The position numbers were made by a program, and so were the translations under genes. 64,000 nucleotides of DNA from a virus, in IMG/VR virus record IMGVR_UViG_3300020187_000015, positions 41,789 to 105,788 of that record; one strand, 5' to 3'. Shown here piece by piece: positions 1 to 64,000 of this stretch (positions within the stretch are counted from its first letter, which is position 1; every line of letters starts with the position of its first letter). Below the pieces are notes generated by a model that had not been told where the DNA came from, did not search any database, and saw nothing but the letters and a program-made list of their open reading frames with translations.

Positions 1-194
1 CTAGTCTGTGTTACGCCAGCCTGAATATCTGTAGTGAATGGCACAATAGATTCCTTTTCCGCATCACTCAGAGGAAGATCTGCCAACTTAATCTTTTTGG
101 TCTGATTTAGGTCGCTGTCTACTAGTGGTAGCACATCGATTGCTGGATCAGCTGAAGTTAGTTCTGTTAGTTGTGATATTTTTTTGTCTGCCAT
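1..194 (-). CDS. Third paralog of the LRR/adhesin gene array, 5' part only (runs off the window)
   Basis: Manual translation from ATG at 194: MADKKISQLTELTSADPAIDVLPLVDSDLNQTKKIKLADLPLSDAEKESIVPFTTDIQAGVTQT, homologous to the N-termini of 207..2039 and 2052..2744. Confidence 0.9.
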   Translation of the reverse strand, partial: MADKKISQLTELTSADPAIDVLPLVDSDLNQTKKIKLADLPLSDAEKESIVPFTTDIQAGVTQT

Positions 195-206
195 GATTTT
201 TAAAGA

Positions 207-2039
207 TTAAATTATATTAACGGTTACGTTTGCGTTTCCACCAATATTCAGGCCAGATCCAGCTGTCCAACCAAGTCCAGCTAGTACATTTATAGTAAGA
301 GGAGATGCCGTGCCGAGGAAAATATTAATTGCGTTGTCTATAACAGTTTTATCTACATTGCAGTTAATTGTATTTAGTAGATTACAACCCTGAAAAGCTC
401 TCTCTCCTATGCTGCCGACACTAATAGGAATTTCAACAGTTGTCAAAACATCAAGATTGCGGAATGCGTATGAACCGATAGTCGTTACTGTAGTGGGTAT
501 GGTCAAACTCAGTAAAGATCTAAGTTCAGCAAATGTGAATTGCTCAATGGTAGTAAAGCCAGTGTTGCTTGGGAGGGTGAGACTTTCTACCCTGTCACAG
601 CCTTGGAATGCTCTTAGTTTGATGGTGGAAACGCTGTCTGGGATGGTGATGCTCGTAAAGTCGCAGTTTTGGAATGCGCCTCTACCGATGCTGGTGACGC
701 TGTTGGGAATGGTGACGCTCGACAGGCTAGTGCAGTTATAGAATAAGTAATCTTCGATGCTGGTGAAGCCAACATTATTTGGAAGAGTGGCGCTCGCGAG
801 GTCAGTGCAGTTTTGAAATGCGCTATTCCCGATGCTGGTGACACTGTCGGGAATGATAATGCTCGTCAGGCTTTTGCAGTTGTCGAATGCATTCGCCCCG
901 ATAGTTTCGACGCTGTCGGGAATGTTGATGCTCGTCAGGCTGCTGCAGTTATCGAATGTGAACTCCCCGATGCTGGAGACGCTGTTGGGGATGGTGACGC
1001 TCGACAGGCTAGTGCAGCCAAGGAATGCGTAATCCCCGATGGTTTCGACGCTGTCGGGAATGACGATACTTGTAAGAAATACGCAAATGCCGAACGTATC
1101 TCCCGCAATCGAGGTAAACGCAGGATTATTTGGAAGCTTGATACTCGTTAGCGCAGAATAATAAAACGCAAAACTCCCAATGGTGGTGACACTATCAGGA
1201 ATGGTGACGCTCGTCAGGCTGCTGCACCGATAGAATGCGCTAAACCCGATGCTGGTGACGCTGTCGGGAATGGTGACGATCGTCAGGCTGCTGCAGACAG
1301 AGAATGTGTTATTCTCGATACTGGTGAAATTGTTATTATTTGGAAGTGTGACGCTCGCGAGGTCAGTGCAGCGATAGAATGCCGCAGACCCGATAGTTTC
1401 GACGCTGTCGGGAATGACGATACTCGTCAGGCTAGTGCAGAAATCGAATGCGGAATCCGCGATGCTGGTGACGCTATTGCCGATGGTTGCGCTCGCGAGG
1501 CTAGTGCAGCCACGGATTGCGCGATCCCCGATGGTTTCGACGCTGTCGGGAATGACGATACTTGTAAGAGATATGCAACCGCCGAACGTATCTTGCTCAA
1601 TCGAGGTAAACGCAGGATTATTTGGAAGCTTGATACTCGTTAGCGCAGAATAATAAAACGCAAAACTCCCGATAGTGGTGACACTATCAGGAATAAAAAC
1701 GCTCTGATTTGTTAAATTAGCTCCTGCAAAATTGCTATTGCTAAACGCCGCCGATCCAATGCTAGTTACATTAGTCCCAATATAAATGCTGTCTGGTTGA
1801 TACGTATTGTAAAACCCATCCGAATTACTAATAGTTGTAAGATTTCTAGTTTGCTCCACGCCAGCCTGAATATCTATCGTGTATGGGTATGCGGTATCTT
1901 CAGAGGCATCACTAAGCGGAAAGTTGGCTAATTTAATTTTTTTAGTTTTACTTTCGCTGGAGTCTACAACTGGTAAAAAATCTACTGCCGAGTCTGCTGA
2001 AGTTATTTCTGTGAGGTCTGATATTTTTTTGTTTGCCAT
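207..2039 (-). CDS. BspA-type (LRR_5) leucine-rich repeat protein with N-terminal KKISxL module; putative virion adhesin
   Basis: About 20 repeats of LTSxxIPDSVTSIGxxAFxxC; shares N-terminal and C-terminal caps with its neighbours. Confidence 0.9.
   Translation of the reverse strand: MANKKISDLTEITSADSAVDFLPVVDSSESKTKKIKLANFPLSDASEDTAYPYTIDIQAGVEQTRNLTTISNSDGFYNTYQPDSIYIGTNVTSIGSAAFSNSNFAGANLTNQSVFIPDSVTTIGSFAFYYSALTSIKLPNNPAFTSIEQDTFGGCISLTSIVIPDSVETIGDRAIRGCTSLASATIGNSVTSIADSAFDFCTSLTSIVIPDSVETIGSAAFYRCTDLASVTLPNNNNFTSIENNTFSVCSSLTIVTIPDSVTSIGFSAFYRCSSLTSVTIPDSVTTIGSFAFYYSALTSIKLPNNPAFTSIAGDTFGICVFLTSIVIPDSVETIGDYAFLGCTSLSSVTIPNSVSSIGEFTFDNCSSLTSINIPDSVETIGANAFDNCKSLTSIIIPDSVTSIGNSAFQNCTDLASATLPNNVGFTSIEDYLFYNCTSLSSVTIPNSVTSIGRGAFQNCDFTSITIPDSVSTIKLRAFQGCDRVESLTLPSNTGFTTIEQFTFAELRSLLSLTIPTTVTTIGSYAFRNLDVLTTVEIPISVGSIGERAFQGCNLLNTINCNVDKTVIDNAINIFLGTASPLTINVLAGLGWTAGSGLNIGGNANVTVNII
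1032..1694. repeat. ~170-bp near-identical direct repeat (about 1032-1202 and 1524-1694) within the LRR gene
   Basis: Direct comparison; both copies encode IPDSVTTIGSFAFYYSALTSIKLPNNPAFTSIxxDTFGxCxxLTSIVIPDSVETIGD. Confidence 0.9.
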
Positions 2040-2051
2040 TGTGGGTTTACT

Positions 2052-2744
2052 TTATATTATGTTAACGGTCACGTTTGTGTTTCCGCCAATTGTTTGGCCA
2101 GGTCCAGCTGTCCAACCCAGTCCAGATGGCGCGTTTATAGTAAGAGGAGATGCCGTGCCATTGAAAACATTATCTAGGCCATTTATAATAGAAAAATCTA
2201 CATTGCAGTTAATTGTCGCTAAGTTAACGCAATTACGAAAAGCGTTATCCCCAATACTAGTCACACTGCTGGGAATGGTTAAGCTGTTCAGGACATTGCA
2301 GTTTTGAAGTGCGCTAACCCCGATGCTGGTAACGCTGTCTGGAATATTGATACTTTGGATAGCGAAGCAGAGCCGAAATGCATTTTGATCGATACTTGTG
2401 ATACCGTTAGCGATGGTTACATCCGTCAGGGCATCGCAACGAATGAATGCGGATTGCCCGATGCTGGGAACATTGCTCCCAATATAGATACTAGTTAAAG
2501 TAGTGTCATCGCCGTAATACTGATTGTAAGTCAACGGAGCAGTAATATTTCGTGTTTGCTCCACAGTGCCGTGAAAGTCTGTAGTATACGTATACACATG
2601 GTTTTTAGCCGAATCGCTCAGTGGCAAATTACTAAATCTAATCTTTTTGGTCTCATCTGCGCTGGTATCTACAACAGGTAAGAGGTCAGTTGCTGCGTCA
2701 GCTGAAGTTAGTTCCGTAAGTTCTGATATTTTTTTGTCCGCCAT
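2052..2744 (-). CDS. Short BspA-type LRR protein (about 4 repeats), paralog of 207..2039
   Basis: Same N-terminal module, IPDSVTSIG repeats and C-terminal cap TINCNVD...GTASPLTIN...GLGWTAG...IGGNxNVTVNII. Confidence 0.9.
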   Translation of the reverse strand: MADKKISELTELTSADAATDLLPVVDTSADETKKIRFSNLPLSDSAKNHVYTYTTDFHGTVEQTRNITAPLTYNQYYGDDTTLTSIYIGSNVPSIGQSAFIRCDALTDVTIANGITSIDQNAFRLCFAIQSINIPDSVTSIGVSALQNCNVLNSLTIPSSVTSIGDNAFRNCVNLATINCNVDFSIINGLDNVFNGTASPLTINAPSGLGWTAGPGQTIGGNTNVTVNII

Positions 2745-2771
2745 AGTATTTATTACACTATAATTTATAGG

Positions 2772-3152
2772 TTAATCTATAATACTAGCAAAATCATTTT
2801 CTAAGTTAGTCTTTGGCTTATCTTCAACGTGCTTATTACCTACTTCTTTTTCATATTTTTCAAAATATGATTTTTTGACTGGATCATATCCAAGCCTCTC
2901 TTCTCTTTCTATGCTAAGCTCTTTAGAGTAGTCCAACATATCTCCATATGTGCCTTTCATTTTTCCAGTCTTATCAGTAAAAGCCACTTTGTCGAAGGCA
3001 TCGATTTTACTATGGGTACTGAAGTTTATTGGGGTATAAGATCTATCCCATTTTAAGCCGTCCTCATCATGAAAAACATGTTCATCGTTGACCGATTGAA
3101 TTAACTCAATATACTCTTCTCTTTCTGGATGTTTGTAAATGTATTCTGGCAT
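2772..3152 (-). CDS. Hypothetical phage protein (FmdB-like N-terminus lacking cysteines)
   Basis: 126-aa ORF starting MPEYIY; operonic position. Confidence 0.6.
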   Translation of the reverse strand: MPEYIYKHPEREEYIELIQSVNDEHVFHDEDGLKWDRSYTPINFSTHSKIDAFDKVAFTDKTGKMKGTYGDMLDYSKELSIEREERLGYDPVKKSYFEKYEKEVGNKHVEDKPKTNLENDFASIID

Positions 3153-3190
3153 AATACATTATGCTATAGTTTTAACCTTATTCCAATTAT

Positions 3191-4228
3191 TTAAGATATA
3201 ATATCCTTAACGCTTTCTCCAGACTCCCACATTCTGCAGGACCAGTAGCGAGCTTTATATTTTGGACCAGGATTTGTATCGCACTTATGCCTAGCTCTAA
3301 ATGACTTTCTGCGATCTGGATCATCTCTCTTTATTTCCATATTAGGATCTCCGAAATTAACCTTTACTACATTCCCCTTTTCGTTTTTAACATAAACCGA
3401 AAACTTCTTTGGACCCTTTGGTGTTCTGAATGGTTTATTCAATTTGACACCCTTTTTTAATTCAGCCGCAAAAGTAAAAGAGTCAACTTCTTTTCCATCT
3501 CTATCCAAATCATCGTCACAATCGCTAGACATTATACTCTTTGGTTTATTGTAAGAAGCATCATGAGAATCATTTTCGTTAAACCATTTTTGGAAAACGT
3601 CTTCGCTTGATCCTGGAAAATACATAGGAGTTCCGTCAGCCATTTCGTCTGTGTGAATTTCGCCCTTAAAACCAATTTGAATTGATTTTTTTCTTGCGCC
3701 TTCTGGAGTGGAAAAAATATAATCTTCCATTCCAGCTTTACACTTCGCCGCACCATTATGATCAGAGTCTTTCATTAATTTGCCATCAGGCATATAGTGA
3801 TAACCTTCAGGAGCTTCTTTGGAGGCTTTTTTGGGTCTACCATCTTTTCCAGAAGGACCAGACATTGGGTGGCTCTTTGGCAATAAATCAGTGTCGTGTT
3901 TTCCACTTTTGTATTTTAAATTTCTTAATGCATGCAAGAAGGAATTGACTCGCGCCATAGCCCATTGCTGCGAGCTTTTTACGCTTGGTCTAACACTCTG
4001 AGGGTTTGTTCGATAGGCTCCAACCCCTCTTTTGTATACCGCTTCTAGTTTAGAGAGGGTAACTCTCTTTCTTTTGTCGTCTCCGAATTTTTCATTGTGT
4101 TCTTTTACCTTCTTTTTCAAGGATTCTGCAAGAGACGCTTCACTCATCTCTATAAAGCATAGCTCATCTTCTGAGAAAGATACTTCCATTATTTGTTTTC
4201 CGTTTTTTAAAAAATTACGAATGTCCAT
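3191..4228 (-). CDS. Basic multi-module virion-associated/hypothetical protein
   Basis: Motifs VYKRGVGAY...WAMARVNSFL, APEGYHYMPDGKLM and FGDPNM...RRKSFRARHKC recur in phage proteins; start set at ATG 4228, downstream of a TGTATAAT motif. Confidence 0.7.
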   Translation of the reverse strand: MDIRNFLKNGKQIMEVSFSEDELCFIEMSEASLAESLKKKVKEHNEKFGDDKRKRVTLSKLEAVYKRGVGAYRTNPQSVRPSVKSSQQWAMARVNSFLHALRNLKYKSGKHDTDLLPKSHPMSGPSGKDGRPKKASKEAPEGYHYMPDGKLMKDSDHNGAAKCKAGMEDYIFSTPEGARKKSIQIGFKGEIHTDEMADGTPMYFPGSSEDVFQKWFNENDSHDASYNKPKSIMSSDCDDDLDRDGKEVDSFTFAAELKKGVKLNKPFRTPKGPKKFSVYVKNEKGNVVKVNFGDPNMEIKRDDPDRRKSFRARHKCDTNPGPKYKARYWSCRMWESGESVKDIIS

Positions 4229-4255
4229 AGTAGGTATTATACACAATAATATTGC

Positions 4256-4285
4256 AAAAAAGAAAGGCCTTCCCGAAGGAAGGCC
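4256..4285 (-). terminator. Rho-independent terminator
   Basis: Minus strand GGCCTTCC-TTCG-GGAAGGCC followed by TTTCTTTTTT; cUUCGg tetraloop. Confidence 0.9.
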
Positions 4286-4290
4286 ATCAA

Positions 4291-4497
4291 TTATACTACA
4301 GCAAGACTCTTGATTGAGTTTCGATGGACTTTAATTTCTCCACGCTTTCCAGAGAAGCGATCAAAGATTACGAATGTTTCTCCGATAGATTTAACTTTAC
4401 CCATAAAGCATTCGGAAACTTTAGAATTTTGTAGACTTACTCTCATAAATTTACCGCGGGACTTTGTTACTTTTGATTTAATAGTACTTGTATTCAT
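4291..4497 (-). CDS. Small basic hypothetical protein (possible SH3/Sm-like fold)
   Basis: 68-aa ORF coupled to the upstream GT4 stop and followed by a terminator. Confidence 0.65.
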   Translation of the reverse strand: MNTSTIKSKVTKSRGKFMRVSLQNSKVSECFMGKVKSIGETFVIFDRFSGKRGEIKVHRNSIKSLAVV

Positions 4498-5609
4498 TAT
4501 ATTTTTATTAGTTCTAGTATTTCGTCACAGAATTTTGCATCTGTGAACTGAGATGGTAGCTTTTTGCCGCCTTCATTAATTTTCCCATCAAGGACATTTT
4601 TAACGGCAGAATCTAATGAAGTAGACATATTTTCTATATCTAAATCATAAATATTTCCGCAATTAAATGGAGACCCCTGTTGAAAGAAAAGATTATCGAT
4701 TGCTGAAATTTTACCATTAGGAGCCACTTTAATAGAATTACTATCAGTTGCCCACTCTTTAATTCCAGAATTAAAATTAACTACACATTGCTTGCCGAGT
4801 CCAGCCATATGGAAAGAAGGTAGAGACCAAGATTCTCCACCGCTTCCATCAACAACAATGTCTGCAATATTATATGCTTGATTCAACTCCGTTAACTTTC
4901 TAAAGTAGGGCATAAAGATCATGTTATGGGGAACATCTCCATCACAAGCCTCGACTACTTTCATTTTGTTTATCTCCATAGATTTATTCGGGTCTTGATG
5001 GAAAAAGGGATTGAATATATGAAGATGTATCTTGAATCTCTTATCATTCCCAAATTTATTTTTTAACAAATTAATGATACTAGCAGTATGCTTTCTTTTT
5101 TCAAATTTGCCAGCTAAAGCAATTACAATTTCATTATTTTCATACTTTTTAACTTCAGTCTCTTTAAAAGCAAGGGAGTTGTAACCCAAGTTAATTGTTT
5201 TGTGGTTATCAACTCCATATTCTTTGCAGACCTCTTCCGTGAAAGAACAAGGTGATGCAACTTTGTCATAGGAGTTCAAAATATTTTTTTCAGTCGCAGT
5301 AAGTTGATCTAGCTCATGGAAAAAATAAAGGAAGGGGTTTTTACTGATTGAATCTTGAGAGCCATTGATGTGCCAAATTCTCAAGGACGGTTCAGTTCTC
5401 TTGAAGTCTTTCAATGATTTTTGAGTACACAATTGCAACCAAGCCATGAACTGTTCAGGAATGATATCTTCATAAGAAGATAGATCTATTCCAGCTATTG
5501 GAAAAATATTAGGCTCCAGCTTTCTAGAGAATAGCTCATATAGAAGATTGGTAGATACTTGACCTAAGCTAGTGCCATTAATGGGGACCTGCAAACTAAA
5601 ATTACTCAT
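4497..5609 (-). CDS. Glycosyltransferase, GT-B fold (GT4-like)
   Basis: GKFEKRK and YNIADIVVDGSGGESWSLP motifs resemble the GT4 donor-binding domain. Confidence 0.8.
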   Translation of the reverse strand: MSNFSLQVPINGTSLGQVSTNLLYELFSRKLEPNIFPIAGIDLSSYEDIIPEQFMAWLQLCTQKSLKDFKRTEPSLRIWHINGSQDSISKNPFLYFFHELDQLTATEKNILNSYDKVASPCSFTEEVCKEYGVDNHKTINLGYNSLAFKETEVKKYENNEIVIALAGKFEKRKHTASIINLLKNKFGNDKRFKIHLHIFNPFFHQDPNKSMEINKMKVVEACDGDVPHNMIFMPYFRKLTELNQAYNIADIVVDGSGGESWSLPSFHMAGLGKQCVVNFNSGIKEWATDSNSIKVAPNGKISAIDNLFFQQGSPFNCGNIYDLDIENMSTSLDSAVKNVLDGKINEGGKKLPSQFTDAKFCDEILELIKI

Positions 5610-6126
5610 TATTTAAAATCTGTTTATATCTATCTAAAATTCTATTGTACTTTTGACGAATCCATTCGCCAGAATATTTGTTATTCATGTCTTTAGCTAT
5701 CTCTGAAAATGTCATTCCTGACAACCTTTTTTCTAAAATTTCTCTATTTTCTTTATTTTGAATATCATTTTCAACATAACTCAATAACTCCCTTTTACCG
5801 TAATTGGGCATGTGTACTAAGTGGTTATCCTCTATTTCTACGAAATACTTCTTTGAGCTGCAAAGGCTCTGACATGTCCAAAATGCTTTATTGCCTATCC
5901 AGGTTGAGAATTTGCTCCTACTAACATCAAATTCTTTTGCAGCATCATAAAAAAAACTTAAAGGATTTTCTTTTAAATCTTCAATCTCCATTATTCCAGA
6001 GTAAGCATTGGCCTTTTTATAAAAGATTCCGCTGTGCCGCTCTTGTAACTCTTTCAAACAGTTATTTACGTCAATACCATTTTTTATATTTTCAGTAAGC
6101 TCTAAATCAGATAAATCATCAATCAT
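5602..6126 (-). CDS. Phage sigma-70-family sigma factor (regions 2 and 4)
   Basis: Region 2-like AAKEFDVSRSKFSTWI; region 4 HTH GMTFSEIAKDM...EWIRQ; ATG 6126 preceded by AGGAGG. Confidence 0.75.
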   Translation of the reverse strand: MIDDLSDLELTENIKNGIDVNNCLKELQERHSGIFYKKANAYSGIMEIEDLKENPLSFFYDAAKEFDVSRSKFSTWIGNKAFWTCQSLCSSKKYFVEIEDNHLVHMPNYGKRELLSYVENDIQNKENREILEKRLSGMTFSEIAKDMNNKYSGEWIRQKYNRILDRYKQILNNE

Positions 6127-6133
6127 TCCTCCT

Positions 6134-6196
6134 AATATACTACAAATAAAACAAATGTCAATAAAAAGTTGACTTTTTTGCAAGATATTTTATATG
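6134..6196. promoter_or_regulatory. Back-to-back divergent sigma70-like promoters
   Basis: Minus strand TTGACA(6161-6156)-N16-TATATT; plus strand TTGACT(6169-6174)-N16-TATATG; located at the strand switch. Confidence 0.65.
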
Positions 6197-6204
6197 TTTG
6201 ATAA

Positions 6205-6498
6205 ATGGAAGATATAAAACAACCTAAACGTGCGTGGAAAGGGACTTGGATACCTAAAAATATCTGGGAGAACGAACAACTAACTTGGATGGAAAAATGC
6301 ATCTGGGCAGAAATCTTCAATCTGGATGATGATGATCGAGGTGGATGCTGGGCATCGAATGCTTTTTTGGCGAAAAAATTTAACACCAGTCCTCAAACCA
6401 TAACCAATACAATATGCAAACTAAAAAAGCTTAAATTACTTAAGCAAGTAGCCTTTGATGGGAGGCAAAGAGTGCTAAAATCTACCTATTTAGACTAA
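6205..6498 (+). CDS. Winged-HTH protein resembling the N-terminal domain of phage replication initiators
   Basis: KGTWIPKNIW...EKCIWAEI...GCWASNAFLAKKF...TITNTICKLKK pattern. Confidence 0.75.
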   Translation: MEDIKQPKRAWKGTWIPKNIWENEQLTWMEKCIWAEIFNLDDDDRGGCWASNAFLAKKFNTSPQTITNTICKLKKLKLLKQVAFDGRQRVLKSTYLD

Positions 6499-6640
6499 AC
6501 CTATAGGTTTACTCTGACCAAACCCTATGGTTTACCATAGAATAAAGGATAAAATAAAGATTTATTTCTAAAGAAATAAATAAGAAAACGAGTTTTCTAA
6601 AAAAGAATTGTTTTTAAATCATAATATGACTATAAAAGTT
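6493..6640. other. Candidate replication origin: two 20-bp iteron-like palindromes plus an AT-rich tract
   Basis: GACTAAACCTATAGGTTTAC (6493-6512) and GACCAAACCCTATGGTTTAC (6516-6535), then an A/T-rich stretch. Confidence 0.5.
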
Positions 6641-6641
6641 T

Positions 6642-7484
6642 ATGGAAGATTTTACAGATAAGATAACGATTGGGATTCTTGACTTTTTTCAAGAGAAAGA
6701 GTCAAAGGAACTGCTAATGTCCTTAGCTGAAAATCTTTTGATAGATGTTAACATTCTTTTTATCGACAACGGAACTCCAAAAAGTTATAGTAAACAGTTC
6801 CTGAATGATGGACTAATTGATGAGTTAATTATAAACGATAGTAATCTTGGCTGTGGCCCAGCTACCGTTCAAATGTATGATTATTGCAAAACTCCATATT
6901 TGATATACGTCCAAAGCGATCAAAGGCTAAATCAAAAGATTGACGCAGATTCAATGAATGGGATGATTAGAGCTTTGGACGAATACCACTGCATTGACTT
7001 GGCTGGAAATCAAGGGAATGGAAAATTCTCAGAAAGAGCTAATATGATGAAAACGGAATTCTATAAAAGAATTCCAAAACCTACTTTAGGTGGACCAGGA
7101 ATCACAAATGATCAAAAGTATGTAGAGGAATGGGTTCAAGATTTTTTTGCAGACAATAATTGCGTTATAGCTCATGTTAGGCCAACAGTATTTTCTGACG
7201 AAGGTTATTACTCAGTAAGAGAATTGTCACAAGAAGACCCTTGCATTTTAAAACATTCTTGCTGGACCAAGGAGATGTGGATTCTTACTGACCCCCCGAA
7301 GAATAGGCATGAGGTTTATCCACCTCTTAACGAAGAGGAGTGGGATAGATTGATAAAAGGAGATTTTCCTAGGTGGAAAAACAACGAAAGGGGCTATGTA
7401 CCAGAGGCTTGGAGAGACAACATTATTACCAATGAAATCGTGGAATCAAAAATTAGAGAAGACATAAAAAATGACACCGATTAA
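6642..7484 (+). CDS. GT2-like glycosyltransferase
   Basis: ILFIDNGT, SNLGCG and YLIYVQSD motifs typical of GT-A. Confidence 0.75.
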   Translation: MEDFTDKITIGILDFFQEKESKELLMSLAENLLIDVNILFIDNGTPKSYSKQFLNDGLIDELIINDSNLGCGPATVQMYDYCKTPYLIYVQSDQRLNQKIDADSMNGMIRALDEYHCIDLAGNQGNGKFSERANMMKTEFYKRIPKPTLGGPGITNDQKYVEEWVQDFFADNNCVIAHVRPTVFSDEGYYSVRELSQEDPCILKHSCWTKEMWILTDPPKNRHEVYPPLNEEEWDRLIKGDFPRWKNNERGYVPEAWRDNIITNEIVESKIREDIKNDTD

Positions 7485-8340
7485 AAATAAAATTTGGCTA
7501 TGCGGACTTACTTATGGCCCAGCTATTGAAGCCGTAAAAAATAACATTATCCCTATTGCTAAGCATTTCGATGGATTGAATATTGTTCTCCATAAGAGTG
7601 GACCAATCCTAACTGAACAGGAAAGCCAGTTATTTAGCATACTAAATGAAAATAGGGGACAAGGTAAAATTCATATTTTCGATTGGATTAGAAGATATGA
7701 TTTTTCTAGGAATAGATATTTGTTTGACCCATTAATGAATTCTGGAGACTTCTTTGTAGTTTTAGACTCGTTGGAAAATATGACAGAAAATTTCTGTACA
7801 ACAGATCTTCCGAAGATTAGAAAATCAATGGTAGACAATGACCTTGAGGGAGTCTTTCTTCATGGCAAGGGTTTTATTTTTAGAAAAAACGAATGGATGA
7901 AATATGAAAACGGAACTCATGAATGCATCAGACCCATGAATAGAGCTGCTGAGCTTACGCAGATTGCGGGCTATGAAGACAGTTCAAAATACTTCACAAA
8001 CACTAGGCCAAACAAGAGAGAAAAACTTCATTTTGTAGAACACTTTTTTAGATATTATCTAATCGATAACACTATGCAGTGCTATTTAGGCACTGAGAAA
8101 GATGAAGGACTTACTAGAATTAGGTTAGAGAATAGACATGATTTTAGAAATCATCTGTTAAGCAAAGGAGTTGAATTCAATTACGAATCAGTCCTTGAGT
8201 TCTTTGAGCAGGACATAGATCAAGATACTAAAGATCTTATCAATAAAGAAAAAATTCTTAATGACTTCTATAGAAATAAAATACTAGGTGAAGTAGACAT
8301 TTTAGATAATCACGATTACGAAAACATAAAGCCTATATGA
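7471..8340 (+). CDS. Putative GT-A glycosyltransferase
   Basis: DFSRNRY, FFVVLDSLE and YENGTHE resemble GT2-family motifs; cluster context. Confidence 0.6.
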   Translation: MTPIKNKIWLCGLTYGPAIEAVKNNIIPIAKHFDGLNIVLHKSGPILTEQESQLFSILNENRGQGKIHIFDWIRRYDFSRNRYLFDPLMNSGDFFVVLDSLENMTENFCTTDLPKIRKSMVDNDLEGVFLHGKGFIFRKNEWMKYENGTHECIRPMNRAAELTQIAGYEDSSKYFTNTRPNKREKLHFVEHFFRYYLIDNTMQCYLGTEKDEGLTRIRLENRHDFRNHLLSKGVEFNYESVLEFFEQDIDQDTKDLINKEKILNDFYRNKILGEVDILDNHDYENIKPI

Positions 8341-9119
8341 TATCTCTAGCAACTAGTGCATTTAACATAGAGTCTAATGACTTTGACATTCATTCTGCAA
8401 TTAAAAACTGGGAATTGTACGTAGATGAGATTGTTATAAGTACTATACCCTCTAGAGACAACTCTCTGCAAATCCTAAAGGAACTCGAAAGTTCTAAACC
8501 TATAAAGATAATTGAGGAAGATTTTTCACTGGAAGATCCTGAGTTTGATGGTAAGCTTAAAAATAGCTCGCATCAAAACTCTTCTAACGAAATTGTCGTT
8601 CAGTGTGATTTAGATGAAAGAATGGGCGGAAAGCCAGAAGCCTGGAAAAGCTTTGCAGAAACTCTTTTATCAAATGAGAGTGTAAAATCCTTGTTCATTC
8701 CAGTTATTGATCTTTATGGATCTTATTATGAATATTCCTCTATCAATAAAAAATGGTATATATGCAAGAAAGAGGGTACTAAGAGGGGAGTAGTCTCTTT
8801 TGCTAGAAAGCAAGATGGTAAAATTGATATAGAAAAATCAGATACTTGCGAACTTCTCGATGAAGATGATAATTTAGTTCCATATATTGACATATGCCAT
8901 CATTATCAAATAGATCCTCTAAGATATTGCCAGCTACATAATCCCTTCATTTGGCACTTAGGTTATATAGATATGGATAGAAGATCGAAAATTAATTCTT
9001 GGTGGAAACCCCATTGGGAAAACCGTAAAGGAGAAAGTATTGAAGAGGTTGGAATATCTAAAAAAGATTTAGAATCAAGAGAAACTTTTAAACATAATAT
9101 TGAAATAGATTTCTTATAA
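8337..9119 (+). CDS. GT2-like glycosyltransferase
   Basis: VDEIVI, SRDNSL, DxD motif QCDLDE, IWHLGY. Confidence 0.75.
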   Translation: MISLATSAFNIESNDFDIHSAIKNWELYVDEIVISTIPSRDNSLQILKELESSKPIKIIEEDFSLEDPEFDGKLKNSSHQNSSNEIVVQCDLDERMGGKPEAWKSFAETLLSNESVKSLFIPVIDLYGSYYEYSSINKKWYICKKEGTKRGVVSFARKQDGKIDIEKSDTCELLDEDDNLVPYIDICHHYQIDPLRYCQLHNPFIWHLGYIDMDRRSKINSWWKPHWENRKGESIEEVGISKKDLESRETFKHNIEIDFL

Positions 9120-9124
9120 GAATC

Positions 9125-9757
9125 ATGAATAAAAATAATAAAATAAAACAAATTCAAGAAGAGTATGATAAACTAGGGCTAAATTCTTGTTCCGTACCAG
9201 AAGAGGATGGCTGGATATTTGAATCTGCTATGAATATAACGGAATCAAATAATATTCTAGAAATTGGATTTTATAAGGGTGGTAGTGCATTTATTATGCT
9301 TTCTTTAGATGAAGGTGTGAATTTAACTTCAGTTGACCCTATAGATGGATTGGCTTCCGAAGCATATCAAGCTGCTGAACAAAAGCAGTATGATGAAAAA
9401 CTCAAAGCAACAGAAAAAGTTAAAGAAAAGTTTGATGATCGATTTACTTTCATTAGAAAGTATTCTCAAGATGTCAGACCAGATTTAGAAGGGCAGTCTT
9501 TTGATATGATATTTATTGACGGTGATCATTGGGAAAGTGGCATAAGAAATGACTTTCAATTAATGCTAGATTTGAAAATTCCATATGCTCTAGTAGATGA
9601 TTGGATACAGCCAAATAATTGCCACAAATCAGTTCCAACAGTATGGGCAGAAAGTTTTCAAGATAAATTGAAAATGAAAACAGTTTTTTTTAGACATGCT
9701 ATTTCTTGCAATGGTGGTCCGATACCAGTTGTATTGCTGGAAAACTTGACCCTTTAG
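9125..9757 (+). CDS. Class I SAM-dependent methyltransferase (Methyltransf_24-like)
   Basis: ILEIGFYKGGSA, VDP, FDMIFIDGDH, VDD. Confidence 0.85.
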   Translation: MNKNNKIKQIQEEYDKLGLNSCSVPEEDGWIFESAMNITESNNILEIGFYKGGSAFIMLSLDEGVNLTSVDPIDGLASEAYQAAEQKQYDEKLKATEKVKEKFDDRFTFIRKYSQDVRPDLEGQSFDMIFIDGDHWESGIRNDFQLMLDLKIPYALVDDWIQPNNCHKSVPTVWAESFQDKLKMKTVFFRHAISCNGGPIPVVLLENLTL

Positions 9758-9762
9758 AAAGC

Positions 9763-10518
9763 ATGAAGAACTTACCCATATCATTAACGTTGTATACAAC
9801 AACCAAAGGACATTTTGGCTACAAGGATTGTGCTAAAGATACAATTAATCATCTTTCTAAGATTGACGAAGGTTGTTTTTCTAACAAGTCTGCCCACATA
9901 AAGGTATGTGATAGCCAGGAAGGTGAAGACAAGTGCGAGGATTTAAAGTCTTTCTTTAAATCAAAAGGTTTTGATGTATTCACGACAAAGGGTAATTGGA
10001 ACAGAAAAAACAATAATCATGCAATAGAGTATTTCAAAGACATGGAAACTCTAATGAATGAAAATGTTGTTCACGATAATGAATTTATCCTATTCCACGA
10101 AGATGACTGGTTAATAAACACTGAAAAGCCTTTGATATATCTTTTGCAGGAGGGCATAAAATTGATGAAAGCAAATAAGGATATTCTTTGTGTAAGAGTT
10201 AATGCAGATATAAATACAGATGTTTCAAAAGCCACAAAAATCACAAATGAAATATACTTACAAAATTTTGATTATACTGAATATGGGCCAACAATAACAT
10301 TTCAGCCTACTCTAATGAGAACTAGAGATTGGTATGCAGCAGTAAGACAAATAAACCGAAATGATTTGAGATTCAAATCCCATTGCGAATTACTTAGCGG
10401 CATGTTTATGAAGGGGCTTTTTGCAACAGTGAGTACGCCATTTGCTTTCTTTGATCCTAATACGATTAATGCTACCCACATTGGCTCAGAAGAGTTTGCA
10501 AAGGAGAATACTAAATGA
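9763..10518 (+). CDS. Putative GT-A glycosyltransferase
   Basis: FILFHEDDW, TFQPTLMR and HIG motifs; start moved to the ATG at 9763. Confidence 0.65.
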   Translation: MKNLPISLTLYTTTKGHFGYKDCAKDTINHLSKIDEGCFSNKSAHIKVCDSQEGEDKCEDLKSFFKSKGFDVFTTKGNWNRKNNNHAIEYFKDMETLMNENVVHDNEFILFHEDDWLINTEKPLIYLLQEGIKLMKANKDILCVRVNADINTDVSKATKITNEIYLQNFDYTEYGPTITFQPTLMRTRDWYAAVRQINRNDLRFKSHCELLSGMFMKGLFATVSTPFAFFDPNTINATHIGSEEFAKENTK

Positions 10519-10568
10519 TTTACTTTGATGAAGGCAGATCAGATTATATTTTAGATTGGTGGCTATGA
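10515..10568 (+). CDS. 17-aa mini-ORF (MIYFDEGRSDYILDWWL) coupled to both neighbours
   Basis: ATGA overlaps with the upstream stop and with the downstream start; AAGGAG upstream. Confidence 0.45.
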   Translation: MIYFDEGRSDYILDWWL

Positions 10569-11320
10569 AAATAGGTTTTATGCTTTGTGCTTTCAATCAA
10601 GAAGAGTTTCTTGATGGCTGCTTACAGGACCTTGTTCCTTTTTGTAAGGAGTATGGTCATATTATTAGTGCTGTTTCAGTACCTTTTCTCGAATATAAAG
10701 ATAAAGGTATAAAGTACGATGGCACTACTAGTATTTTAAAAGGTAAGTTAAAAAATGGTGATATTGATTATTTGATTAGTGATCCCAAATACATAACAGA
10801 TGCTGAAGCGAGAAACTTCGCCCTGAAGCCTCTTCTCGAAAATGATTGCGACTTAATATTCTTGATTGATTCTGATGAAAAATTCAGCAAATTGGATTTA
10901 GAAAACATTATTAATTATGTAGAGAATTCTGAATTTATTGATTGGTGGGCTATAAGCTACAAAAATTACGTTGGTAATGGTTACTTGATAGAGCCTTTTA
11001 CTCCACCAAGAATATTCAAAGTAAACGCAAGGGGTTTAAAAGCCTCTCATTTTTATTTTGATAACGACTTACTTTACATCTCTAAAGATGGAAGTGAGTT
11101 GAATTACAAATCCCTGTCCAATAAAGTTATTCCACAGTCCATCGCATGGGTTCCACATTTTACTTGGACTAATACAGAAAGAAATAAGCTCAAAATAGAA
11201 TATCAAAACATTCATAATCATGGCTGCTCATACAAATGGGAAGATGGAGAGGTTAAGTTGAATGATGATTTTTATCATCGAAACAATCTTATCAAACCAA
11301 ATATAATCTATGAAGATTAG
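10565..11320 (+). CDS. GT2-like glycosyltransferase
   Basis: CAFNQEEFL, DGTT, EARNFAL, LIDSDE (DxD), PRIFK. Confidence 0.8.
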   Translation: MKIGFMLCAFNQEEFLDGCLQDLVPFCKEYGHIISAVSVPFLEYKDKGIKYDGTTSILKGKLKNGDIDYLISDPKYITDAEARNFALKPLLENDCDLIFLIDSDEKFSKLDLENIINYVENSEFIDWWAISYKNYVGNGYLIEPFTPPRIFKVNARGLKASHFYFDNDLLYISKDGSELNYKSLSNKVIPQSIAWVPHFTWTNTERNKLKIEYQNIHNHGCSYKWEDGEVKLNDDFYHRNNLIKPNIIYED

Positions 11321-11479
11321 ATATTTAAAATTTAAGTTAAAATTGTATTTGACAACTCCAATATTTTCATCATACATAAGGGCTGCAACAATTGCAGCAG
11401 TTGGATAAAATATCCAAAATAAAAAACACCACCAAATAAAAATGAAAGAAAAAAAAGAAATGCAAGTTAACGTTGATGG
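11294..11479 (+). repeat. Direct repeat copy 1 (~180 bp: GT 3' end, promoter, hairpins, first ~13 codons)
   Basis: Aligns with 12166-12351 at offset 872; 4 mismatches over 11294-11467. Confidence 0.95.
11349..11417 (+). promoter_or_regulatory. TTGACA promoter followed by two 7-3-7 inverted repeats
   Basis: TTGACA at 11349; GCTGCAA-CAA-TTGCAGC and TTGGATA-AAA-TATCCAA. Confidence 0.6.
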
Positions 11480-12161
11480 AGAAGTTATGGATGAATTAAA
11501 AAAAAATAGAGAGAGCTTATTAAAAAGTATGCATAGTAGTTTTTTTGGTTGTTTTACGCAACAAAGGCATGAAGCTTTTGCGGCAATTAATGATCTTTTA
11601 AATTATTATAATTTTACAAATATTATTGAAATCGGAACCCATGACTGTGGATTATCTATACCTCTTGCTCTTTATTGCTTGAATTCAAAAATTCCAGTTG
11701 AAGCAGAAAATCCCTCAGAGCCATCTACCCATAAAGCCAGAACTCATCATAAACAACCAAAACAATTTTACACTATGGATATAACTGTAAGAGATATTCA
11801 TTCTATAAAATTAATTATTGGGATGGGAGCAAAGTTTTTTAAAGAAGATTGCTTTTTAAAAGAAGCTGAAATTGGAAATTTAATCCAACAAAATGGACGA
11901 AGTCTGTTATTATGTGACGGAGGGGACAAACCAAAGGAAGTAAATACTTTTGCCAAATATCTTAAAAAGGGCGACATTATCATGGGTCACGATTATTTTC
12001 ATAGTGAAGAGGAGGAAGAAAAATATCTTAATAAAATTTGGTATGGCAAGGAATTATGTTATAAAGATGTAGAAAAAACTTTGGAGAAAGAAAATATTTC
12101 TGTAATTTACAGAGAAACTTTTGATCCAGTAGTTTGGATGTGCGCTATAAAAAACGAATAA
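11442..12161 (+). CDS. SAM-dependent methyltransferase (CmcI/Methyltransf_24-like)
   Basis: IIEIGTHDCG, LLCDGGDK, LKKGDIIMGHDY. Confidence 0.8.
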   Translation: MKEKKEMQVNVDGEVMDELKKNRESLLKSMHSSFFGCFTQQRHEAFAAINDLLNYYNFTNIIEIGTHDCGLSIPLALYCLNSKIPVEAENPSEPSTHKARTHHKQPKQFYTMDITVRDIHSIKLIIGMGAKFFKEDCFLKEAEIGNLIQQNGRSLLLCDGGDKPKEVNTFAKYLKKGDIIMGHDYFHSEEEEEKYLNKIWYGKELCYKDVEKTLEKENISVIYRETFDPVVWMCAIKNE

Positions 12162-12165
12162 AATA

Positions 12166-12351
12166 AAACCAAATATAATCTATGAAGATTAGATATTTAA
12201 AATTTAAGTTAAAATTATCTTTGACAACTCCAATATTTTCATCATACATAAGGGCTGCAACAATTGCAGCAGTTGGATAAAATATCCAAAATAAAAAACA
12301 ACACCAAATAAAAATGAAAGAAAAGAAAGAAATGCAAGTAGAGGTCGATGG
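12166..12351 (+). repeat. Direct repeat copy 2
   Basis: See copy 1. Confidence 0.95.
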
Positions 12352-12487
12352 GAAATTTGAGACCAGGGAAGTGGACTTTATTGTCCATAGAGATGGTTCC
12401 CCTTTTAGATATCCAAAGATTAATGACTTCGAACATATTTACGAAAATGAAAAAAGAATATTTGTTTTTACTAGTACGGTAAAGTAG
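12314..12487 (+). CDS. 57-aa hypothetical protein (MKEKKEMQVEVDGKFETREV...TVK)
   Basis: Manual translation; lies behind the repeat-borne promoter and shares its N-terminus with 11442..12161. Confidence 0.6.
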   Translation: MKEKKEMQVEVDGKFETREVDFIVHRDGSPFRYPKINDFEHIYENEKRIFVFTSTVK

Positions 12488-12597
12488 ATTCCGTTACACA
12501 ATTTAGAGCTATAATTTTATTTCTTTTAAACTTCTTGCAAAAGTTTTTTGAAAGATGTAATTACCTATTGCCCTAACATACAAAACAAAAAAAACAA

Positions 12598-13566
12598 ATG
12601 ATATTCGAAGAACAAATCGCAAGAAAACCAGATCACTATCCTTGGACAGAGGAATTCATGAGAGCAATGTGGGAAGGACATTGGACAGATAAAGAATTTA
12701 GCTTTACGTCCGATGTTCAAGACTACAAAATTAACATGACTGACCAAGAAAGGGAGATTATTATTAGAGCCTTATCGGCCATCGGGCAGATAGAGATAGC
12801 TGTTAAGACGTTCTGGGCTAAGATTGGAGACAATCTTCCTCATCCATCTATTAGAGATATGGGTTACGTCATGGGCAATATCGAAGTAATTCACAACAAC
12901 GCATATGAGCGCCTGATTGAAGTGCTTGGTTTGGATGACGTATTCGAGCAAAATCTTAAACTGGATTGGATCGATGGTCGAGTTAAGTACCTAAAGAAGT
13001 ATACTCATAGATATTATAAAGACTCTAAAAAACAGTTCGTTTATGCTTTGATACTATTTACTCTTTTTGTAGAAAATGTGAGCCTATTCTCTCAATTTTA
13101 TATCATAAACTGGTTTGGCAAAAAGAACTTGTTGAAGGATACTAATCAGCAAACAGCATATACTGCTAGAGAAGAAGATATCCACGCAAAGATAGGTATC
13201 AAGCTAGTCAACGTTATTCGTAAAGAGCATCCAGAACTTTTTGATAAAGATCTAGAAGACAAAATCCTACATGAAGCAGAAGAGGCTTTTAAGGCAGAGT
13301 CTCAAATTATTGAATGGATGATCAATGGGATTAAAGAAGAGGGGCTGTCTTCAGATCTGCTCAAAGAGTTCGTAAAAAGTAGGTTAAATGATTCTCTTGA
13401 ACAAATTGGCTACAAAAAGATTTTTGAAGTTGACAGTGAACAATTGGAGAGTACGCTTTGGTTTGATGAAGAGGTATTAGGTAATTCAGCTACGGATTTC
13501 TTTAACTCTCGTCCAGTGGAATACAGCAAAGGAAACAAGTCTTTTGATGAAGACGATTTATTTTAA
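12598..13566 (+). CDS. nrdB: Class I ribonucleotide reductase, beta subunit
   Basis: Di-metal ligands IEVIH and EEDIH, radical Tyr (NNAY), C-terminal DFF motif. Confidence 0.95.
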   Translation: MIFEEQIARKPDHYPWTEEFMRAMWEGHWTDKEFSFTSDVQDYKINMTDQEREIIIRALSAIGQIEIAVKTFWAKIGDNLPHPSIRDMGYVMGNIEVIHNNAYERLIEVLGLDDVFEQNLKLDWIDGRVKYLKKYTHRYYKDSKKQFVYALILFTLFVENVSLFSQFYIINWFGKKNLLKDTNQQTAYTAREEDIHAKIGIKLVNVIRKEHPELFDKDLEDKILHEAEEAFKAESQIIEWMINGIKEEGLSSDLLKEFVKSRLNDSLEQIGYKKIFEVDSEQLESTLWFDEEVLGNSATDFFNSRPVEYSKGNKSFDEDDLF

Positions 13567-13571
13567 AATTA

Positions 13572-15218
13572 ATGGAAAAATATTATTGGTTAAACGAAGA
13601 CTCTAGAACATTTCTTTCTAGAGGTTATTTAAAAAAGGGTCAAAGCCCAGAAGGTAGAATTTCTGAGATTGCCGAAAATGCTGAGAAGATTCTTGGTGTA
13701 GATGGGTTTGCAGAAAAATTCTTAGACTATATGTCTAAAGGTTTTTACTCTCTATCTACCCCTGTATGGGTCAACTTTGGTAACAAGAGAGGTCTTCCAG
13801 TGTCATGCTTTAATTCTCACGTATCGGATACTATGGAGTCGATCTTAGATAAAGCTTCCGAGGTGGGCATTATGTCTAAAATGGGAGGTGGTACTTCTGG
13901 ATTTTTCGGAGAGCTTAGGGCTAGAGGTAAAAATATTTCTGTTGGTGGCGAGTCGTCGGGACCAATCCATTTCATGGAAATTTTTGACAAAATCGCTGAA
14001 GTCGTTAGTCAAGGTTCTGCAAGGCGAGGATCTTTTGCTGCTTACCTTCCCGTTGAGCATCCTGACATTGAAGAGTTTTTGCAGATTAGAGAGGATGGGC
14101 ATCCTATTCAAAAAATGAGTATTGGGGTTACGATCACCGATGACTGGATGGAGTCAATGACCGCAGGGGATAAAGATAAAAGAAAGGTTTGGGGTAAGAT
14201 TATAAAGAAGCGTTTTGAGAGCGGTTACCCTTATATCTTTTTCTCTGACACGGTCAACAACAACTCGCCTAAGATATATCAAGATCTTGACAGAAAGATA
14301 AACAGTTCTAACCTTTGTTCTGAAATTTGCCTTAGCTCTAATGAAAACGAGTCTTTTGTCTGTGTATTATCTTCTTTAAATTTACTACACTGGGACAAAA
14401 TTAAAGAAACTGATGCAGTAGAAACTCTAACATATTTTCTTGATGCAGTTAATCAGGAGTTTGTTGATAAGACTGAGAATATCAAGCACATGGAATCTTC
14501 GCACAAGTTCGCTAAATCTCAAAGAGCTTTGGGTATGGGAGCTTTGGGCTGGCATTCTCTACTTCAATCTAAAGGCATTTCCTTTGAAGGTCTAGAGGCA
14601 AATATACTTAACAGTTCAATTTGGAGTGAAATAGAAAGTAGATCACTAAAAGCATCAAAAGAGATGGCTGATAAGTTTGGTGAACCAGAAATGCTAAAGG
14701 GTAAAGGAATAAGAAATGTTACTAGACTAGCAATAGCCCCAACAACATCATCCTCTTTCATTCTGGGTCAAGTATCTCCGTCTATTGAGCCGTTGAATAG
14801 TAATTACTTTGTAAAAAAACTGGCTAAAGGAAATTTTACTTATAAAAACCCTTTCTTGAAGTCACTTTTAGAATCTAAAGGTGAGAATAGTCCAGAATCT
14901 TGGAGATCAATCTTACTGCATGGTGGATCAGTGCAACACCTAGACTTCTTAAGTCAAGAGGAGAAGAATGTATTTAAAACATTTGGGGAGATATCTCAAA
15001 AAGACATTGTTATTCAAGCATCTTCTAGGCAAAAGTTTATAGACCAATCCCAGTCCCTCAATTTAATGATTGGACCAGAGGTAAAACCCAAAGATGTTAG
15101 CGACTTGTTGATTTTTGGCTGGAAGTCTGGAATTAAAACGTTCTATTATCAAAGAAGTGCTAATCCCTCTCAAGAATTAAGTCGGAAGATTAATAACTGT
15201 ACTTCCTGTGAAGGATGA
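13572..15218 (+). CDS. nrdA: Class I ribonucleotide reductase, alpha subunit (no ATP cone)
   Basis: SCF, SNLCSEI, AIAPTTSSS, KTFYY, C-terminal CTSCEG. Confidence 0.95.
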   Translation: MEKYYWLNEDSRTFLSRGYLKKGQSPEGRISEIAENAEKILGVDGFAEKFLDYMSKGFYSLSTPVWVNFGNKRGLPVSCFNSHVSDTMESILDKASEVGIMSKMGGGTSGFFGELRARGKNISVGGESSGPIHFMEIFDKIAEVVSQGSARRGSFAAYLPVEHPDIEEFLQIREDGHPIQKMSIGVTITDDWMESMTAGDKDKRKVWGKIIKKRFESGYPYIFFSDTVNNNSPKIYQDLDRKINSSNLCSEICLSSNENESFVCVLSSLNLLHWDKIKETDAVETLTYFLDAVNQEFVDKTENIKHMESSHKFAKSQRALGMGALGWHSLLQSKGISFEGLEANILNSSIWSEIESRSLKASKEMADKFGEPEMLKGKGIRNVTRLAIAPTTSSSFILGQVSPSIEPLNSNYFVKKLAKGNFTYKNPFLKSLLESKGENSPESWRSILLHGGSVQHLDFLSQEEKNVFKTFGEISQKDIVIQASSRQKFIDQSQSLNLMIGPEVKPKDVSDLLIFGWKSGIKTFYYQRSANPSQELSRKINNCTSCEG

Positions 15219-15537
15219 TATACTAAATAAGGAGGAGATGGATCTACTCAAGGAAGATTCCCTACCTTCCATAAATCGGTGTCTCGATGTTATAATTAAA
15301 TCGCGAGACATCGTTATGGATACGCATAAGTGGAGCGTAGATCGCAGAACGGACGATAGAGTTCTGGATTTATACTCCGCTCTATGTATTTCCTACAAAG
15401 GTATGGTTAAATATAAGAATAAGTTTGCTAGAAGTCAAAAACTTGAATCCATGATAAACAATAAGGAGGATTTTACATCCTCTTACTTAGTATGCACAAG
15501 AATTATAGAAAGAATGCTAAAAGAATACAAAGAATAG
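15208..15537 (+). CDS. Hypothetical protein
   Basis: 109-aa ORF filling the operon gap. Confidence 0.55.
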   Translation: MKDDILNKEEMDLLKEDSLPSINRCLDVIIKSRDIVMDTHKWSVDRRTDDRVLDLYSALCISYKGMVKYKNKFARSQKLESMINNKEDFTSSYLVCTRIIERMLKEYKE

Positions 15538-15573
15538 TTGCTCAATTGCTCTAATCTCAATATCATCTTCCGT

Positions 15574-16602
15574 ATGAAGAAAGTAATTATTACTGGTGTT
15601 ACGGGGCAAGTTGGATCTTATATGGTAGATTTTCTGTTGAAAAATACAGACTACAAGATTTTTGGAGCAATCAGAAGATTGAGCGTACCAAATCATCGGA
15701 ATATTAGCCATATCGACAACCCGCGCTTTGAATTGATCGAAATGGATCTGACGGATGAACCAAGCATCTCATCATGTATCCATGAAATTAACCCAGATTA
15801 TTTTATTAATTTTGCTGCGAACTCTTTCGTAGGAAATAGCTGGAAAATGCCAATAAATCATTTTGATGTTAATGCCGTAGGTGTTATGCGTCAACTTGAG
15901 GCGATAAGAAAGTTTTGCCCTAACTGTAGATATTATAATGCTGGATCTTCGGAAGAATTTGGCGATGTTGCGTATAGCCCACAAGACCTCAAGCATCCAT
16001 CCAGACCAAGAAGTCCGTATGGTGCGGCTAAAGTTGCAGCTAGACAAATAGTAAAGGTATGGAGAGACTCATACGACCTGTATGCGGTTCAGGGCTATTT
16101 GTTTAATCATGAGTCGGAGCGCCGTGGCGAAGAGTTCGTAACAAGAAAGATTACTAAGGCTGTAGCTAGAATCAAGAAGTCTATTGAAAGTGAAGAAGAT
16201 TTTAAGCCGCTAGAGCTTGGGAACATGAACGCCAAGAGAGACTGGAGTCATGCAGAGGATTTCGTTGAAGCAGTTTGGCTAATGATGAATCAGGAAAATC
16301 CCAAAGACTATCTTCTTGCTTCTGGCGAAACTCACACAGTAAGAGAGTTTGTTGATTTGGCATTTAAAAATGCTGATATTAATAACAGCTATTTTGAATG
16401 GGTTGGCTCAGAAGAGAGCGAAATTTTATATTGTAATGGTAAAGCTGTTGTTAGGGTTAATCCTGAGTTTTATCGGCCAGCAGAGGTTGACTTATTGCTA
16501 GGTGATCCATCAGAAGCTGTAAATGAATTGGGTTGGATCAAGAGAGTAGATTTTGAGACTTTAGTCAAAAGAATGGTTAATAATGATTTAATCATTGACT
16601 AA
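15574..16602 (+). CDS. gmd: GDP-mannose 4,6-dehydratase
   Basis: ITGVTGQVGSY, PRSPYGAAK, FNHESERRGEEFVTRKIT, RDWSHA, RPAEVDLLLGD. Confidence 0.95.
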   Translation: MKKVIITGVTGQVGSYMVDFLLKNTDYKIFGAIRRLSVPNHRNISHIDNPRFELIEMDLTDEPSISSCIHEINPDYFINFAANSFVGNSWKMPINHFDVNAVGVMRQLEAIRKFCPNCRYYNAGSSEEFGDVAYSPQDLKHPSRPRSPYGAAKVAARQIVKVWRDSYDLYAVQGYLFNHESERRGEEFVTRKITKAVARIKKSIESEEDFKPLELGNMNAKRDWSHAEDFVEAVWLMMNQENPKDYLLASGETHTVREFVDLAFKNADINNSYFEWVGSEESEILYCNGKAVVRVNPEFYRPAEVDLLLGDPSEAVNELGWIKRVDFETLVKRMVNNDLIID

Positions 16603-16630
16603 TACTCTACTATTAGCATAGTCATAATTT

Positions 16631-17236
16631 ATGATTAAAAGAATTAGGGGAATATACAAAGGAAACATATGCAAAAAGGGAGAATATGGAATAGCGCCAA
16701 AAATGCTTTTTATAGATCTTTATGCAGACGACCAGTTCCTATGTAGCTCTTACGACTTTTCTTTATTAAAATCTTTTAAAAATTTAAACATTAAGCCAAG
16801 CAATCTTATTGAGTTTGATGCTACTGTAGAAACGGAAGACGGATTAAAGATAAAGAGACCCAAAAATGTAAAAAAGATTGACCTGTCCTTCTTGAAAGAT
16901 TCTTTTGAATACTGTTCAAGTAAATTTATCAAGAAAAAGAAGGCCTTGTCTCGTGAAGAAATGAAGTCAGAGAAAATTGCATTCATAAGGATGTATAATA
17001 ACTATGGAGATGATTTTAACTTTTGGAAATTTCTAACACTTGGCTTCGAGTTGAATTCACTGCACTGGTTTTTAACTGACAAGGGGGAGAAATTTGTTAG
17101 AGAAAACCTAAAAAAGTATTATTATAATAATGTTGACATTCCAGAAATAAAGCCTAACTATATTCTTGAAGATGAGTTCGTCGCAGAAAAGATTGAACTA
17201 AAAAAACCTAAAACAATTATGAATTTTTTAAAATAA
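16631..17236 (+). CDS. Hypothetical protein
   Basis: 201-aa ORF behind TTGACT-N16-CATAGT; coupled to the recA-like gene. Confidence 0.65.
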   Translation: MIKRIRGIYKGNICKKGEYGIAPKMLFIDLYADDQFLCSSYDFSLLKSFKNLNIKPSNLIEFDATVETEDGLKIKRPKNVKKIDLSFLKDSFEYCSSKFIKKKKALSREEMKSEKIAFIRMYNNYGDDFNFWKFLTLGFELNSLHWFLTDKGEKFVRENLKKYYYNNVDIPEIKPNYILEDEFVAEKIELKKPKTIMNFLK

Positions 17237-18339
17237 TGGCCAAGCAAAAAATAAAAGAGGGTATGGACCCCACATCTCAGTTAACTTCGTTCTTAAAGCA
17301 GAACAAGGATGATCACTTTAATTTCGAAGAGTCTGTTGACTTTAGCGTTACCCAAGGAAGTCTACTACTTGACTTACATGTTGGGAAGATTACCCCAGGA
17401 ATCATTCGTCATACTGGAGTTAGTAGGGGTGGAAAAACTTCTCAAATGCTGGAAGATGTTAAGAACTTTCTACAGGGAGTAGAAAACGCAAGATGTATTT
17501 GGGTGTTGGCTGAAGGTAGGCTAGGCAAAGAAACTAAGAAGCGTTCTGGTTTAAAGTTTACTCATGATCCAGAGACATGGGAAGATGGGAGTGTTTTTGT
17601 TTTCGAGTGCCAAGTATACGAAGCTGTATTTGATCTAGTGAGAAGCTTAATTCGTAACAACCCAGAAAATAAGAGATACTTTTTTGTCATTGATTCTACC
17701 AATGGCCTTAAGCGTAGGGAAGATCTAGAGAAGGCCTCTGGAGCCGTTGAGAAGGTCGCAGGAGCCGCCCTGATAACTTCTGACTTCCTTAGTCGTGTAT
17801 CACTCGCTATGTCCAAATTCGGCCATGTATGTGGCCTTATAGGTCAAGTTCGTTCAACTATTAGAATTAACCCGTATGAAAAGGGTTCTCCGCAACTTTC
17901 CAGCGCATCTGGTGGTGCAGCGCAAGATCACTATCCAACAATCTTCCTTGAGTTTCAGCCAAAGTATAAATCAGACTTGATTGGAGATCCAAACGATCCT
18001 TCTGGTCACTGGTGTAAAGTGAACGTTATTAAAACTGATAAAGAGAGGACCTTATCCGTTAAATATCCTATTAAATACAATTCTACTGGGACATCTGGAA
18101 GTGTTTGGCTTGAGTATGAAATTGCCAGCCTTATGATGGAATGGGGATTTGTTAAGAAGGCTGGGGCTTGGCTATCTTTTAGCAGTGAATTCCTTGAAGA
18201 GGCAAAATTAAATTCTCTAATCCCAGAAAACTCTGAAGATTTCAAGCTTCAAGGCGAACAGAAGCTTAGAGACTGGCTAGAAGAGAATGAGATTGCTAAA
18301 AAGTATTTATTTGAAAAATTTCAATCCCTGCTCTCTTGA
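17236..18339 (+). CDS. recA: RecA/UvsX-like recombinase
   Basis: GSLLLD, Walker A GVSRGGKT, FVIDS, GQVR, SGG, KKAGAW. Confidence 0.85.
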   Translation: MAKQKIKEGMDPTSQLTSFLKQNKDDHFNFEESVDFSVTQGSLLLDLHVGKITPGIIRHTGVSRGGKTSQMLEDVKNFLQGVENARCIWVLAEGRLGKETKKRSGLKFTHDPETWEDGSVFVFECQVYEAVFDLVRSLIRNNPENKRYFFVIDSTNGLKRREDLEKASGAVEKVAGAALITSDFLSRVSLAMSKFGHVCGLIGQVRSTIRINPYEKGSPQLSSASGGAAQDHYPTIFLEFQPKYKSDLIGDPNDPSGHWCKVNVIKTDKERTLSVKYPIKYNSTGTSGSVWLEYEIASLMMEWGFVKKAGAWLSFSSEFLEEAKLNSLIPENSEDFKLQGEQKLRDWLEENEIAKKYLFEKFQSLLS

Positions 18340-18752
18340 AGATAAAGAATATATTCGGCAAAGATGTAAACAAGTCTTTTGCAAAGAGTAAAATTGATTG
18401 GGATAGGTCCGTATCAAAACCTCAAAAACGAATAAAGGATATCGTTAAACCTCTTTGGTGCTTCCAAGATGTTCACGAAGAACTTTATATACCAAGTAGT
18501 AAGCTTAGGGTCGATCTAATTAACTTTACAACTTCAACAGTAATTGAAGTTTCCCCAAAACAGCATGATACATACAATGAGTTTTTCCACAAGGATAGGC
18601 AAAAATTTTTACGATCCCTAGAAAGGGACTTTAAAAAGATTGAATGGTGCGAAATGAATGGTTTTCAATATATCGAAATCGATGAGAAAACACTAAAACT
18701 AACAAATGAACAGATCTTTAATTTTATTAAGGATTCAATAGAAAGTGTATAA
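18336..18752 (+). CDS. Vsr/DUF559-like PD-(D/E)XK endonuclease
   Basis: LRVDL...IEVSPKQH...RDFKKIEWCEMNG. Confidence 0.65.
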   Translation: MKIKNIFGKDVNKSFAKSKIDWDRSVSKPQKRIKDIVKPLWCFQDVHEELYIPSSKLRVDLINFTTSTVIEVSPKQHDTYNEFFHKDRQKFLRSLERDFKKIEWCEMNGFQYIEIDEKTLKLTNEQIFNFIKDSIESV

Positions 18753-18753
18753 T

Positions 18754-20034
18754 ATGAGTATGGAAGACAAAAAGTTGACAAAGGATTGCATCGATCTTTA
18801 CAAGGATGGTTGCAGTAGAATGGAAGTGGCTAGACATATCATGTCTGAAACAGGATTAAAAGAAACTGCTTCAAAGGTTAGAGCTAAAAATATATGGGAT
18901 GAAAATTTTGACGCGGATTACTCTCCGCAACAAAGTAAAAACGAAGAGTCTATTAATCCTGAAAAGGCTACTTTTGACGAAAAGAAAGATTCGGCCACGG
19001 CAGAGTCTAAATCTTCCAACATTAGAACTCTTGAGGATCTTATCGAAGTGTGCAAGATTGACCTAGATATTTGGGAGATTGAGAGATACATAGTAAATAA
19101 ATGGGAGGTCGCAGCTAAAGGCAATGACGGAGAGATGAGACACTCTCCGCTCTATCAAGTAAAGGCATGGCTAAAGAAGAAGGAAACAGTAAATGCCAAA
19201 GAAGTAATCAAACTCTTCAAGGAGGAGCTTAATAACATCTCCAGACCAGTACAAAAAAGAAACTCTGCTGGTCAACATATCTATGAAATATCTATTCCAG
19301 ATCTGCATTTAAGCAAATTATGTTGGGGCAAAGAAACTGGCTATGAAGATTATGACATTAAGATTGCCAGCAACCTCTTCAGAGAAGCCATGCATTATCT
19401 GGTTTCTAAGGTCGATCTAAAATCTGTTGATAGAATTGTGCTTCCCATTGGAAATGACTTCTTTAATTCAGAGGGTCTATCTGGGATGACTACAAAGGGT
19501 ACTAGGCAGGATGATGACTCAAGATGGCCGAAGTCTTTTCAAGTTGGTTGTAATTTGATTGCAGAAGTGGTTGATGAACTATCGAAAAAGGTAAATGTAG
19601 ATATAGTTATTGTTCCAGGAAATCATGATTTCGAGAGATGTTTTTATCTTGGAGAATTCTTAAGCGCTTGGTATCGAAACAATGATGCTGTCAAAATTGA
19701 CAACTCCCCTACTTCTAGAAAGTATGTTACCTTTGGCAAAAATCTAATTCTATTTACTCATGGCAACGAAGAAAAGGCAGCTAACCTACCTCTTCTCATG
19801 GCTACAGAGAACGCAAACTTCTCTAAGTGTAAGTTTAGAACTGCTCACCTTGGTCACTTTCATGGCACAGAAATGAAAGAATATAATGGAGTTAAAGTCA
19901 GGATACTTCCATCTCTATGCGCCCCAGATGCTTGGCACTCCAATAAAGGGTATGTGGGGAATGTTCGCTCAGCTACAGCTTTTCTCTATGAAGAGTCGCT
20001 TGGAGAAGTAGCTAACTTTTACTATAACGTCTAG
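18754..20034 (+). CDS. Calcineurin-like metallophosphoesterase
   Basis: PDLH, GND, PGNHD, THG, GHFH motifs. Confidence 0.85.
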   Translation: MSMEDKKLTKDCIDLYKDGCSRMEVARHIMSETGLKETASKVRAKNIWDENFDADYSPQQSKNEESINPEKATFDEKKDSATAESKSSNIRTLEDLIEVCKIDLDIWEIERYIVNKWEVAAKGNDGEMRHSPLYQVKAWLKKKETVNAKEVIKLFKEELNNISRPVQKRNSAGQHIYEISIPDLHLSKLCWGKETGYEDYDIKIASNLFREAMHYLVSKVDLKSVDRIVLPIGNDFFNSEGLSGMTTKGTRQDDDSRWPKSFQVGCNLIAEVVDELSKKVNVDIVIVPGNHDFERCFYLGEFLSAWYRNNDAVKIDNSPTSRKYVTFGKNLILFTHGNEEKAANLPLLMATENANFSKCKFRTAHLGHFHGTEMKEYNGVKVRILPSLCAPDAWHSNKGYVGNVRSATAFLYEESLGEVANFYYNV

Positions 20035-20052
20035 AACATATTGATCAACTTT

Positions 20053-20090
20053 GCTCCCGATTACTGACTTTCAGTTTTCGGGAGTTTTTG
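20053..20090 (+). terminator. Rho-independent terminator
   Basis: CTCCCGA...TCGGGAG stem followed by TTTTTGTTT. Confidence 0.7.
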
Positions 20091-20091
20091 T

Positions 20092-20119
20092 TTGACATGC
20101 TAAAGAAATTGCCCATATT
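20092..20119 (+). promoter_or_regulatory. sigma70-like promoter for the helicase operon
   Basis: TTGACA-N16-CATATT. Confidence 0.55.
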
Positions 20120-20127
20120 CAACTCCA

Positions 20128-21615
20128 ATGACAAACGTAGAACTTCCCAAGAACAAAGCACTAGAACGCAAGTTTATATCTGGATTGATATATAACTCAG
20201 ATAAAGTATGGGATGAGTTTTCTGAATTTATTAGTGAGGAAGACTTTAAAGACACTGACTCAAGGTCGCTATTCCGTATTTGCAAAAGTCTATTAGAAGA
20301 AGGTCTCTCTCTTGATGCAGCCATAATTTCTGCTAGATGCAAAAGTAGTGGCATAAGTTTAATGTCGGGTAACGTAGAGGACTTTATCGACAATATGTTG
20401 CTAACTCCCCTGTCTGAAAAGGCGACTGTGGATGCTGCAAAAGAGCTAGTAATTTTACGGATAAAGAGAAATGTAATTGTAAACTCTAATGAGATTGCAG
20501 AGATTGCTTCTCAATATAGTGGCAGCAATCTATCTGACTTCATGGCATCTATTGAGAGCAAGTTCTCTGAAAATGGCGAAAATATCATAAGTAGGAATGA
20601 ACCAATAAATATTGCTTCAGTTGCATACGACCTTGTTGAGGCAACACTTCATGACGATAAGGCTAACTATATAATTAAAACTCCTTGGCCAACCTTCAAT
20701 GAGGCTTTTAGTGGGTTTCGCCCAAAGGACAGCTATTGCTTTGCTGGTAGGCCTTCTCATGGCAAATCTGGCGCTTTACTTAGTTTAGCGCAACAATGTG
20801 CAAATCAAATTAAAGAGAATTTTATTGACGGTAAAAAGCTTCCAGTTTTATATCTTGATACAGAAATGGAGCATAAAGAGCAAGCATTGCGGTGGGCCGC
20901 TTTGGTTGCAGATGTAGACCCCTATCTCATTGAAAGTGGTCAATGGGCTAAGAATAAAGATTCCGTTAATAAAATTAGAACGGTTCTTAAAAGTAGCTCC
21001 TCTACTGACAACTTCCACCACGTTTATATTCCAGGAATGAATGCGATTGAAATTCGATCTATCTTTCGAAGATGGATACGTAAGCATGTTGGCAAAGAGA
21101 ATCCAGCCATCGTTGTCTTTGATTATCTTAAGATTACTGGAGATGGTTTAGCTAACCCTAAGCATGCTCGATTTGATATAGCTAGAACTCTAGATATTTT
21201 AAAAGATGAGATTAAGCAAAACTCCAATGCAACATTTCTTTTCGGCGCTCAACGAAACAGACATGGAGAAGATGACGATTCATCTTTAGCAGAAAGTGAC
21301 TACATTCAGCAACTCTCGACCTTCGTTGGACTAATCAAGAAAAAGACTATGGATGAAAAAGCTGAGCAACCAGTAGAGCGATTTGGAACCCATGCTTTGA
21401 TACCAGTTAAATTCAGAAAGCTAGGAAAAGATGGATGGAAGTTTGAAAATCCAGTTAAGATCAATAATAAGTATTGCTCTAATTGGATAAATTTAAATTT
21501 CCACAACTTTAGATTCGAAGATGGCGGAGATGGTAGAGCTGTTCAAGAGTACCTCGAACTACTTGCTGATGGTAATCCAAGAGACAACAATTCAACTAGA
21601 GAGGCAATACTTTGA
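20128..21615 (+). CDS. dnaB: Replicative DNA helicase (DnaB-like)
   Basis: AGRPSHGKS, YLDTEM, VFDYLK, AQRNR; DnaB N-terminal domain. Confidence 0.9.
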   Translation: MTNVELPKNKALERKFISGLIYNSDKVWDEFSEFISEEDFKDTDSRSLFRICKSLLEEGLSLDAAIISARCKSSGISLMSGNVEDFIDNMLLTPLSEKATVDAAKELVILRIKRNVIVNSNEIAEIASQYSGSNLSDFMASIESKFSENGENIISRNEPINIASVAYDLVEATLHDDKANYIIKTPWPTFNEAFSGFRPKDSYCFAGRPSHGKSGALLSLAQQCANQIKENFIDGKKLPVLYLDTEMEHKEQALRWAALVADVDPYLIESGQWAKNKDSVNKIRTVLKSSSSTDNFHHVYIPGMNAIEIRSIFRRWIRKHVGKENPAIVVFDYLKITGDGLANPKHARFDIARTLDILKDEIKQNSNATFLFGAQRNRHGEDDDSSLAESDYIQQLSTFVGLIKKKTMDEKAEQPVERFGTHALIPVKFRKLGKDGWKFENPVKINNKYCSNWINLNFHNFRFEDGGDGRAVQEYLELLADGNPRDNNSTREAIL

Positions 21616-22619
21616 ACTCAGTAAAAGACATTTTAGACGAAATAGGTGTAAAAGTCATCAGCGTTAATGACTCTGGCTTTGCTCAATTCTGCCCAACTTA
21701 TAGAAATAGTGATAACCCTTCTGGGGCTTCTATAAATCTAAAGAATGGTTGGACTACAGATTGGTCAATAAACGAGAATTTCCCTATTGAGATTTTGATT
21801 GAAAAGATGACTGGCAAAAAGCCAGACAAGGCGGTTATAAATAAAATTGCTTCCTTAGATCTAGACATCATCAATGACGAAAATGAAGTAAAGTTTTGGT
21901 CAAAGGATTCCTTACTCCACCTCTTGCCAGAACACTCTTACTGGATGAATAGAGGAGTATCCAAAGAAACGCTGGACTTCTTTCAAGGTGGTGTTTCTCA
22001 TAGCGGAAAGCTTTACCAGCGATACGTATGGCCAGTCTTCGACAGACATCAAAGAATTGTAGGTTTTACAGGAAGAGATCTTACTGAAAAACACAGTGTA
22101 AAGTATAAGCACGAAGGCAAGTCTACAAATTTCTTATTTGGGCTTTACAATAAAAAGAATGACGAGTTTCCTATTTTAAAATCTATTTTAAAGAATTCTC
22201 ATTTGATTCTTGTAGAAGGTCCAAGTGATAGCGTTGCTTGCTATGATGAGGGCATCACCAACGTACTTCCAACTATGGGTTTAAATATTAGCAAGCCTAT
22301 GATGTCCTTTATATTGGGAGTCAATCCTAGCCTAATAACTATCTGCTATAATAAGGATAGTAAGTTTAATGGTCAAAATGCAGCAGTAAAAAATTATACA
22401 AAGTTATTTGAGTATTTCGAACCTCATAACTTAGAGATAAAAACTCCTTCATGCAATGATCTTTCAGATGATAAAAGTAATGTAAAAAACTTTTTCAAAT
22501 CAGATCCAGATGATATAATAACTTTATTCAGAGAAAAATATATTAGAGCAAAATCAGATACTAAACAAAAGATGAGTCAAAAAGAGATAAACGTAGGAAG
22601 GGTTTTATCTAATGGATAA
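21612..22619 (+). CDS. dnaG: DnaG-like primase
   Basis: RYVWPV, IVGFTGR, KYKH, TOPRIM LVEGPSD; zinc finger appears degenerate. Confidence 0.85.
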   Translation: MNSVKDILDEIGVKVISVNDSGFAQFCPTYRNSDNPSGASINLKNGWTTDWSINENFPIEILIEKMTGKKPDKAVINKIASLDLDIINDENEVKFWSKDSLLHLLPEHSYWMNRGVSKETLDFFQGGVSHSGKLYQRYVWPVFDRHQRIVGFTGRDLTEKHSVKYKHEGKSTNFLFGLYNKKNDEFPILKSILKNSHLILVEGPSDSVACYDEGITNVLPTMGLNISKPMMSFILGVNPSLITICYNKDSKFNGQNAAVKNYTKLFEYFEPHNLEIKTPSCNDLSDDKSNVKNFFKSDPDDIITLFREKYIRAKSDTKQKMSQKEINVGRVLSNG

Positions 22620-23667
22620 GCCAACAAAACATGTACTAAGTGCCTCCAAGATTGAAACATATCAGAAGTGCAGTTTAGTTTATTATGCAAAGTATTTGAA
22701 CAAGACTCCAGATAAAGAAAATTATGGAGCTTTAAGAGGCACGATATGTCATGACATTTTCGAAATGCTTATCGAAGAAAAGCATAAGGACAGAGTTGAC
22801 CAAATTCTAGAAGAGGGGTCTATCCTAAAAGATAAGAAGCTTATTGATTTAATCAATTCTATGATGTCTGGCTTCAACATGGAGGAGCTAGATGATAAGG
22901 GTCAGAATAATTTTGAGATGATTTGCGAAATGATTTTCGTAGGTTTGAATTATGACTTTTACTGCAAAGGCTATAAGGTTGACTATGAAAACCTAGAAAC
23001 CATGTTTTACTTAAAGGGTACTGAAGATCAGCCTTATGAGTTGAGAGGCAAGATTGATAAGCCTTCTAGCCGTGGCAAAAAATATAGAATTGTTGATTAT
23101 AAATCTTCTGCTCAGAAAAAACAAGATGTAGAGTTGGAGTTCAGTGTTCAGGCTCTGTCCTATATTCTCTGGGCTAAGAAAGCTAAGGATATGACTGCCT
23201 TTGTTGAGTTTGTTTTTCTTAGATTTCCAGATAAGCCAGACCAAAGAGTAGAAGTCACCGATGAAGTTTTAGAAGGGTTTGAATCTTGGCTCTCTGATCT
23301 TTACGTATACCTAAGAAACTTTGACGAGCTAAACATGTATGACAATATGGCAGCAGACAAAGGCTATCCAAAGGATGGTACATTCTCTGGTTCTATTGTA
23401 TGCGGTTATGGAAAATATCCTGGACACTCCTATTCAGACACTCATAAGAATGTAGAAAAGAGAGGCAAGCCATATTACGTATGTTCTGAAAAATGGCCAT
23501 ACGATTACTGGATACTTAAAGATGAAGATGGCAATATTATAAAAAGTACAAGGGATGAAGAAGATTTTAAAGATAAGGATCAAAGCCTTGTAGAAAAGAA
23601 ATCATGGCAAGGATGTCCAAAATTCACAAATTCCGTTGATTTCTTGGAATGGAAAGGCTCTAAATGA
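22612..23667 (+). CDS. PD-(D/E)XK exonuclease (AddB/Cas4-like, possible Fe-S cluster)
   Basis: LSASKI...C, RGTICH, LRGKID, IVDYKSS, QALSY, C-terminal cysteines. Confidence 0.85.
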   Translation: MDKPTKHVLSASKIETYQKCSLVYYAKYLNKTPDKENYGALRGTICHDIFEMLIEEKHKDRVDQILEEGSILKDKKLIDLINSMMSGFNMEELDDKGQNNFEMICEMIFVGLNYDFYCKGYKVDYENLETMFYLKGTEDQPYELRGKIDKPSSRGKKYRIVDYKSSAQKKQDVELEFSVQALSYILWAKKAKDMTAFVEFVFLRFPDKPDQRVEVTDEVLEGFESWLSDLYVYLRNFDELNMYDNMAADKGYPKDGTFSGSIVCGYGKYPGHSYSDTHKNVEKRGKPYYVCSEKWPYDYWILKDEDGNIIKSTRDEEDFKDKDQSLVEKKSWQGCPKFTNSVDFLEWKGSK

Positions 23668-24461
23668 TTTTAGTTATTGGAGAATTTATAAAGGACGAGT
23701 TCATTTACTGTTCTTCCGACAGGCTTTCTCCAGAAGCTTGCTGCCCAGTAATAAAAGAAATTTTCAGAGAAAAGAATGATGGAGGAGCTGCTAACGTAGT
23801 AAGCAACTTAAAGTCATTGGGATGTGATAAAATTTTATTCGTCCATCAAGACAACGAAATCATTAAAACCAGATACGTGCATAAAAGTTCTGGGCAACAT
23901 ATTGCAAGATTAGACAAAGAAAGTCCCTGTAAACCCCTTAGTCTTGAGAGCTTGATTCAATCAACATCTTCGAGCAAATGCAGTGACCCTATAGATATGA
24001 TTGTAATTTCAGACTACTGCAAGGGATTTATTACTGAAAGTCTTATACATGATATTCGTAAAAAATTCTCATGCAAAATTATTATAGATACAAAAAAGAA
24101 AGCTGGAAACTGGATCAAGTATGTAGATTTTATAAAAATTAATAAAAAAGAATTTGATGAAAACTTTCTTCCTTATGACCCTGGGAAACAAGTTAGCACC
24201 CTGCTCAAGAAAACTAACTTATTTGTCACGTTGGGCGAGAAGGGGGTTTATCACTTCAATACTGACTCTACCATTAAAACAAAAGAAGTCGAAGCTAACT
24301 GCGTGTCTGGAGCTGGTGACAGCTATTTAGCTGGCTTTGTAGCAGAATACTTGCGCTCTGCCAATATTAATAAAAGCCTTTCATTCGCAAATCAAGTCGC
24401 ATCAATAGCTGTATCAAAGAGAGGAGTTGTTTCTGTTTCAGAAACAGAGCTTAATGACTAA
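23664..24461 (+). CDS. hldA: D-glycero-D-manno-heptose-7-phosphate kinase (HldE kinase domain, PfkB family)
   Basis: RLSPEACCPV, GGAANV, KTRY, ISDYCKG, SGAGD. Confidence 0.85.
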   Translation: MILVIGEFIKDEFIYCSSDRLSPEACCPVIKEIFREKNDGGAANVVSNLKSLGCDKILFVHQDNEIIKTRYVHKSSGQHIARLDKESPCKPLSLESLIQSTSSSKCSDPIDMIVISDYCKGFITESLIHDIRKKFSCKIIIDTKKKAGNWIKYVDFIKINKKEFDENFLPYDPGKQVSTLLKKTNLFVTLGEKGVYHFNTDSTIKTKEVEANCVSGAGDSYLAGFVAEYLRSANINKSLSFANQVASIAVSKRGVVSVSETELND

Positions 24462-24858
24462 TAACCCCATCGAAGGTTTTATAGCTGGATGCTTTGATGG
24501 ATTCCATGAAGGTCATCAATATATTTTAAAGACAGCTATGGAGCAATGCGATATTCTCCATGTTGCTCTTAACTCAGATAGGTATATTATAAAAAACAAA
24601 AGACTTTTGCTCTCTTGCATTGATGAAAGAAAAAAGAAGATTAGAAATTTTGGAGTAAATGAAATTCATTCGTTCATAGAAGACAGCCCCATAGACCTGA
24701 TTAATAAAATTAAACCCAAAATAATATTTGTTGGCGATGACTATCCACTAGAAAAAATAGTTGGTCACAAAGAGTGTAAATACTGGGGAGGAGAGGTAAG
24801 AATCATAAAACGAATTCCAGGATTTTCTAGCACAAATATAAGACAAAAAAATACTTGA
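24454..24858 (+). CDS. hldC: Heptose-1-phosphate nucleotidyltransferase (HldE C-terminal domain, cytidylyltransferase family)
   Basis: GCFDGFHEGH, VALNSD, GDDY, GFSST; adjacent to the kinase. Confidence 0.8.
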   Translation: MTNNPIEGFIAGCFDGFHEGHQYILKTAMEQCDILHVALNSDRYIIKNKRLLLSCIDERKKKIRNFGVNEIHSFIEDSPIDLINKIKPKIIFVGDDYPLEKIVGHKECKYWGGEVRIIKRIPGFSSTNIRQKNT

Positions 24859-24888
24859 CATTATATAACTTTGCCCTAACATAGGGCA
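24855..24888 (+). promoter_or_regulatory. sigma70-like promoter with a 7-3-7 inverted repeat over the -10
   Basis: TTGACA-N16-TAACAT; TGCCCTA-ACA-TAGGGCA. Confidence 0.7.
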
Positions 24889-24935
24889 TCTAAACAACAA
24901 ACAATAAATAATAATACAAAAAATAATACAAAATT

Positions 24936-25580
24936 ATGGCACTAAACAAACAAACTAAATCATCTACCTACTTGACAGTAGTCGGTGGGAAGATTTCACA
25001 ACGTGTCCCAGAAGGCACAGAGGGGGCAGTATCTCGCACCCTTAAAAATGGACCTAACGAAGGCTCTGAAGTATATGAGCTTCAGTACGGTAGCGTTACT
25101 GGTAAGATCTCTGGAGGCTCTGTCGAAAGCGGAGACTATGGTGATCAAATCTCTATTAATCTTGAAGATGGGAAAGAATCGTATATCGTCAAGCTTCCTT
25201 GGAATTCCAAACTCCGAGATGCTTTCGTAAAACGAATTCCAAATATTGAAGTCTCTCAGGAAATAGAATTAGTATGCTTTCCAGATAAGCAAGATAAGAG
25301 TCCTGTAATGCTAATCAAACAAAATGGAGGTTTTGTGAAGTTTGCATATACGAAAGATAATCCAAATGGCCTTCCCGCTCCGAAAAAAAAGGTTGTTCGT
25401 GGCAAGGAAGAGTGGGATTGGTCCGAACCAGAGACTTTCCTGTGGGACGTAGCCTCTTCATTCTTTGAGCAGTTCGAAGGGAATAGTAAACCAGCTTTTC
25501 AAGAGGAAGAGAAGGAAGCTCCAGATCAATTCGTTGAATCAAGCAATCCGCTTAGTTCCGACGACGATCTGCCGTTTTAA
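24936..25580 (+). CDS. Putative single-stranded DNA-binding protein
   Basis: Acidic tail ending DDDLPF; own promoter and terminator; replication region. Confidence 0.7.
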   Translation: MALNKQTKSSTYLTVVGGKISQRVPEGTEGAVSRTLKNGPNEGSEVYELQYGSVTGKISGGSVESGDYGDQISINLEDGKESYIVKLPWNSKLRDAFVKRIPNIEVSQEIELVCFPDKQDKSPVMLIKQNGGFVKFAYTKDNPNGLPAPKKKVVRGKEEWDWSEPETFLWDVASSFFEQFEGNSKPAFQEEEKEAPDQFVESSNPLSSDDDLPF

Positions 25581-25609
25581 TAAGGTCAAGGTGGGTTAAT
25601 ATAAAAACT

Positions 25610-25640
25610 AGCCAGCTATCGAAAGATGGCTGGCTTTTTT
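25610..25640 (+). terminator. Rho-independent terminator
   Basis: AGCCAGCTATC-GAAA-GATGGCTGGCT followed by a T-tract. Confidence 0.9.
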
Positions 25641-25675
25641 ATTGTTAAATTAAAGTTTAAATCTATAATTTGAAA

Positions 25676-27595
25676 ATGAAGAAAAAGAAAATCATATTCC
25701 TCACCAACGCTCTTTTTATTAAAACTGGTTTGTCTCGAAACTTGAAAGCTATTCTAAAGGAGATTTATCCTTTAGACAAGTACGAGATAGTACATTACTG
25801 CTCTGGAGTTAGCGAGAATGATCATAACTTAGATAAGTATCCCTGGAAAACTCTTGGTTCTATTCCCAGTAATCCAGCAGATATTCAAAAAATACAGTCT
25901 GACCCACATCTTTCTCGCATGGCTACATATGGAGGATATAGAGTCGAGCAGATAGTTAAGGATGAAAAGCCTGATATTTTATGGTGTTCTGATGATATTT
26001 GGGCTTTTCCCCCAGATAAGTTTTGCGATACTAAGTGGGCAAAACATCTTAATCTAATTAGTCACGTTACTATAGATTCGGTTCCAATCTTGCCCGAAGC
26101 TATACAGCAAGCAAAGAACTCTAACTTTTATTCTTGGGCAAGCTTTGGTGAAAAAGAAATTAAAAAGGTTTTTGATAAAGAGAATTTTTCCTCTAGATAT
26201 AATCTAGGTACTGTTAATGGAGCTGTAGATGGAGAGTGCTACAAGCCAATTTCTAAGTTACAAAAGTCAGAGTTAAGAAAGAAATTTGGGATCGAAAAAG
26301 ACTGTACTTTATTCTTTTACCTTGGACGTAATCAACTTAGAAAAAAATATGACTCTATCCTAAGGGCTTTTAAAAGTCATAAGCTACAGAATCCAAAAAG
26401 CAAATCCAAGCTACTATTCCATTGTAGCTGGACAGAAGGCTGGCCGCTAACTCGTATCATCGAGTCTCTGGAAATTGATCCAGAAGACATTTTAACCACT
26501 TATGTTTGCAATAAATGTAAGGAGTTTAAAATTAATAGGTACGTTGGAGAGCAGAAAGACTGCGAATTTTGCGGGAATAAGAAATGCGTAGACTCTTCTT
26601 CTGTTGGGAATGGGGTCACGGATGAGGACATGTGTAAGATTTATGGAGTGGCAGATGCGTGTATTTCAGTTTTTACTAGCGGTGGGTTTGAATTTTGTAA
26701 CGCAGAGTCTATGATGTGTGGGCTTCCGCTTGCTACTGTTTCTTATTCTTGCGGGTCAGAGTATACTGCCTGTGATTCAGTTTTCGAAATAAGACATATT
26801 GAAAGTGGAGAGTGTCAAACTGGCTTCGTAAAAGCAGAGCCAAACATTAATGATATTATTAAATTTATTAAAAAGATCGAAACAATCTCAGAAAAGGATA
26901 AGGATGAAATAAAAATCAAATCCATCAAATGGGCTAAGGAAAGATATGATAGCAAAGTTATTGCCGCTAAATGGATGGAAATCTTCGACTCTTTACCTGA
27001 AGTAGATTATACTGACTTTTCTTTTGACGACGAAGATAGGTCAAATCCAAGCTTTGAACCAAATTTTAATTTAACTGGAGAGAACTTCATACGCAGTCTC
27101 TACTTAGGGTATCTTGGAGCAGAGTATCCAGATGAGGCTGGAATGAGGCATTGGATGCAAAGGGTTGAGCAGGGAGAGGACTATAGTAGTATCGCTTCCC
27201 TATTTCGTAATATTTCTCAGCAAAATGTTGAAAAACAAGAAGATTCCAAGAATCGTGACATAGAAGATATCTTGCCTAAAAATGGCAAAAAGAACGTGCT
27301 GTTCGTAATCAAGGAGAGCTTGGGTGATACCATTATCTCACTTAGCCTTTTAGAGGGTGTTAGAAAACAATATCCAGAGCATAACATTATTGTTTGCACT
27401 GACCCAAAATACTTTGAAGTGTTTGTTGGCTGCGACTTTGTCGATAAAATGATACCATTTTATCCACAATTAGAGCAAGAGCTTTTTGTAATTGGAGCAG
27501 GTAGCGAAAAGAATATAGCTGATGTATTCATCATGCCAACAGTATCAACTCAAAAGCACTTAAACTACCTTTCAAACAACAACCCAGAACTATAA
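25676..27595 (+). CDS. GT4 glycosyltransferase with Zn-ribbon insert, DUF4214-like domain and C-terminal GT9 N-half
   Basis: LGRNQLRK, GGFEFCNAESMMCGLP; CNKC...CEFC; FIRSLYLGYLG...PDEAGMRHW; ESLGDTIISLSLLEGVRKQYP. Confidence 0.8.
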   Translation: MKKKKIIFLTNALFIKTGLSRNLKAILKEIYPLDKYEIVHYCSGVSENDHNLDKYPWKTLGSIPSNPADIQKIQSDPHLSRMATYGGYRVEQIVKDEKPDILWCSDDIWAFPPDKFCDTKWAKHLNLISHVTIDSVPILPEAIQQAKNSNFYSWASFGEKEIKKVFDKENFSSRYNLGTVNGAVDGECYKPISKLQKSELRKKFGIEKDCTLFFYLGRNQLRKKYDSILRAFKSHKLQNPKSKSKLLFHCSWTEGWPLTRIIESLEIDPEDILTTYVCNKCKEFKINRYVGEQKDCEFCGNKKCVDSSSVGNGVTDEDMCKIYGVADACISVFTSGGFEFCNAESMMCGLPLATVSYSCGSEYTACDSVFEIRHIESGECQTGFVKAEPNINDIIKFIKKIETISEKDKDEIKIKSIKWAKERYDSKVIAAKWMEIFDSLPEVDYTDFSFDDEDRSNPSFEPNFNLTGENFIRSLYLGYLGAEYPDEAGMRHWMQRVEQGEDYSSIASLFRNISQQNVEKQEDSKNRDIEDILPKNGKKNVLFVIKESLGDTIISLSLLEGVRKQYPEHNIIVCTDPKYFEVFVGCDFVDKMIPFYPQLEQELFVIGAGSEKNIADVFIMPTVSTQKHLNYLSNNNPEL

Positions 27596-28761
27596 TGCCC
27601 TCATTGTTAAAAACCTACTCTTTAAATTCTGGCTTTAAAATCAGAAAATGCAAGCCGCTAGAATTCTTCTATCCAACACCTAAAAAGTATATTACTATAC
27701 AGACCTCATCTGGGATGAGTAGTAAGAATTATGATTACTGGATTGATGTATTAAAATACATTAAAAAGGATCTGCATGATGCTGGATATGAAATATTGCA
27801 CATAGGAACAGAGGGGTTAAATATCCCTTTCGTGAAATCTCTTATTGGCAAAACTAGCTTGCATCAAACCAATTACATACTAAGAAACAGCAGCCTTCAT
27901 TTGGGCAATGATTCCTTTGCTGTACATTTGTCTGGACTTCACGAAACTCCCGTAGTCTCCGTATATGGCCCAACTACTCCAGAGAATCATGGACCTTATT
28001 TTAAATCTGAAAATACGCATTTAATCTCTTCACATAGAAATGGGAACAACCCCTCGTTCGCTTCTAATGAGCCTGATAAGACGATTAACATGATAAAGGT
28101 AGAGGACATTGTAAATAAAGTCTACGAAGCTCTTAGAATTAAAAAGAGTAGTGACGAAGAAACTATCTTTACTGGTAAATTTTATCCGCAACAAATAATA
28201 GAAATTGTCCCAAATTTAGACGTAGACGCAAACATTCTTAATAATGTTGAGCCAACAATTAGATGCGACTATGAATGTAATGATAACGTTTTATTTAGTT
28301 TATTAAAAAAGGTCAAATGCTCTGTCATTACTTCCAAAGAAAGCGAAATAAGGCTGTACAAAATTTGTAGAGACAATATCTCAAATATTAATTTCAAAGT
28401 ATCGCTTGATGCTAATAAAGATTACGTCAAAAGTCTTTTGAATATCGGTATAGATTGTAAGTTATGGTCAGATGATGCAGAAAATATAGACAAAATAAGA
28501 TTCATGTTTTTAGACATAGGCCAGGTCCACCTAAAGAAGATTGATTCAGTTAATATAGATGGTCTTAATTCTGACTGCTTTTACATTTCGAATAAATTCA
28601 TTTTAAGTAACGGCAAGGTCTTTACATCTAAACAAGCGATGATTGCCGATGAAAGCATTAAATCTCTAGAAGATAATTGTATTAAATTCAAAGAGATGGA
28701 TGAAGATTTCATGGAAGAGGTCCAATTTTTTAGAATCATCAAAAAAAACTTGACAAAATAA
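27595..28761 (+). CDS. GT9 (heptosyltransferase-like) C-terminal domain protein
   Basis: KNYDYW, LIGKTSLHQ, HLGNDSFAVHLS, VVSVYGPT. Confidence 0.8.
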   Translation: MPSLLKTYSLNSGFKIRKCKPLEFFYPTPKKYITIQTSSGMSSKNYDYWIDVLKYIKKDLHDAGYEILHIGTEGLNIPFVKSLIGKTSLHQTNYILRNSSLHLGNDSFAVHLSGLHETPVVSVYGPTTPENHGPYFKSENTHLISSHRNGNNPSFASNEPDKTINMIKVEDIVNKVYEALRIKKSSDEETIFTGKFYPQQIIEIVPNLDVDANILNNVEPTIRCDYECNDNVLFSLLKKVKCSVITSKESEIRLYKICRDNISNINFKVSLDANKDYVKSLLNIGIDCKLWSDDAENIDKIRFMFLDIGQVHLKKIDSVNIDGLNSDCFYISNKFILSNGKVFTSKQAMIADESIKSLEDNCIKFKEMDEDFMEEVQFFRIIKKNLTK

Positions 28762-28777
28762 CAATCCCAAATAATAT
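28750..28777 (+). promoter_or_regulatory. sigma70-like promoter
   Basis: TTGACA-N16-TAATAT, 6 nt before the ATG. Confidence 0.65.
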
Positions 28778-28783
28778 ATAGAT

Positions 28784-29131
28784 ATGATTAAAAATAGCAC
28801 AGTAGTTAAAAATAAAGAGGAGTTCGAAGATATGAAGCTTATGATGGCAGAAGATTGCCAAATAAATAACAAAGAAGTATTCTTCTCTGAGGATGTCCCA
28901 GAAGATTTTCCATGTTTAGTTAAAATTGTTGAAATGGAGGATGTTGGCCTTGAATTTAATTTCGATGAAAACGAGGATGAGCCAGAAGATATTTTTAATT
29001 CAACTGTTCCTTTCTCATCAAATTTCGATTCTTCTATTGAAGAAGATGATATCACCCAAGAGGCTTTTGGCATTTTTTATGACTTTTGGTTCCTTAGCAA
29101 AAAAGAAGTGCAGAAACTATTAGAAAGTTAA
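28784..29131 (+). CDS. Small highly acidic protein
   Basis: 115 aa with about 31 D/E versus 9 K. Confidence 0.7.
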   Translation: MIKNSTVVKNKEEFEDMKLMMAEDCQINNKEVFFSEDVPEDFPCLVKIVEMEDVGLEFNFDENEDEPEDIFNSTVPFSSNFDSSIEEDDITQEAFGIFYDFWFLSKKEVQKLLES

Positions 29132-29132
29132 T

Positions 29133-29834
29133 ATGATTGATTGGAAAAAACACTTAGAAGATAATCCAGAGTTTTTGGTTCTGAATAAACAGATGGCCAA
29201 GAGTTATGGTAAAATAGACAGCGAAAAAATTTCCAAGAAAAAGGAAAAGGAAGTTTTAGAGTCTGTTGACGAAAAGTTTAAAATTATTCTGCTACAATTC
29301 TTCAAAGACATTTTGCACGAAGAAGGTTTCGAGTCAATTGACTATGAACCCATTGGTCAATCTCATGAATCCTACACTGGACTATGCTGTAAGATTAAGT
29401 GGGCAAATGGAAAAGTTACTAGCGGAATTGGTGATGCTCACTATTGCAATACAAATTCTTTTGCAAAATATTACTTAGGTCCTATTGCAGAAAATCGTTC
29501 TTTTGTCAGAGCCGTAAAAGCATATTTTAATATCTCGATGCTTGGAGCTGATGAAATTGGGGAAATTCCAAAAGAGAATGATACATCGACTCTTTCTATT
29601 GGCGCTCCTACTGGCCCGATCTTCACCCTGAGAAAGGCCTCCAAGGACAAGCTGTCCATTACATCCTTCGATGAATTCAAGCAGTTTCTTAGGGATAGAG
29701 TTAAGTCTCATCCAAAAGAAGCCTGGATTAAGCCAAGCGAATATGACGAATGGGCTGAGTATGGAGATTGGGAAAGTGTAAAGAAAGTGAAAGCAACTGA
29801 GCTTATTTCTAAAATTAAAAGACTAAATCAATAA
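29133..29834 (+). CDS. Putative ssDNA-annealing protein (Rad52/Sak-like)
   Basis: SGIGDA...IAENRSFVRAV...ADEI resembles the annealase core. Confidence 0.5.
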   Translation: MIDWKKHLEDNPEFLVLNKQMAKSYGKIDSEKISKKKEKEVLESVDEKFKIILLQFFKDILHEEGFESIDYEPIGQSHESYTGLCCKIKWANGKVTSGIGDAHYCNTNSFAKYYLGPIAENRSFVRAVKAYFNISMLGADEIGEIPKENDTSTLSIGAPTGPIFTLRKASKDKLSITSFDEFKQFLRDRVKSHPKEAWIKPSEYDEWAEYGDWESVKKVKATELISKIKRLNQ

Positions 29835-29837
29835 AAT

Positions 29838-30179
29838 ATGAATACTATTTGTAATTTCCCCCTAATTGTCTACTTGTCCGTATCAGGATGCCTAGTTCTT
29901 ACTGTTTGGTTTTTAAGCGACTTTAAAATCCATTTTATTAATACTTTATTTAAAACAGATCTGGATAGCTCAAACATCAATGAGTTTATAGCAATGAAGT
30001 TTGATTTTAAGATCCTTAAGACGGATTTCAGTGTTGCCTCATTACTAATGTGTCCCATCTGCATAGGCTTCTGGATATCAGTAGTACTCACCCTTATAGG
30101 AGGAAGTGTAATGTACTTGCCCTATATCTACTTCTTGCAAATATTGTTATTTGCAACACTTAAAAAGTTGATGCAATAA
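29838..30179 (+). CDS. Membrane protein with CxxC motif (DUF1360-like)
   Basis: Hydrophobic segments and LLMCPICIGFW. Confidence 0.65.
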   Translation: MNTICNFPLIVYLSVSGCLVLTVWFLSDFKIHFINTLFKTDLDSSNINEFIAMKFDFKILKTDFSVASLLMCPICIGFWISVVLTLIGGSVMYLPYIYFLQILLFATLKKLMQ

Positions 30180-30203
30180 TTTTAAAAAAATATAAAAATA
30201 ACC

Positions 30204-30240
30204 AAAAGATAGCAAGCTAAATACTTGCTATCTTTTTTTT
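30204..30240. terminator. Likely bidirectional terminator at the convergence of the two gene arms
   Basis: AAAAGATAGCAAG-CTAAATA-CTTGCTATCTTTT flanked by A and T tracts. Confidence 0.7.
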
Positions 30241-30579
30241 GTATTGGCTTATCAATCCGTTAAGCTTGCACTGTGAGCAGCCTTTACCCAAATTATTTTT
30301 ATCGTTAAGATATGATATTTTTAAATCTTTGTACTTATTAGGAAGTTTTCCTTTTTTTATTCCAAAGAATATATCTTCTAAATTCGCTGGAGCTTTCTCA
30401 ACTTCAATCTTCCGCACGGGTTTTATCGACCAGTTCACTAGCCTTCCTATGGCACTTTTATCCTCAAATGCATTTATTGGACACCTCATACCCACACAAA
30501 CCTTAGCCCACTTAATGCAAACTTTATTAGCTTTTAACGGGCAGGTATTACAAATAGCTTCTTTTTCTTCGCAAATCAT
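30217..30579 (-). CDS. Small Cys-rich protein
   Basis: CNTC...C...C...CP and CSQC; ATGA overlap with the upstream gene. Confidence 0.65.
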   Translation of the reverse strand: MICEEKEAICNTCPLKANKVCIKWAKVCVGMRCPINAFEDKSAIGRLVNWSIKPVRKIEVEKAPANLEDIFFGIKKGKLPNKYKDLKISYLNDKNNLGKGCSQCKLNGLISQYKKKIASI

Positions 30580-32903
30580 TGTATTACTATTACTGAATTT
30601 GGTATTGGGGGCTGTGCTTCTGGGCAATCATCCACACATTTTCCATCTACACATATCTGTCCATCTGGACACGGTCCGTCACAGTTACGAGGATCGTCAG
30701 GATCGTCAGGATCGTCAGGAGGTTCGACTGGCGGTGGCTTGTCTGGACCATCTGGACCATCTGGACCATCTGGACCATCTGGACCATCTGGATCACTTGT
30801 ATTGCATTTTCCATCTACGCACTGGCTTCCTGCAGGGCAGAGCGAAGGATCATCACCACAGTCTATGTCAAGAGATCCCCTACATTTTCCGTCGTTATCG
30901 CAACTCTGACCTTCTGGGCATTCGGAATTGTTACTACATGGTTGCGTTAAAGTTGCAACGCACTTATTATTTCTACAGTCCTGACCTGAATTGCAGTCTT
31001 CGTAAGTCTCACAGTAACCTTCTACATCAGGTGGGTTCTGGTCAAATATAGCATCAGGCGTCTCGAATGTTGCTATGATGCCAGGACCACTTATGTATAC
31101 GTCGGTTGCATCATCATACAAACTAGTTGTATACACATTAGTCACGACTATCTTCTGTTGAATTTGAATAGGGTATTTAGTTCCATTAGGACTCACTCCG
31201 TTTACATCTACAATTCTAGTATCATAGGGTACGCTAGACCAAGGTATAGTTGTGTCAGAGGGCGTAGTACTAATAAAATTTTCATTTGAAGTTCTTCCAT
31301 CTACATAAGTATCTTTTTCAGATACAGTGATTTGATCAGTCTGAGTGGTTCGACTAATTTCAATATCTTCACCCCTTTCCTCTGTGGTTACAAAACTCGG
31401 TGAACTAGCAGTACTAGTTTCTATAACCTTTACAAAATAGTATTGAATCTTCTCTATAAAACCATTTGTCCCATAGCTAGAGCCTGCGTCAGAATTTACA
31501 TTTTGCCCTCTTTTAACGTCAGTCGAGCGACTCCCATCTTCATTAAAAGTTATTGTCTTTAAAACCCCATTTTTTGGAAAACCTTTATAGTTGTCAAATG
31601 AAGACTGAAGAATTGCGGTTTTCATAATAGTCCTTAAACGGGCGCTCCTATAAGGAGTATCGAAAATACCCTGGTCGTATATTAAGTCATCTGGAGGATT
31701 ATAATTAGTACCCTCAAGCTGTACATATGCCCTCGTAAATGATCCATCTCCATTTCTTGGTTCTCCATCGTCGGAGTTATTATCAATTGTACAGGGTCCT
31801 TTATTGCCTATCTGTTTTCCGTACTCACTATACTCATATCCGTTAAAATTTGTACAACCCTCATCAACGTCAACGGTTCTGTATCGCCTAAACACAATAG
31901 TCTGATCTGTAAAATTCTTATAAAAAACTTCACTTGCAACCTGTCCTATTTGATCCCAACCATATTTAACCTTGTTAAGCTCTACCCTTACCTTTTGAAC
32001 CATCATGTATACCTGTCCAATACTAGGAGGATCAGGATCATCTGTTTCCACGCACTCCCCATTTATGCATTCAAAACCAGTGGGACATGGTCTGTCATCA
32101 CCACAATCACGACCATCAGGATCATCTGGATCATCTGGATCATCCTCACACTTTTTATCTACACATCTTTGCCCTTCTGGGCATGGGCATTCGGTAGCTA
32201 TTTGGCATTCCCCATCTACGCACCTAAAATCATTTTCGTCATCCGTACAGCAATCGTCATTAGTTTCACAGCCTTGGGTACACTCCCCTTCTCCATTTGT
32301 ATAAGCGTCATTTTGCCATATAGGGGCAGATGAATCACAAAAACTATTGCAATCGCATTCTACATCGTTGTCGCATTGAGCAGGTAGTGGACATTCGCAA
32401 TAAACGGTGCAACCTCTATAATCTATATGCGGAAGAAGAGCGCAATCACAACACTGATCATAAGTATAAAAATCATACCCAGCGTTAAGAATTTCTACAG
32501 TTCCTTTAAATTGGATTGTTACCTCTACTGGTAGAAAATTTGAACTACCTTCAGTATCTCTGACCAACAAAATTTTATTTTCATAATAACCTAGAGGCTC
32601 ATCAAATTCATTTTGTACAGTAGGCTCCTTTGGAAGTTTAAAGCTGGTTATTACTTCATCTTCTTCTATGTCGTAAAATTCAATTCCACTTCTAGCAAAT
32701 AATTGAAAAGTTCCCTGAAGTCCATTGTTGGCAACACTATCAAGCGTATTGAAAGTGAAAGACATGGTGTCTCCAACAGAAACGCTCACTTTAACCGTTC
32801 TAGATTTTTCCTCTCTGCCATCTCTGTCACCACCTGAGTTAGTGGACTGCCCAAGGATTATTGGGTTTCCATAAATTTTAAAGTATACGTCTTCGTCGCC
32901 CAT
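30576..32903 (-). CDS. Cys-rich repeat protein, putative tail appendage
   Basis: Many CxxxxxCPxGxxCxDGKC repeats with DDP/GPD linkers; end of the structural operon. Confidence 0.7.
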   Translation of the reverse strand: MGDEDVYFKIYGNPIILGQSTNSGGDRDGREEKSRTVKVSVSVGDTMSFTFNTLDSVANNGLQGTFQLFARSGIEFYDIEEDEVITSFKLPKEPTVQNEFDEPLGYYENKILLVRDTEGSSNFLPVEVTIQFKGTVEILNAGYDFYTYDQCCDCALLPHIDYRGCTVYCECPLPAQCDNDVECDCNSFCDSSAPIWQNDAYTNGEGECTQGCETNDDCCTDDENDFRCVDGECQIATECPCPEGQRCVDKKCEDDPDDPDDPDGRDCGDDRPCPTGFECINGECVETDDPDPPSIGQVYMMVQKVRVELNKVKYGWDQIGQVASEVFYKNFTDQTIVFRRYRTVDVDEGCTNFNGYEYSEYGKQIGNKGPCTIDNNSDDGEPRNGDGSFTRAYVQLEGTNYNPPDDLIYDQGIFDTPYRSARLRTIMKTAILQSSFDNYKGFPKNGVLKTITFNEDGSRSTDVKRGQNVNSDAGSSYGTNGFIEKIQYYFVKVIETSTASSPSFVTTEERGEDIEISRTTQTDQITVSEKDTYVDGRTSNENFISTTPSDTTIPWSSVPYDTRIVDVNGVSPNGTKYPIQIQQKIVVTNVYTTSLYDDATDVYISGPGIIATFETPDAIFDQNPPDVEGYCETYEDCNSGQDCRNNKCVATLTQPCSNNSECPEGQSCDNDGKCRGSLDIDCGDDPSLCPAGSQCVDGKCNTSDPDGPDGPDGPDGPDGPDKPPPVEPPDDPDDPDDPRNCDGPCPDGQICVDGKCVDDCPEAQPPIPNSVIVIQ
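30691..30792. repeat. 9-bp tandem repeats (GGATCGTCA x3; TCTGGACCA x5)
   Basis: Perfect tandem repeats encoding PDD and GPD linkers. Confidence 0.9.
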
Positions 32904-32911
32904 ATTGTATA

Positions 32912-33259
32912 CTAGGGGTCTACTCTAAAAGCTTGGCTGCAAAGGACCACTATGTTAGCCTCTAACCCATTATTGCATACTTTCAATGTTCTAAATTTCA
33001 TCTCTATATCCTTATCCGCCGCATCTGCAATAGCTTTTAAATCTTCTAGATTCATGTCTATATTAAACATCTTTGATCCATTGTCCGAACCTGCTTGAAT
33101 TCTAAACGTATTGAACTTCTTCTCGTCCTCCATATTAAGACTTGGTTTGTCGCTAGATGTTAATGGGGAAATCGAGTAGCTTAAATGTCCATCTTGGTTT
33201 TCTCCATCTACGTCGTATTCTATAAACGATGCTGCTAAACTTGTATTATTTATTGCCAT
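32912..33259 (-). CDS. Hypothetical structural-region protein
   Basis: 115-aa ORF within the operon. Confidence 0.6.
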   Translation of the reverse strand: MAINNTSLAASFIEYDVDGENQDGHLSYSISPLTSSDKPSLNMEDEKKFNTFRIQAGSDNGSKMFNIDMNLEDLKAIADAADKDIEMKFRTLKVCNNGLEANIVVLCSQAFRVDP

Positions 33260-33261
33260 AA

Positions 33262-36200
33262 TTATCCTATAAAAGTTAAAGATCCTGTGTTATCGTATGA
33301 TGCGTCTAAAGTACCGATGCCACTATATTTAATTATATTTAAATCTACAGAATCAGCAAAGTATTTTTTCTTTACCATTTGGATATTTAAGTCATCATCT
33401 CCAGTAAGAACAACATAACCCGAATAGCCAGTTAGATTAATAGAAGGTATATTAAAGAAGCCAGTGCATTTAGCAAATCCAGTATTGTTAATACCAGTAA
33501 GAATCTCATACTCTCCAGTAAAGGTCTTTATATAGTTTGGAATAGGGAAGCTATAACTCAAAGATTCTAAGTCAGCAGGATTAACAAAATCAGTATAAAA
33601 TCCAGTTCCAATAAAAGAGCTATTTAAGTTTCCAGTGAATGGAGTTATAGGAACATTTCCAGAAGATAGTAAAAATACCTCCTGTCCTGTTGGTACTACT
33701 GAATTTATAAACTGCGGCAGTCCAGTTTGAATTCCAGAGAAATTAAACTCTCCGCTTCCTGGGTATACTATTCCAGTAATGTTTCCAGATATTACTCCAA
33801 TTCCAATCTTGACTCCCGTTTTTTGTAAGTTTCTTTGAGTGAAGTTTAATATTCCAGTGTAATCAAACGATCCAGTTAATATCCCAGTTGCAAAGTTGAA
33901 TCCCTTTCTAACTCCCGAATATATAAAATTATCTGCATAAGAATCCTCAAACCCTCCTACTGGTTGGTCAAAGGTTATTGTCTGCAAATTCACTCCACTA
34001 AATGGAAGCATATTGAGAATGGCTTGGTCGAATTCGCCAGACTGCTGTCCAGCAAGGATCGTAATAGGGTCTATTCCAGTTCCACTTGCTATGGTTGGCA
34101 CATAGCCAGTGACTGTAGCATCTAGGTCTAGAATATTGCCACTGAAGTCTAAATTATCTATATACCATTTGGCAGGCCCAGTTTGGATTCCCGTATAACC
34201 TATAGCATATAAAGAACCAGTACTGTCATCCCCAGTAGCAAATGATATTCCAGTAGGAACGCCCGAAAATATATAGTTATCCGCATAAAGGTCATTATCC
34301 CCACCCAATGGGGGGCTATTGGATAATGCCCTTACTCCAGTTCCAGAAAAAGGAAACATATTTAAAAGGGTCTGGGCTAATTCGCCAGACTTCTCTCCAG
34401 CAAGTACCGTAATTTGGTCTATTCCAGTTCCAAGTCCAGTAGAGGGTATTATTCCGCTAGAAGCAAAGGGATCTATATAAATATCTCCTTCATTTAATGA
34501 ACTTATAAAGTATTTGGAAGTAGTATTTTCAATACCAGTAAAAGTTATAGAATAAATATTTCCACTAACTCCAGAATTGAAAGGAACGTATCCAGTAGCA
34601 AAGGTAGTTGGAATTGCAGTAGTTATTTTTCCAGACATTATACCTGAATATGGAAGATTTGATCCTTGGGTAGCAACCTCTATACCAGTTTCGATTAAAG
34701 TATAAAGTCCTCCACTTTGCCTGGTTGCATATTTTGCATCTTTACTCCAAGGACCATAAGCAGTACTTGTGGTAGTGCCAAGACCAAAACCTAATGCACC
34801 TCCGATTGGGTAAGTTAATCCAGGATCAGAAGTAAATCCAATTCTGCCACTTCCAAAATATACATTATACCCAATTTTATCACAATATGCTTTCATGATA
34901 CCGCTAATCTCTTCCATACTACTTTGATAATTAGATATTCCTAATCGCTCTATTAGTTCATAATTACCCAATGAATAACCGTCGATTTTTTCGTTGGTGG
35001 AGTCTACTCTTTTTCTTAAAAAGCCAACCACATTATTCATAAAAATTCCAGTAGGAATCTCAAAATTATTTATACTTTTCTCGCCATTAAAATTTCCAGT
35101 CATTTGAGTGAATATTTCGTTGGGTATGTTACTATTAGGAAAAAGACTTTCATCTTGAAGGGCATATAAAAATCCAGCATTTTCACCAGTTACTTCAATA
35201 GTACCGCCAACTCCAGACATTCCAGTACCCTCAAAGCTGACATTTTCAGCATATCCAGTCATATTAAACCCAGTTTGAAATACATTCAAGCCACTTGTAA
35301 CGCTAATGGTGTTTGGTAAAGCTATGGCGATCCTATTAGTTGTAGACCCAGTTGGATATTTGGTATCGGCAGATAGTAGATATCCACTAGCATCAGTCGG
35401 TGAAGAGTAATTTGTTAAAAATCTGCGAAATCCCTGCCCAGAGCTATCTAAGAACGTATTAAACTGGCGAGGGCCGAACTCAGGTGGATTCTTGCTGTTG
35501 TCGGTGTCCTGAAAATAGAAGTAATTAAACCCACTAGGTTCCAAATCTTCGGTGTCTGAAGTTATTAGAAAGTAGACATTAAACACACCATATTGGTCTG
35601 CGTTTATATTTCTATCGTTAAATCTCTCATTGAAATCAGTAGTTGAATTAACGCTTATGGTTTCTCTCTCTTTATAGATCATATCTGCAAGGTTATTCCC
35701 AGTATAAACAGTAATTCTGTAGCTTCTACTTTTTCGGCTTTTGTAAACTCCAGTTCCAGATAAAAAGTACTTAGGACTTACGCCAACTGTCATGTCTGAC
35801 GGATCGAGATCGAAAAAACCACTCAGCAATCTTCTATTGAGCCATACTGGGTTATGAATATATGAACCCCTGTCTGCATCGTTAGTAGAAAATGATAATA
35901 TAGGGGCCTTTTCGTTGGTGTGATCAGAATATAGAAGTATTCCACTGTTGCCACTAAAAATAAAGGGATTAAATCTTGTATAAACGCTGGAAACGGGGAT
36001 TCCGTAGGAATTTCCATTCAAAGAAATGCTATCGTCAATAAGCGCTCCAGTGTTTGTTAGATACCGACCAGTTACCCCACTTTCCCCATTGAAAATTATA
36101 TCTTTTACTGGTTCAGAAATTGAGCCTATGAGGCCAAGTCCAGTATATCCTATACCAGTAATTTCTTGAGGATGCACATATGCGCCAGTTCCTGAATAAT

Positions 36201-38499
36201 GAAACTGACCAGTAAAATCAACATATCCAGAAGAAATGTCTTGTGCTTGAACAGTAAAATTCTTGCTGAAAGTGTTGCCCAATCGAATAGATCTGAACAA
36301 ATAATCATAATTTCCTAGCATTGACAAATCAGTAGCAACATATCTGTCGTCCGTAACTTCATGAACAGTTTCATTAGTCATTCCACTCAAAAGTTTACCT
36401 TTTGCAATGTAATTATAAGTAAAATCTATTCCAGTAAATCCACTTGCTAATGCAGAAGCTTGCCCAGTAATTATTCCGCTACCCGTCAAAACTCCAGTAG
36501 TAAATTTAGATTCGATTCCAGTTATTCCAGTTCCACTAAATATAAATCCAGTTAAATTTGGATCTTCTGGCAATAACCCAGTTGCTAGTCCAGTAAGCTC
36601 TGTACTAACATACAAACTGTAATCGGGTATTGGAAACTTCATATCAATTCTATTGATTCCAGTAACATTAAAAGCCCCAGTTCCAGTCCCTATGAATGCC
36701 CCTGGAGTTCCAGAAACCTTAAATCCGCTAATAATATTCGTTCCAATTAAACCAATTTGGTCGGCAGGAATTCTCATTTCTCCATCAAAAATTCCACTAG
36801 AAAACCCGCTAAATATATTAGAATAATAAACATTAGAAGTTTGATTAGATCCAGCGCCAGTTACTCCAGTACCAAATGAGAGCAATCCAGTAAGATTTGG
36901 ATCTTCTGGCAATAAGCCAGTTGCTAGTCCAGTTAAAATTCTGTCAGATAGATCTATCGTCCAGCCATTATTAACAAAACCTCCTTGGGAATCTCTAGTG
37001 TCCATCGGAAAGGTTCCAATGAGGTCAAAAACCCCAGTTCCAGTCCCTATGAATGCCCCTGGAGTTCCAGAAACCTTAGATCCACTAATGGTAGTGGTTA
37101 TATCTAAGCCAGCCTGATCTCCTGGGTAATACGCAATCCCATCAAATGCGCCAGTTGCAAATCCGCTAAATCTACTGGCATATTCCTTATTTCTTGTTTG
37201 ATTTGATGTAGCGGTAAACGACTGAACGTCGAAGGAAAAGCAAAGAGAGTCATTTTTCGATGTTACTATCGGTTCTCCGTCAGTATTATTTCCACTAAGT
37301 ATTATTCCAGTCGTAAAGCTTGGAAATAGAGACTGTTGACCAGTAAATCTAATAGCGCCAGTTTCAGTGAAGTTATATCCTCCACTAACATTCCTTATGA
37401 ATCCAACATCTAATCCAGTTACAATCCCACTAGAGGACGTTAAAAATGGATACGACATTTCTCCAGTAGCAAATACTGTTTCTCCAGTATAAATCTGAGA
37501 TGGTATATTTCCAGTATAATTAATTTCAAGACCAGTGCTATAGCCAGAGAGTGTTAAATACCCGCCGCCCAAGCTGGACTCAATCATTCCAGTTAAATTG
37601 CCAGTGCCTATTATATTTCTAGAAATATCAAATCCTGGAATTGACCCAGTTATTTTACCAGTTTTAATATCATAGTCAGCGTAACCACCATAGCCACTAA
37701 TATTACCAAATGTAAAATGAAGTCCGAATGGATCATCTGTAAGATTTGGACCGTATCTTTCAGAAAATAAAACATTATAATTAAATATTCCAGTAGAATC
37801 CAAAAAGTCTGACCCCAATAAACTCAACAGGTACTCGTATTCCCTCGTAAAACTAATTAAGCCGCTTTTTGTAAAAGTTCCAAAGTCTGAAACAAAAGAT
37901 ATTGGTATCAGTACTCCAGTTCCAGTAGTGACATTTGAAATTTGATTAATTAAAAAGTCTCTACTAGATTGACCCTCTATTATTCCAGTATTTTGTCCAG
38001 TATTGAAATTGAAAAAGTTAGATAATTCTTCAAATTTTCCAGAAAATATATTAAATGATATTCCCTCACTAGAATTATTGCTAACCTTTAAACTTCCAGT
38101 TAAATTACTATTTTCGAATATTCCACTAATACTAATTACTGGCTCTACTCCCATTAAACTAAGTTCCGAAACTACTCCATTTTCAGTAAAGTTATTTATG
38201 TAGCCAGTGCCATTTTCATGGTAAGAATTTATAAGTACATTATTAACGAAATAATTATTATAATTCCCAATTTTATTCCCAGAAACGGAGAAAGTATCTT
38301 GATTCTTGTAAGAGTAGAAAAAGTTATTATCAGAATCATAAAGCTTTCCGCTTTCGCCACTAAAAACAATCCTATCTTCAATAGAGCCATCTCCAGTATT
38401 TATAAATGAAAACCCAAATGAAATATGATCGTCCCTTTGAGGCCGTATAAAGGCTTGATAAGAAAAGTTTCCTGACTGGGTTCCAATTGAGAATGACAT
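33262..38499 (-). CDS. Very large Thr-Gly/Ser-Gly-rich tail fibre or appendage protein
   Basis: 1745 aa, beta-rich, dense TG/SG dipeptides, internal ~110-120-aa duplications; tail region. Confidence 0.7.
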   Translation of the reverse strand: MSFSIGTQSGNFSYQAFIRPQRDDHISFGFSFINTGDGSIEDRIVFSGESGKLYDSDNNFFYSYKNQDTFSVSGNKIGNYNNYFVNNVLINSYHENGTGYINNFTENGVVSELSLMGVEPVISISGIFENSNLTGSLKVSNNSSEGISFNIFSGKFEELSNFFNFNTGQNTGIIEGQSSRDFLINQISNVTTGTGVLIPISFVSDFGTFTKSGLISFTREYEYLLSLLGSDFLDSTGIFNYNVLFSERYGPNLTDDPFGLHFTFGNISGYGGYADYDIKTGKITGSIPGFDISRNIIGTGNLTGMIESSLGGGYLTLSGYSTGLEINYTGNIPSQIYTGETVFATGEMSYPFLTSSSGIVTGLDVGFIRNVSGGYNFTETGAIRFTGQQSLFPSFTTGIILSGNNTDGEPIVTSKNDSLCFSFDVQSFTATSNQTRNKEYASRFSGFATGAFDGIAYYPGDQAGLDITTTISGSKVSGTPGAFIGTGTGVFDLIGTFPMDTRDSQGGFVNNGWTIDLSDRILTGLATGLLPEDPNLTGLLSFGTGVTGAGSNQTSNVYYSNIFSGFSSGIFDGEMRIPADQIGLIGTNIISGFKVSGTPGAFIGTGTGAFNVTGINRIDMKFPIPDYSLYVSTELTGLATGLLPEDPNLTGFIFSGTGITGIESKFTTGVLTGSGIITGQASALASGFTGIDFTYNYIAKGKLLSGMTNETVHEVTDDRYVATDLSMLGNYDYLFRSIRLGNTFSKNFTVQAQDISSGYVDFTGQFHYSGTGAYVHPQEITGIGYTGLGLIGSISEPVKDIIFNGESGVTGRYLTNTGALIDDSISLNGNSYGIPVSSVYTRFNPFIFSGNSGILLYSDHTNEKAPILSFSTNDADRGSYIHNPVWLNRRLLSGFFDLDPSDMTVGVSPKYFLSGTGVYKSRKSRSYRITVYTGNNLADMIYKERETISVNSTTDFNERFNDRNINADQYGVFNVYFLITSDTEDLEPSGFNYFYFQDTDNSKNPPEFGPRQFNTFLDSSGQGFRRFLTNYSSPTDASGYLLSADTKYPTGSTTNRIAIALPNTISVTSGLNVFQTGFNMTGYAENVSFEGTGMSGVGGTIEVTGENAGFLYALQDESLFPNSNIPNEIFTQMTGNFNGEKSINNFEIPTGIFMNNVVGFLRKRVDSTNEKIDGYSLGNYELIERLGISNYQSSMEEISGIMKAYCDKIGYNVYFGSGRIGFTSDPGLTYPIGGALGFGLGTTTSTAYGPWSKDAKYATRQSGGLYTLIETGIEVATQGSNLPYSGIMSGKITTAIPTTFATGYVPFNSGVSGNIYSITFTGIENTTSKYFISSLNEGDIYIDPFASSGIIPSTGLGTGIDQITVLAGEKSGELAQTLLNMFPFSGTGVRALSNSPPLGGDNDLYADNYIFSGVPTGISFATGDDSTGSLYAIGYTGIQTGPAKWYIDNLDFSGNILDLDATVTGYVPTIASGTGIDPITILAGQQSGEFDQAILNMLPFSGVNLQTITFDQPVGGFEDSYADNFIYSGVRKGFNFATGILTGSFDYTGILNFTQRNLQKTGVKIGIGVISGNITGIVYPGSGEFNFSGIQTGLPQFINSVVPTGQEVFLLSSGNVPITPFTGNLNSSFIGTGFYTDFVNPADLESLSYSFPIPNYIKTFTGEYEILTGINNTGFAKCTGFFNIPSINLTGYSGYVVLTGDDDLNIQMVKKKYFADSVDLNIIKYSGIGTLDASYDNTGSLTFIG

Positions 38500-38505
38500 G
38501 TCTTT

Positions 38506-40692
38506 TTATTTTTTGATGAATTTTAAAAGCTTTTCCCGATTCGAAGGTAGCACCTCTATATTTCGGGTATTTAAAGAACTTTTTACTGAATACACATTCT
38601 TCTTTGGAGGTAATGAATTTGGATTGCCGACAATAACTGCACCCCTTGGCTGAGTTATTAATTCTTTACTAGGTAAAGTAAAGTTTCTATTGCCAATCGT
38701 ATAAGTAGTTTTTACGCCATTACTACTAATACTTATATCTACGTTTTGCAGCCCCTTTTCTATAGAAGCGGTATAATTTGGTATATCTATATTATTAATT
38801 GTAAAAGTTTTTTGGACTTTTTTCTGCGTTATAGTATATCCCAAGTTTGGGTAATTAGTTAATGATCCTCCTATTCTAGGACTATTACCAAGCCTTATAT
38901 TATTACCGTCTACTTGAATTATATCCGATAAGGCCGCTACTTGATTTGGTGATGTATCCAAATCGACGTCAGTCCTAATTGTATTAGAATTATAACTTGG
39001 CTGAGTAAAAGCTATTGACTCTAAAGCAGCTGTAAAATTCTCTTCTCCTCCTTGATCTCCTCCTCCTCCTCCATCATCAATGCTGCCCCTTATATCGATT
39101 CTTTGACCCTCCACTCTCAGAGTCTGCTTTAACTCGTATTTAAAGTTTATTCTTTCAAATATATTAGTGAAGTTTATATTCTTAAGAACTGCTGCAAACT
39201 TCAAATTTGGATTATATCCGTCACTTCTAGCCTTGTATCTAGCGGAACTACTTACTTCTAAAAATATTACAGACTTATTTAAATTTAATGATTTAACACT
39301 ATCATAAACGTCGAAAGACAAATCCCACGGAATGGTTGCATATATTCTATGATTACTTTCAGCTGCACTCTTCCTATCTGGATTGACATATTCAGTTATA
39401 TCCTCTCTGTCATACTTTAAATCCGCACCAATAGCCCAATTGTATCTAAAATATTGGGCTTCAGCTAGATTATTCTCGTAGGTCAAGAATTGCGCAAATT
39501 TTTGCTTTACAGTTTCCACTGTGACTGTATCGGAAATATCTGACTCAATATATGAGATTATGTTATAATCCTCATATAAATCATCCTTTGGATCAAAAGC
39601 CTTTTTTTGCTTAGGGTTCAAAGTATAGACCTGTTCATATCCAAATACACTTGAATATGAATTTGGATCTTTCTTGCACAAGTACAAAGCAGCGTAAGCA
39701 AAAAAAGACTCTCCTACCGCAGCAGCTTTGCCTAGATTTATAGCAAATCCTGGATTAGCCCAATACTGATCTGGCCTGTCAGTAGGCCTATAAAGATATA
39801 TCTGTGTATCTGATTTCTCTTCAAATTCTCCATACTTAGTTTCTCCGCCTCCACCAGTGCTTGTTGTATTTCCGCCTCCTCCACCAGCATCTATATTTTT
39901 ACCAGGCTTTCCGTAATAAACGGAGTGACCTTTTGATATAGTATCTCTCAATGAGAATGAGTTTTTTTCAGATATGAAGTTAACTTCGTTAGGGAAAACT
40001 GGAGAAATACTTTCAGTAAGATCTATAAACTGTATCTTACCAGACTCATTAAAAAAAAAGGTAAATCCATATATTGAACCCCAAGAACTTAATACGTTTC
40101 TTAAAGTACCAGTAGTTTCCTTCAATAGGCTATTATCGTGTCTGGCTAAAGCAACATCTATATTTTCAATTTTCCCTCGAATTTTTCCCAACAGCTCCTC
40201 AAGGTTATATAAATAATCTGGGAGCTGCCTGACATCCTGAGAGGAGGTTGATCTAGTTAGTGGAATCGAATCTCCACCTAATTCCGACGATTCTTCTAAT
40301 GTAAAGTATCCTCTGCCAACTAGTATTAAAGACTCGTCCGTTGCTGTTGCGTTAAAATTTCTCCCCAATAAAGCAACAAACTTTTTGTCTAAAAGAAGAA
40401 TCGACTTGTCGTTATAAGTGACGGTCAAAATTCTTCCACTAACACTATCGTCTATGGAGTACTCTATCGCAACCATATTTAGTTCTCTTGATCCTAGATT
40501 TATCTTATCACTATCAAAAACATTCAAACTATCTTCGCTTATAGTGTAAGCTCCATTCTCGCTCGAAATAGTTAATGTTAACTGCGTGACTTGCGTCCCA
40601 AAGCCAATAGAATAAGATGCACTAATTATTAGTCCACCGTACGCTGAAGTACTCCCATTCAAAGTAACCTTATCTGTTTTTCTTATCGCCAT
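38506..40692 (-). CDS. Putative tail tip/baseplate hub protein
   Basis: Position; TGTLRNVLSSWGSIYGFTFFF...IQFIDL resembles hub domains. Confidence 0.5.
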   Translation of the reverse strand: MAIRKTDKVTLNGSTSAYGGLIISASYSIGFGTQVTQLTLTISSENGAYTISEDSLNVFDSDKINLGSRELNMVAIEYSIDDSVSGRILTVTYNDKSILLLDKKFVALLGRNFNATATDESLILVGRGYFTLEESSELGGDSIPLTRSTSSQDVRQLPDYLYNLEELLGKIRGKIENIDVALARHDNSLLKETTGTLRNVLSSWGSIYGFTFFFNESGKIQFIDLTESISPVFPNEVNFISEKNSFSLRDTISKGHSVYYGKPGKNIDAGGGGGNTTSTGGGGETKYGEFEEKSDTQIYLYRPTDRPDQYWANPGFAINLGKAAAVGESFFAYAALYLCKKDPNSYSSVFGYEQVYTLNPKQKKAFDPKDDLYEDYNIISYIESDISDTVTVETVKQKFAQFLTYENNLAEAQYFRYNWAIGADLKYDREDITEYVNPDRKSAAESNHRIYATIPWDLSFDVYDSVKSLNLNKSVIFLEVSSSARYKARSDGYNPNLKFAAVLKNINFTNIFERINFKYELKQTLRVEGQRIDIRGSIDDGGGGGDQGGEENFTAALESIAFTQPSYNSNTIRTDVDLDTSPNQVAALSDIIQVDGNNIRLGNSPRIGGSLTNYPNLGYTITQKKVQKTFTINNIDIPNYTASIEKGLQNVDISISSNGVKTTYTIGNRNFTLPSKELITQPRGAVIVGNPNSLPPKKNVYSVKSSLNTRNIEVLPSNREKLLKFIKK

Positions 40693-40741
40693 TCCTTTAT
40701 TTTATTACACTTAATTATAGTCCATTTTAAACTTAATCAAA

Positions 40742-42838
40742 CTAAAGATCGAAAAAGCCACTGGCTCCAGTTAGATAAGATCTATATACTGATCCAGTTG
40801 ATAGCTCGCTCTGATAATTTCTATTAACAAATAGAGATTTTACTCCGCTTGGAATAAGCTGCTTTTTATTAGATATTAGATCTGAAGATTCACTAGTCTC
40901 TAAATATAGATCACGGCGCAGCCTCAGCCTTCCAAAATAATTGGTAGAGGAGCCTCTAAAGAATTTCCCCGAAGATGGTATGATATTAGACTGGTGTTGA
41001 CCACTCTGAACTCTAAAGCCAATAGCTAAAATTTCTTTAGTTGAGTCAGATGTTTTTATTGCGGTGAACGAGTTGTTAATTGCGTCTCCAGTATAATCCA
41101 ATCCAGACGCTAACTTATACCCTTTTTTGAAAAACAAGTTATCGTGTACGCTTATATTGTTGTTGCCACTAAAGACACTTTTTACTGCAAAGTCATTAGC
41201 ATCGTAAAATACTTTTGAGTCAGTATTATTACCGCTTAATATTACCTTACCTGGTTCTATTGAACCAGATTTATAAAAATTTTCTAGACCAGCTGATGTT
41301 ATGGTAGAGTTTGAAAATCTCAAAAGACCATTAGAAAAGACTCTAAATTCGGACCCATCATACTCTTGATTAATTGAAAATCCAGTCCCATCTAAGCTTG
41401 CAAGAGATGTCTTGTTTAAGAAATTGAAATTTCTAAATTCATTAGAATAATCGTCTTCTTTTTCATATAAAGCTAAAGAGTTAAAGCTATTTATTCCAGT
41501 CTCTTCTTGACCAAACGATTGATCAAAATACTCGCCAAGATAAATAGTTTCACTCATTCCATACTCAGAAAGCTGTCTTCTGTCGCCACTCATAATATTC
41601 TTAAGTCCAGAAATGTCATTGTTGCCAGTATTGAAAATAGTAGTAGCTCTTAACCCACTAGACAAGAACCCAGTGATGTTAACGTTTTGATATATATCCG
41701 TTCCATTGATAACTTCATCGGTTCCAGAGAATTGACGAATCAACCCAATTACGCCAGTTGAATCTAATGTAACAACCTTTCTATATATTGGAACTTCTTC
41801 GTTTCCTATGCAATACTGCGGTAAGTTTTGTAAGAACTCTATCTTTTCCTCTCCAGGTGCTATAACTCCCGTTTCAACAACATATTGATAAATGTCAGAG
41901 TAACCAGTAGTATATCCAGTGCCAGTCAAAATGCTGTTTGTAGAAAGTATGCCAGTTACTCCAGTTAAATTATATTCATAGCCACTAACTCCTCCAGTAA
42001 TTCCAGACTCTATCAAGAAAGGAATCCCACTCTTGGTGTCCGACCAAAAGCCCGAAGCCAGTATGTTTGCATCTACAGTTGAAATGTTTTGATTTAAGTA
42101 TACAAAATCGTCCATAAAGCCAGAATAGCTTTTTTGATTTTGCCCACTACCAATTAAAAATTTATTACAAGGAAGAATTTGGTCGGATATAACGCTTTTT
42201 ATTTCACTCTCAAAAGATTTCGTACTATTATTATAAGCTAAAAAGTAAATTGAGTCATCGAATTTTCTTAATCCTATTAAGTTTTTATCTGATAGCTGCA
42301 ACAAGCTAGTTTGTATATCGTATCTTTGGTTTTGATTATCAAAATATTCAAAATACATTTTATTTGCAGAATTTATCCCAAAAGAATATCCACTTTTTAT
42401 AACGTTGTCGTCAAAACAAGAAAATAAAACTCCATCTCCAGTATAACGCTTATCTTGAGATAAGAGTACGGTAAAATCTCTAGAGAATAAATCTTTTTGA
42501 TTATTTATTTCTAAATATCCGTAATTAAAATTTCCAGAATTTCCATTTCCAGTAAAGCTATCAACGTTTCCTATTATAGAAGCAGAGTTTGAGCTTAAAA
42601 TATTTATATCTTGCCCAATAAAAAAAGAAGCAAAGTTTACAGAATTGTATCCTGAAACATCGACGTCCTCTAATATTATAAAAGAAGAGTCTTGCGTAAT
42701 TAAGGGGCTTCCTGACTGTGTGACTAGCTGAGTATAAAATTCATCACTAAAATTATTAAAGTCATAGTATACTGGCATGTTGCCTGTATCTAGTTTTAAT
42801 ATTCCAGAATAAATGTAGTTTATGCCCCTTAAGCCCAT
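40742..42838 (-). CDS. TG/SG-rich tail protein with LamG/ConA-like domain
   Basis: FTVLL...GYSFGIN...FLIGSG...YSGFMDDF pattern; TG/SG-rich. Confidence 0.65.
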   Translation of the reverse strand: MGLRGINYIYSGILKLDTGNMPVYYDFNNFSDEFYTQLVTQSGSPLITQDSSFIILEDVDVSGYNSVNFASFFIGQDINILSSNSASIIGNVDSFTGNGNSGNFNYGYLEINNQKDLFSRDFTVLLSQDKRYTGDGVLFSCFDDNVIKSGYSFGINSANKMYFEYFDNQNQRYDIQTSLLQLSDKNLIGLRKFDDSIYFLAYNNSTKSFESEIKSVISDQILPCNKFLIGSGQNQKSYSGFMDDFVYLNQNISTVDANILASGFWSDTKSGIPFLIESGITGGVSGYEYNLTGVTGILSTNSILTGTGYTTGYSDIYQYVVETGVIAPGEEKIEFLQNLPQYCIGNEEVPIYRKVVTLDSTGVIGLIRQFSGTDEVINGTDIYQNVNITGFLSSGLRATTIFNTGNNDISGLKNIMSGDRRQLSEYGMSETIYLGEYFDQSFGQEETGINSFNSLALYEKEDDYSNEFRNFNFLNKTSLASLDGTGFSINQEYDGSEFRVFSNGLLRFSNSTITSAGLENFYKSGSIEPGKVILSGNNTDSKVFYDANDFAVKSVFSGNNNISVHDNLFFKKGYKLASGLDYTGDAINNSFTAIKTSDSTKEILAIGFRVQSGQHQSNIIPSSGKFFRGSSTNYFGRLRLRRDLYLETSESSDLISNKKQLIPSGVKSLFVNRNYQSELSTGSVYRSYLTGASGFFDL

Positions 42839-42856
42839 ATATTTATATTACACCTT

Positions 42857-43759
42857 TTATTCTGCATCCTGCGAAAATTGCCTAGACCTGTCTTTAATCT
42901 TTATACCCATCTTATCGGCTTCTTCATGCGTCATGCCAACCACATCTACATCTTTTCCGCCAGACACTTCTTCTAGCTTGGACCTGGAATTTGCTAATCT
43001 AATAATTTCGTCAGGATCTTCGCTTTTTATATTTGGATACCTCTCAAAGATTGTTGTAAAAGTTTTTGCGTAATTAGCTAAATTAGTTTGATGGAAAGAG
43101 AGTTTGCAAATAGGTTTTCCAAAATACTCAAAAGCATTATTACATATTCTCCAACTAGAAGTAAAAAACTCTTTAGTAGATACCGTTTTTATACTTTGCA
43201 TAGAAATATTTTTAAGACATTCCGAATGTATTCTAAAGTATTTTTGCACATCTAAAGATGGGTCCTGCTTATCGTCTTCGCTAAGCAAAGGTTCTTCAAA
43301 TTTTTTATCTTTAAAAAGACTATTTAATAAATAATATTCATTCAGCCTCCTATCGGCGATACTCTCACAAGAATGGGCTAGAAAAGAATTTTTTTTATTA
43401 ATTAAAATAAACAGCTTTTGCTCAAGCTCATCAATATAATCTAATTGAACCTTCTTCTGAGAATGGAGAAGAAGTTTCTGAGAGCTTTGCCTAGTATGAT
43501 CTATTAGTCGTTCTAAATCTTCAATTTCATAATCTTCCTGCTTAGACCATAGATCCTTGGACTTGGCTTGATCTAACAGCTCTTCATTATTCAATACCTT
43601 CTTTTTCCTGAGATTTTCGTAGAAAGCATCATATTCACATTCAAAATCTACATAGTCGTCTAGAGTCAAATGCTTAATATAAAAATTTTCATCTTTATAA
43701 TAAGAGAAGCCTTTTAATATGTCAGAAAGAGCTGAACGAAGCTTCGACTCTTCTTTCAA
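42857..43759 (-). CDS. Putative tail assembly chaperone / helical hypothetical protein
   Basis: Helical and charged; in frame directly after 43760..44512; TTG start with AAGGAGG. Confidence 0.5.
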   Translation of the reverse strand: MKEESKLRSALSDILKGFSYYKDENFYIKHLTLDDYVDFECEYDAFYENLRKKKVLNNEELLDQAKSKDLWSKQEDYEIEDLERLIDHTRQSSQKLLLHSQKKVQLDYIDELEQKLFILINKKNSFLAHSCESIADRRLNEYYLLNSLFKDKKFEEPLLSEDDKQDPSLDVQKYFRIHSECLKNISMQSIKTVSTKEFFTSSWRICNNAFEYFGKPICKLSFHQTNLANYAKTFTTIFERYPNIKSEDPDEIIRLANSRSKLEEVSGGKDVDVVGMTHEEADKMGIKIKDRSRQFSQDAE

Positions 43760-44512
43760 TTAGCCCTCCTTTTTTTTCGAAACTTCTTCTAAAGGTTCCT
43801 CTTCAGCTTCTTCTGCAGGTTCTTCTACAGTTTCCTCCTCAGCTTCTTCCGAAGGCTCTTGCTCTTCTTCAAAGTAGGAGTCATAATAGGATTGAAACTC
43901 CGCCTCCGTCTGAGCGAGATCTAGATACCATATTGTAAACAAGAATACAAACCTATCGATAACTGAACTCCAGAATTCCGATTCATCTCCACCCCTTAGA
44001 TCGTCAACTTTCTCATATTGTAATATAGCTCTTTTTTGGAAATCTTCTTCATCGACATCAAAAATTGGATCTCCATCCAAACAAGAGTAATTTAACATAC
44101 AGAAGTCAACAGTCTTATCTCTGGCTTTAATCTCTGCCGTATTATCATATATTGCAGAATAATAAGATGTGAATTTACGCATATCCTCTTGTATTTGTAC
44201 AATTTTAGCGTAAAGCTCAAACTTCTTTTCGGAGTTTGATTTTTCTCTGATCAACTTTTCTTGATTTTGCGCTAATTCCTTTTGCAGATTAAAATAATAA
44301 GCCTGATCTTTCTTTGGTAGGGCGGTATCGCTATTATCAGCATAATACTTGTCTACGGAAGCTTTTGTCTGAACTCCCATGTTCATTAACTTTGAGAGCA
44401 TGGCTGCGTAGTAAATCTCTATTTCCTCTCTCTCGGTTCTATTAGGTTGCTTGAGCGTGAACTCGTAATCCTTGTCCTTATTTTTTTCCTTAAAACTAAA
44501 TAATTTTTTCAT
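43760..44512 (-). CDS. Putative tail assembly chaperone with acidic tail
   Basis: FTLKQPNRTE motif, coiled coil, Glu-rich C-terminus. Confidence 0.5.
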   Translation of the reverse strand: MKKLFSFKEKNKDKDYEFTLKQPNRTEREEIEIYYAAMLSKLMNMGVQTKASVDKYYADNSDTALPKKDQAYYFNLQKELAQNQEKLIREKSNSEKKFELYAKIVQIQEDMRKFTSYYSAIYDNTAEIKARDKTVDFCMLNYSCLDGDPIFDVDEEDFQKRAILQYEKVDDLRGGDESEFWSSVIDRFVFLFTIWYLDLAQTEAEFQSYYDSYFEEEQEPSEEAEEETVEEPAEEAEEEPLEEVSKKKEG

Positions 44513-44737
44513 TTATTCTCCTGAGTTTAATTTTGTATAATTCTCTCCCTGATCCCTAAAGAAACGAATAGTATCATTACCCTTATCTAAAACTCGATTT
44601 CTTATTTTTTCGAAATCGTCGTCCTCTATAGAGTATTTTTCCTGTATATCCTCTAATTGATAAAGGAAGTCCTTGAACAAATGCTTGATACACCTTTCGC
44701 CCAAAAACTCAAAATAATAAAAATCCTTTTCTTCCAT
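44513..44737 (-). CDS. Hypothetical protein
   Basis: 74-aa ORF with upstream late-promoter motif. Confidence 0.65.
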   Translation of the reverse strand: MEEKDFYYFEFLGERCIKHLFKDFLYQLEDIQEKYSIEDDDFEKIRNRVLDKGNDTIRFFRDQGENYTKLNSGE

Positions 44738-44747
44738 TCCTATATCT

Positions 44748-44776
44748 ATATACAGACATTTAACTAGTATGTGAAA
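44748..44776 (-). promoter_or_regulatory. Late promoter motif TTCACA-N15-TGTATA
   Basis: Motif recurrence. Confidence 0.6.
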
Positions 44777-44779
44777 TAG

Positions 44780-46429
44780 TTAAACCCTAAAATCATTTAC
44801 AACTGAATAGTTGGGAGCCGTAAAAAGATTCTTATTACTTTCAAAAGAGTATTTTGAATTTAGAGTTATCGATAGTGGGTCCCCAGTACCAATCGATACT
44901 CCTTCTAAATTTAAAGATTGAAGCTTCCCGTATTCGCTAAGCATATCATTCGACTTCACTTTCAATGAGGATACCAATTGATCCATAGACAGAGAACTTC
45001 CAGTTTCAAGTATAGCATTTAAGGATATGTCTAAATATGCTCTGTTTTTAATTTCCAAATCAATTGTATCATATTTTCCACCCTTGCCTGGAAGTGCGCT
45101 TGACGCTATAGAAATCTTAGACGGAGTAAATGATAGAGACGTCTTTACTTCCTTAAAAAAGTCTTCCTCTGGAGCGTCTTTATTATCAAATGACTGATCG
45201 AAATTTATAGCGAATGTATCAGAGTCCCTTGAAAATGAGTCAGCAGTAACTCTATTGCTTAAAGACTTTGGTGCATTTCCTCCGAAAAAAGCATTAAACT
45301 CTCCATTAGCTATATCGAATATATTTATATCCTCAAAAGCGCTTTGTATAAGTCCAGACCTTATAGACTTATCGGCAGATGATGTTATAGACCCTCCTAC
45401 AGAAACGGAGACTAAAGAGGTTCCACTATTGATCGAAATGTTTGTATCAACTCTAACCTGATCCCGTATAGATTCATCATCACCAAATGAGTATGAGAAG
45501 TTTATATAGTTATTAAATAGGTCTTCAGTAATATCCTTCTGCAGTGGCTCTTGTCCAATAGATGTTGAACCAAATTGATTTGTCAGAAATTCACTAGCCG
45601 TAGAGAACCAATCATAAGTTAAAAATCTATTCCTAATTATAGATATTGGATCACCTATGCTTCCCTCTAATCTACCTTTTATTGAGATAGAATTTGGAGC
45701 GTCAATAGATGAGTCTATATCTGCCGAATATCTTAATATACCAGAGTTTCCATACAAATCAGAAGAGTAACTTTCAGTTACACTATAAGTTCCTTGAACT
45801 CTATCTATACTTTCTTGCAAAGAATTTAAATTTAAAGAGTAGTCCGAATCCTTGCATATAAAGTGAGGAGAAATGAAAGTTTGAGTAGATCCAGTCCTTT
45901 GCCTAACGTAGTCTATTGCATTCTGTAATGAAGATGATTTGTCATATGAATCGGCTTGAGGAGTTTCTATGCCCTTTGCGCTTATAAGGTGAGAAATTGA
46001 AACTATTCCATCATTACCTTCTTCAAACGACCAACTCTCCTGTGGATCTATAACTCCATAATTATCACCAAAATAATCTACTGGGTAAGCAGTAAAGCTA
46101 ATATTATAATCAATAATTTTATTATATTTGCTTTGCCCAAAGTCGATAGAATCAATCTTTACTCCGCTCCTTACCATTACCTCTGCTTCATAAGGCTTAA
46201 AATCCTTAACTATAAAAATTCCAAAGTCTTTTGAAAACCCGCTAATCAGCTTCAATTGCTCTGACCTAAGATCATTGAAGTCCCTTCCAGTAAGCTGACC
46301 ATTTAGAGAGTACGATTCCTCACTCCCAAAGTTTTCCCCATACTTTAAAAAATTCTCCTGACTACTCAAGAATGGTGTTGGTTGATCACCAAAGTCAAAG
46401 CTATCGTAAATTATTTTAGTTGGAGTCAT
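44780..46429 (-). CDS. Putative tail/baseplate protein
   Basis: Beta-rich repeats (ESWSFEE...SISHLISAKG); similar to 46426..48036. Confidence 0.6.
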   Translation of the reverse strand: MTPTKIIYDSFDFGDQPTPFLSSQENFLKYGENFGSEESYSLNGQLTGRDFNDLRSEQLKLISGFSKDFGIFIVKDFKPYEAEVMVRSGVKIDSIDFGQSKYNKIIDYNISFTAYPVDYFGDNYGVIDPQESWSFEEGNDGIVSISHLISAKGIETPQADSYDKSSSLQNAIDYVRQRTGSTQTFISPHFICKDSDYSLNLNSLQESIDRVQGTYSVTESYSSDLYGNSGILRYSADIDSSIDAPNSISIKGRLEGSIGDPISIIRNRFLTYDWFSTASEFLTNQFGSTSIGQEPLQKDITEDLFNNYINFSYSFGDDESIRDQVRVDTNISINSGTSLVSVSVGGSITSSADKSIRSGLIQSAFEDINIFDIANGEFNAFFGGNAPKSLSNRVTADSFSRDSDTFAINFDQSFDNKDAPEEDFFKEVKTSLSFTPSKISIASSALPGKGGKYDTIDLEIKNRAYLDISLNAILETGSSLSMDQLVSSLKVKSNDMLSEYGKLQSLNLEGVSIGTGDPLSITLNSKYSFESNKNLFTAPNYSVVNDFRV

Positions 46430-48036
46430 AATGTAGCTCTATTCCTAACCAGTTTGTTGAATTTATATTTTACAGATACTTCTAATGCATTTTCCTCTAA
46501 ATTGTATTGGTAAGTTGCGCCATCAATATAAGTATCATTATAGTTCTTTACATGCTCATTAGCTACACCCTTTGCCTGGTCAAGAAGATCATAAAGCGTA
46601 TCTTCCTCTTGTCCATTTATAGATATTTTTAAGTCTCTAGATCCCTGATTTGTAGTATCGATTTTTTGTACAAATTGTTTCTCACCTAAGGCGGAGAAAT
46701 TGGCAAATGTATTAATTGAATCGTCATCGTTAACCGAAATAGAAACTCTTCTTCCGCTTATTAGAGAAGAGTCATCGGAAAAGTTATATTTATAGTCTAT
46801 AGAACTTCCATTCGTTTTTTTATTATAAGAACAATCCTCTAGGCTCAAATCTTTAATACCGCCCCGCTCCTGATAAAAACTATAACATCTTCCATAGATA
46901 TTTTCTTTTTCTATATTGTAGCCATTCACAGAGTTTTGCATTTTTTCTGCCTCAGATTCACCTCTTCCCAATATACTTGCTTCCTCAGAAATCTCCATAA
47001 TGTCTCCTAGTCTTTGCATGGAGAGTGTTGAATTTAAAATATAATTTTCTCCATAATTAGAATCAGCATCGTTAAAGGATATTGTGTAGTTAGCCTCGCC
47101 AGCAAAATTATCAATAGTTTGAGAATTAGAAATGGCTCCAGAAGGTAGAGCTGAGGAATTACCATATGCTAGATAAGTTTCACTACATCTACCATAAGAT
47201 CCGCTTATTTCACTTTTTATAGCTTCGGATAGATCGACTTCTATAGAAAAGGATTTTGCCTTTATTGAGCCATTTTCAGAAACAGAGATTATTCCGTCTG
47301 CTTGTTTTGTGAAGTTATGAGAGCGCTTTACTGAATATTTTTCAAATTCAGAAGTATATGTAGAAAATTTTCTAGAAATACTAACCGAGTTGTTTACTAA
47401 ATCGTAGGATTCATTAAATTTCTCGTCTACTGCCCCAGTAAAAAAATTCTGTCCAGGAAAGCTATCTAAAAGTTCAAAGGGCGGTTCTACTGTTTGAAAA
47501 ATTTCCGTAGCTAAACCTTTTGCTCTTTGAATAGGGGTGATTATCACTCCATCGCCACTAGCATATTTAATATTTATACTATGCGTATAAGAAAATTGAT
47601 CACCATCCCTGTTAATATTAAAATCTTCAGAAAAATCCTCAAGCAGGTATGGAGATTCTAAAATGGTGTTTCCAGTTACTAAGGGAGCTAATCCGCTATA
47701 ATATTTACCAGAAAGATTGCTTAAATTTCCAGATTGGAAGCCTTCGATTGATAGATTGTAAGTAGAGTACTGTAAAGAGTTTGCATCGTTATTACTAAAA
47801 CTTAATACCCTACCTTTTCCGAAGTCATTTCCATTTAGTATTATCGGCTGATAATCTTGAAGACCAGTTCTAAAAAACTCAGAAGCGCTAACTAATCCGC
47901 TTACACCAATATCATTTTGAAGATCTATGAAATATCCCTCTATCTCATACTCAACTCTTGAACCGAATCTAAAATTGGAATTTAAGAATTGATTTGTTTT
48001 TTTAAAACCTAATAAACTAGCATTATTAAAATTCAC
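46426..48036 (-). CDS. Putative distal tail/baseplate protein
   Basis: Immediately follows the tape measure gene; beta-rich. Confidence 0.6.
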   Translation of the reverse strand: MNFNNASLLGFKKTNQFLNSNFRFGSRVEYEIEGYFIDLQNDIGVSGLVSASEFFRTGLQDYQPIILNGNDFGKGRVLSFSNNDANSLQYSTYNLSIEGFQSGNLSNLSGKYYSGLAPLVTGNTILESPYLLEDFSEDFNINRDGDQFSYTHSINIKYASGDGVIITPIQRAKGLATEIFQTVEPPFELLDSFPGQNFFTGAVDEKFNESYDLVNNSVSISRKFSTYTSEFEKYSVKRSHNFTKQADGIISVSENGSIKAKSFSIEVDLSEAIKSEISGSYGRCSETYLAYGNSSALPSGAISNSQTIDNFAGEANYTISFNDADSNYGENYILNSTLSMQRLGDIMEISEEASILGRGESEAEKMQNSVNGYNIEKENIYGRCYSFYQERGGIKDLSLEDCSYNKKTNGSSIDYKYNFSDDSSLISGRRVSISVNDDDSINTFANFSALGEKQFVQKIDTTNQGSRDLKISINGQEEDTLYDLLDQAKGVANEHVKNYNDTYIDGATYQYNLEENALEVSVKYKFNKLVRNRATL

Positions 48037-48044
48037 TTTTATAA

Positions 48045-51000
48045 TTATTCACTGATCGTGTCTACAATTGATTCTAAATTTCTCCTAAACTCTTCAACCG
48101 CTTCTTCTACTGAACCCAACCTAGCTATGCTGCCTTCTGGAAGCTTTATATCTATATTAGTAACAACATCAGTGGTTTTGATTACTCCCTCTGCAATCTT
48201 TTGACTTAGATTATTAGATGCTTCAATAAATTGCTGTTGAGTAAGAGTATTTGCATTTAATTTTTCTACTAGAGTGGCTATAGCATCTCTATTTATCACC
48301 GCTTCGGCCTCCTGTATCTTGAGTGCAGCTAATACATTTGCTGCAGAGTCTGCTGCGGTGGCAGATTCGTTGCCTCCTTCTACAACTGGTGGCGCTCCAG
48401 GAAGCCTACCTTCGGTTGGAGTAACCTTACTTAATAGTGAGCCTAATGTTGGGCTGACCTCCCTAAGGGATTCGACAATATCACCTAAACCTTGGTTAAT
48501 TACTTCAAAGCCACCAATCTCTTCACCTGTATTAGTTTCAATCTTAACTAGTTCGTCTAAGTCCAGTCTAACACCCTGATCAGACAAACGGTCAAATACA
48601 CGTTCTAATCTTCCAGGTAAATCCGCAAGCCCTTCAGGAGTTCTATCCCCTTTACTCAACTCTCGTTCAAAAATGCTCCTAGCTCTTTTACTCTGTTCAT
48701 CGGTTAGTTGACCCCCTTCAGCTTTTGATCTAGTAACAAGATTAAACTGCTCTCTAATTACATCAGCCGCCCCCTTTAATGCTTGAGCCTCTGGAGAATT
48801 CTTATCAGCCAGCACTTCTCTAACTGGATTTGCTCCATTATCTCCACCATATTGACCCAATCCTAAGAAAGTTTTTCTCATTCCCGTTCTAATTTCTTCA
48901 GTGAGGCTATTAGCTGCCCTATCTTCACCAAATAATTGTGAAAGGTTCTGACCTCCCGTCTTTGACCCTAAATCGTTTAATGCTGCTTGAGCAACTCTCT
49001 GATTTTCAGCCTGTTGATTGAGAGCTACTGTATCTGCAAGTGACTGATTTGTATTTGCGACAAGAGCATCTCTATTTCCTGCTAGTTCAATTGCCAATTT
49101 TGCAAGCTCTTGTTTCAAATCCTTATCATCTGTCTTTCCTATTAGAGAGTTTATATCGCTAATTGAGGCTCCTTCATTCGCAACCCTTTCCAAGATTGGG
49201 GAAACCTCAGCTCTTTGTTCTGGTGTGAATGTGGACAATCTATCTTTAAAAGCAGATTGGACACCCCCTGAAGCACCCAAGTTAAGATCCTTTAACCCAT
49301 CTGTAAGAGCTGTTTTCAGATTACTTATCTGAAGGTCCTGCTTTTTACGTGTCTGGTCAAATCCCTGCCTAGAAAGAAACTCCAATTTATTTTGCGCGAG
49401 GTTGGACGCTCTACTAACTTCACCCCTTTGCGTTATTCTATCAGCAGCAGACTGTCCAGCCTGAGCTTGGAACAAATTAGATGAAGCAGCGTCAGAGTCT
49501 CTGTTAGCTCCTGCGACTTTAAAGTTCGCATCTGTTATCGCAGCGGCAGCTTGCTGTTCAATTATATTGGTCTTAATGGAGCCATCTCCAATCACTTTCT
49601 TGAATAGGTTTGATAGAAGCTTATTTGTGTCGAACTGAAGAGCAAAAGCTTTTGCAGTTTCCTTTTCAAGGCCCAGCGCAATTAGCCTCTGGAGATTACT
49701 TCCAGACTTCTCTAAAGTGGAAAAGTCAACATTGTCAAGATCTATATCCGCTAGAAGACCTCCAATAAAAAGAGATACCTCATCTTCTGTAATCTTACTA
49801 AGATCAAGTTGATCTTGGTTTGTTACTCTTGTTATTGGCGCTCCAAAGGCAAATTGACCAACACCCCTAATAGTTTCTGTCTCCTTCTCTATAGTAGCTC
49901 GCCTATCTTTAGATTTTGTAGCGAAATCGTCGAAAGCCTTCTGTGTTGACGCTGTCCTTATTTTTGACTGCCCTTCCCTTTGGAGTTCATCCAATATCCC
50001 TCTTCTTTCCTCTGGAGTTGCAGTAACAAAGTCTTGCTTAAGCTTCCTCCCTCTTTCTGATTTCCCAAGATTTGGATCGTTCTGAAAATCATTAAAAGTT
50101 CTTTGTATATCAGAGAACAGGGCCGCTATCTGTTTTCCTGATGCAGTTCCACTTTCAAATGCATCATTTAGTCTAAACTGCGCATTTACATATGCCTGTG
50201 CAGAAGCTATATTCTTTTTATAAAAATCTTGCTGCTCGCCCAGAGACTTGGAATACTTGCTGGCATCATCAGTGGCTGTAGAAAGCGCAGCACTAACTCC
50301 ACCCAGTAGACCCCCAACTCCAGCACCTATTGCAATACCAAGCGGATTCCCAGAAAATGCACCCACACTTGCTCCAGTCGCAGCTCCACCTAAAGCACCA
50401 GATGCAATTGACCCAGCTCTTTCATTTCCACTTACCTTTGCAATCCCCTGACCAATTACTGGCGCTGCCAAAGCACCAGCAAAGCTAAGTCCAAATCCAG
50501 CCCCCTGTAGTCTTTGTCCTCTAGCTATTTTTCTAGATTGAACCGATTCGTTAAATTTAGCTCTAGACTCTGGTGTAAGTTTTTTACCAGTTGACGAGTT
50601 TAATATTCCTTTTGCCTTTTTTTCTAGGCCGCTGTCGAAACCAAACCTACCCGTTCCAGACTTCTCTAGTTGTGTTTGTGCATCAGCCAAAAGAGACTGT
50701 TGAACTGCATTTCTTGTTCCCTTTTCAATTTGTTTGAAGTTTACCAGTCCAGCATTTTTAATTTTATTTGCTAACTCCCTACCCTCCTTGGATCTATTGA
50801 GTTCCTCGAAGCTCAATGATTTCCCTTGTGATTTAGACTCCTTTTTTAATTCGGCCTCTATAAGCTCAAGTCTTAACCTTCTCTTAAATTCTGCAAATGG
50901 AGCTGCATCTCCCCTAAACCCACTAGGCACAGCGCCAGCCGCAAATTGTTTTTTAAAATCCTTATAGTTGTACTCTTTTAACTCTTTGCTAAAGTTTTTT

Positions 51001-53813
51001 GGCGCATTTCTTGCCTGCTCGGCTAAACTTGGCTGTATTATTGCTGGTGGACCAGCGACTTCAGGGACAAGCCTTGTTTTTCCCTTTAAGTCCGTTTGTC
51101 CAGTAAAAGTAAATCTGCTATTTCTAAGGTCCCCAGTAAATCCAGTTGATCCAGGATTATAAATTGGATCACCTACTGGTCTAAATTTCCCTTTATCATT
51201 TTTAACAAAAGGTTTTTGTGTCGGAGATACTCTAGTCCTTTCATCAGCACCGCTTGGTGGTGTTTTTGGTGTATCTCTACCAAAACCTCTAGTAGCCTGT
51301 TGTGCAGCCATAGAAGTTTGTTCAGCAGCAGCCTGTCTCAATAGTGTTGGAATTTTAAAGCCTTGACCAGAGGCTAAACCAGCTTCAATTCTTGAAATTT
51401 GTCTTGGAGTTAAAGGCTGTCCTGCTCTCAGCCTTCTTTCCATTTGTTTAATTTCTGTATCGCCTAAGTTGACCCTGCCTGAGGATTGACCAAAAGGAAA
51501 AGGATCGGTTACATCAAGATTGACCCTGCCTTCTGCAAAATTAGGTATATAGGTAGCTCCCCCAGCTCTAACCCTTCTTATATCAGAGAGTTTTATATTT
51601 TTAGTTACTTGTTCGCCACCCTGCATACCTCTAAGAGTAACCATCTGATTCTCCCTTTGGTATTGCTTCCAGCTAGAATACCCCTTAGGAGGCGGCTTTC
51701 CAGCCTTAGATGACTGAGCAACCATAGATGAATGCTGAACCCCTGAAAGCTGTCTAACTGAGTCATATTTCTTACTGTAGTAGCTTACAGACTGAAACTT
51801 GGTGTTACCCATCAGAAGCTTGCTAATGCCATCCCTAGAGGCCTTGTAGGTCAATCCCTTAACCATAGGGATCTTACCTCTGGCAAAGTTTCCACCCATA
51901 GAGCTAATAGCAGAAGATCCTGCCATATCTCTATTCAATACAATGTCGCCATTTTTATTAGGTATTAAAATCTCATCACTATTCAATACGGCTGGCCCAA
52001 TCTTGCCCTTTCCATAATTGAATGAATTTACTACTTTTACTTGCGCGTTTGAACTAGCTCCACCAACGCCATTACTGATCGCCCTTTTTTCATTTTCTAT
52101 TGCTCCCCCCAAAGTTCCTCCAGCAAAACCTTTTGCTCTTCCTCCTTTCCTACTTACGTCTCCAGTAAAAACAGATCCACCAAGAGATACACCCTGTCTC
52201 GACAAGCTTTGCGCAGTTCTAATCGAACTAGCTTCTAAGGCTTTTTGCGCAGCAAGTTGTTTAGTCAGCAAGCCTAATATAATTTGTTCTTTTTGTGCCT
52301 GCGAAGTTGCTAATTCTAGTTGTTTTAACTCGGAAGAGGTAGCTTGAGCTAACAAGCTTTGAATAACTCTCTGATTTGCTATTCGTTTTTCTGAAACTTT
52401 GTTTATACCACTGAGTTGAAGCAAACTTGCGCCACCCTGAGTGAATACATTTTTTAAAGTATTGGCAATAATTGCCAAGCCAGTTACAAATGCAGGACCA
52501 GTCAAGACTTTCACAAACCCTTCAGCAAGTGGCGCTAAAAGCTTAAGATCATTAGCTAGTAAAATTACGTCCTTGGTAATATTCGCCAAAAAGGACCCAC
52601 CTCCAATATCATTGCCTTGAAGAGCTTCTAGCAATACATTTATATCCGTTACAATAGACTTGAAGAAGTCTTGAAGCCCAGCCTTTCCAAGGCCTGCAAA
52701 AATTTGACCTATATTGTTAGATATTTGATTACTAATACCCTCAATAGTTTGATTGTAAGCTAAGTTGGCTATAATAGCTTCATTAGTTGCCTTAGTCGCA
52801 GCGTCTGTCGCTCCTCCAGCAATACTTTGTTGGGATGCTAAATCTCTAAATAGGGCCGACAATTTTGAAACCTGGAACTGGCCAGCAACAACTGTAGATA
52901 TTTGAGTGGCAAGACTTCTTTCCCCGTCCTTTTGAGCTTGACTAATGGCTACAGATGCTGCTACTAAGTTATCAAAGGTCGAGGCACTTTCATCAACAGC
53001 GACCCCAAGTTCTTTCAACTGTGCAATTCTAGTAGGTAAATTAAGTCTAGTTAAAGCAGTCTTCAGACCTTGACCAATAGTAGCGCCACCCAAACCAGTT
53101 CTTTGTTTTATCGCAGTAATGAAACCCAGCAATTCTTCAAACGATATGCCAGCATCCTGAGCAACGGATGCCGATCTAGAAACCGCATCAATTAGATCTG
53201 TAGAAGAAACCGCAAAAGCAGTTTCAACTGCTCTTAACTTATTTATGACTTCAGTAGTCGTTATAGCAGAGGATGCAAAACCATTAACAACCGCAGTTAA
53301 ACCAGAAATTGCTTTTTCTGTGTTTAAAGTTGTTAGTCGAGTTAATATCAGAGCGTCACTTGTTCTCTTTAGAGTTTGCTCTACGCTCAAGCCCTGTCTG
53401 GCAAATTCCTGTGCAGTTTCAGCTACTCTTTGAAATCCCTGACCAGTATTCTTAGCAACCTTAAACAGCTCGTCACCAAACTTCGATATCGTATCGCTAC
53501 TTCTTCCGAAGATGGAGTTAATAGCATTCAAGCTACTTTCCACCTGTACTACGGTGGTAGCCAATTCTAGGAAGGCTCTTCTTACCCCTTCAATGACGGC
53601 CACAGAAGCACCGAAAGCGATGACACGGGCATTAGAAGCTTCAAGTGATTTAGTAAACTCATTTGCCTTGCCTGTAATTCTGCCTAAAGCCTGCTCACTT
53701 CGCTTTGTGTCAATTATAACTTTACGTTTTTCAAGACCACGCAACTGAGCATTAAACTCTCTTGTGTTTGAGAGTTTTACTTCCGCTAATATTTCTAAAT
53801 CAGATCTAGCCAT
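48045..53813 (-). CDS. Tail tape measure protein
   Basis: 1922 aa, Ala/Gly/Leu-rich helical, TP901-like core (IGQGLKTALTRL), hydrophobic Gly-rich segment; follows the tail tube gene. Confidence 0.9.
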   Translation of the reverse strand: MARSDLEILAEVKLSNTREFNAQLRGLEKRKVIIDTKRSEQALGRITGKANEFTKSLEASNARVIAFGASVAVIEGVRRAFLELATTVVQVESSLNAINSIFGRSSDTISKFGDELFKVAKNTGQGFQRVAETAQEFARQGLSVEQTLKRTSDALILTRLTTLNTEKAISGLTAVVNGFASSAITTTEVINKLRAVETAFAVSSTDLIDAVSRSASVAQDAGISFEELLGFITAIKQRTGLGGATIGQGLKTALTRLNLPTRIAQLKELGVAVDESASTFDNLVAASVAISQAQKDGERSLATQISTVVAGQFQVSKLSALFRDLASQQSIAGGATDAATKATNEAIIANLAYNQTIEGISNQISNNIGQIFAGLGKAGLQDFFKSIVTDINVLLEALQGNDIGGGSFLANITKDVILLANDLKLLAPLAEGFVKVLTGPAFVTGLAIIANTLKNVFTQGGASLLQLSGINKVSEKRIANQRVIQSLLAQATSSELKQLELATSQAQKEQIILGLLTKQLAAQKALEASSIRTAQSLSRQGVSLGGSVFTGDVSRKGGRAKGFAGGTLGGAIENEKRAISNGVGGASSNAQVKVVNSFNYGKGKIGPAVLNSDEILIPNKNGDIVLNRDMAGSSAISSMGGNFARGKIPMVKGLTYKASRDGISKLLMGNTKFQSVSYYSKKYDSVRQLSGVQHSSMVAQSSKAGKPPPKGYSSWKQYQRENQMVTLRGMQGGEQVTKNIKLSDIRRVRAGGATYIPNFAEGRVNLDVTDPFPFGQSSGRVNLGDTEIKQMERRLRAGQPLTPRQISRIEAGLASGQGFKIPTLLRQAAAEQTSMAAQQATRGFGRDTPKTPPSGADERTRVSPTQKPFVKNDKGKFRPVGDPIYNPGSTGFTGDLRNSRFTFTGQTDLKGKTRLVPEVAGPPAIIQPSLAEQARNAPKNFSKELKEYNYKDFKKQFAAGAVPSGFRGDAAPFAEFKRRLRLELIEAELKKESKSQGKSLSFEELNRSKEGRELANKIKNAGLVNFKQIEKGTRNAVQQSLLADAQTQLEKSGTGRFGFDSGLEKKAKGILNSSTGKKLTPESRAKFNESVQSRKIARGQRLQGAGFGLSFAGALAAPVIGQGIAKVSGNERAGSIASGALGGAATGASVGAFSGNPLGIAIGAGVGGLLGGVSAALSTATDDASKYSKSLGEQQDFYKKNIASAQAYVNAQFRLNDAFESGTASGKQIAALFSDIQRTFNDFQNDPNLGKSERGRKLKQDFVTATPEERRGILDELQREGQSKIRTASTQKAFDDFATKSKDRRATIEKETETIRGVGQFAFGAPITRVTNQDQLDLSKITEDEVSLFIGGLLADIDLDNVDFSTLEKSGSNLQRLIALGLEKETAKAFALQFDTNKLLSNLFKKVIGDGSIKTNIIEQQAAAAITDANFKVAGANRDSDAASSNLFQAQAGQSAADRITQRGEVSRASNLAQNKLEFLSRQGFDQTRKKQDLQISNLKTALTDGLKDLNLGASGGVQSAFKDRLSTFTPEQRAEVSPILERVANEGASISDINSLIGKTDDKDLKQELAKLAIELAGNRDALVANTNQSLADTVALNQQAENQRVAQAALNDLGSKTGGQNLSQLFGEDRAANSLTEEIRTGMRKTFLGLGQYGGDNGANPVREVLADKNSPEAQALKGAADVIREQFNLVTRSKAEGGQLTDEQSKRARSIFERELSKGDRTPEGLADLPGRLERVFDRLSDQGVRLDLDELVKIETNTGEEIGGFEVINQGLGDIVESLREVSPTLGSLLSKVTPTEGRLPGAPPVVEGGNESATAADSAANVLAALKIQEAEAVINRDAIATLVEKLNANTLTQQQFIEASNNLSQKIAEGVIKTTDVVTNIDIKLPEGSIARLGSVEEAVEEFRRNLESIVDTISE

Positions 53814-53832
53814 GCCTATATACTATTACACT

Positions 53833-53876
53833 AAAAAAAAGCCCACTGATAAAAAAATCAATGGGCTTTGTTTTTT
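53833..53876 (-). terminator. Rho-independent terminator after the tail tube gene
   Basis: AAAGCCCATTGAT...ATCAGTGGGCTTT followed by a T-tract on the minus strand. Confidence 0.8.
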
Positions 53877-53893
53877 AAATGAATATTTAAAAT

Positions 53894-55123
53894 TTATGAA
53901 CGACCTGCGTATCTCGCAGCAAGTTCTGCTGTTTTGACGGCTCCACTGAAGAATATGCCTTTTCCAGTTTCATCAACAGTACCAAGTGGGACTTGGAATG
54001 TTACAGAACCGTTTCTTGCAGATCCGATATCAAGAGATGTATTTTCCGATTCGAAGGTAGCACCTCTAACAAAAATAGCGAATTGATCTGTATCTACCGA
54101 ATTACCAGTACTTCCAGCAGTTACAATACTAAAGTCAAACTCAGTGTTCGATGTGCCGTTGAATAGATCAACAAGAGAACCTGTTGACATATCAGTGACA
54201 TTAAAATCGAAGCTTACTGTTCCATCGATTGGTGTTTGCAATGGGCGAGCAAAAACGAATTGACTTCCTAGTCTTTCAAGGTTGTCACGAGCAACTGGAA
54301 TGCTAACGGAAAACGAATTGATATTCGATTCTGTAATGTTAACACCCATGTTACCCGAAAGAGCATTGATGTTAAGTTTAATTCCACCTTGTTTGATGAC
54401 CGCTGGCATTGTAGAACCTGCACCAGCAAAAGCTCCAGTGGAGTCTTGTGAGATTGCAGGAATATCATATTGCCACCCAGTAACCTTGTCTCCATTTTCT
54501 GGGAAAATTGCTGGAGAAATGTTGCCAGTACTATTAGAATTAACTACGTAATTAGAACCTTCAACAGAAACTGTAGATTCCATGAACCCACCAACACTTG
54601 CGCTAACTTCATAATTAGTTATGAAGCCATTCGACAAGCAAACTACAAAGTCCTCTGAATCGGCAGAGGTATCTCCATAAACGGACTTACCTTCTGGGAC
54701 GAATTGTGCGAAATAGTTCTTGGAATCATTTGTAGAATCAAAGAATCCAGACAAGCAATTTCTCAAGCCACTTACATTTCCAGCAATAGTGGAAGTTTCA
54801 AGGGACACTGGAAATCCAAGAATAGCTTCGTTCAATCCATTATTAGTGAAATAAGTGAAATCGAAGGTTGGGGTAGGTGCAGAAGTAGCTAATTTGGCAA
54901 GAGTGGTAGCTTGTCCAAATTGATTAATGTTCTGAAGAGGGTTGTCGAAAGAGTCGGAGAACGACTGTACTCTGAATAGTGGTCTGATTTGGTTATCACC
55001 GCTTGATCCACTTAATAGATTGGTGTAACCGTAAAGACCATCTGCAAAGTGTCTGCCAGTTGCTGGCGAAGGGCCTACAAATAGGCCAGCACTTTCATAT
55101 CTTGTTTGAATTCTTTTTGCCAT
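53894..55123 (-). CDS. Major tail (tube) protein
   Basis: Two tandem tube-like beta domains (RVQSFS...INQFGQ; NSFSVSIP...LERLGS); own promoter and terminator. Confidence 0.75.
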   Translation of the reverse strand: MAKRIQTRYESAGLFVGPSPATGRHFADGLYGYTNLLSGSSGDNQIRPLFRVQSFSDSFDNPLQNINQFGQATTLAKLATSAPTPTFDFTYFTNNGLNEAILGFPVSLETSTIAGNVSGLRNCLSGFFDSTNDSKNYFAQFVPEGKSVYGDTSADSEDFVVCLSNGFITNYEVSASVGGFMESTVSVEGSNYVVNSNSTGNISPAIFPENGDKVTGWQYDIPAISQDSTGAFAGAGSTMPAVIKQGGIKLNINALSGNMGVNITESNINSFSVSIPVARDNLERLGSQFVFARPLQTPIDGTVSFDFNVTDMSTGSLVDLFNGTSNTEFDFSIVTAGSTGNSVDTDQFAIFVRGATFESENTSLDIGSARNGSVTFQVPLGTVDETGKGIFFSGAVKTAELAARYAGRS

Positions 55124-55151
55124 AGTTTTAAAAAAGTTGGGTTATAATAGT

Positions 55152-55179
55152 TAATACATTTTATTTGCGAAATTGTGAA
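55152..55179 (-). promoter_or_regulatory. Late promoter motif TTCACA-N15-TGTATT (tail tube)
   Basis: Motif recurrence. Confidence 0.6.
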
Positions 55180-56016
55180 TCATTTTCTTGGGAACCTATA
55201 AGCTATAATCGAAAATTCTGCATAGCCTATATTAAACTCTGAAAATTCATTATCTACACTATTTGTAGAGTTTATAGTCACCTTATCAATATAAGCTTTT
55301 TCATACCCACCGCTAAATGCTGCGTTGATATCATTGTAGCTATATTCTGGATCTTTTAAGTCACCCTTAAAGTCCCAAGGTATTTTTTCAAAGTCTCCTA
55401 CCGAAAAGTAATTTTCCCTCAAATCTCTAAATATAGATAAAGCTCCATCCAAATCATAGTAATTATCAGTTAAAACTAAAGTCTGTAAGTTATAAGTTAC
55501 TTCATCTAGGCCACCAAATGCGAGAGGCTCGCTAGAGCTATTTTTAGAACTGACTATAATGCATGGGGCATTTATTCTCAAATTATTAGATCCAGTTAAA
55601 AAGTTCAACGGGTCCTTGGACCTAAAAGCTTCTCTCAATAAAACCTGAGTTTCATTTTCTGGTTTAAAGTATACGTTAAAGTCCTTGTATGCGAATGCTC
55701 CCGACACTGGAGAGTCTCCAAAGTCTTCATGATAAGCGCCACCATTTAAAAAGTCTATAGACAATCCACTAGTACCTCTATTCACCTCTTCGCCATTTAC
55801 ATAAACTCCACTTGGGATTATAGCACCAGTAATTGAGTGATCATAAACCCACTGACCATAAGGACTATTTGAAAAGGTTAGTCCATTAATATTATTTTGA
55901 TCGTTTGGGTAAAAAATTCCAGTAGTATTAGTAAAAGCCTGCCCCTTCTCTAAGAGCCTGTTTTCTAGATATAGAGTAAAATAAGACCCTAGCTTATGAT
56001 CGTATTGCGGTATCAT
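55180..56016 (-). CDS. Putative tail terminator/completion protein
   Basis: Position; PCIIV...PLAFGG. Confidence 0.55.
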   Translation of the reverse strand: MIPQYDHKLGSYFTLYLENRLLEKGQAFTNTTGIFYPNDQNNINGLTFSNSPYGQWVYDHSITGAIIPSGVYVNGEEVNRGTSGLSIDFLNGGAYHEDFGDSPVSGAFAYKDFNVYFKPENETQVLLREAFRSKDPLNFLTGSNNLRINAPCIIVSSKNSSSEPLAFGGLDEVTYNLQTLVLTDNYYDLDGALSIFRDLRENYFSVGDFEKIPWDFKGDLKDPEYSYNDINAAFSGGYEKAYIDKVTINSTNSVDNEFSEFNIGYAEFSIIAYRFPRK

Positions 56017-56579
56017 CTATTCCCCCCTCTAAGTTTTGTTTCAAAAATATCTCTTAATCTGTCTAGATACGAACTATCTCTTGGCTCACTCTCCCTGTTT
56101 ATTGAGTTTTTAATCTGATAACCAAGCTCAGACCTACCAGCACCTGGCTTAAATAAGAATTTTTCAATACTTCCTAGCCCCTCCTGCAACGCTTGCACCC
56201 AAGTCTTTGCAGTCCACGGTAGACTCAATCGATCATCATTATAAATTTCTGGCCTTGATGGATATTGTATTTGAAACTTGTAAAATGCTCTATTTTTATC
56301 TCTAGTAGTGCTAGGCCTAGTATTCAGTTGAATTTTTTCTTCGAAAGATTCTTTTATATCTTGCACTGGATTTTGTGATGGCTCTAAGCCGAAGTAACCT
56401 CTTGTTTTATCATCAGACTGAACCATTTGTGACGACCTATCAGAGCCAACCTCCGACAAAAACTGCCTCTTAGATCTTTTGAAATCGGCAGACATTTTTT
56501 TTATTGCGCTAGACCTAGCCTTTCTTCCAGTTAAGGCTTTCGTAATTTTCTTATTTATCTGTGCCTTGAAGATTGCCAT
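56013..56579 (-). CDS. Putative neck/tail completion protein
   Basis: Basic protein at the syntenic position. Confidence 0.5.
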   Translation of the reverse strand: MAIFKAQINKKITKALTGRKARSSAIKKMSADFKRSKRQFLSEVGSDRSSQMVQSDDKTRGYFGLEPSQNPVQDIKESFEEKIQLNTRPSTTRDKNRAFYKFQIQYPSRPEIYNDDRLSLPWTAKTWVQALQEGLGSIEKFLFKPGAGRSELGYQIKNSINRESEPRDSSYLDRLRDIFETKLRGGNR

Positions 56580-57022
56580 TAGTTAATTTTCTCTAGGAAG
56601 TAAGTGTAGAAGTTATTTTGCAGTAAGCCGTGTCTTCTTGGTTCTGAAATTAAATCATAAAACTCTTCATCCCAATAAACGTCCTTTGAGTCTTCTAAAA
56701 AATCTCTTCCCGTTATATCAGTTACTAGCTTAATTCTAGGGCTTGCTGCAACACTACCCTGATTTCCGTCTATTGGCTTAAATTCAGTACCTCTGTCTAG
56801 ATAATATGCCCTAGCCAAAAACATTCCACTGGTTTGAGTTTCAACAGTTTTACTATTCTCAATGCTATTTTGATAATAAGAGTTATGAGCGCTACTCTCA
56901 CTAATAACAGTAGTAGTACCTTTTTTGATAGCAAATAATTTGTTTTTACTAGCAAAAAAATTATGCAAACTCATCATTCCATCATTAACACTATCTTGCT
57001 GACTGTCGGTCAATACTATCAT
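56579..57022 (-). CDS. Putative head closure protein
   Basis: Size and synteny. Confidence 0.5.
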   Translation of the reverse strand: MIVLTDSQQDSVNDGMMSLHNFFASKNKLFAIKKGTTTVISESSAHNSYYQNSIENSKTVETQTSGMFLARAYYLDRGTEFKPIDGNQGSVAASPRIKLVTDITGRDFLEDSKDVYWDEEFYDLISEPRRHGLLQNNFYTYFLEKIN

Positions 57023-57477
57023 TAATACTTGAAGCCAGTTAAATTCTCTTGAGGGTCTCTTGGTCCAGACCTATTATATTTATATAGATTTACTAAATCC
57101 GTAGACCTGCTATCCATATCTCTAGCAATTTTATATATCTCCACAGAGGAATCCTTACTCTTTTCAAAAGTAACTGAACTTTCGTCATCCTTTATAGAGA
57201 CAATGTTTCCGCCACTAGAGCTTTTTATTAAGATATCCCTAGATAGATTTGTATAATACTCAACATAGTATAGAGACTTTAAGATGTCTTTTTCGTCTTG
57301 ATGTAATAGAGGTGCATATTCTCCAGAATTTAAACTGTAGTTAGTAGAAATCTTATTGTTTAATTTCCCGACGTTGTATTCTAGCCAAAGGTTTATTCTA
57401 TTTTGACTTGGTTCGCTAGGGAAATTTAACTCTTGATGAAGCTCATAAGCAACTCCTGTTAATTGGTACGTAGACAT
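57022..57477 (-). CDS. Putative head-tail adaptor
   Basis: Helical N-terminus plus SIKDDESSVTF hairpin; synteny. Confidence 0.55.
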   Translation of the reverse strand: MSTYQLTGVAYELHQELNFPSEPSQNRINLWLEYNVGKLNNKISTNYSLNSGEYAPLLHQDEKDILKSLYYVEYYTNLSRDILIKSSSGGNIVSIKDDESSVTFEKSKDSSVEIYKIARDMDSRSTDLVNLYKYNRSGPRDPQENLTGFKY

Positions 57478-57512
57478 AACTATTATTACAGTTAAAAAAC
57501 CCTACAAAGAAA

Positions 57513-57836
57513 TTAAATCCCCTTCTTCAGAACTTCATCTAGCTTCTTTTGTTTGGTCTTAGTCAGCTTTTTTGATAAATCTTGATTCATCAATTGGCCA
57601 GTAGATTTTCTGAATGCAGCCAAGCATTTTTTTTCAAAAGTTTCTCTACCTTTCAAGGATCTGTTTGGCTTAATACCAAATTCTTCTAAACCATGCCTAT
57701 ATAGTTTTTCCATAGGCATCTTACTAATAAGAATTTTATAATCCAAAAACTGAGAAACACCTGCTACTGACTTTTTATTACCCAAAGCGCTTACCAAAGT
57801 ATCACTGCCATTAATTTTTCCATTAATTTTTTCCAT
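57513..57836 (-). CDS. Hypothetical basic protein
   Basis: Likely start MEKINGK at 57836, after a terminator and late-promoter motif. Confidence 0.65.
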   Translation of the reverse strand: MEKINGKINGSDTLVSALGNKKSVAGVSQFLDYKILISKMPMEKLYRHGLEEFGIKPNRSLKGRETFEKKCLAAFRKSTGQLMNQDLSKKLTKTKQKKLDEVLKKGI

Positions 57837-57888
57837 ATTATTATATACAGGTGTAGCGTCCTTTTGGGAAAATTCTAAACTTAGGCAC

Positions 57889-57917
57889 AAAAAAATCCCG
57901 CCATTTCTGACGGGATT
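57889..57917 (-). terminator. Rho-independent terminator after the major capsid gene
   Basis: AATCCCGTCA-GAAA-TGGCGGGATT followed by a T-tract. Confidence 0.85.
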
Positions 57918-57936
57918 AGTTTTGATTTTATTAGTT

Positions 57937-59076
57937 CTAGATCGCGATAGCGAAGAGGTTTCTTGGCTCAACGCTAAGATAACCTGCTTCAGTTGTTCCG
58001 TAGAATCCAACCTTACCTTCTCTGGCAACAAACTGGTTGTCAGGAAGAGCATTGAATGTCGAACCACTTTCACTGTCGTTGATTTCAACCTTAACAAGAC
58101 CGTTAACATCAACAGATCTGTTGATACCAAGAACGATTTGCTCAGTAGCACCATTGAATTGTGCTGTACCAGTTCCTGCATTATCAGGATAAGCATTAGA
58201 ACCTGCAAACGCATCGAAGATGGTATTGAAGTCCTGACCTACGCCCATTTCAACCATTTGGATGATGTTGCAACCATACAGGGTTGGGATACCAGCAGCA
58301 CCATACACTTCGTTACGAAGCGAATCAGGAGCAGCAATGCCGTCCTCTGTGTTAGCAGGAGCGCCACCATCAGCAGCAACAGTATTCATTGGGTTATAAG
58401 CGATAGCGCGAATGTCTTCAACGATTTCAGGAGAAACTAGCAGATCAGTAATGCCACGAGCGCCCGAAGCGTTAGGAGTTCCGCCAAGAGCAGAAGTAAC
58501 GATACGAGAAGCAAGAGTTTCAAGTCGGTTCAAGTCGGCAAGAACGAATCTGCCAGCTTGGTGCGAACGAGTAACGTGATACTGATCGTTAGTTTGAACA
58601 TTAGCAACCGAATCAAGGATTGGCTGGATGCCTTGGCGCTTCATCTTGAAGCGAACTTCGTTGATCATCTTGCGAATACCATTTTCAGCGTGTTGAATAC
58701 GTCCAGCCTTAAGATACTTACGATACATTGCGATAGCAGCTGTAACTACGAAAGTAGTGAAGGGGATGTCATCAGCACCAGTCAATTGGCTGTATGCAAG
58801 ATCGCCTGGTTGGCTAGAGAATGTTACACGAACATAGTCTGGCTTATCGACGTTATAAAAATCATCGAGAGGAATAGTGCGAGGCTCAAACTCTCCAACG
58901 GAAATAGTATCATACAAAGAATCGATGATATTAGTTTCGTCAAGAACCTTTCTTGCAAGAGGGCCAACTAGGTTTGCGAAAACCTTCATTGCTTTTGCAG
59001 AAGTTTCCTCGTCACTCGAACCCATTGCCTTAATAAGGGCGATTTGTTCTGGTTTTTCTTTTAGTTTAATTTTCAT
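57937..59076 (-). CDS. Major capsid protein (HK97 fold)
   Basis: 379 aa, downstream of protease/scaffold and decoration genes; high-expression codon bias; followed by a terminator. Confidence 0.8.
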   Translation of the reverse strand: MKIKLKEKPEQIALIKAMGSSDEETSAKAMKVFANLVGPLARKVLDETNIIDSLYDTISVGEFEPRTIPLDDFYNVDKPDYVRVTFSSQPGDLAYSQLTGADDIPFTTFVVTAAIAMYRKYLKAGRIQHAENGIRKMINEVRFKMKRQGIQPILDSVANVQTNDQYHVTRSHQAGRFVLADLNRLETLASRIVTSALGGTPNASGARGITDLLVSPEIVEDIRAIAYNPMNTVAADGGAPANTEDGIAAPDSLRNEVYGAAGIPTLYGCNIIQMVEMGVGQDFNTIFDAFAGSNAYPDNAGTGTAQFNGATEQIVLGINRSVDVNGLVKVEINDSESGSTFNALPDNQFVAREGKVGFYGTTEAGYLSVEPRNLFAIAI

Positions 59077-59095
59077 TTTAGTAATAACTTATATT

Positions 59096-59683
59096 TTAGA
59101 GTGACAGTTGGATGAGAACATCAGACTGACGAGTGCCAGTGCTTGAGATAACTTTTCCGATTTGAAGAGCAGCGGCAGGAACAGCGCCTGTAACAACAAC
59201 AGATGTATCAACAAGAGCAAATGTGCCAGCAGCTCCAGCCTTAAGACCAGAACCAGGAGCAGGAGTACCACCATTGACTTGATTTGCATCAATCCAAAAT
59301 AGACCTTCTGTAGCAATTTGAACTGGCTTGCCAGAAGCAACGTAACCATTTTCGTCAGCCCAACGTTTGTTGAAGCCATCGACTTTATTCCCGTTAGCGT
59401 CTACAGTAGCAGTGCCTTCGAGGGTGATGCCAAGAACCTGAGCAGAAGTATCTCCTGCTGCGGCTTTAGCGACTGAATATGGAGCTACTTGCTGATTGCT
59501 GTAGATACCATCATAGGAACCTCCTACTGGGGATGAGCTGTAATAAGTGTCACTGTCAGGATCGTACGAAGAAACCTTAACGAGATGACCAGCCTGACCA
59601 GTGAAGTCCGTGCGGAACTCAGAAACGATCTTATGAGGAGGAACGTTGCGAGTTGGTTTTAGGATTAGGTCTTTATATGCCAT
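59096..59683 (-). CDS. Head decoration/cement protein
   Basis: VLGITL...V.SGKPVQIATEG pattern; immediately upstream of the capsid gene. Confidence 0.65.
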   Translation of the reverse strand: MAYKDLILKPTRNVPPHKIVSEFRTDFTGQAGHLVKVSSYDPDSDTYYSSSPVGGSYDGIYSNQQVAPYSVAKAAAGDTSAQVLGITLEGTATVDANGNKVDGFNKRWADENGYVASGKPVQIATEGLFWIDANQVNGGTPAPGSGLKAGAAGTFALVDTSVVVTGAVPAAALQIGKVISSTGTRQSDVLIQLSL

Positions 59684-59706
59684 AATTTATTTTTTTTATG
59701 TTTTTT

Positions 59707-61215
59707 TTATTTACCCGCAAGTTCGAATTCGAAGTTTTCAAATTCATCTTTAAGGGATTTGTATTCATGTTGAGAGTTAGTAACTTCTTCTGTTGCTGAA
59801 TTGGAAGCTTCGGTGATTACCGCCTCTGCTTCTTCTTCCGCCGCAGCTTCTGCTACACACTCTTCGGTTTCTTCTGAATCGGACTCTTCTTGAGAGACTT
59901 CTTCACTAGCTTCTGCCTTTAAGTGACTTCCAGCTAAAATTTTAAATCTACTAAGCCAAGCGCCATACTGCTCTTCATCTATATTCTTGATTTCTTCAGC
60001 AACAACCTTCGCTACTTCGCCTTCAAGATTAAATTCAGAACTTAGAGCAGTCATTCTTTCGTCGAATACTCTTTGTTTTTCTTGCGCTTCAACTTTGTCT
60101 TTAATTTCAGAAAGTTCGGAGTCTTGAGCGGCCTTAGCTGCTTCAAGTTCTGCTATTTTCGTCTCCAACGTCGCACGAGCTTCTTCGGCCTGTACGATAA
60201 GTGCATCTTTTTCGGAGATGGAAGCTGCAAACTCTTCACTCTTCGCACGAATTTCGTCGGCGATAGCGGAAGCTTGAGCTTTATCAACTACGGAATCGAA
60301 ATTCGCTTCCAAAGATGCAAGGGTAGTTACATTAACTTCATCACCAGAGGTAATAGAAGCTAGCGCATTTTTATAATCTGTAATATTTGAGATCTTCATT
60401 GCTTTATTTGGTTTTACATTTATTTTCACTGTTTGTGAATTTTTTTTATTATTATTTTTAATAATTTTAGACTCGGAAGTAATTATACCTTTAACATCAG
60501 CCGCAGGGTTCTTTACTATGCCAGCACCTAAAAATAATTTTTCTCCTTTTATCAGCCTATAGATAGGAGAACCATCATAGTCTCCATTTCCTCCATAGCA
60601 CCTTAAGAAGGGTTTCATTTTTTCAATTTCTCTCTTATCAGAAACTATGTCACCCTCGGCAACATACTTTGATCCCTTTAAGATTTCAAAGTCATTGAAA
60701 TATACTTCCCAAGACATAGAAGCCATTCCATATTCTTCGCTATCCTCTTCGGAAGCTTGAACTAAAAATTCAGCTAGGTCTGGGTTAACACTTTTCCAGA
60801 TATATCCAGTGCCTCCAACTACGACTGGACCGTCGTAGTCTTTTAGGCTACTTTCCTCTATCATCTCCCTATCTTCAGAATACTTTCTGTAGAAAGGGCT
60901 AATCAGAGATCCTACGATCATATCTTCCTCGTGTTCTAAATTTAAATATTTATTAGGTACTTGCTTAGCAAGCTCAAGCGCTCCTTCTCTATCGACCAGA
61001 TCTCCATTTTTATTTGCATTGTCTGAAACATACAAGTCCGCAGAAAGAAATAATAGGTCTGGATTTTTCTCAAAGTCACCTTCTGATACATTCAAAGTAT
61101 CCTTTAAATTTTGTAAAGAAGCCTTCGATAGATTAGAAGTGGTTAGAGATACGACGTTTGCCTTAGAAAGGAAGGTACTTTTATATTTGAATTTGTCACT
61201 TAACGAAGAGCGCAT
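59707..61215 (-). CDS. Prohead protease fused to scaffold
   Basis: NKNGD, LNLEH, SMSWE, GAGIVKNPA; C-terminal acidic coiled coil. Confidence 0.8.
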   Translation of the reverse strand: MRSSLSDKFKYKSTFLSKANVVSLTTSNLSKASLQNLKDTLNVSEGDFEKNPDLLFLSADLYVSDNANKNGDLVDREGALELAKQVPNKYLNLEHEEDMIVGSLISPFYRKYSEDREMIEESSLKDYDGPVVVGGTGYIWKSVNPDLAEFLVQASEEDSEEYGMASMSWEVYFNDFEILKGSKYVAEGDIVSDKREIEKMKPFLRCYGGNGDYDGSPIYRLIKGEKLFLGAGIVKNPAADVKGIITSESKIIKNNNKKNSQTVKINVKPNKAMKISNITDYKNALASITSGDEVNVTTLASLEANFDSVVDKAQASAIADEIRAKSEEFAASISEKDALIVQAEEARATLETKIAELEAAKAAQDSELSEIKDKVEAQEKQRVFDERMTALSSEFNLEGEVAKVVAEEIKNIDEEQYGAWLSRFKILAGSHLKAEASEEVSQEESDSEETEECVAEAAAEEEAEAVITEASNSATEEVTNSQHEYKSLKDEFENFEFELAGK

Positions 61216-61250
61216 ATAGTTATATACATGGTAACACCAAACTTGAGAAG

Positions 61251-63260
61251 TTATTTGGAGTGATAAATCAACATACCCATAAAGTCGTCACTAAGCTCAA
61301 AATCATTACAAATGCTCTCAATCTGATTTTCGATATCTGTATTGCTCAATACAATTTTCTTTTCTATTACCTCTTCAATCGCTTTTTTCCAGTCCTTTAT
61401 TTCATAATTCTTGGATATGTTGTAAGCTATAGACTTTGTAATTTCTTTCTGCTTTTCACTAACTTCTTCTATCCCGTATTTCTTAGCAAAGGAGCTATTG
61501 GTATCTTCCTTAAGACTATCATACTCTGACAATACATCTTTAAGGCTCTTGATTGAAAGCTGTTCAATGCTGCCGACTCTTCTTTGTCTTACTTCATTGA
61601 ATCCAGAATCCTTACTTGGAGGCCTTCCGACTTGATTGGCAGAAGGCTCCTTATCATTATTTCCTGTGTCAGCATCCAAAGGATTATATTGACTATTGTT
61701 GAAAATTTGAGGGAAATATATATCTTCCTCTTTTTGCTTTTTAAACTTTCTTTGAGAAAGAATACTCTCATGAGAGTTCGGAAGCATTCCATTTTTAGTT
61801 GCTTCAAAAAGTTCCTCTGGAGTTAGGAATCCAAGCTCTGCCATTCTAGTATAAACTCTAAACATCTGGGCATCATCTTCTAGACTTACGGAAGAAAGCT
61901 TTACAGTTGGCTTGGCATTAAATCCCATCTTCTTGCAGACATCGCTAAGCTCATCTTCAAGCCATCTTTTAAATATGTTTTGACCTTTCTGAAGTCTTTC
62001 GCAAAATATTTTTACCTTAGTAACCGAATTAGAGAATGTTTCGTTTCCTCCAAATACAGTTTGCAAGCCTTCTCTAATATCTTCGTTGACTTGCTCATAC
62101 TTAGCCTTCCCGATGATCTTATCAATATCTGGGATTACATATTCTGCTTTTGTAGTGTAATCGGCCACTAGTACTCGTTGAGCTTTCTTGTTCTCAAATA
62201 GAGTTTTCATATAAGCCATATGCTCAGGATTTGGAGGAAGTTCAGTTCCGTCTCTACCCTTAGCCCCTCCCATAGTAAGAAGAAGAAGCATACTGTCCAA
62301 AGAGCTAATAATCTGCCTATCAGCATTTTTCATTTCCATTTTTAGTTCGATATCATCCAGTACCCCGTAGAATAGAGGAACAGCAAAGTATTCGTAATCC
62401 TGCTTCTGGTAGAAGATAGAATCAACATTCTCTAAAGCTACCCGTAAAGTTTCTTGAGAGCTGCCATAGTTTTCACTATAATTTTGTATTTGAACTTGTA
62501 TGTCTTTGTCTAAGTTGTTGAAAATAGCCTTCTCAGTTGGAGTCTTTGGATTTTTAAGTCTCTGTATTTCGTAAGGGCTAAGTATCTTGTATACTGCAGA
62601 GTCATATGTTACTCCACCTTCAAGGGCTACTTGAGCTGGGTTAAGAACTGTATACTTTACTGGTATATTGACACTGCCGCTTTTAACATCTCTTAAGCTG
62701 GTAATATCTTTCTTATCTACCTTCCCACCTATTTTATAAATAAAAAGGTTACAAGATCTGTAAAGCTCTCTATAGAATTGTTCAGAGAATCCCTGCATAT
62801 TGACGGCTTCTAGCCATCCTTTGCAAAATGCTTTTGCAGAGCTATTTTTATCGCTGATTTGAATCTCTGAAACGGAGAACTCTACCATAGTTTCTATAGT
62901 ATTTCTAAACAGCTGAAATTCTTCCCAAGCCTTTTGGCACAAGTATACAACCTCTTGAATGCCAATATACCCATCTGAGTGTCTACGATAAATAGTCCCT
63001 CTACCTATTAGATTTGGAAATCTTGCCGCCAACTCGCTGTCAACGCCCAAAGCACTATCAAAAGTTCTTCCTAGAAAGCCGCTCCTGCTGTTGCCTCCTC
63101 CTACCATCCCAATACTCTTTTCGATATTCTCTCTGCTAGAGAAGACATCGTTATAAGTTAATTCTGGCTGTTGAGTAGAAGCTTCCGCTTCTTTCTGAGC
63201 ATAGTATGCTTTTCTATCTTTATGATATAGAGAATTTGAGTTGTACTTCTTTTTTGCCAT
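61251..63260 (-). CDS. Portal protein
   Basis: 669 aa between terminase and protease; LNP, FYQKQDYEYFAVP, GRP motifs. Confidence 0.8.
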   Translation of the reverse strand: MAKKKYNSNSLYHKDRKAYYAQKEAEASTQQPELTYNDVFSSRENIEKSIGMVGGGNSRSGFLGRTFDSALGVDSELAARFPNLIGRGTIYRRHSDGYIGIQEVVYLCQKAWEEFQLFRNTIETMVEFSVSEIQISDKNSSAKAFCKGWLEAVNMQGFSEQFYRELYRSCNLFIYKIGGKVDKKDITSLRDVKSGSVNIPVKYTVLNPAQVALEGGVTYDSAVYKILSPYEIQRLKNPKTPTEKAIFNNLDKDIQVQIQNYSENYGSSQETLRVALENVDSIFYQKQDYEYFAVPLFYGVLDDIELKMEMKNADRQIISSLDSMLLLLTMGGAKGRDGTELPPNPEHMAYMKTLFENKKAQRVLVADYTTKAEYVIPDIDKIIGKAKYEQVNEDIREGLQTVFGGNETFSNSVTKVKIFCERLQKGQNIFKRWLEDELSDVCKKMGFNAKPTVKLSSVSLEDDAQMFRVYTRMAELGFLTPEELFEATKNGMLPNSHESILSQRKFKKQKEEDIYFPQIFNNSQYNPLDADTGNNDKEPSANQVGRPPSKDSGFNEVRQRRVGSIEQLSIKSLKDVLSEYDSLKEDTNSSFAKKYGIEEVSEKQKEITKSIAYNISKNYEIKDWKKAIEEVIEKKIVLSNTDIENQIESICNDFELSDDFMGMLIYHSK

Positions 63261-63269
63261 TTGGTAGAT

Positions 63270-63297
63270 ATTACATTTAATGTGACTTTATGTGAAA
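63270..63297 (-). promoter_or_regulatory. Late promoter motif TTCACA-N15-TGTAAT (portal)
   Basis: The same spacing recurs upstream of 61215, 57836, 55123 and 44737. Confidence 0.65.
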
Positions 63298-63299
63298 GA

Positions 63300-64000
63300 T
63301 TAGAACATCATAGGAGGAACCCAAGTAGATACCTCTTCTTCGTCCGTTTCGTTAAGTAACTGATAGCATTTTCTGCCCCAATTTGCAAGTAAAAGTGACG
63401 AATAGCTATCCTTCCTTGGCTTATCTGGCGTATTCATCTTTCTCATTGTTGTTGGCAAATCAAAAGTTTGATGCCCTTGAGCAGACGCAATCATTTTAAC
63501 ATTTGCGCATTCTGTTTTGGATTGTGATATTAATCTGACTTGATGTTCAACGAAATCATACTGCTTTTTTTTCAACCAATCTTCTTCATTGAAGTTGTCC
63601 TCATTTTCCTGTCCATATATATAATATATTTTATCCATAGGAATATCCTTTTTCCTTACCATGCTCTCAAATTCGCTGTCAATAGGAGCAGATGCAAAGA
63701 ATAACTTTCCCCTGTCAAAGCACATTTGCATATACTCATTAGCCTCTCTAATCCATCCAGTATTAAAGTTTTGAATATGCACAATCTTTCTAGAACCTAA
63801 ATCATAAGAGTACTTACTATTTCTGACATCTTTTTCCGAATCAAACTTAGCTTCGAAGTCTTCCAGTTTTAAATTCCTCTCTTTAAATAAAGAGGAATTA
63901 TTCCAAGTATCTAAAGATTGTCTAGCGCCAGCGAAATCCATACAAATATATTCGATATTAAAATGGGTGATCAAATAAATTATATAATTAATAATATTTT
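63300..64000 (-). CDS. terL: Terminase large subunit, C-terminal nuclease domain (partial)
   Basis: ICMDFAG...RKDSYSSLLLANW; frame open to the window edge; upstream of portal. Confidence 0.75.
   Translation of the reverse strand, partial: NIINYIIYLITHFNIEYICMDFAGARQSLDTWNNSSLFKERNLKLEDFEAKFDSEKDVRNSKYSYDLGSRKIVHIQNFNTGWIREANEYMQMCFDRGKLFFASAPIDSEFESMVRKKDIPMDKIYYIYGQENEDNFNEEDWLKKKQYDFVEHQVRLISQSKTECANVKMIASAQGHQTFDLPTTMRKMNTPDKPRKDSYSSLLLANWGRKCYQLLNETDEEEVSTWVPPMMF

Follow-up and report, generated by a model that had tools for sequence, protein, structure and literature searches.

The 64-kb stretch of DNA analysed here (the window) is the right-hand part of the roughly 170-kb genome of a marine phage, uncultured and belonging to a clade of at least 577 IMG/VR contigs. 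The replication genes of the lineage are of the Pol III alpha type and its tape measure is long (48045..53813, minus strand; PF10145, 1.5e-18, in a tail-module context); the tail is long and probably non-contractile, and a Gram-negative marine host is probable. Comparisons were made with the relatives G001, G002 and G005-G010, of which G005 is 97% identical, and with the loci L047-L061 and L102. An earlier note on this DNA had described a set of sugar genes next to tail proteins rich in Thr-Gly and Ser-Gly dipeptides ([TS]G). Its list of sugar genes largely stands, but three of the GT-A glycosyltransferase (GT) genes and the second methyltransferase are weakly supported or unsupported, and the wide [TS]G excess in the tail does not hold.

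The first sugar gene, at 4497..5609 on the minus strand, encodes a candidate GT-B-like glycosyltransferase, which matches PHROG 2170 'glycosyltransferase' (2e-10) and no Pfam family, in agreement with the GT proposed at this position. The gene is clade-wide, with homologues of 33-57% identity in G001, G002, G006-G010 and related loci among L047-L061, and its constant companions are a homologue of the gene at 2772-3152 and a sigma-like gene. The plus-strand genes that follow form a GT2-like island with at least one O-methyltransferase, and this island is hypervariable. Five GT-A-like genes had been placed at 6642-11320. Two are borne out, namely the GT2-like gene at 8337..9119, which has GT2 clusters as its language-model neighbours in the ESM Atlas (score 0.98, 207 of 256 features) and a homologue of 52% identity in G001, and the GT2-like (GT-A) gene at 10556..11320, whose family has an invariant DxD(E) motif (D105-x-D107-E108) and a profile match at 1.2e-4 to PDB 5tze/5tz8, deposited as 'Glycosyl transferase' and presumably TarS. 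The product of 6642..7484 is a weakly supported, possible GT-A/GT2 enzyme (PF00535, E = 0.13 only), present in G005 and missing from G001 and the remaining relatives; the proteins at 7471..8340 and 9706..10518 match no family in Pfam, PHROGs or NCBIfam. Similarly, one of two proposed methyltransferases is recovered, a SAM-dependent O-methyltransferase-like protein at 9125..9757 (PF13578, 1.2e-14; PF01596, 2.9e-8) that is missing even from the 97%-identical relative, and the other, at 11442..12161, has no HMM match and is missing from both G005 and G001. The tally of about eight GT genes is thereby reduced to about five supported and one weak.

The precursor genes inside the window, all on the plus strand, were correctly recognized. 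Gmd, GDP-mannose 4,6-dehydratase (15538..16602), matches TIGR01472 (1.5e-101) and PF16363 (8e-105), and has homologues of 41-64% identity in G001 and G006-G009. Both halves of HldE are also present: an HldA-like heptose-7-phosphate kinase at 23664..24461 (TIGR02198, 3.5e-43), which scores 148 bits with this family and 49 bits with the second-best kinase family, and an HldC-like heptose-1-phosphate adenylyltransferase at 24427..24858 (TIGR02199, 1.5e-25). An HldD-like epimerase (TIGR02197, 1.5e-43), not noticed previously, is encoded outside the window, 13.3-14.1 kb upstream; with it, genes for three of the five steps to ADP-L,D-heptose are present in the phage. The next gene (24936..25580, plus strand) encodes a 214-aa protein with no Pfam or NCBIfam match; its homologues were found by jackhmmer only in G001 and G002, tblastn added G005 and L102, and there were none elsewhere among the genomes compared.

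The core of the locus is a pair of plus-strand genes, previously called a GT4/GT9 pair at 25676-28761, an assignment with which the domain, profile and fold matches agree. The first gene (25670..27595) encodes a GT-B enzyme of 641 aa (GT1/GT4-like) that includes a DUF4214 region (PF00534, 5.2e-6, 26.5 bits where the cut-off is 26.4; PF13946, 2.5e-3). In all relatives examined, its homologues (28-74% identity) lie immediately 5' of the GT9-like gene; a weak PDB match to chlorovirus (PBCV-1) B736L (0.015) may reflect the shared GT-B fold alone. The second gene (27595..28761) encodes a GT9-type heptosyltransferase-like enzyme (PF01075, 1.1e-10; WaaF by the family profile, 1.3e-9). In its AF2 model (pLDDT 91), residues 1-184 form the donor-binding domain, with fold Z scores of 17.9 to WaaC, 16.8 to WaaF and 16.6 to TibC. 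Scores of 16-18 to heptosyltransferases, against at most 11.7 to other GT-B enzymes, leave a clear gap and mark the donor domain as heptosyltransferase-specific. No relatives of the C-terminal alpha/beta domain (about 200 aa) were detected; the usual N-terminal acceptor domain is gone, with another domain in place. The family comprises 62 full-length homologues of 371-417 aa, all from phage or metagenome contigs, with zero tblastn matches in 50,697 GenBank phages; in 40 homologues no Cys is invariant or nearly so. Taken as a whole, the presence of a heptose-using transferase in this phage is well supported. A conserved gene of constant position downstream of the pair (29133..29834, plus strand) has no family match; a AENRAFVRAVRNF-type motif is conserved across 12 homologues, and the product is probably not a sugar enzyme.

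The pair was found at 28-98% identity in G001, G002, G005-G010, L047-L061 and L102, and in four of four further contigs of at least 74 kb, that is, in every large clade contig examined. In nearly all of the relatives it adjoins, or converges on, giant tail-fibre genes, which counts for glycosylation of the fibres, the reading that we favour below. Against it count G006, G010 and several loci, where the giant fibre adjoining the pair has no [TS]G excess (z about 0). Also against it, genes for primase, nuclease, exonuclease and Pol III alpha precede the pair in G007, G008 and L055, so that the pair could be part of a replication operon. This position would suit glycosylation of phage DNA by the pair, as would a weak Foldseek match to the phage HY126 glycosyltransferase (E 1.2e-4). 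DNA glycosylation by phage GT-B enzymes is well documented (Pyle et al. 2024, as cited in PMC12619734). However, a thymidylate-synthase-type (PF00303) hydroxymethylase is missing in G000, G001, G006, G007 and G009 (two of these five genomes being complete), which argues against such hypermodification, as does the heptosyltransferase-specific donor domain described above. ADP-heptose, moreover, is not known to be a donor for DNA, and we regard hypermodification as very improbable.

The frequency of [TS]G was compared in each protein with 500 composition-preserving shuffles, a control proposed in the earlier note. The excess is limited to two fibre proteins, both encoded on the minus strand: a 1745-aa tail-fibre-like protein (33262..38499; 141 [TS]G against 47.8 expected, z 15.9) and a 698-aa baseplate/fibre protein (40742..42838; 41 against 12.9, z 9.3). 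Neighbouring fibre proteins are depleted, namely the 728-aa fibre/baseplate protein at 38506..40692 on the same strand, which serves as an internal control (4 against 9.6, z -2.0; z -2.1 for its L102 orthologue), and the 30576-32903 protein (z -1.7). The many sites also ascribed to the tube (z 1.6), the terminator (z 2.4) and the 46426 protein (z 1.6) are no significant excess, and the tape measure is not enriched (z 0.8). On recount, the capsid and DnaB keep their 4 and 8 sites, and the richest 140-aa stretch of the 1745-aa protein has 19 rather than the 17 given for one stretch of about that length. In the enriched proteins 47% of all Gly are preceded by Thr or Ser (observed/expected 2.3-2.8), every other X-Gly pair is depleted, and N-x-S/T shows no enrichment. 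Thr before Gly is as common as Ser or commoner, and the sites, of the form hydrophobic-[T/S]-G-hydrophobic, occur at 5-8 per 100 residues in the two families with no fixed period. At least one protein with z 4-12 was found in every clade genome examined; the orthologues of the 698-aa protein in L102, G001, G002, G007, G008 and G009 have z 5-10, and homologues of the 1745-aa protein form only 34 clusters among 1.84 billion representatives, nearly all of them enriched. Since the GT pair is present in every sufficiently large clade contig examined, and all data points share ancestry, co-occurrence of the pair with [TS]G, a test proposed in the earlier note, is uninformative.

In fibre orthologues at 32-44% identity, Thr or Ser before Gly is kept in 87-90% of cases and the following Gly in 88-92%, compared with 32-44% for the remainder, 39-49% for other Thr and Ser and 40-62% for alignment-bias controls. 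By these alignments [TS]G is the most conserved feature of the two families, and the retention of the hydroxyl residue counts for fibre glycosylation. Distant orthologue pairs of the 698-aa protein (about 24% identity) have 27-48% of the sites in common. Residues 1-118 of the 1745-aa protein match galectin (Z 13), indicating an N-terminal galectin/ConA-like jelly roll. In the sole confidently modelled domain, 6 of 15 [TS]G are predicted to lie inside beta-strands, including the invariant S73-G74 and S153-G154; the shaft gave no confident model (pLDDT about 30).

These features make it fairly probable that [TS]G is purely structural and unmodified, forming tight turns or beta-bulges in an intertwined trimeric fibre fold of which the PDB has no example yet; this would be compatible with either reading of the enzymes. 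Such an element would agree with the position-conservation of both residues, the invariant S-G pairs in predicted strands, the hydrophobic flanks typical of strand-turn-strand, the enrichment of the same orthologous families in every genome next to depleted fibre neighbours, and the use of Thr no more rarely than Ser. Turns of the adenovirus fibre beta-spiral are likewise often [T/S/A]-G. However, the generic beta-turn formers N-G (0.54) and D-G (0.89) are depleted, so the preference is specifically for a hydroxyl residue; a fixed period is missing, the fibres have no sequence relative in the PDB, and the fibres of T4 (z at most 0.8) and HTVC008M (z at most 2.8) are without the bias, which counts also for fibre glycosylation. 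That the dipeptide is itself a glycosylation sequon is unlikely, a structural turn or bulge motif being the likelier explanation. Its position-conserved, partly mid-strand sites fit a fold-determining motif; moreover, Thr-Gly is at least as common as Ser-Gly, although TibC-type enzymes modify Ser alone, the conserved cysteines of the TibC iron finger are missing, and the Hld genes are limited to the subclade G000/G001/G005/L102, whereas the GT9-like gene and [TS]G-rich fibres occur throughout the clade.

The adjacency of heptose-making and heptose-transferring genes to [TS]G-rich fibre genes suggests that the phage may sugar-coat its own fibres. We tentatively favour the reading that soluble phage enzymes glycosylate fibre proteins in the cytoplasm. 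The soluble GTs would act on newly made fibre or baseplate proteins; the GT9-like enzyme would add the first heptose from ADP-heptose, supplied by the phage in this subclade and by the host in others; and extension and capping of the glycan would fall to the GT-B partner together with the products of the variable GT2 and methyltransferase genes, which could give the multi-sugar, methyl-capped tail coat proposed in the earlier note. The [TS]G sites would primarily be turn or bulge elements, and in the weakest step some exposed ones may double as acceptors, as in the strand-loop-strand of AIDA-I and TibA. The idea is kept alive by the solubility of all GT candidates and by the 105.8-kb contig, whose ORFs of at least 60 aa include no polytopic membrane protein such as a flippase, polymerase or ligase; the loss of the canonical acceptor domain also counts for it. 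Against a fibre-protein acceptor, the known acceptors of GT9 enzymes are mostly LPS cores.

A close rival, possible but somewhat doubtful, is remodelling of the host envelope, in which the genes for heptose, Gmd and the GTs would have an auxiliary part in LPS or capsule synthesis and alter the surface glycans of the infected cell, for superinfection exclusion or to keep progeny from adsorbing to debris, while the [TS]G bias would be unrelated to them and a structural signature of the fibre fold. In favour of this, the donor domain of the GT9-like enzyme is nearest to those of WaaC and WaaF, Hld and Gmd typically make precursors of LPS and O-antigen, the variable GT-A island recalls the turnover of O-antigen clusters, the [TS]G sites keep their positions and lie in part within strands, and the GTs and rfaE beside pelagimyophage fibres were interpreted in this way (PMC7029224). 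On the other hand, the same lack of polytopic membrane proteins and of the canonical acceptor domain speaks against remodelling, the GT pair is core across deep divergence, unlike patchy accessory genes, and clade members look lytic, no integrase having been noticed in a non-systematic scan of their genes.

Among known systems, WaaC and WaaF (CAZy GT9, PF01075) give the best sequence, profile and fold matches, and their donor-site motif NDS-x-x-x-H ... YGP(T/S) is conserved in the phage enzyme; however, only their C-terminal donor half is matched, and the N-terminal domain that binds lipid A-Kdo is missing. The bacterial autotransporter heptosyltransferases (BAHT) TibC and Aah, with AIDA-I and TibA as substrates, resemble the GT9-like enzyme as read here in being soluble cytoplasmic enzymes with a GT9-type ADP-heptose donor domain (174 residues aligned between TibC and the phage domain), encoded next to a large beta-rich adhesin-like protein. 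They differ in their N-terminal beta-barrel and conserved four-Cys iron finger, in contrast to the donor-first arrangement of the phage enzyme, and TibC was absent from its sequence and profile search matches. One mapped acceptor of TibC is the Ser of N-S-G-G, a precedent for the favoured reading, and TibC-type enzymes modify Ser, not Thr (PMC4358343).

Marine myophages (pelagimyophages and cyanomyophages) have LPS-like gene sets in their host-recognition clusters, with GTs and rfaE/hld adjoining tail-fibre genes or interleaved with them, and these have been read as host O-chain modifiers (PMC7029224). The arrangement is similar and these roles are likewise only predicted, but the lineage, with a long tape measure and Pol III alpha, and the GT family are different here, as are the unbiased HTVC008M fibres. 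Mycobacteriophage GTs were reported to glycosylate virions (Freeman et al. 2023, Cell Host Microbe, as cited in PMC12619734); in that account phage-encoded GTs are proposed or shown to decorate structural proteins cytoplasmically, with glycans demonstrated experimentally at the C-terminal ends of the capsid and tail-tube subunits, whereas here glycans are a proposal. In our phage the capsid and tube are without [TS]G bias, the candidates are fibre proteins and the host is of another kind, as noted above. The mycobacteriophage system reportedly includes methyltransferases alongside the GTs. Finally, the PBCV-1 genome has Gmd/GMER as well as GTs, for example A064R and B736L. The chloroviruses and mimiviruses, although giant viruses of eukaryotes whose acceptor proteins and sequons differ, glycosylate their own capsids or fibrils and resemble this phage in their virus-encoded Gmd, several soluble GTs and methyltransferases.

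The 388-aa product of the plus-strand gene at 27595-28761 represents a new, phage-only GT9 family with, according to its predicted structure, a replaced acceptor domain, and this family belongs to the core genes of a very large clade. The protein matches PF01075 at 41.7 bits (cut-off 22), its family profile matches WaaF at 1.3e-9, and AF2 models it with confidence (pLDDT 91). In that model, residues 1-184 align with the donor-binding domain of heptosyltransferases, a Rossmann domain that binds the nucleotide sugar ADP-heptose and occupies chain residues from ~135 to the end in the known structures. The fold matches to WaaC (Z 17.9, rmsd 2.8, 153 residues aligned), a Veillonella GT9 (16.9), WaaF (16.8) and TibC (16.6) are tied, and non-heptosyl GT-B enzymes reach at most 11.7, a clear gap. 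The enzyme likely uses ADP-heptose. The canonical GT-B order (acceptor domain at the N-terminus, then the donor domain) is not retained in the model: the N-terminal acceptor domain appears to be missing, and a separate alpha/beta domain of ~200 aa, with no detected relatives, occupies residues 185-388, a region barely covered by the whole-model searches. With its donor domain first, the enzyme could have a GT-B architecture that is permuted or half-replaced, and the acceptor is probably other than the usual lipid A-Kdo. All 62 homologues (62/62) are full-length (371-417 aa), and all come from metagenomes or phage contigs. An alignment of 40 homologues (A4) contains no invariant or 90%-conserved Cys; the enzyme thus has no TibC-type iron finger and falls outside the BAHT family.

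The source contig (105.8 kb, IMG/VR), of which the window is the last 64 kb, is 62% complete according to CheckV. A head-and-tail module on the minus strand runs from ~63.9 kb down to 30.2 kb, includes the capsid (57937-59076) and a 1922-aa tape measure (48045-53813, PF10145), and ends in a series of large genes for baseplate and fibre proteins. On the plus strand, 6.6-30.2 kb is occupied by genes of nucleotide metabolism and replication (RNR, RecA-like, DnaB, primase and a PD-(D/E)XK nuclease), with sugar genes scattered among them. The capsid, the fibre and the GT9-like protein had zero tblastn matches in 50,697 GenBank phages. At least 577 relatives of a conserved 669-aa head protein were found in IMG/VR, so the clade is large and uncultured; the Tara Oceans sources of homologues point to a marine origin. 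We compared nine whole contigs and further 20-kb loci, with capsid identity from 98% to ~34%. Tape measure homologues in three of the relatives have 2568-3524 aa (G008 81774-92348, G009 66189-75194, G007 120177-127883), and these longer proteins, taken at face value, would imply tails of ~0.3-0.5 micrometres in the clade. Upstream of the window, the source record encodes on the minus strand a 1253-aa protein (30224-33985; L042:10224-13985) that has a subtilase S8 domain in its C-terminal part, faint beta-propeller-type matches and no homologue in the relatives compared.

The GT9-like gene is preceded by a gene for a 641-aa GT-B enzyme (25670-27595), and the order of this pair and of the gene at 29133-29834 is kept throughout the relatives compared, as are the 4497-like glycosyltransferase (GT) gene and its small neighbour (a homologue of 2772-3152). 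The pair was present in all four additional contigs of at least 74 kb, and the GT9-like gene occurs in every clade contig of at least this length that was examined; the only contigs without it are fragments that are 36-40% complete. In nearly all relatives examined the pair lies beside giant fibre genes or is convergent on them, and in some it directly follows the Pol III alpha and exonuclease genes, so its operon membership is ambiguous. The product of 29133-29834, always encoded downstream of the pair, found no support as a sugar enzyme; its conserved AENRAFVRAVRNF-type motif and acidic, Trp-containing C-terminus suggest another role, perhaps in binding to DNA or to a further protein. With two predicted transmembrane segments, the 113-aa product of the ORF that follows (29838-30179) could be a holin. 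In most relatives examined, the 4497-type GT gene adjoins the homologue of 5602-6183, a sigma-70/ECF-like protein (TIGR02937 3e-4; PHROG sigma factor) that may serve the clade as a late sigma factor of its own.

The earlier note had proposed that ~13 glycan genes serve phage-encoded O-glycosylation (heptosylation) of the virion, with tail proteins rich in Thr-Gly or Ser-Gly ([TS]G) as acceptors. Glycosylation of the fibres or virion by the GT genes is, to our mind, the leading reading, at less than even odds. In favour of a phage protein as the acceptor, the pair is core, it adjoins fibre genes, the acceptor domain of the GT9-like enzyme is replaced, no flippase, polymerase or ligase-type membrane protein was seen in the 105.8-kb contig, and five genomes lack a hydroxymethylase for DNA glycosylation. 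The last point argues against DNA modification by the GT genes, which we consider very improbable; the PF00303 search that was negative in these five clade genomes matched 10 of 14 reference genomes as a control. Remodelling of the host envelope (LPS), against which the absence of such membrane proteins counts, is a close rival, only slightly less probable, with several points in its favour: LPS is the usual substrate of the GT9 family, classic LPS precursor genes are present, and similar gene sets of pelagimyophages have been read in this way (PMC7029224). The remaining probability belongs to some other function.

Among the sugar genes, Gmd, one O-methyltransferase, the 641-aa GT-B and the 388-aa GT9-type enzyme are firmly identified; Gmd is found in most whole contigs and is absent from the fragments G002 and G010. 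HldA-like, HldC-like and HldD-like proteins scored 148, 89.8 and 149 bits, each by far the top family match, and do not reach the NCBIfam equivalog cut-offs (345, 181.5 and 274.6 bits). The HldD-like ADP-glyceromanno-heptose 6-epimerase (TIGR02197, 1.5e-43) is encoded upstream of the window, at a distance of 13.3-14.1 kb, on the minus strand at 27669-28445 of the source record (L042:7669-8445); its gene has the exonuclease and Pol III alpha genes as neighbours, is kept in the relative contig G001 and is absent from G006-G010. Thus three of the five ADP-L,D-heptose steps are probably phage-encoded. Neither the GmhA isomerase nor the GmhB phosphatase was detected (TIGR00441 and TIGR00213) in the source record, G001 and G005, which are 58-77% complete, and these genes may lie in unsequenced parts or their functions be supplied by the host. 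Among the relatives compared, HldA, HldC and HldD are confined to one subclade.

The 4497 gene has a PHROG family annotated as glycosyltransferase as its sole match. Of the five genes previously described as GT-A-like, those at 10556 and 8337 are upheld, the former by a match of its family profile to PDB 5tze/5tz8 (deposited as 'Glycosyl transferase'; we take these entries to be TarS) and an invariant D-x-D-E motif, the latter by its language-model neighbours; 6642 has a sub-threshold GT2 match (E 0.13), and 7471 and 9706 gained no support. The five are not detectably paralogous, as jackhmmer reveals no mutual similarity, and the supposed second methyltransferase (11442-12161) has no HMM support. 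This GT2/methyltransferase island is variable, with just two genes in common with a relative of 63% capsid identity. Both methyltransferase-type cassettes (9125-9757 and 11442-12161) are absent from the 97%-identical relative G005; hence the gene content of the island differs between near-identical genomes.

The compositional part of the proposal was examined with 500 composition-preserving shuffles per protein, and the [TS]G excess held for two fibre proteins only: the 1745-aa product of 33262-38499 (141 pairs vs 47.8 expected, z 15.9) and the 698-aa product of 40742-42838 (41 vs 12.9, z 9.3). The tube, terminator-like and 46426 proteins, also listed as rich, have non-significant z of 1.6-2.4. 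The counts of 4 pairs in the capsid and 8 in DnaB were exact, and the richest 140-aa stretch of the large fibre contains 19 pairs, where 17 had been counted in one such stretch. The 278-aa terminator-like tail protein (55180-56016) has z of 2.4-4.6 in six genomes (this phage, G001, G002, G007, G008 and G009) and ~0 in G006 and G010, a mild but recurring excess that would not by itself justify a call. Of the neighbouring fibre proteins, two are depleted in the pair; depletion is consistent (z ~-2) in the product of 38506-40692, encoded between the two rich genes, and its orthologues (7787-9997 in the fetched locus L102), and this contrast between neighbours is itself conserved. Every clade genome examined has at least one protein with z >4, the enriched proteins belong to the same orthologous families, and in several genomes the giant fibre closest to the GT pair lacks the enrichment. 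Thr or Ser precedes 47% of Gly in the enriched proteins of this phage and of two relatives, where all other X-Gly pairs are depleted, the classic turn pair Asn-Gly among them. The motif reads hydrophobic-[T/S]-G-hydrophobic and recurs at irregular intervals, on which ground a collagen-like or fixed-period repeat was rejected; one provisional self-BLAST run of the large fibre printed no repeat. An N-glycosylation sequon was also rejected, N-x-S/T not being enriched in these proteins. The long tail fibres of T4 have z of 0-0.8 and the fibre proteins of Pelagibacter phage HTVC008M at most 2.8; therefore the bias is not a general property of fibres.

The sites themselves are strongly conserved. 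In three closer orthologue pairs, with overall identity of 32-44%, a hydroxyl residue before Gly is kept at 87-90% of positions and the Gly after it at 88-92%, whereas other T/S are conserved at 39-49%, other Gly at 57-63% and the rest of the protein at 32-44%. Alignment bias may inflate these values, but they are well above both controls (40% and 44% for non-homologous [TS]G-rich proteins, 62% and 61% for a block-shuffled orthologue), so [TS]G is the most constrained element of the fibres; the effect is much weaker in a distant pair of ~24% identity (T/S and Gly 49% and 65% vs 36% and 61%). When 1.84 billion representatives were scanned in full by HMMER with residues 1-1200 of the large fibre, only 34 homologue clusters emerged, nearly all [TS]G-enriched. 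Related-locus searches for distant homologues with the queries P0013 and P0022 found none in viral or metagenome contigs, and one useful contig, of 25 kb, came from P0130. Neither [TS]G-rich fibre protein had a match in PDB sequence searches, and an ESM Atlas search with the large fibre gave no usable one. The AF2 model of large-fibre residues 1-760 (pLDDT 45.6) is usable only in residues 1-230, the shaft having ~30; residues 1-118 form a galectin/ConA-like jelly roll (Z 13). Of the 15 sites in modelled residues 1-230, nine are placed in loops and six within strands, and the latter include both invariant S-G pairs. A motif that determines the fold would explain this constraint no less well than a site of modification would, and co-occurrence with the GT pair cannot discriminate, as no relative lacks the pair. 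We consider it fairly probable that [TS]G is at least primarily structural, and unlikely that it is an acceptor sequon.

The fullest form of the sequon hypothesis, attractive, testable and unproven, is that this large clade of long-tailed marine phages, distributed worldwide, attaches O-glycans to its receptor-binding fibres while still in the cytoplasm of the host, a scheme we regard as distinctly unlikely as a whole. The 'half-GT9' enzyme would recognize hydrophobic-[T/S]-G-hydrophobic strand-turn-strand elements by an acceptor logic like that of AIDA-I/TibA heptosylation, independently evolved and accepting Thr, after which the outer sugars would be varied by the hypervariable GT2/methyltransferase island. 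If [TS]G heptosylation were true, no protein glycosylation sequon would have been defined earlier for a phage of Gram-negative bacteria, nor any heptosylated virion described. Should the fibres be glycosylated at all, the 'LPS-like auxiliary genes' beside tail-fibre genes in many marine phages would be re-read as virion-maturation genes, and models of abundant ocean viruses would change in their treatment of host range, adsorption and particle stability. The conserved sites and the compact GT9-like enzyme make a concrete enzyme-substrate pair that can be tested in vitro. Even without fibre glycosylation, two results stand: a phage-only GT9 family, its acceptor domain replaced, that is carried by each large contig examined from a clade with at least 577 IMG/VR contigs, and a new fibre fold defined by conserved Thr/Ser-Gly pairs, its most conserved element, with no PDB relative.

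Compared with known systems, the GT9-like enzyme differs from BAHT (TibC/Aah) in several respects. BAHT enzymes O-heptosylate Ser of a beta-helical adhesin whose gene adjoins their own. TibC puts heptose on Ser of N-S-G-G and accepts Ser only, not Thr, and its iron finger has four conserved Cys, C339, C342, C358 and C370 (PMC4358343); here Thr-Gly predominates (84 vs 57 Ser-Gly in the large fibre), and the finger is absent from the 40 aligned sequences. An N-terminal flattened beta-barrel and a beta-hairpin thumb are features of BAHT enzymes. Our model opens with a helix and a Rossmann domain and shows no barrel, but its C-terminal domain was barely covered by the searches. Phage GT systems that glycosylate DNA co-encode a pyrimidine hydroxymethylase, in contrast to the five PF00303-negative clade genomes. 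Virion glycosylation by phage GTs has been reported in mycobacteriophages, as cited in PMC12619734; there the glycan is reported on structural proteins and depends on the phage GTs, whereas the present case is argued from synteny and composition. Finally, GT and rfaE genes beside fibre genes have been described in marine myophages (PMC7029224).
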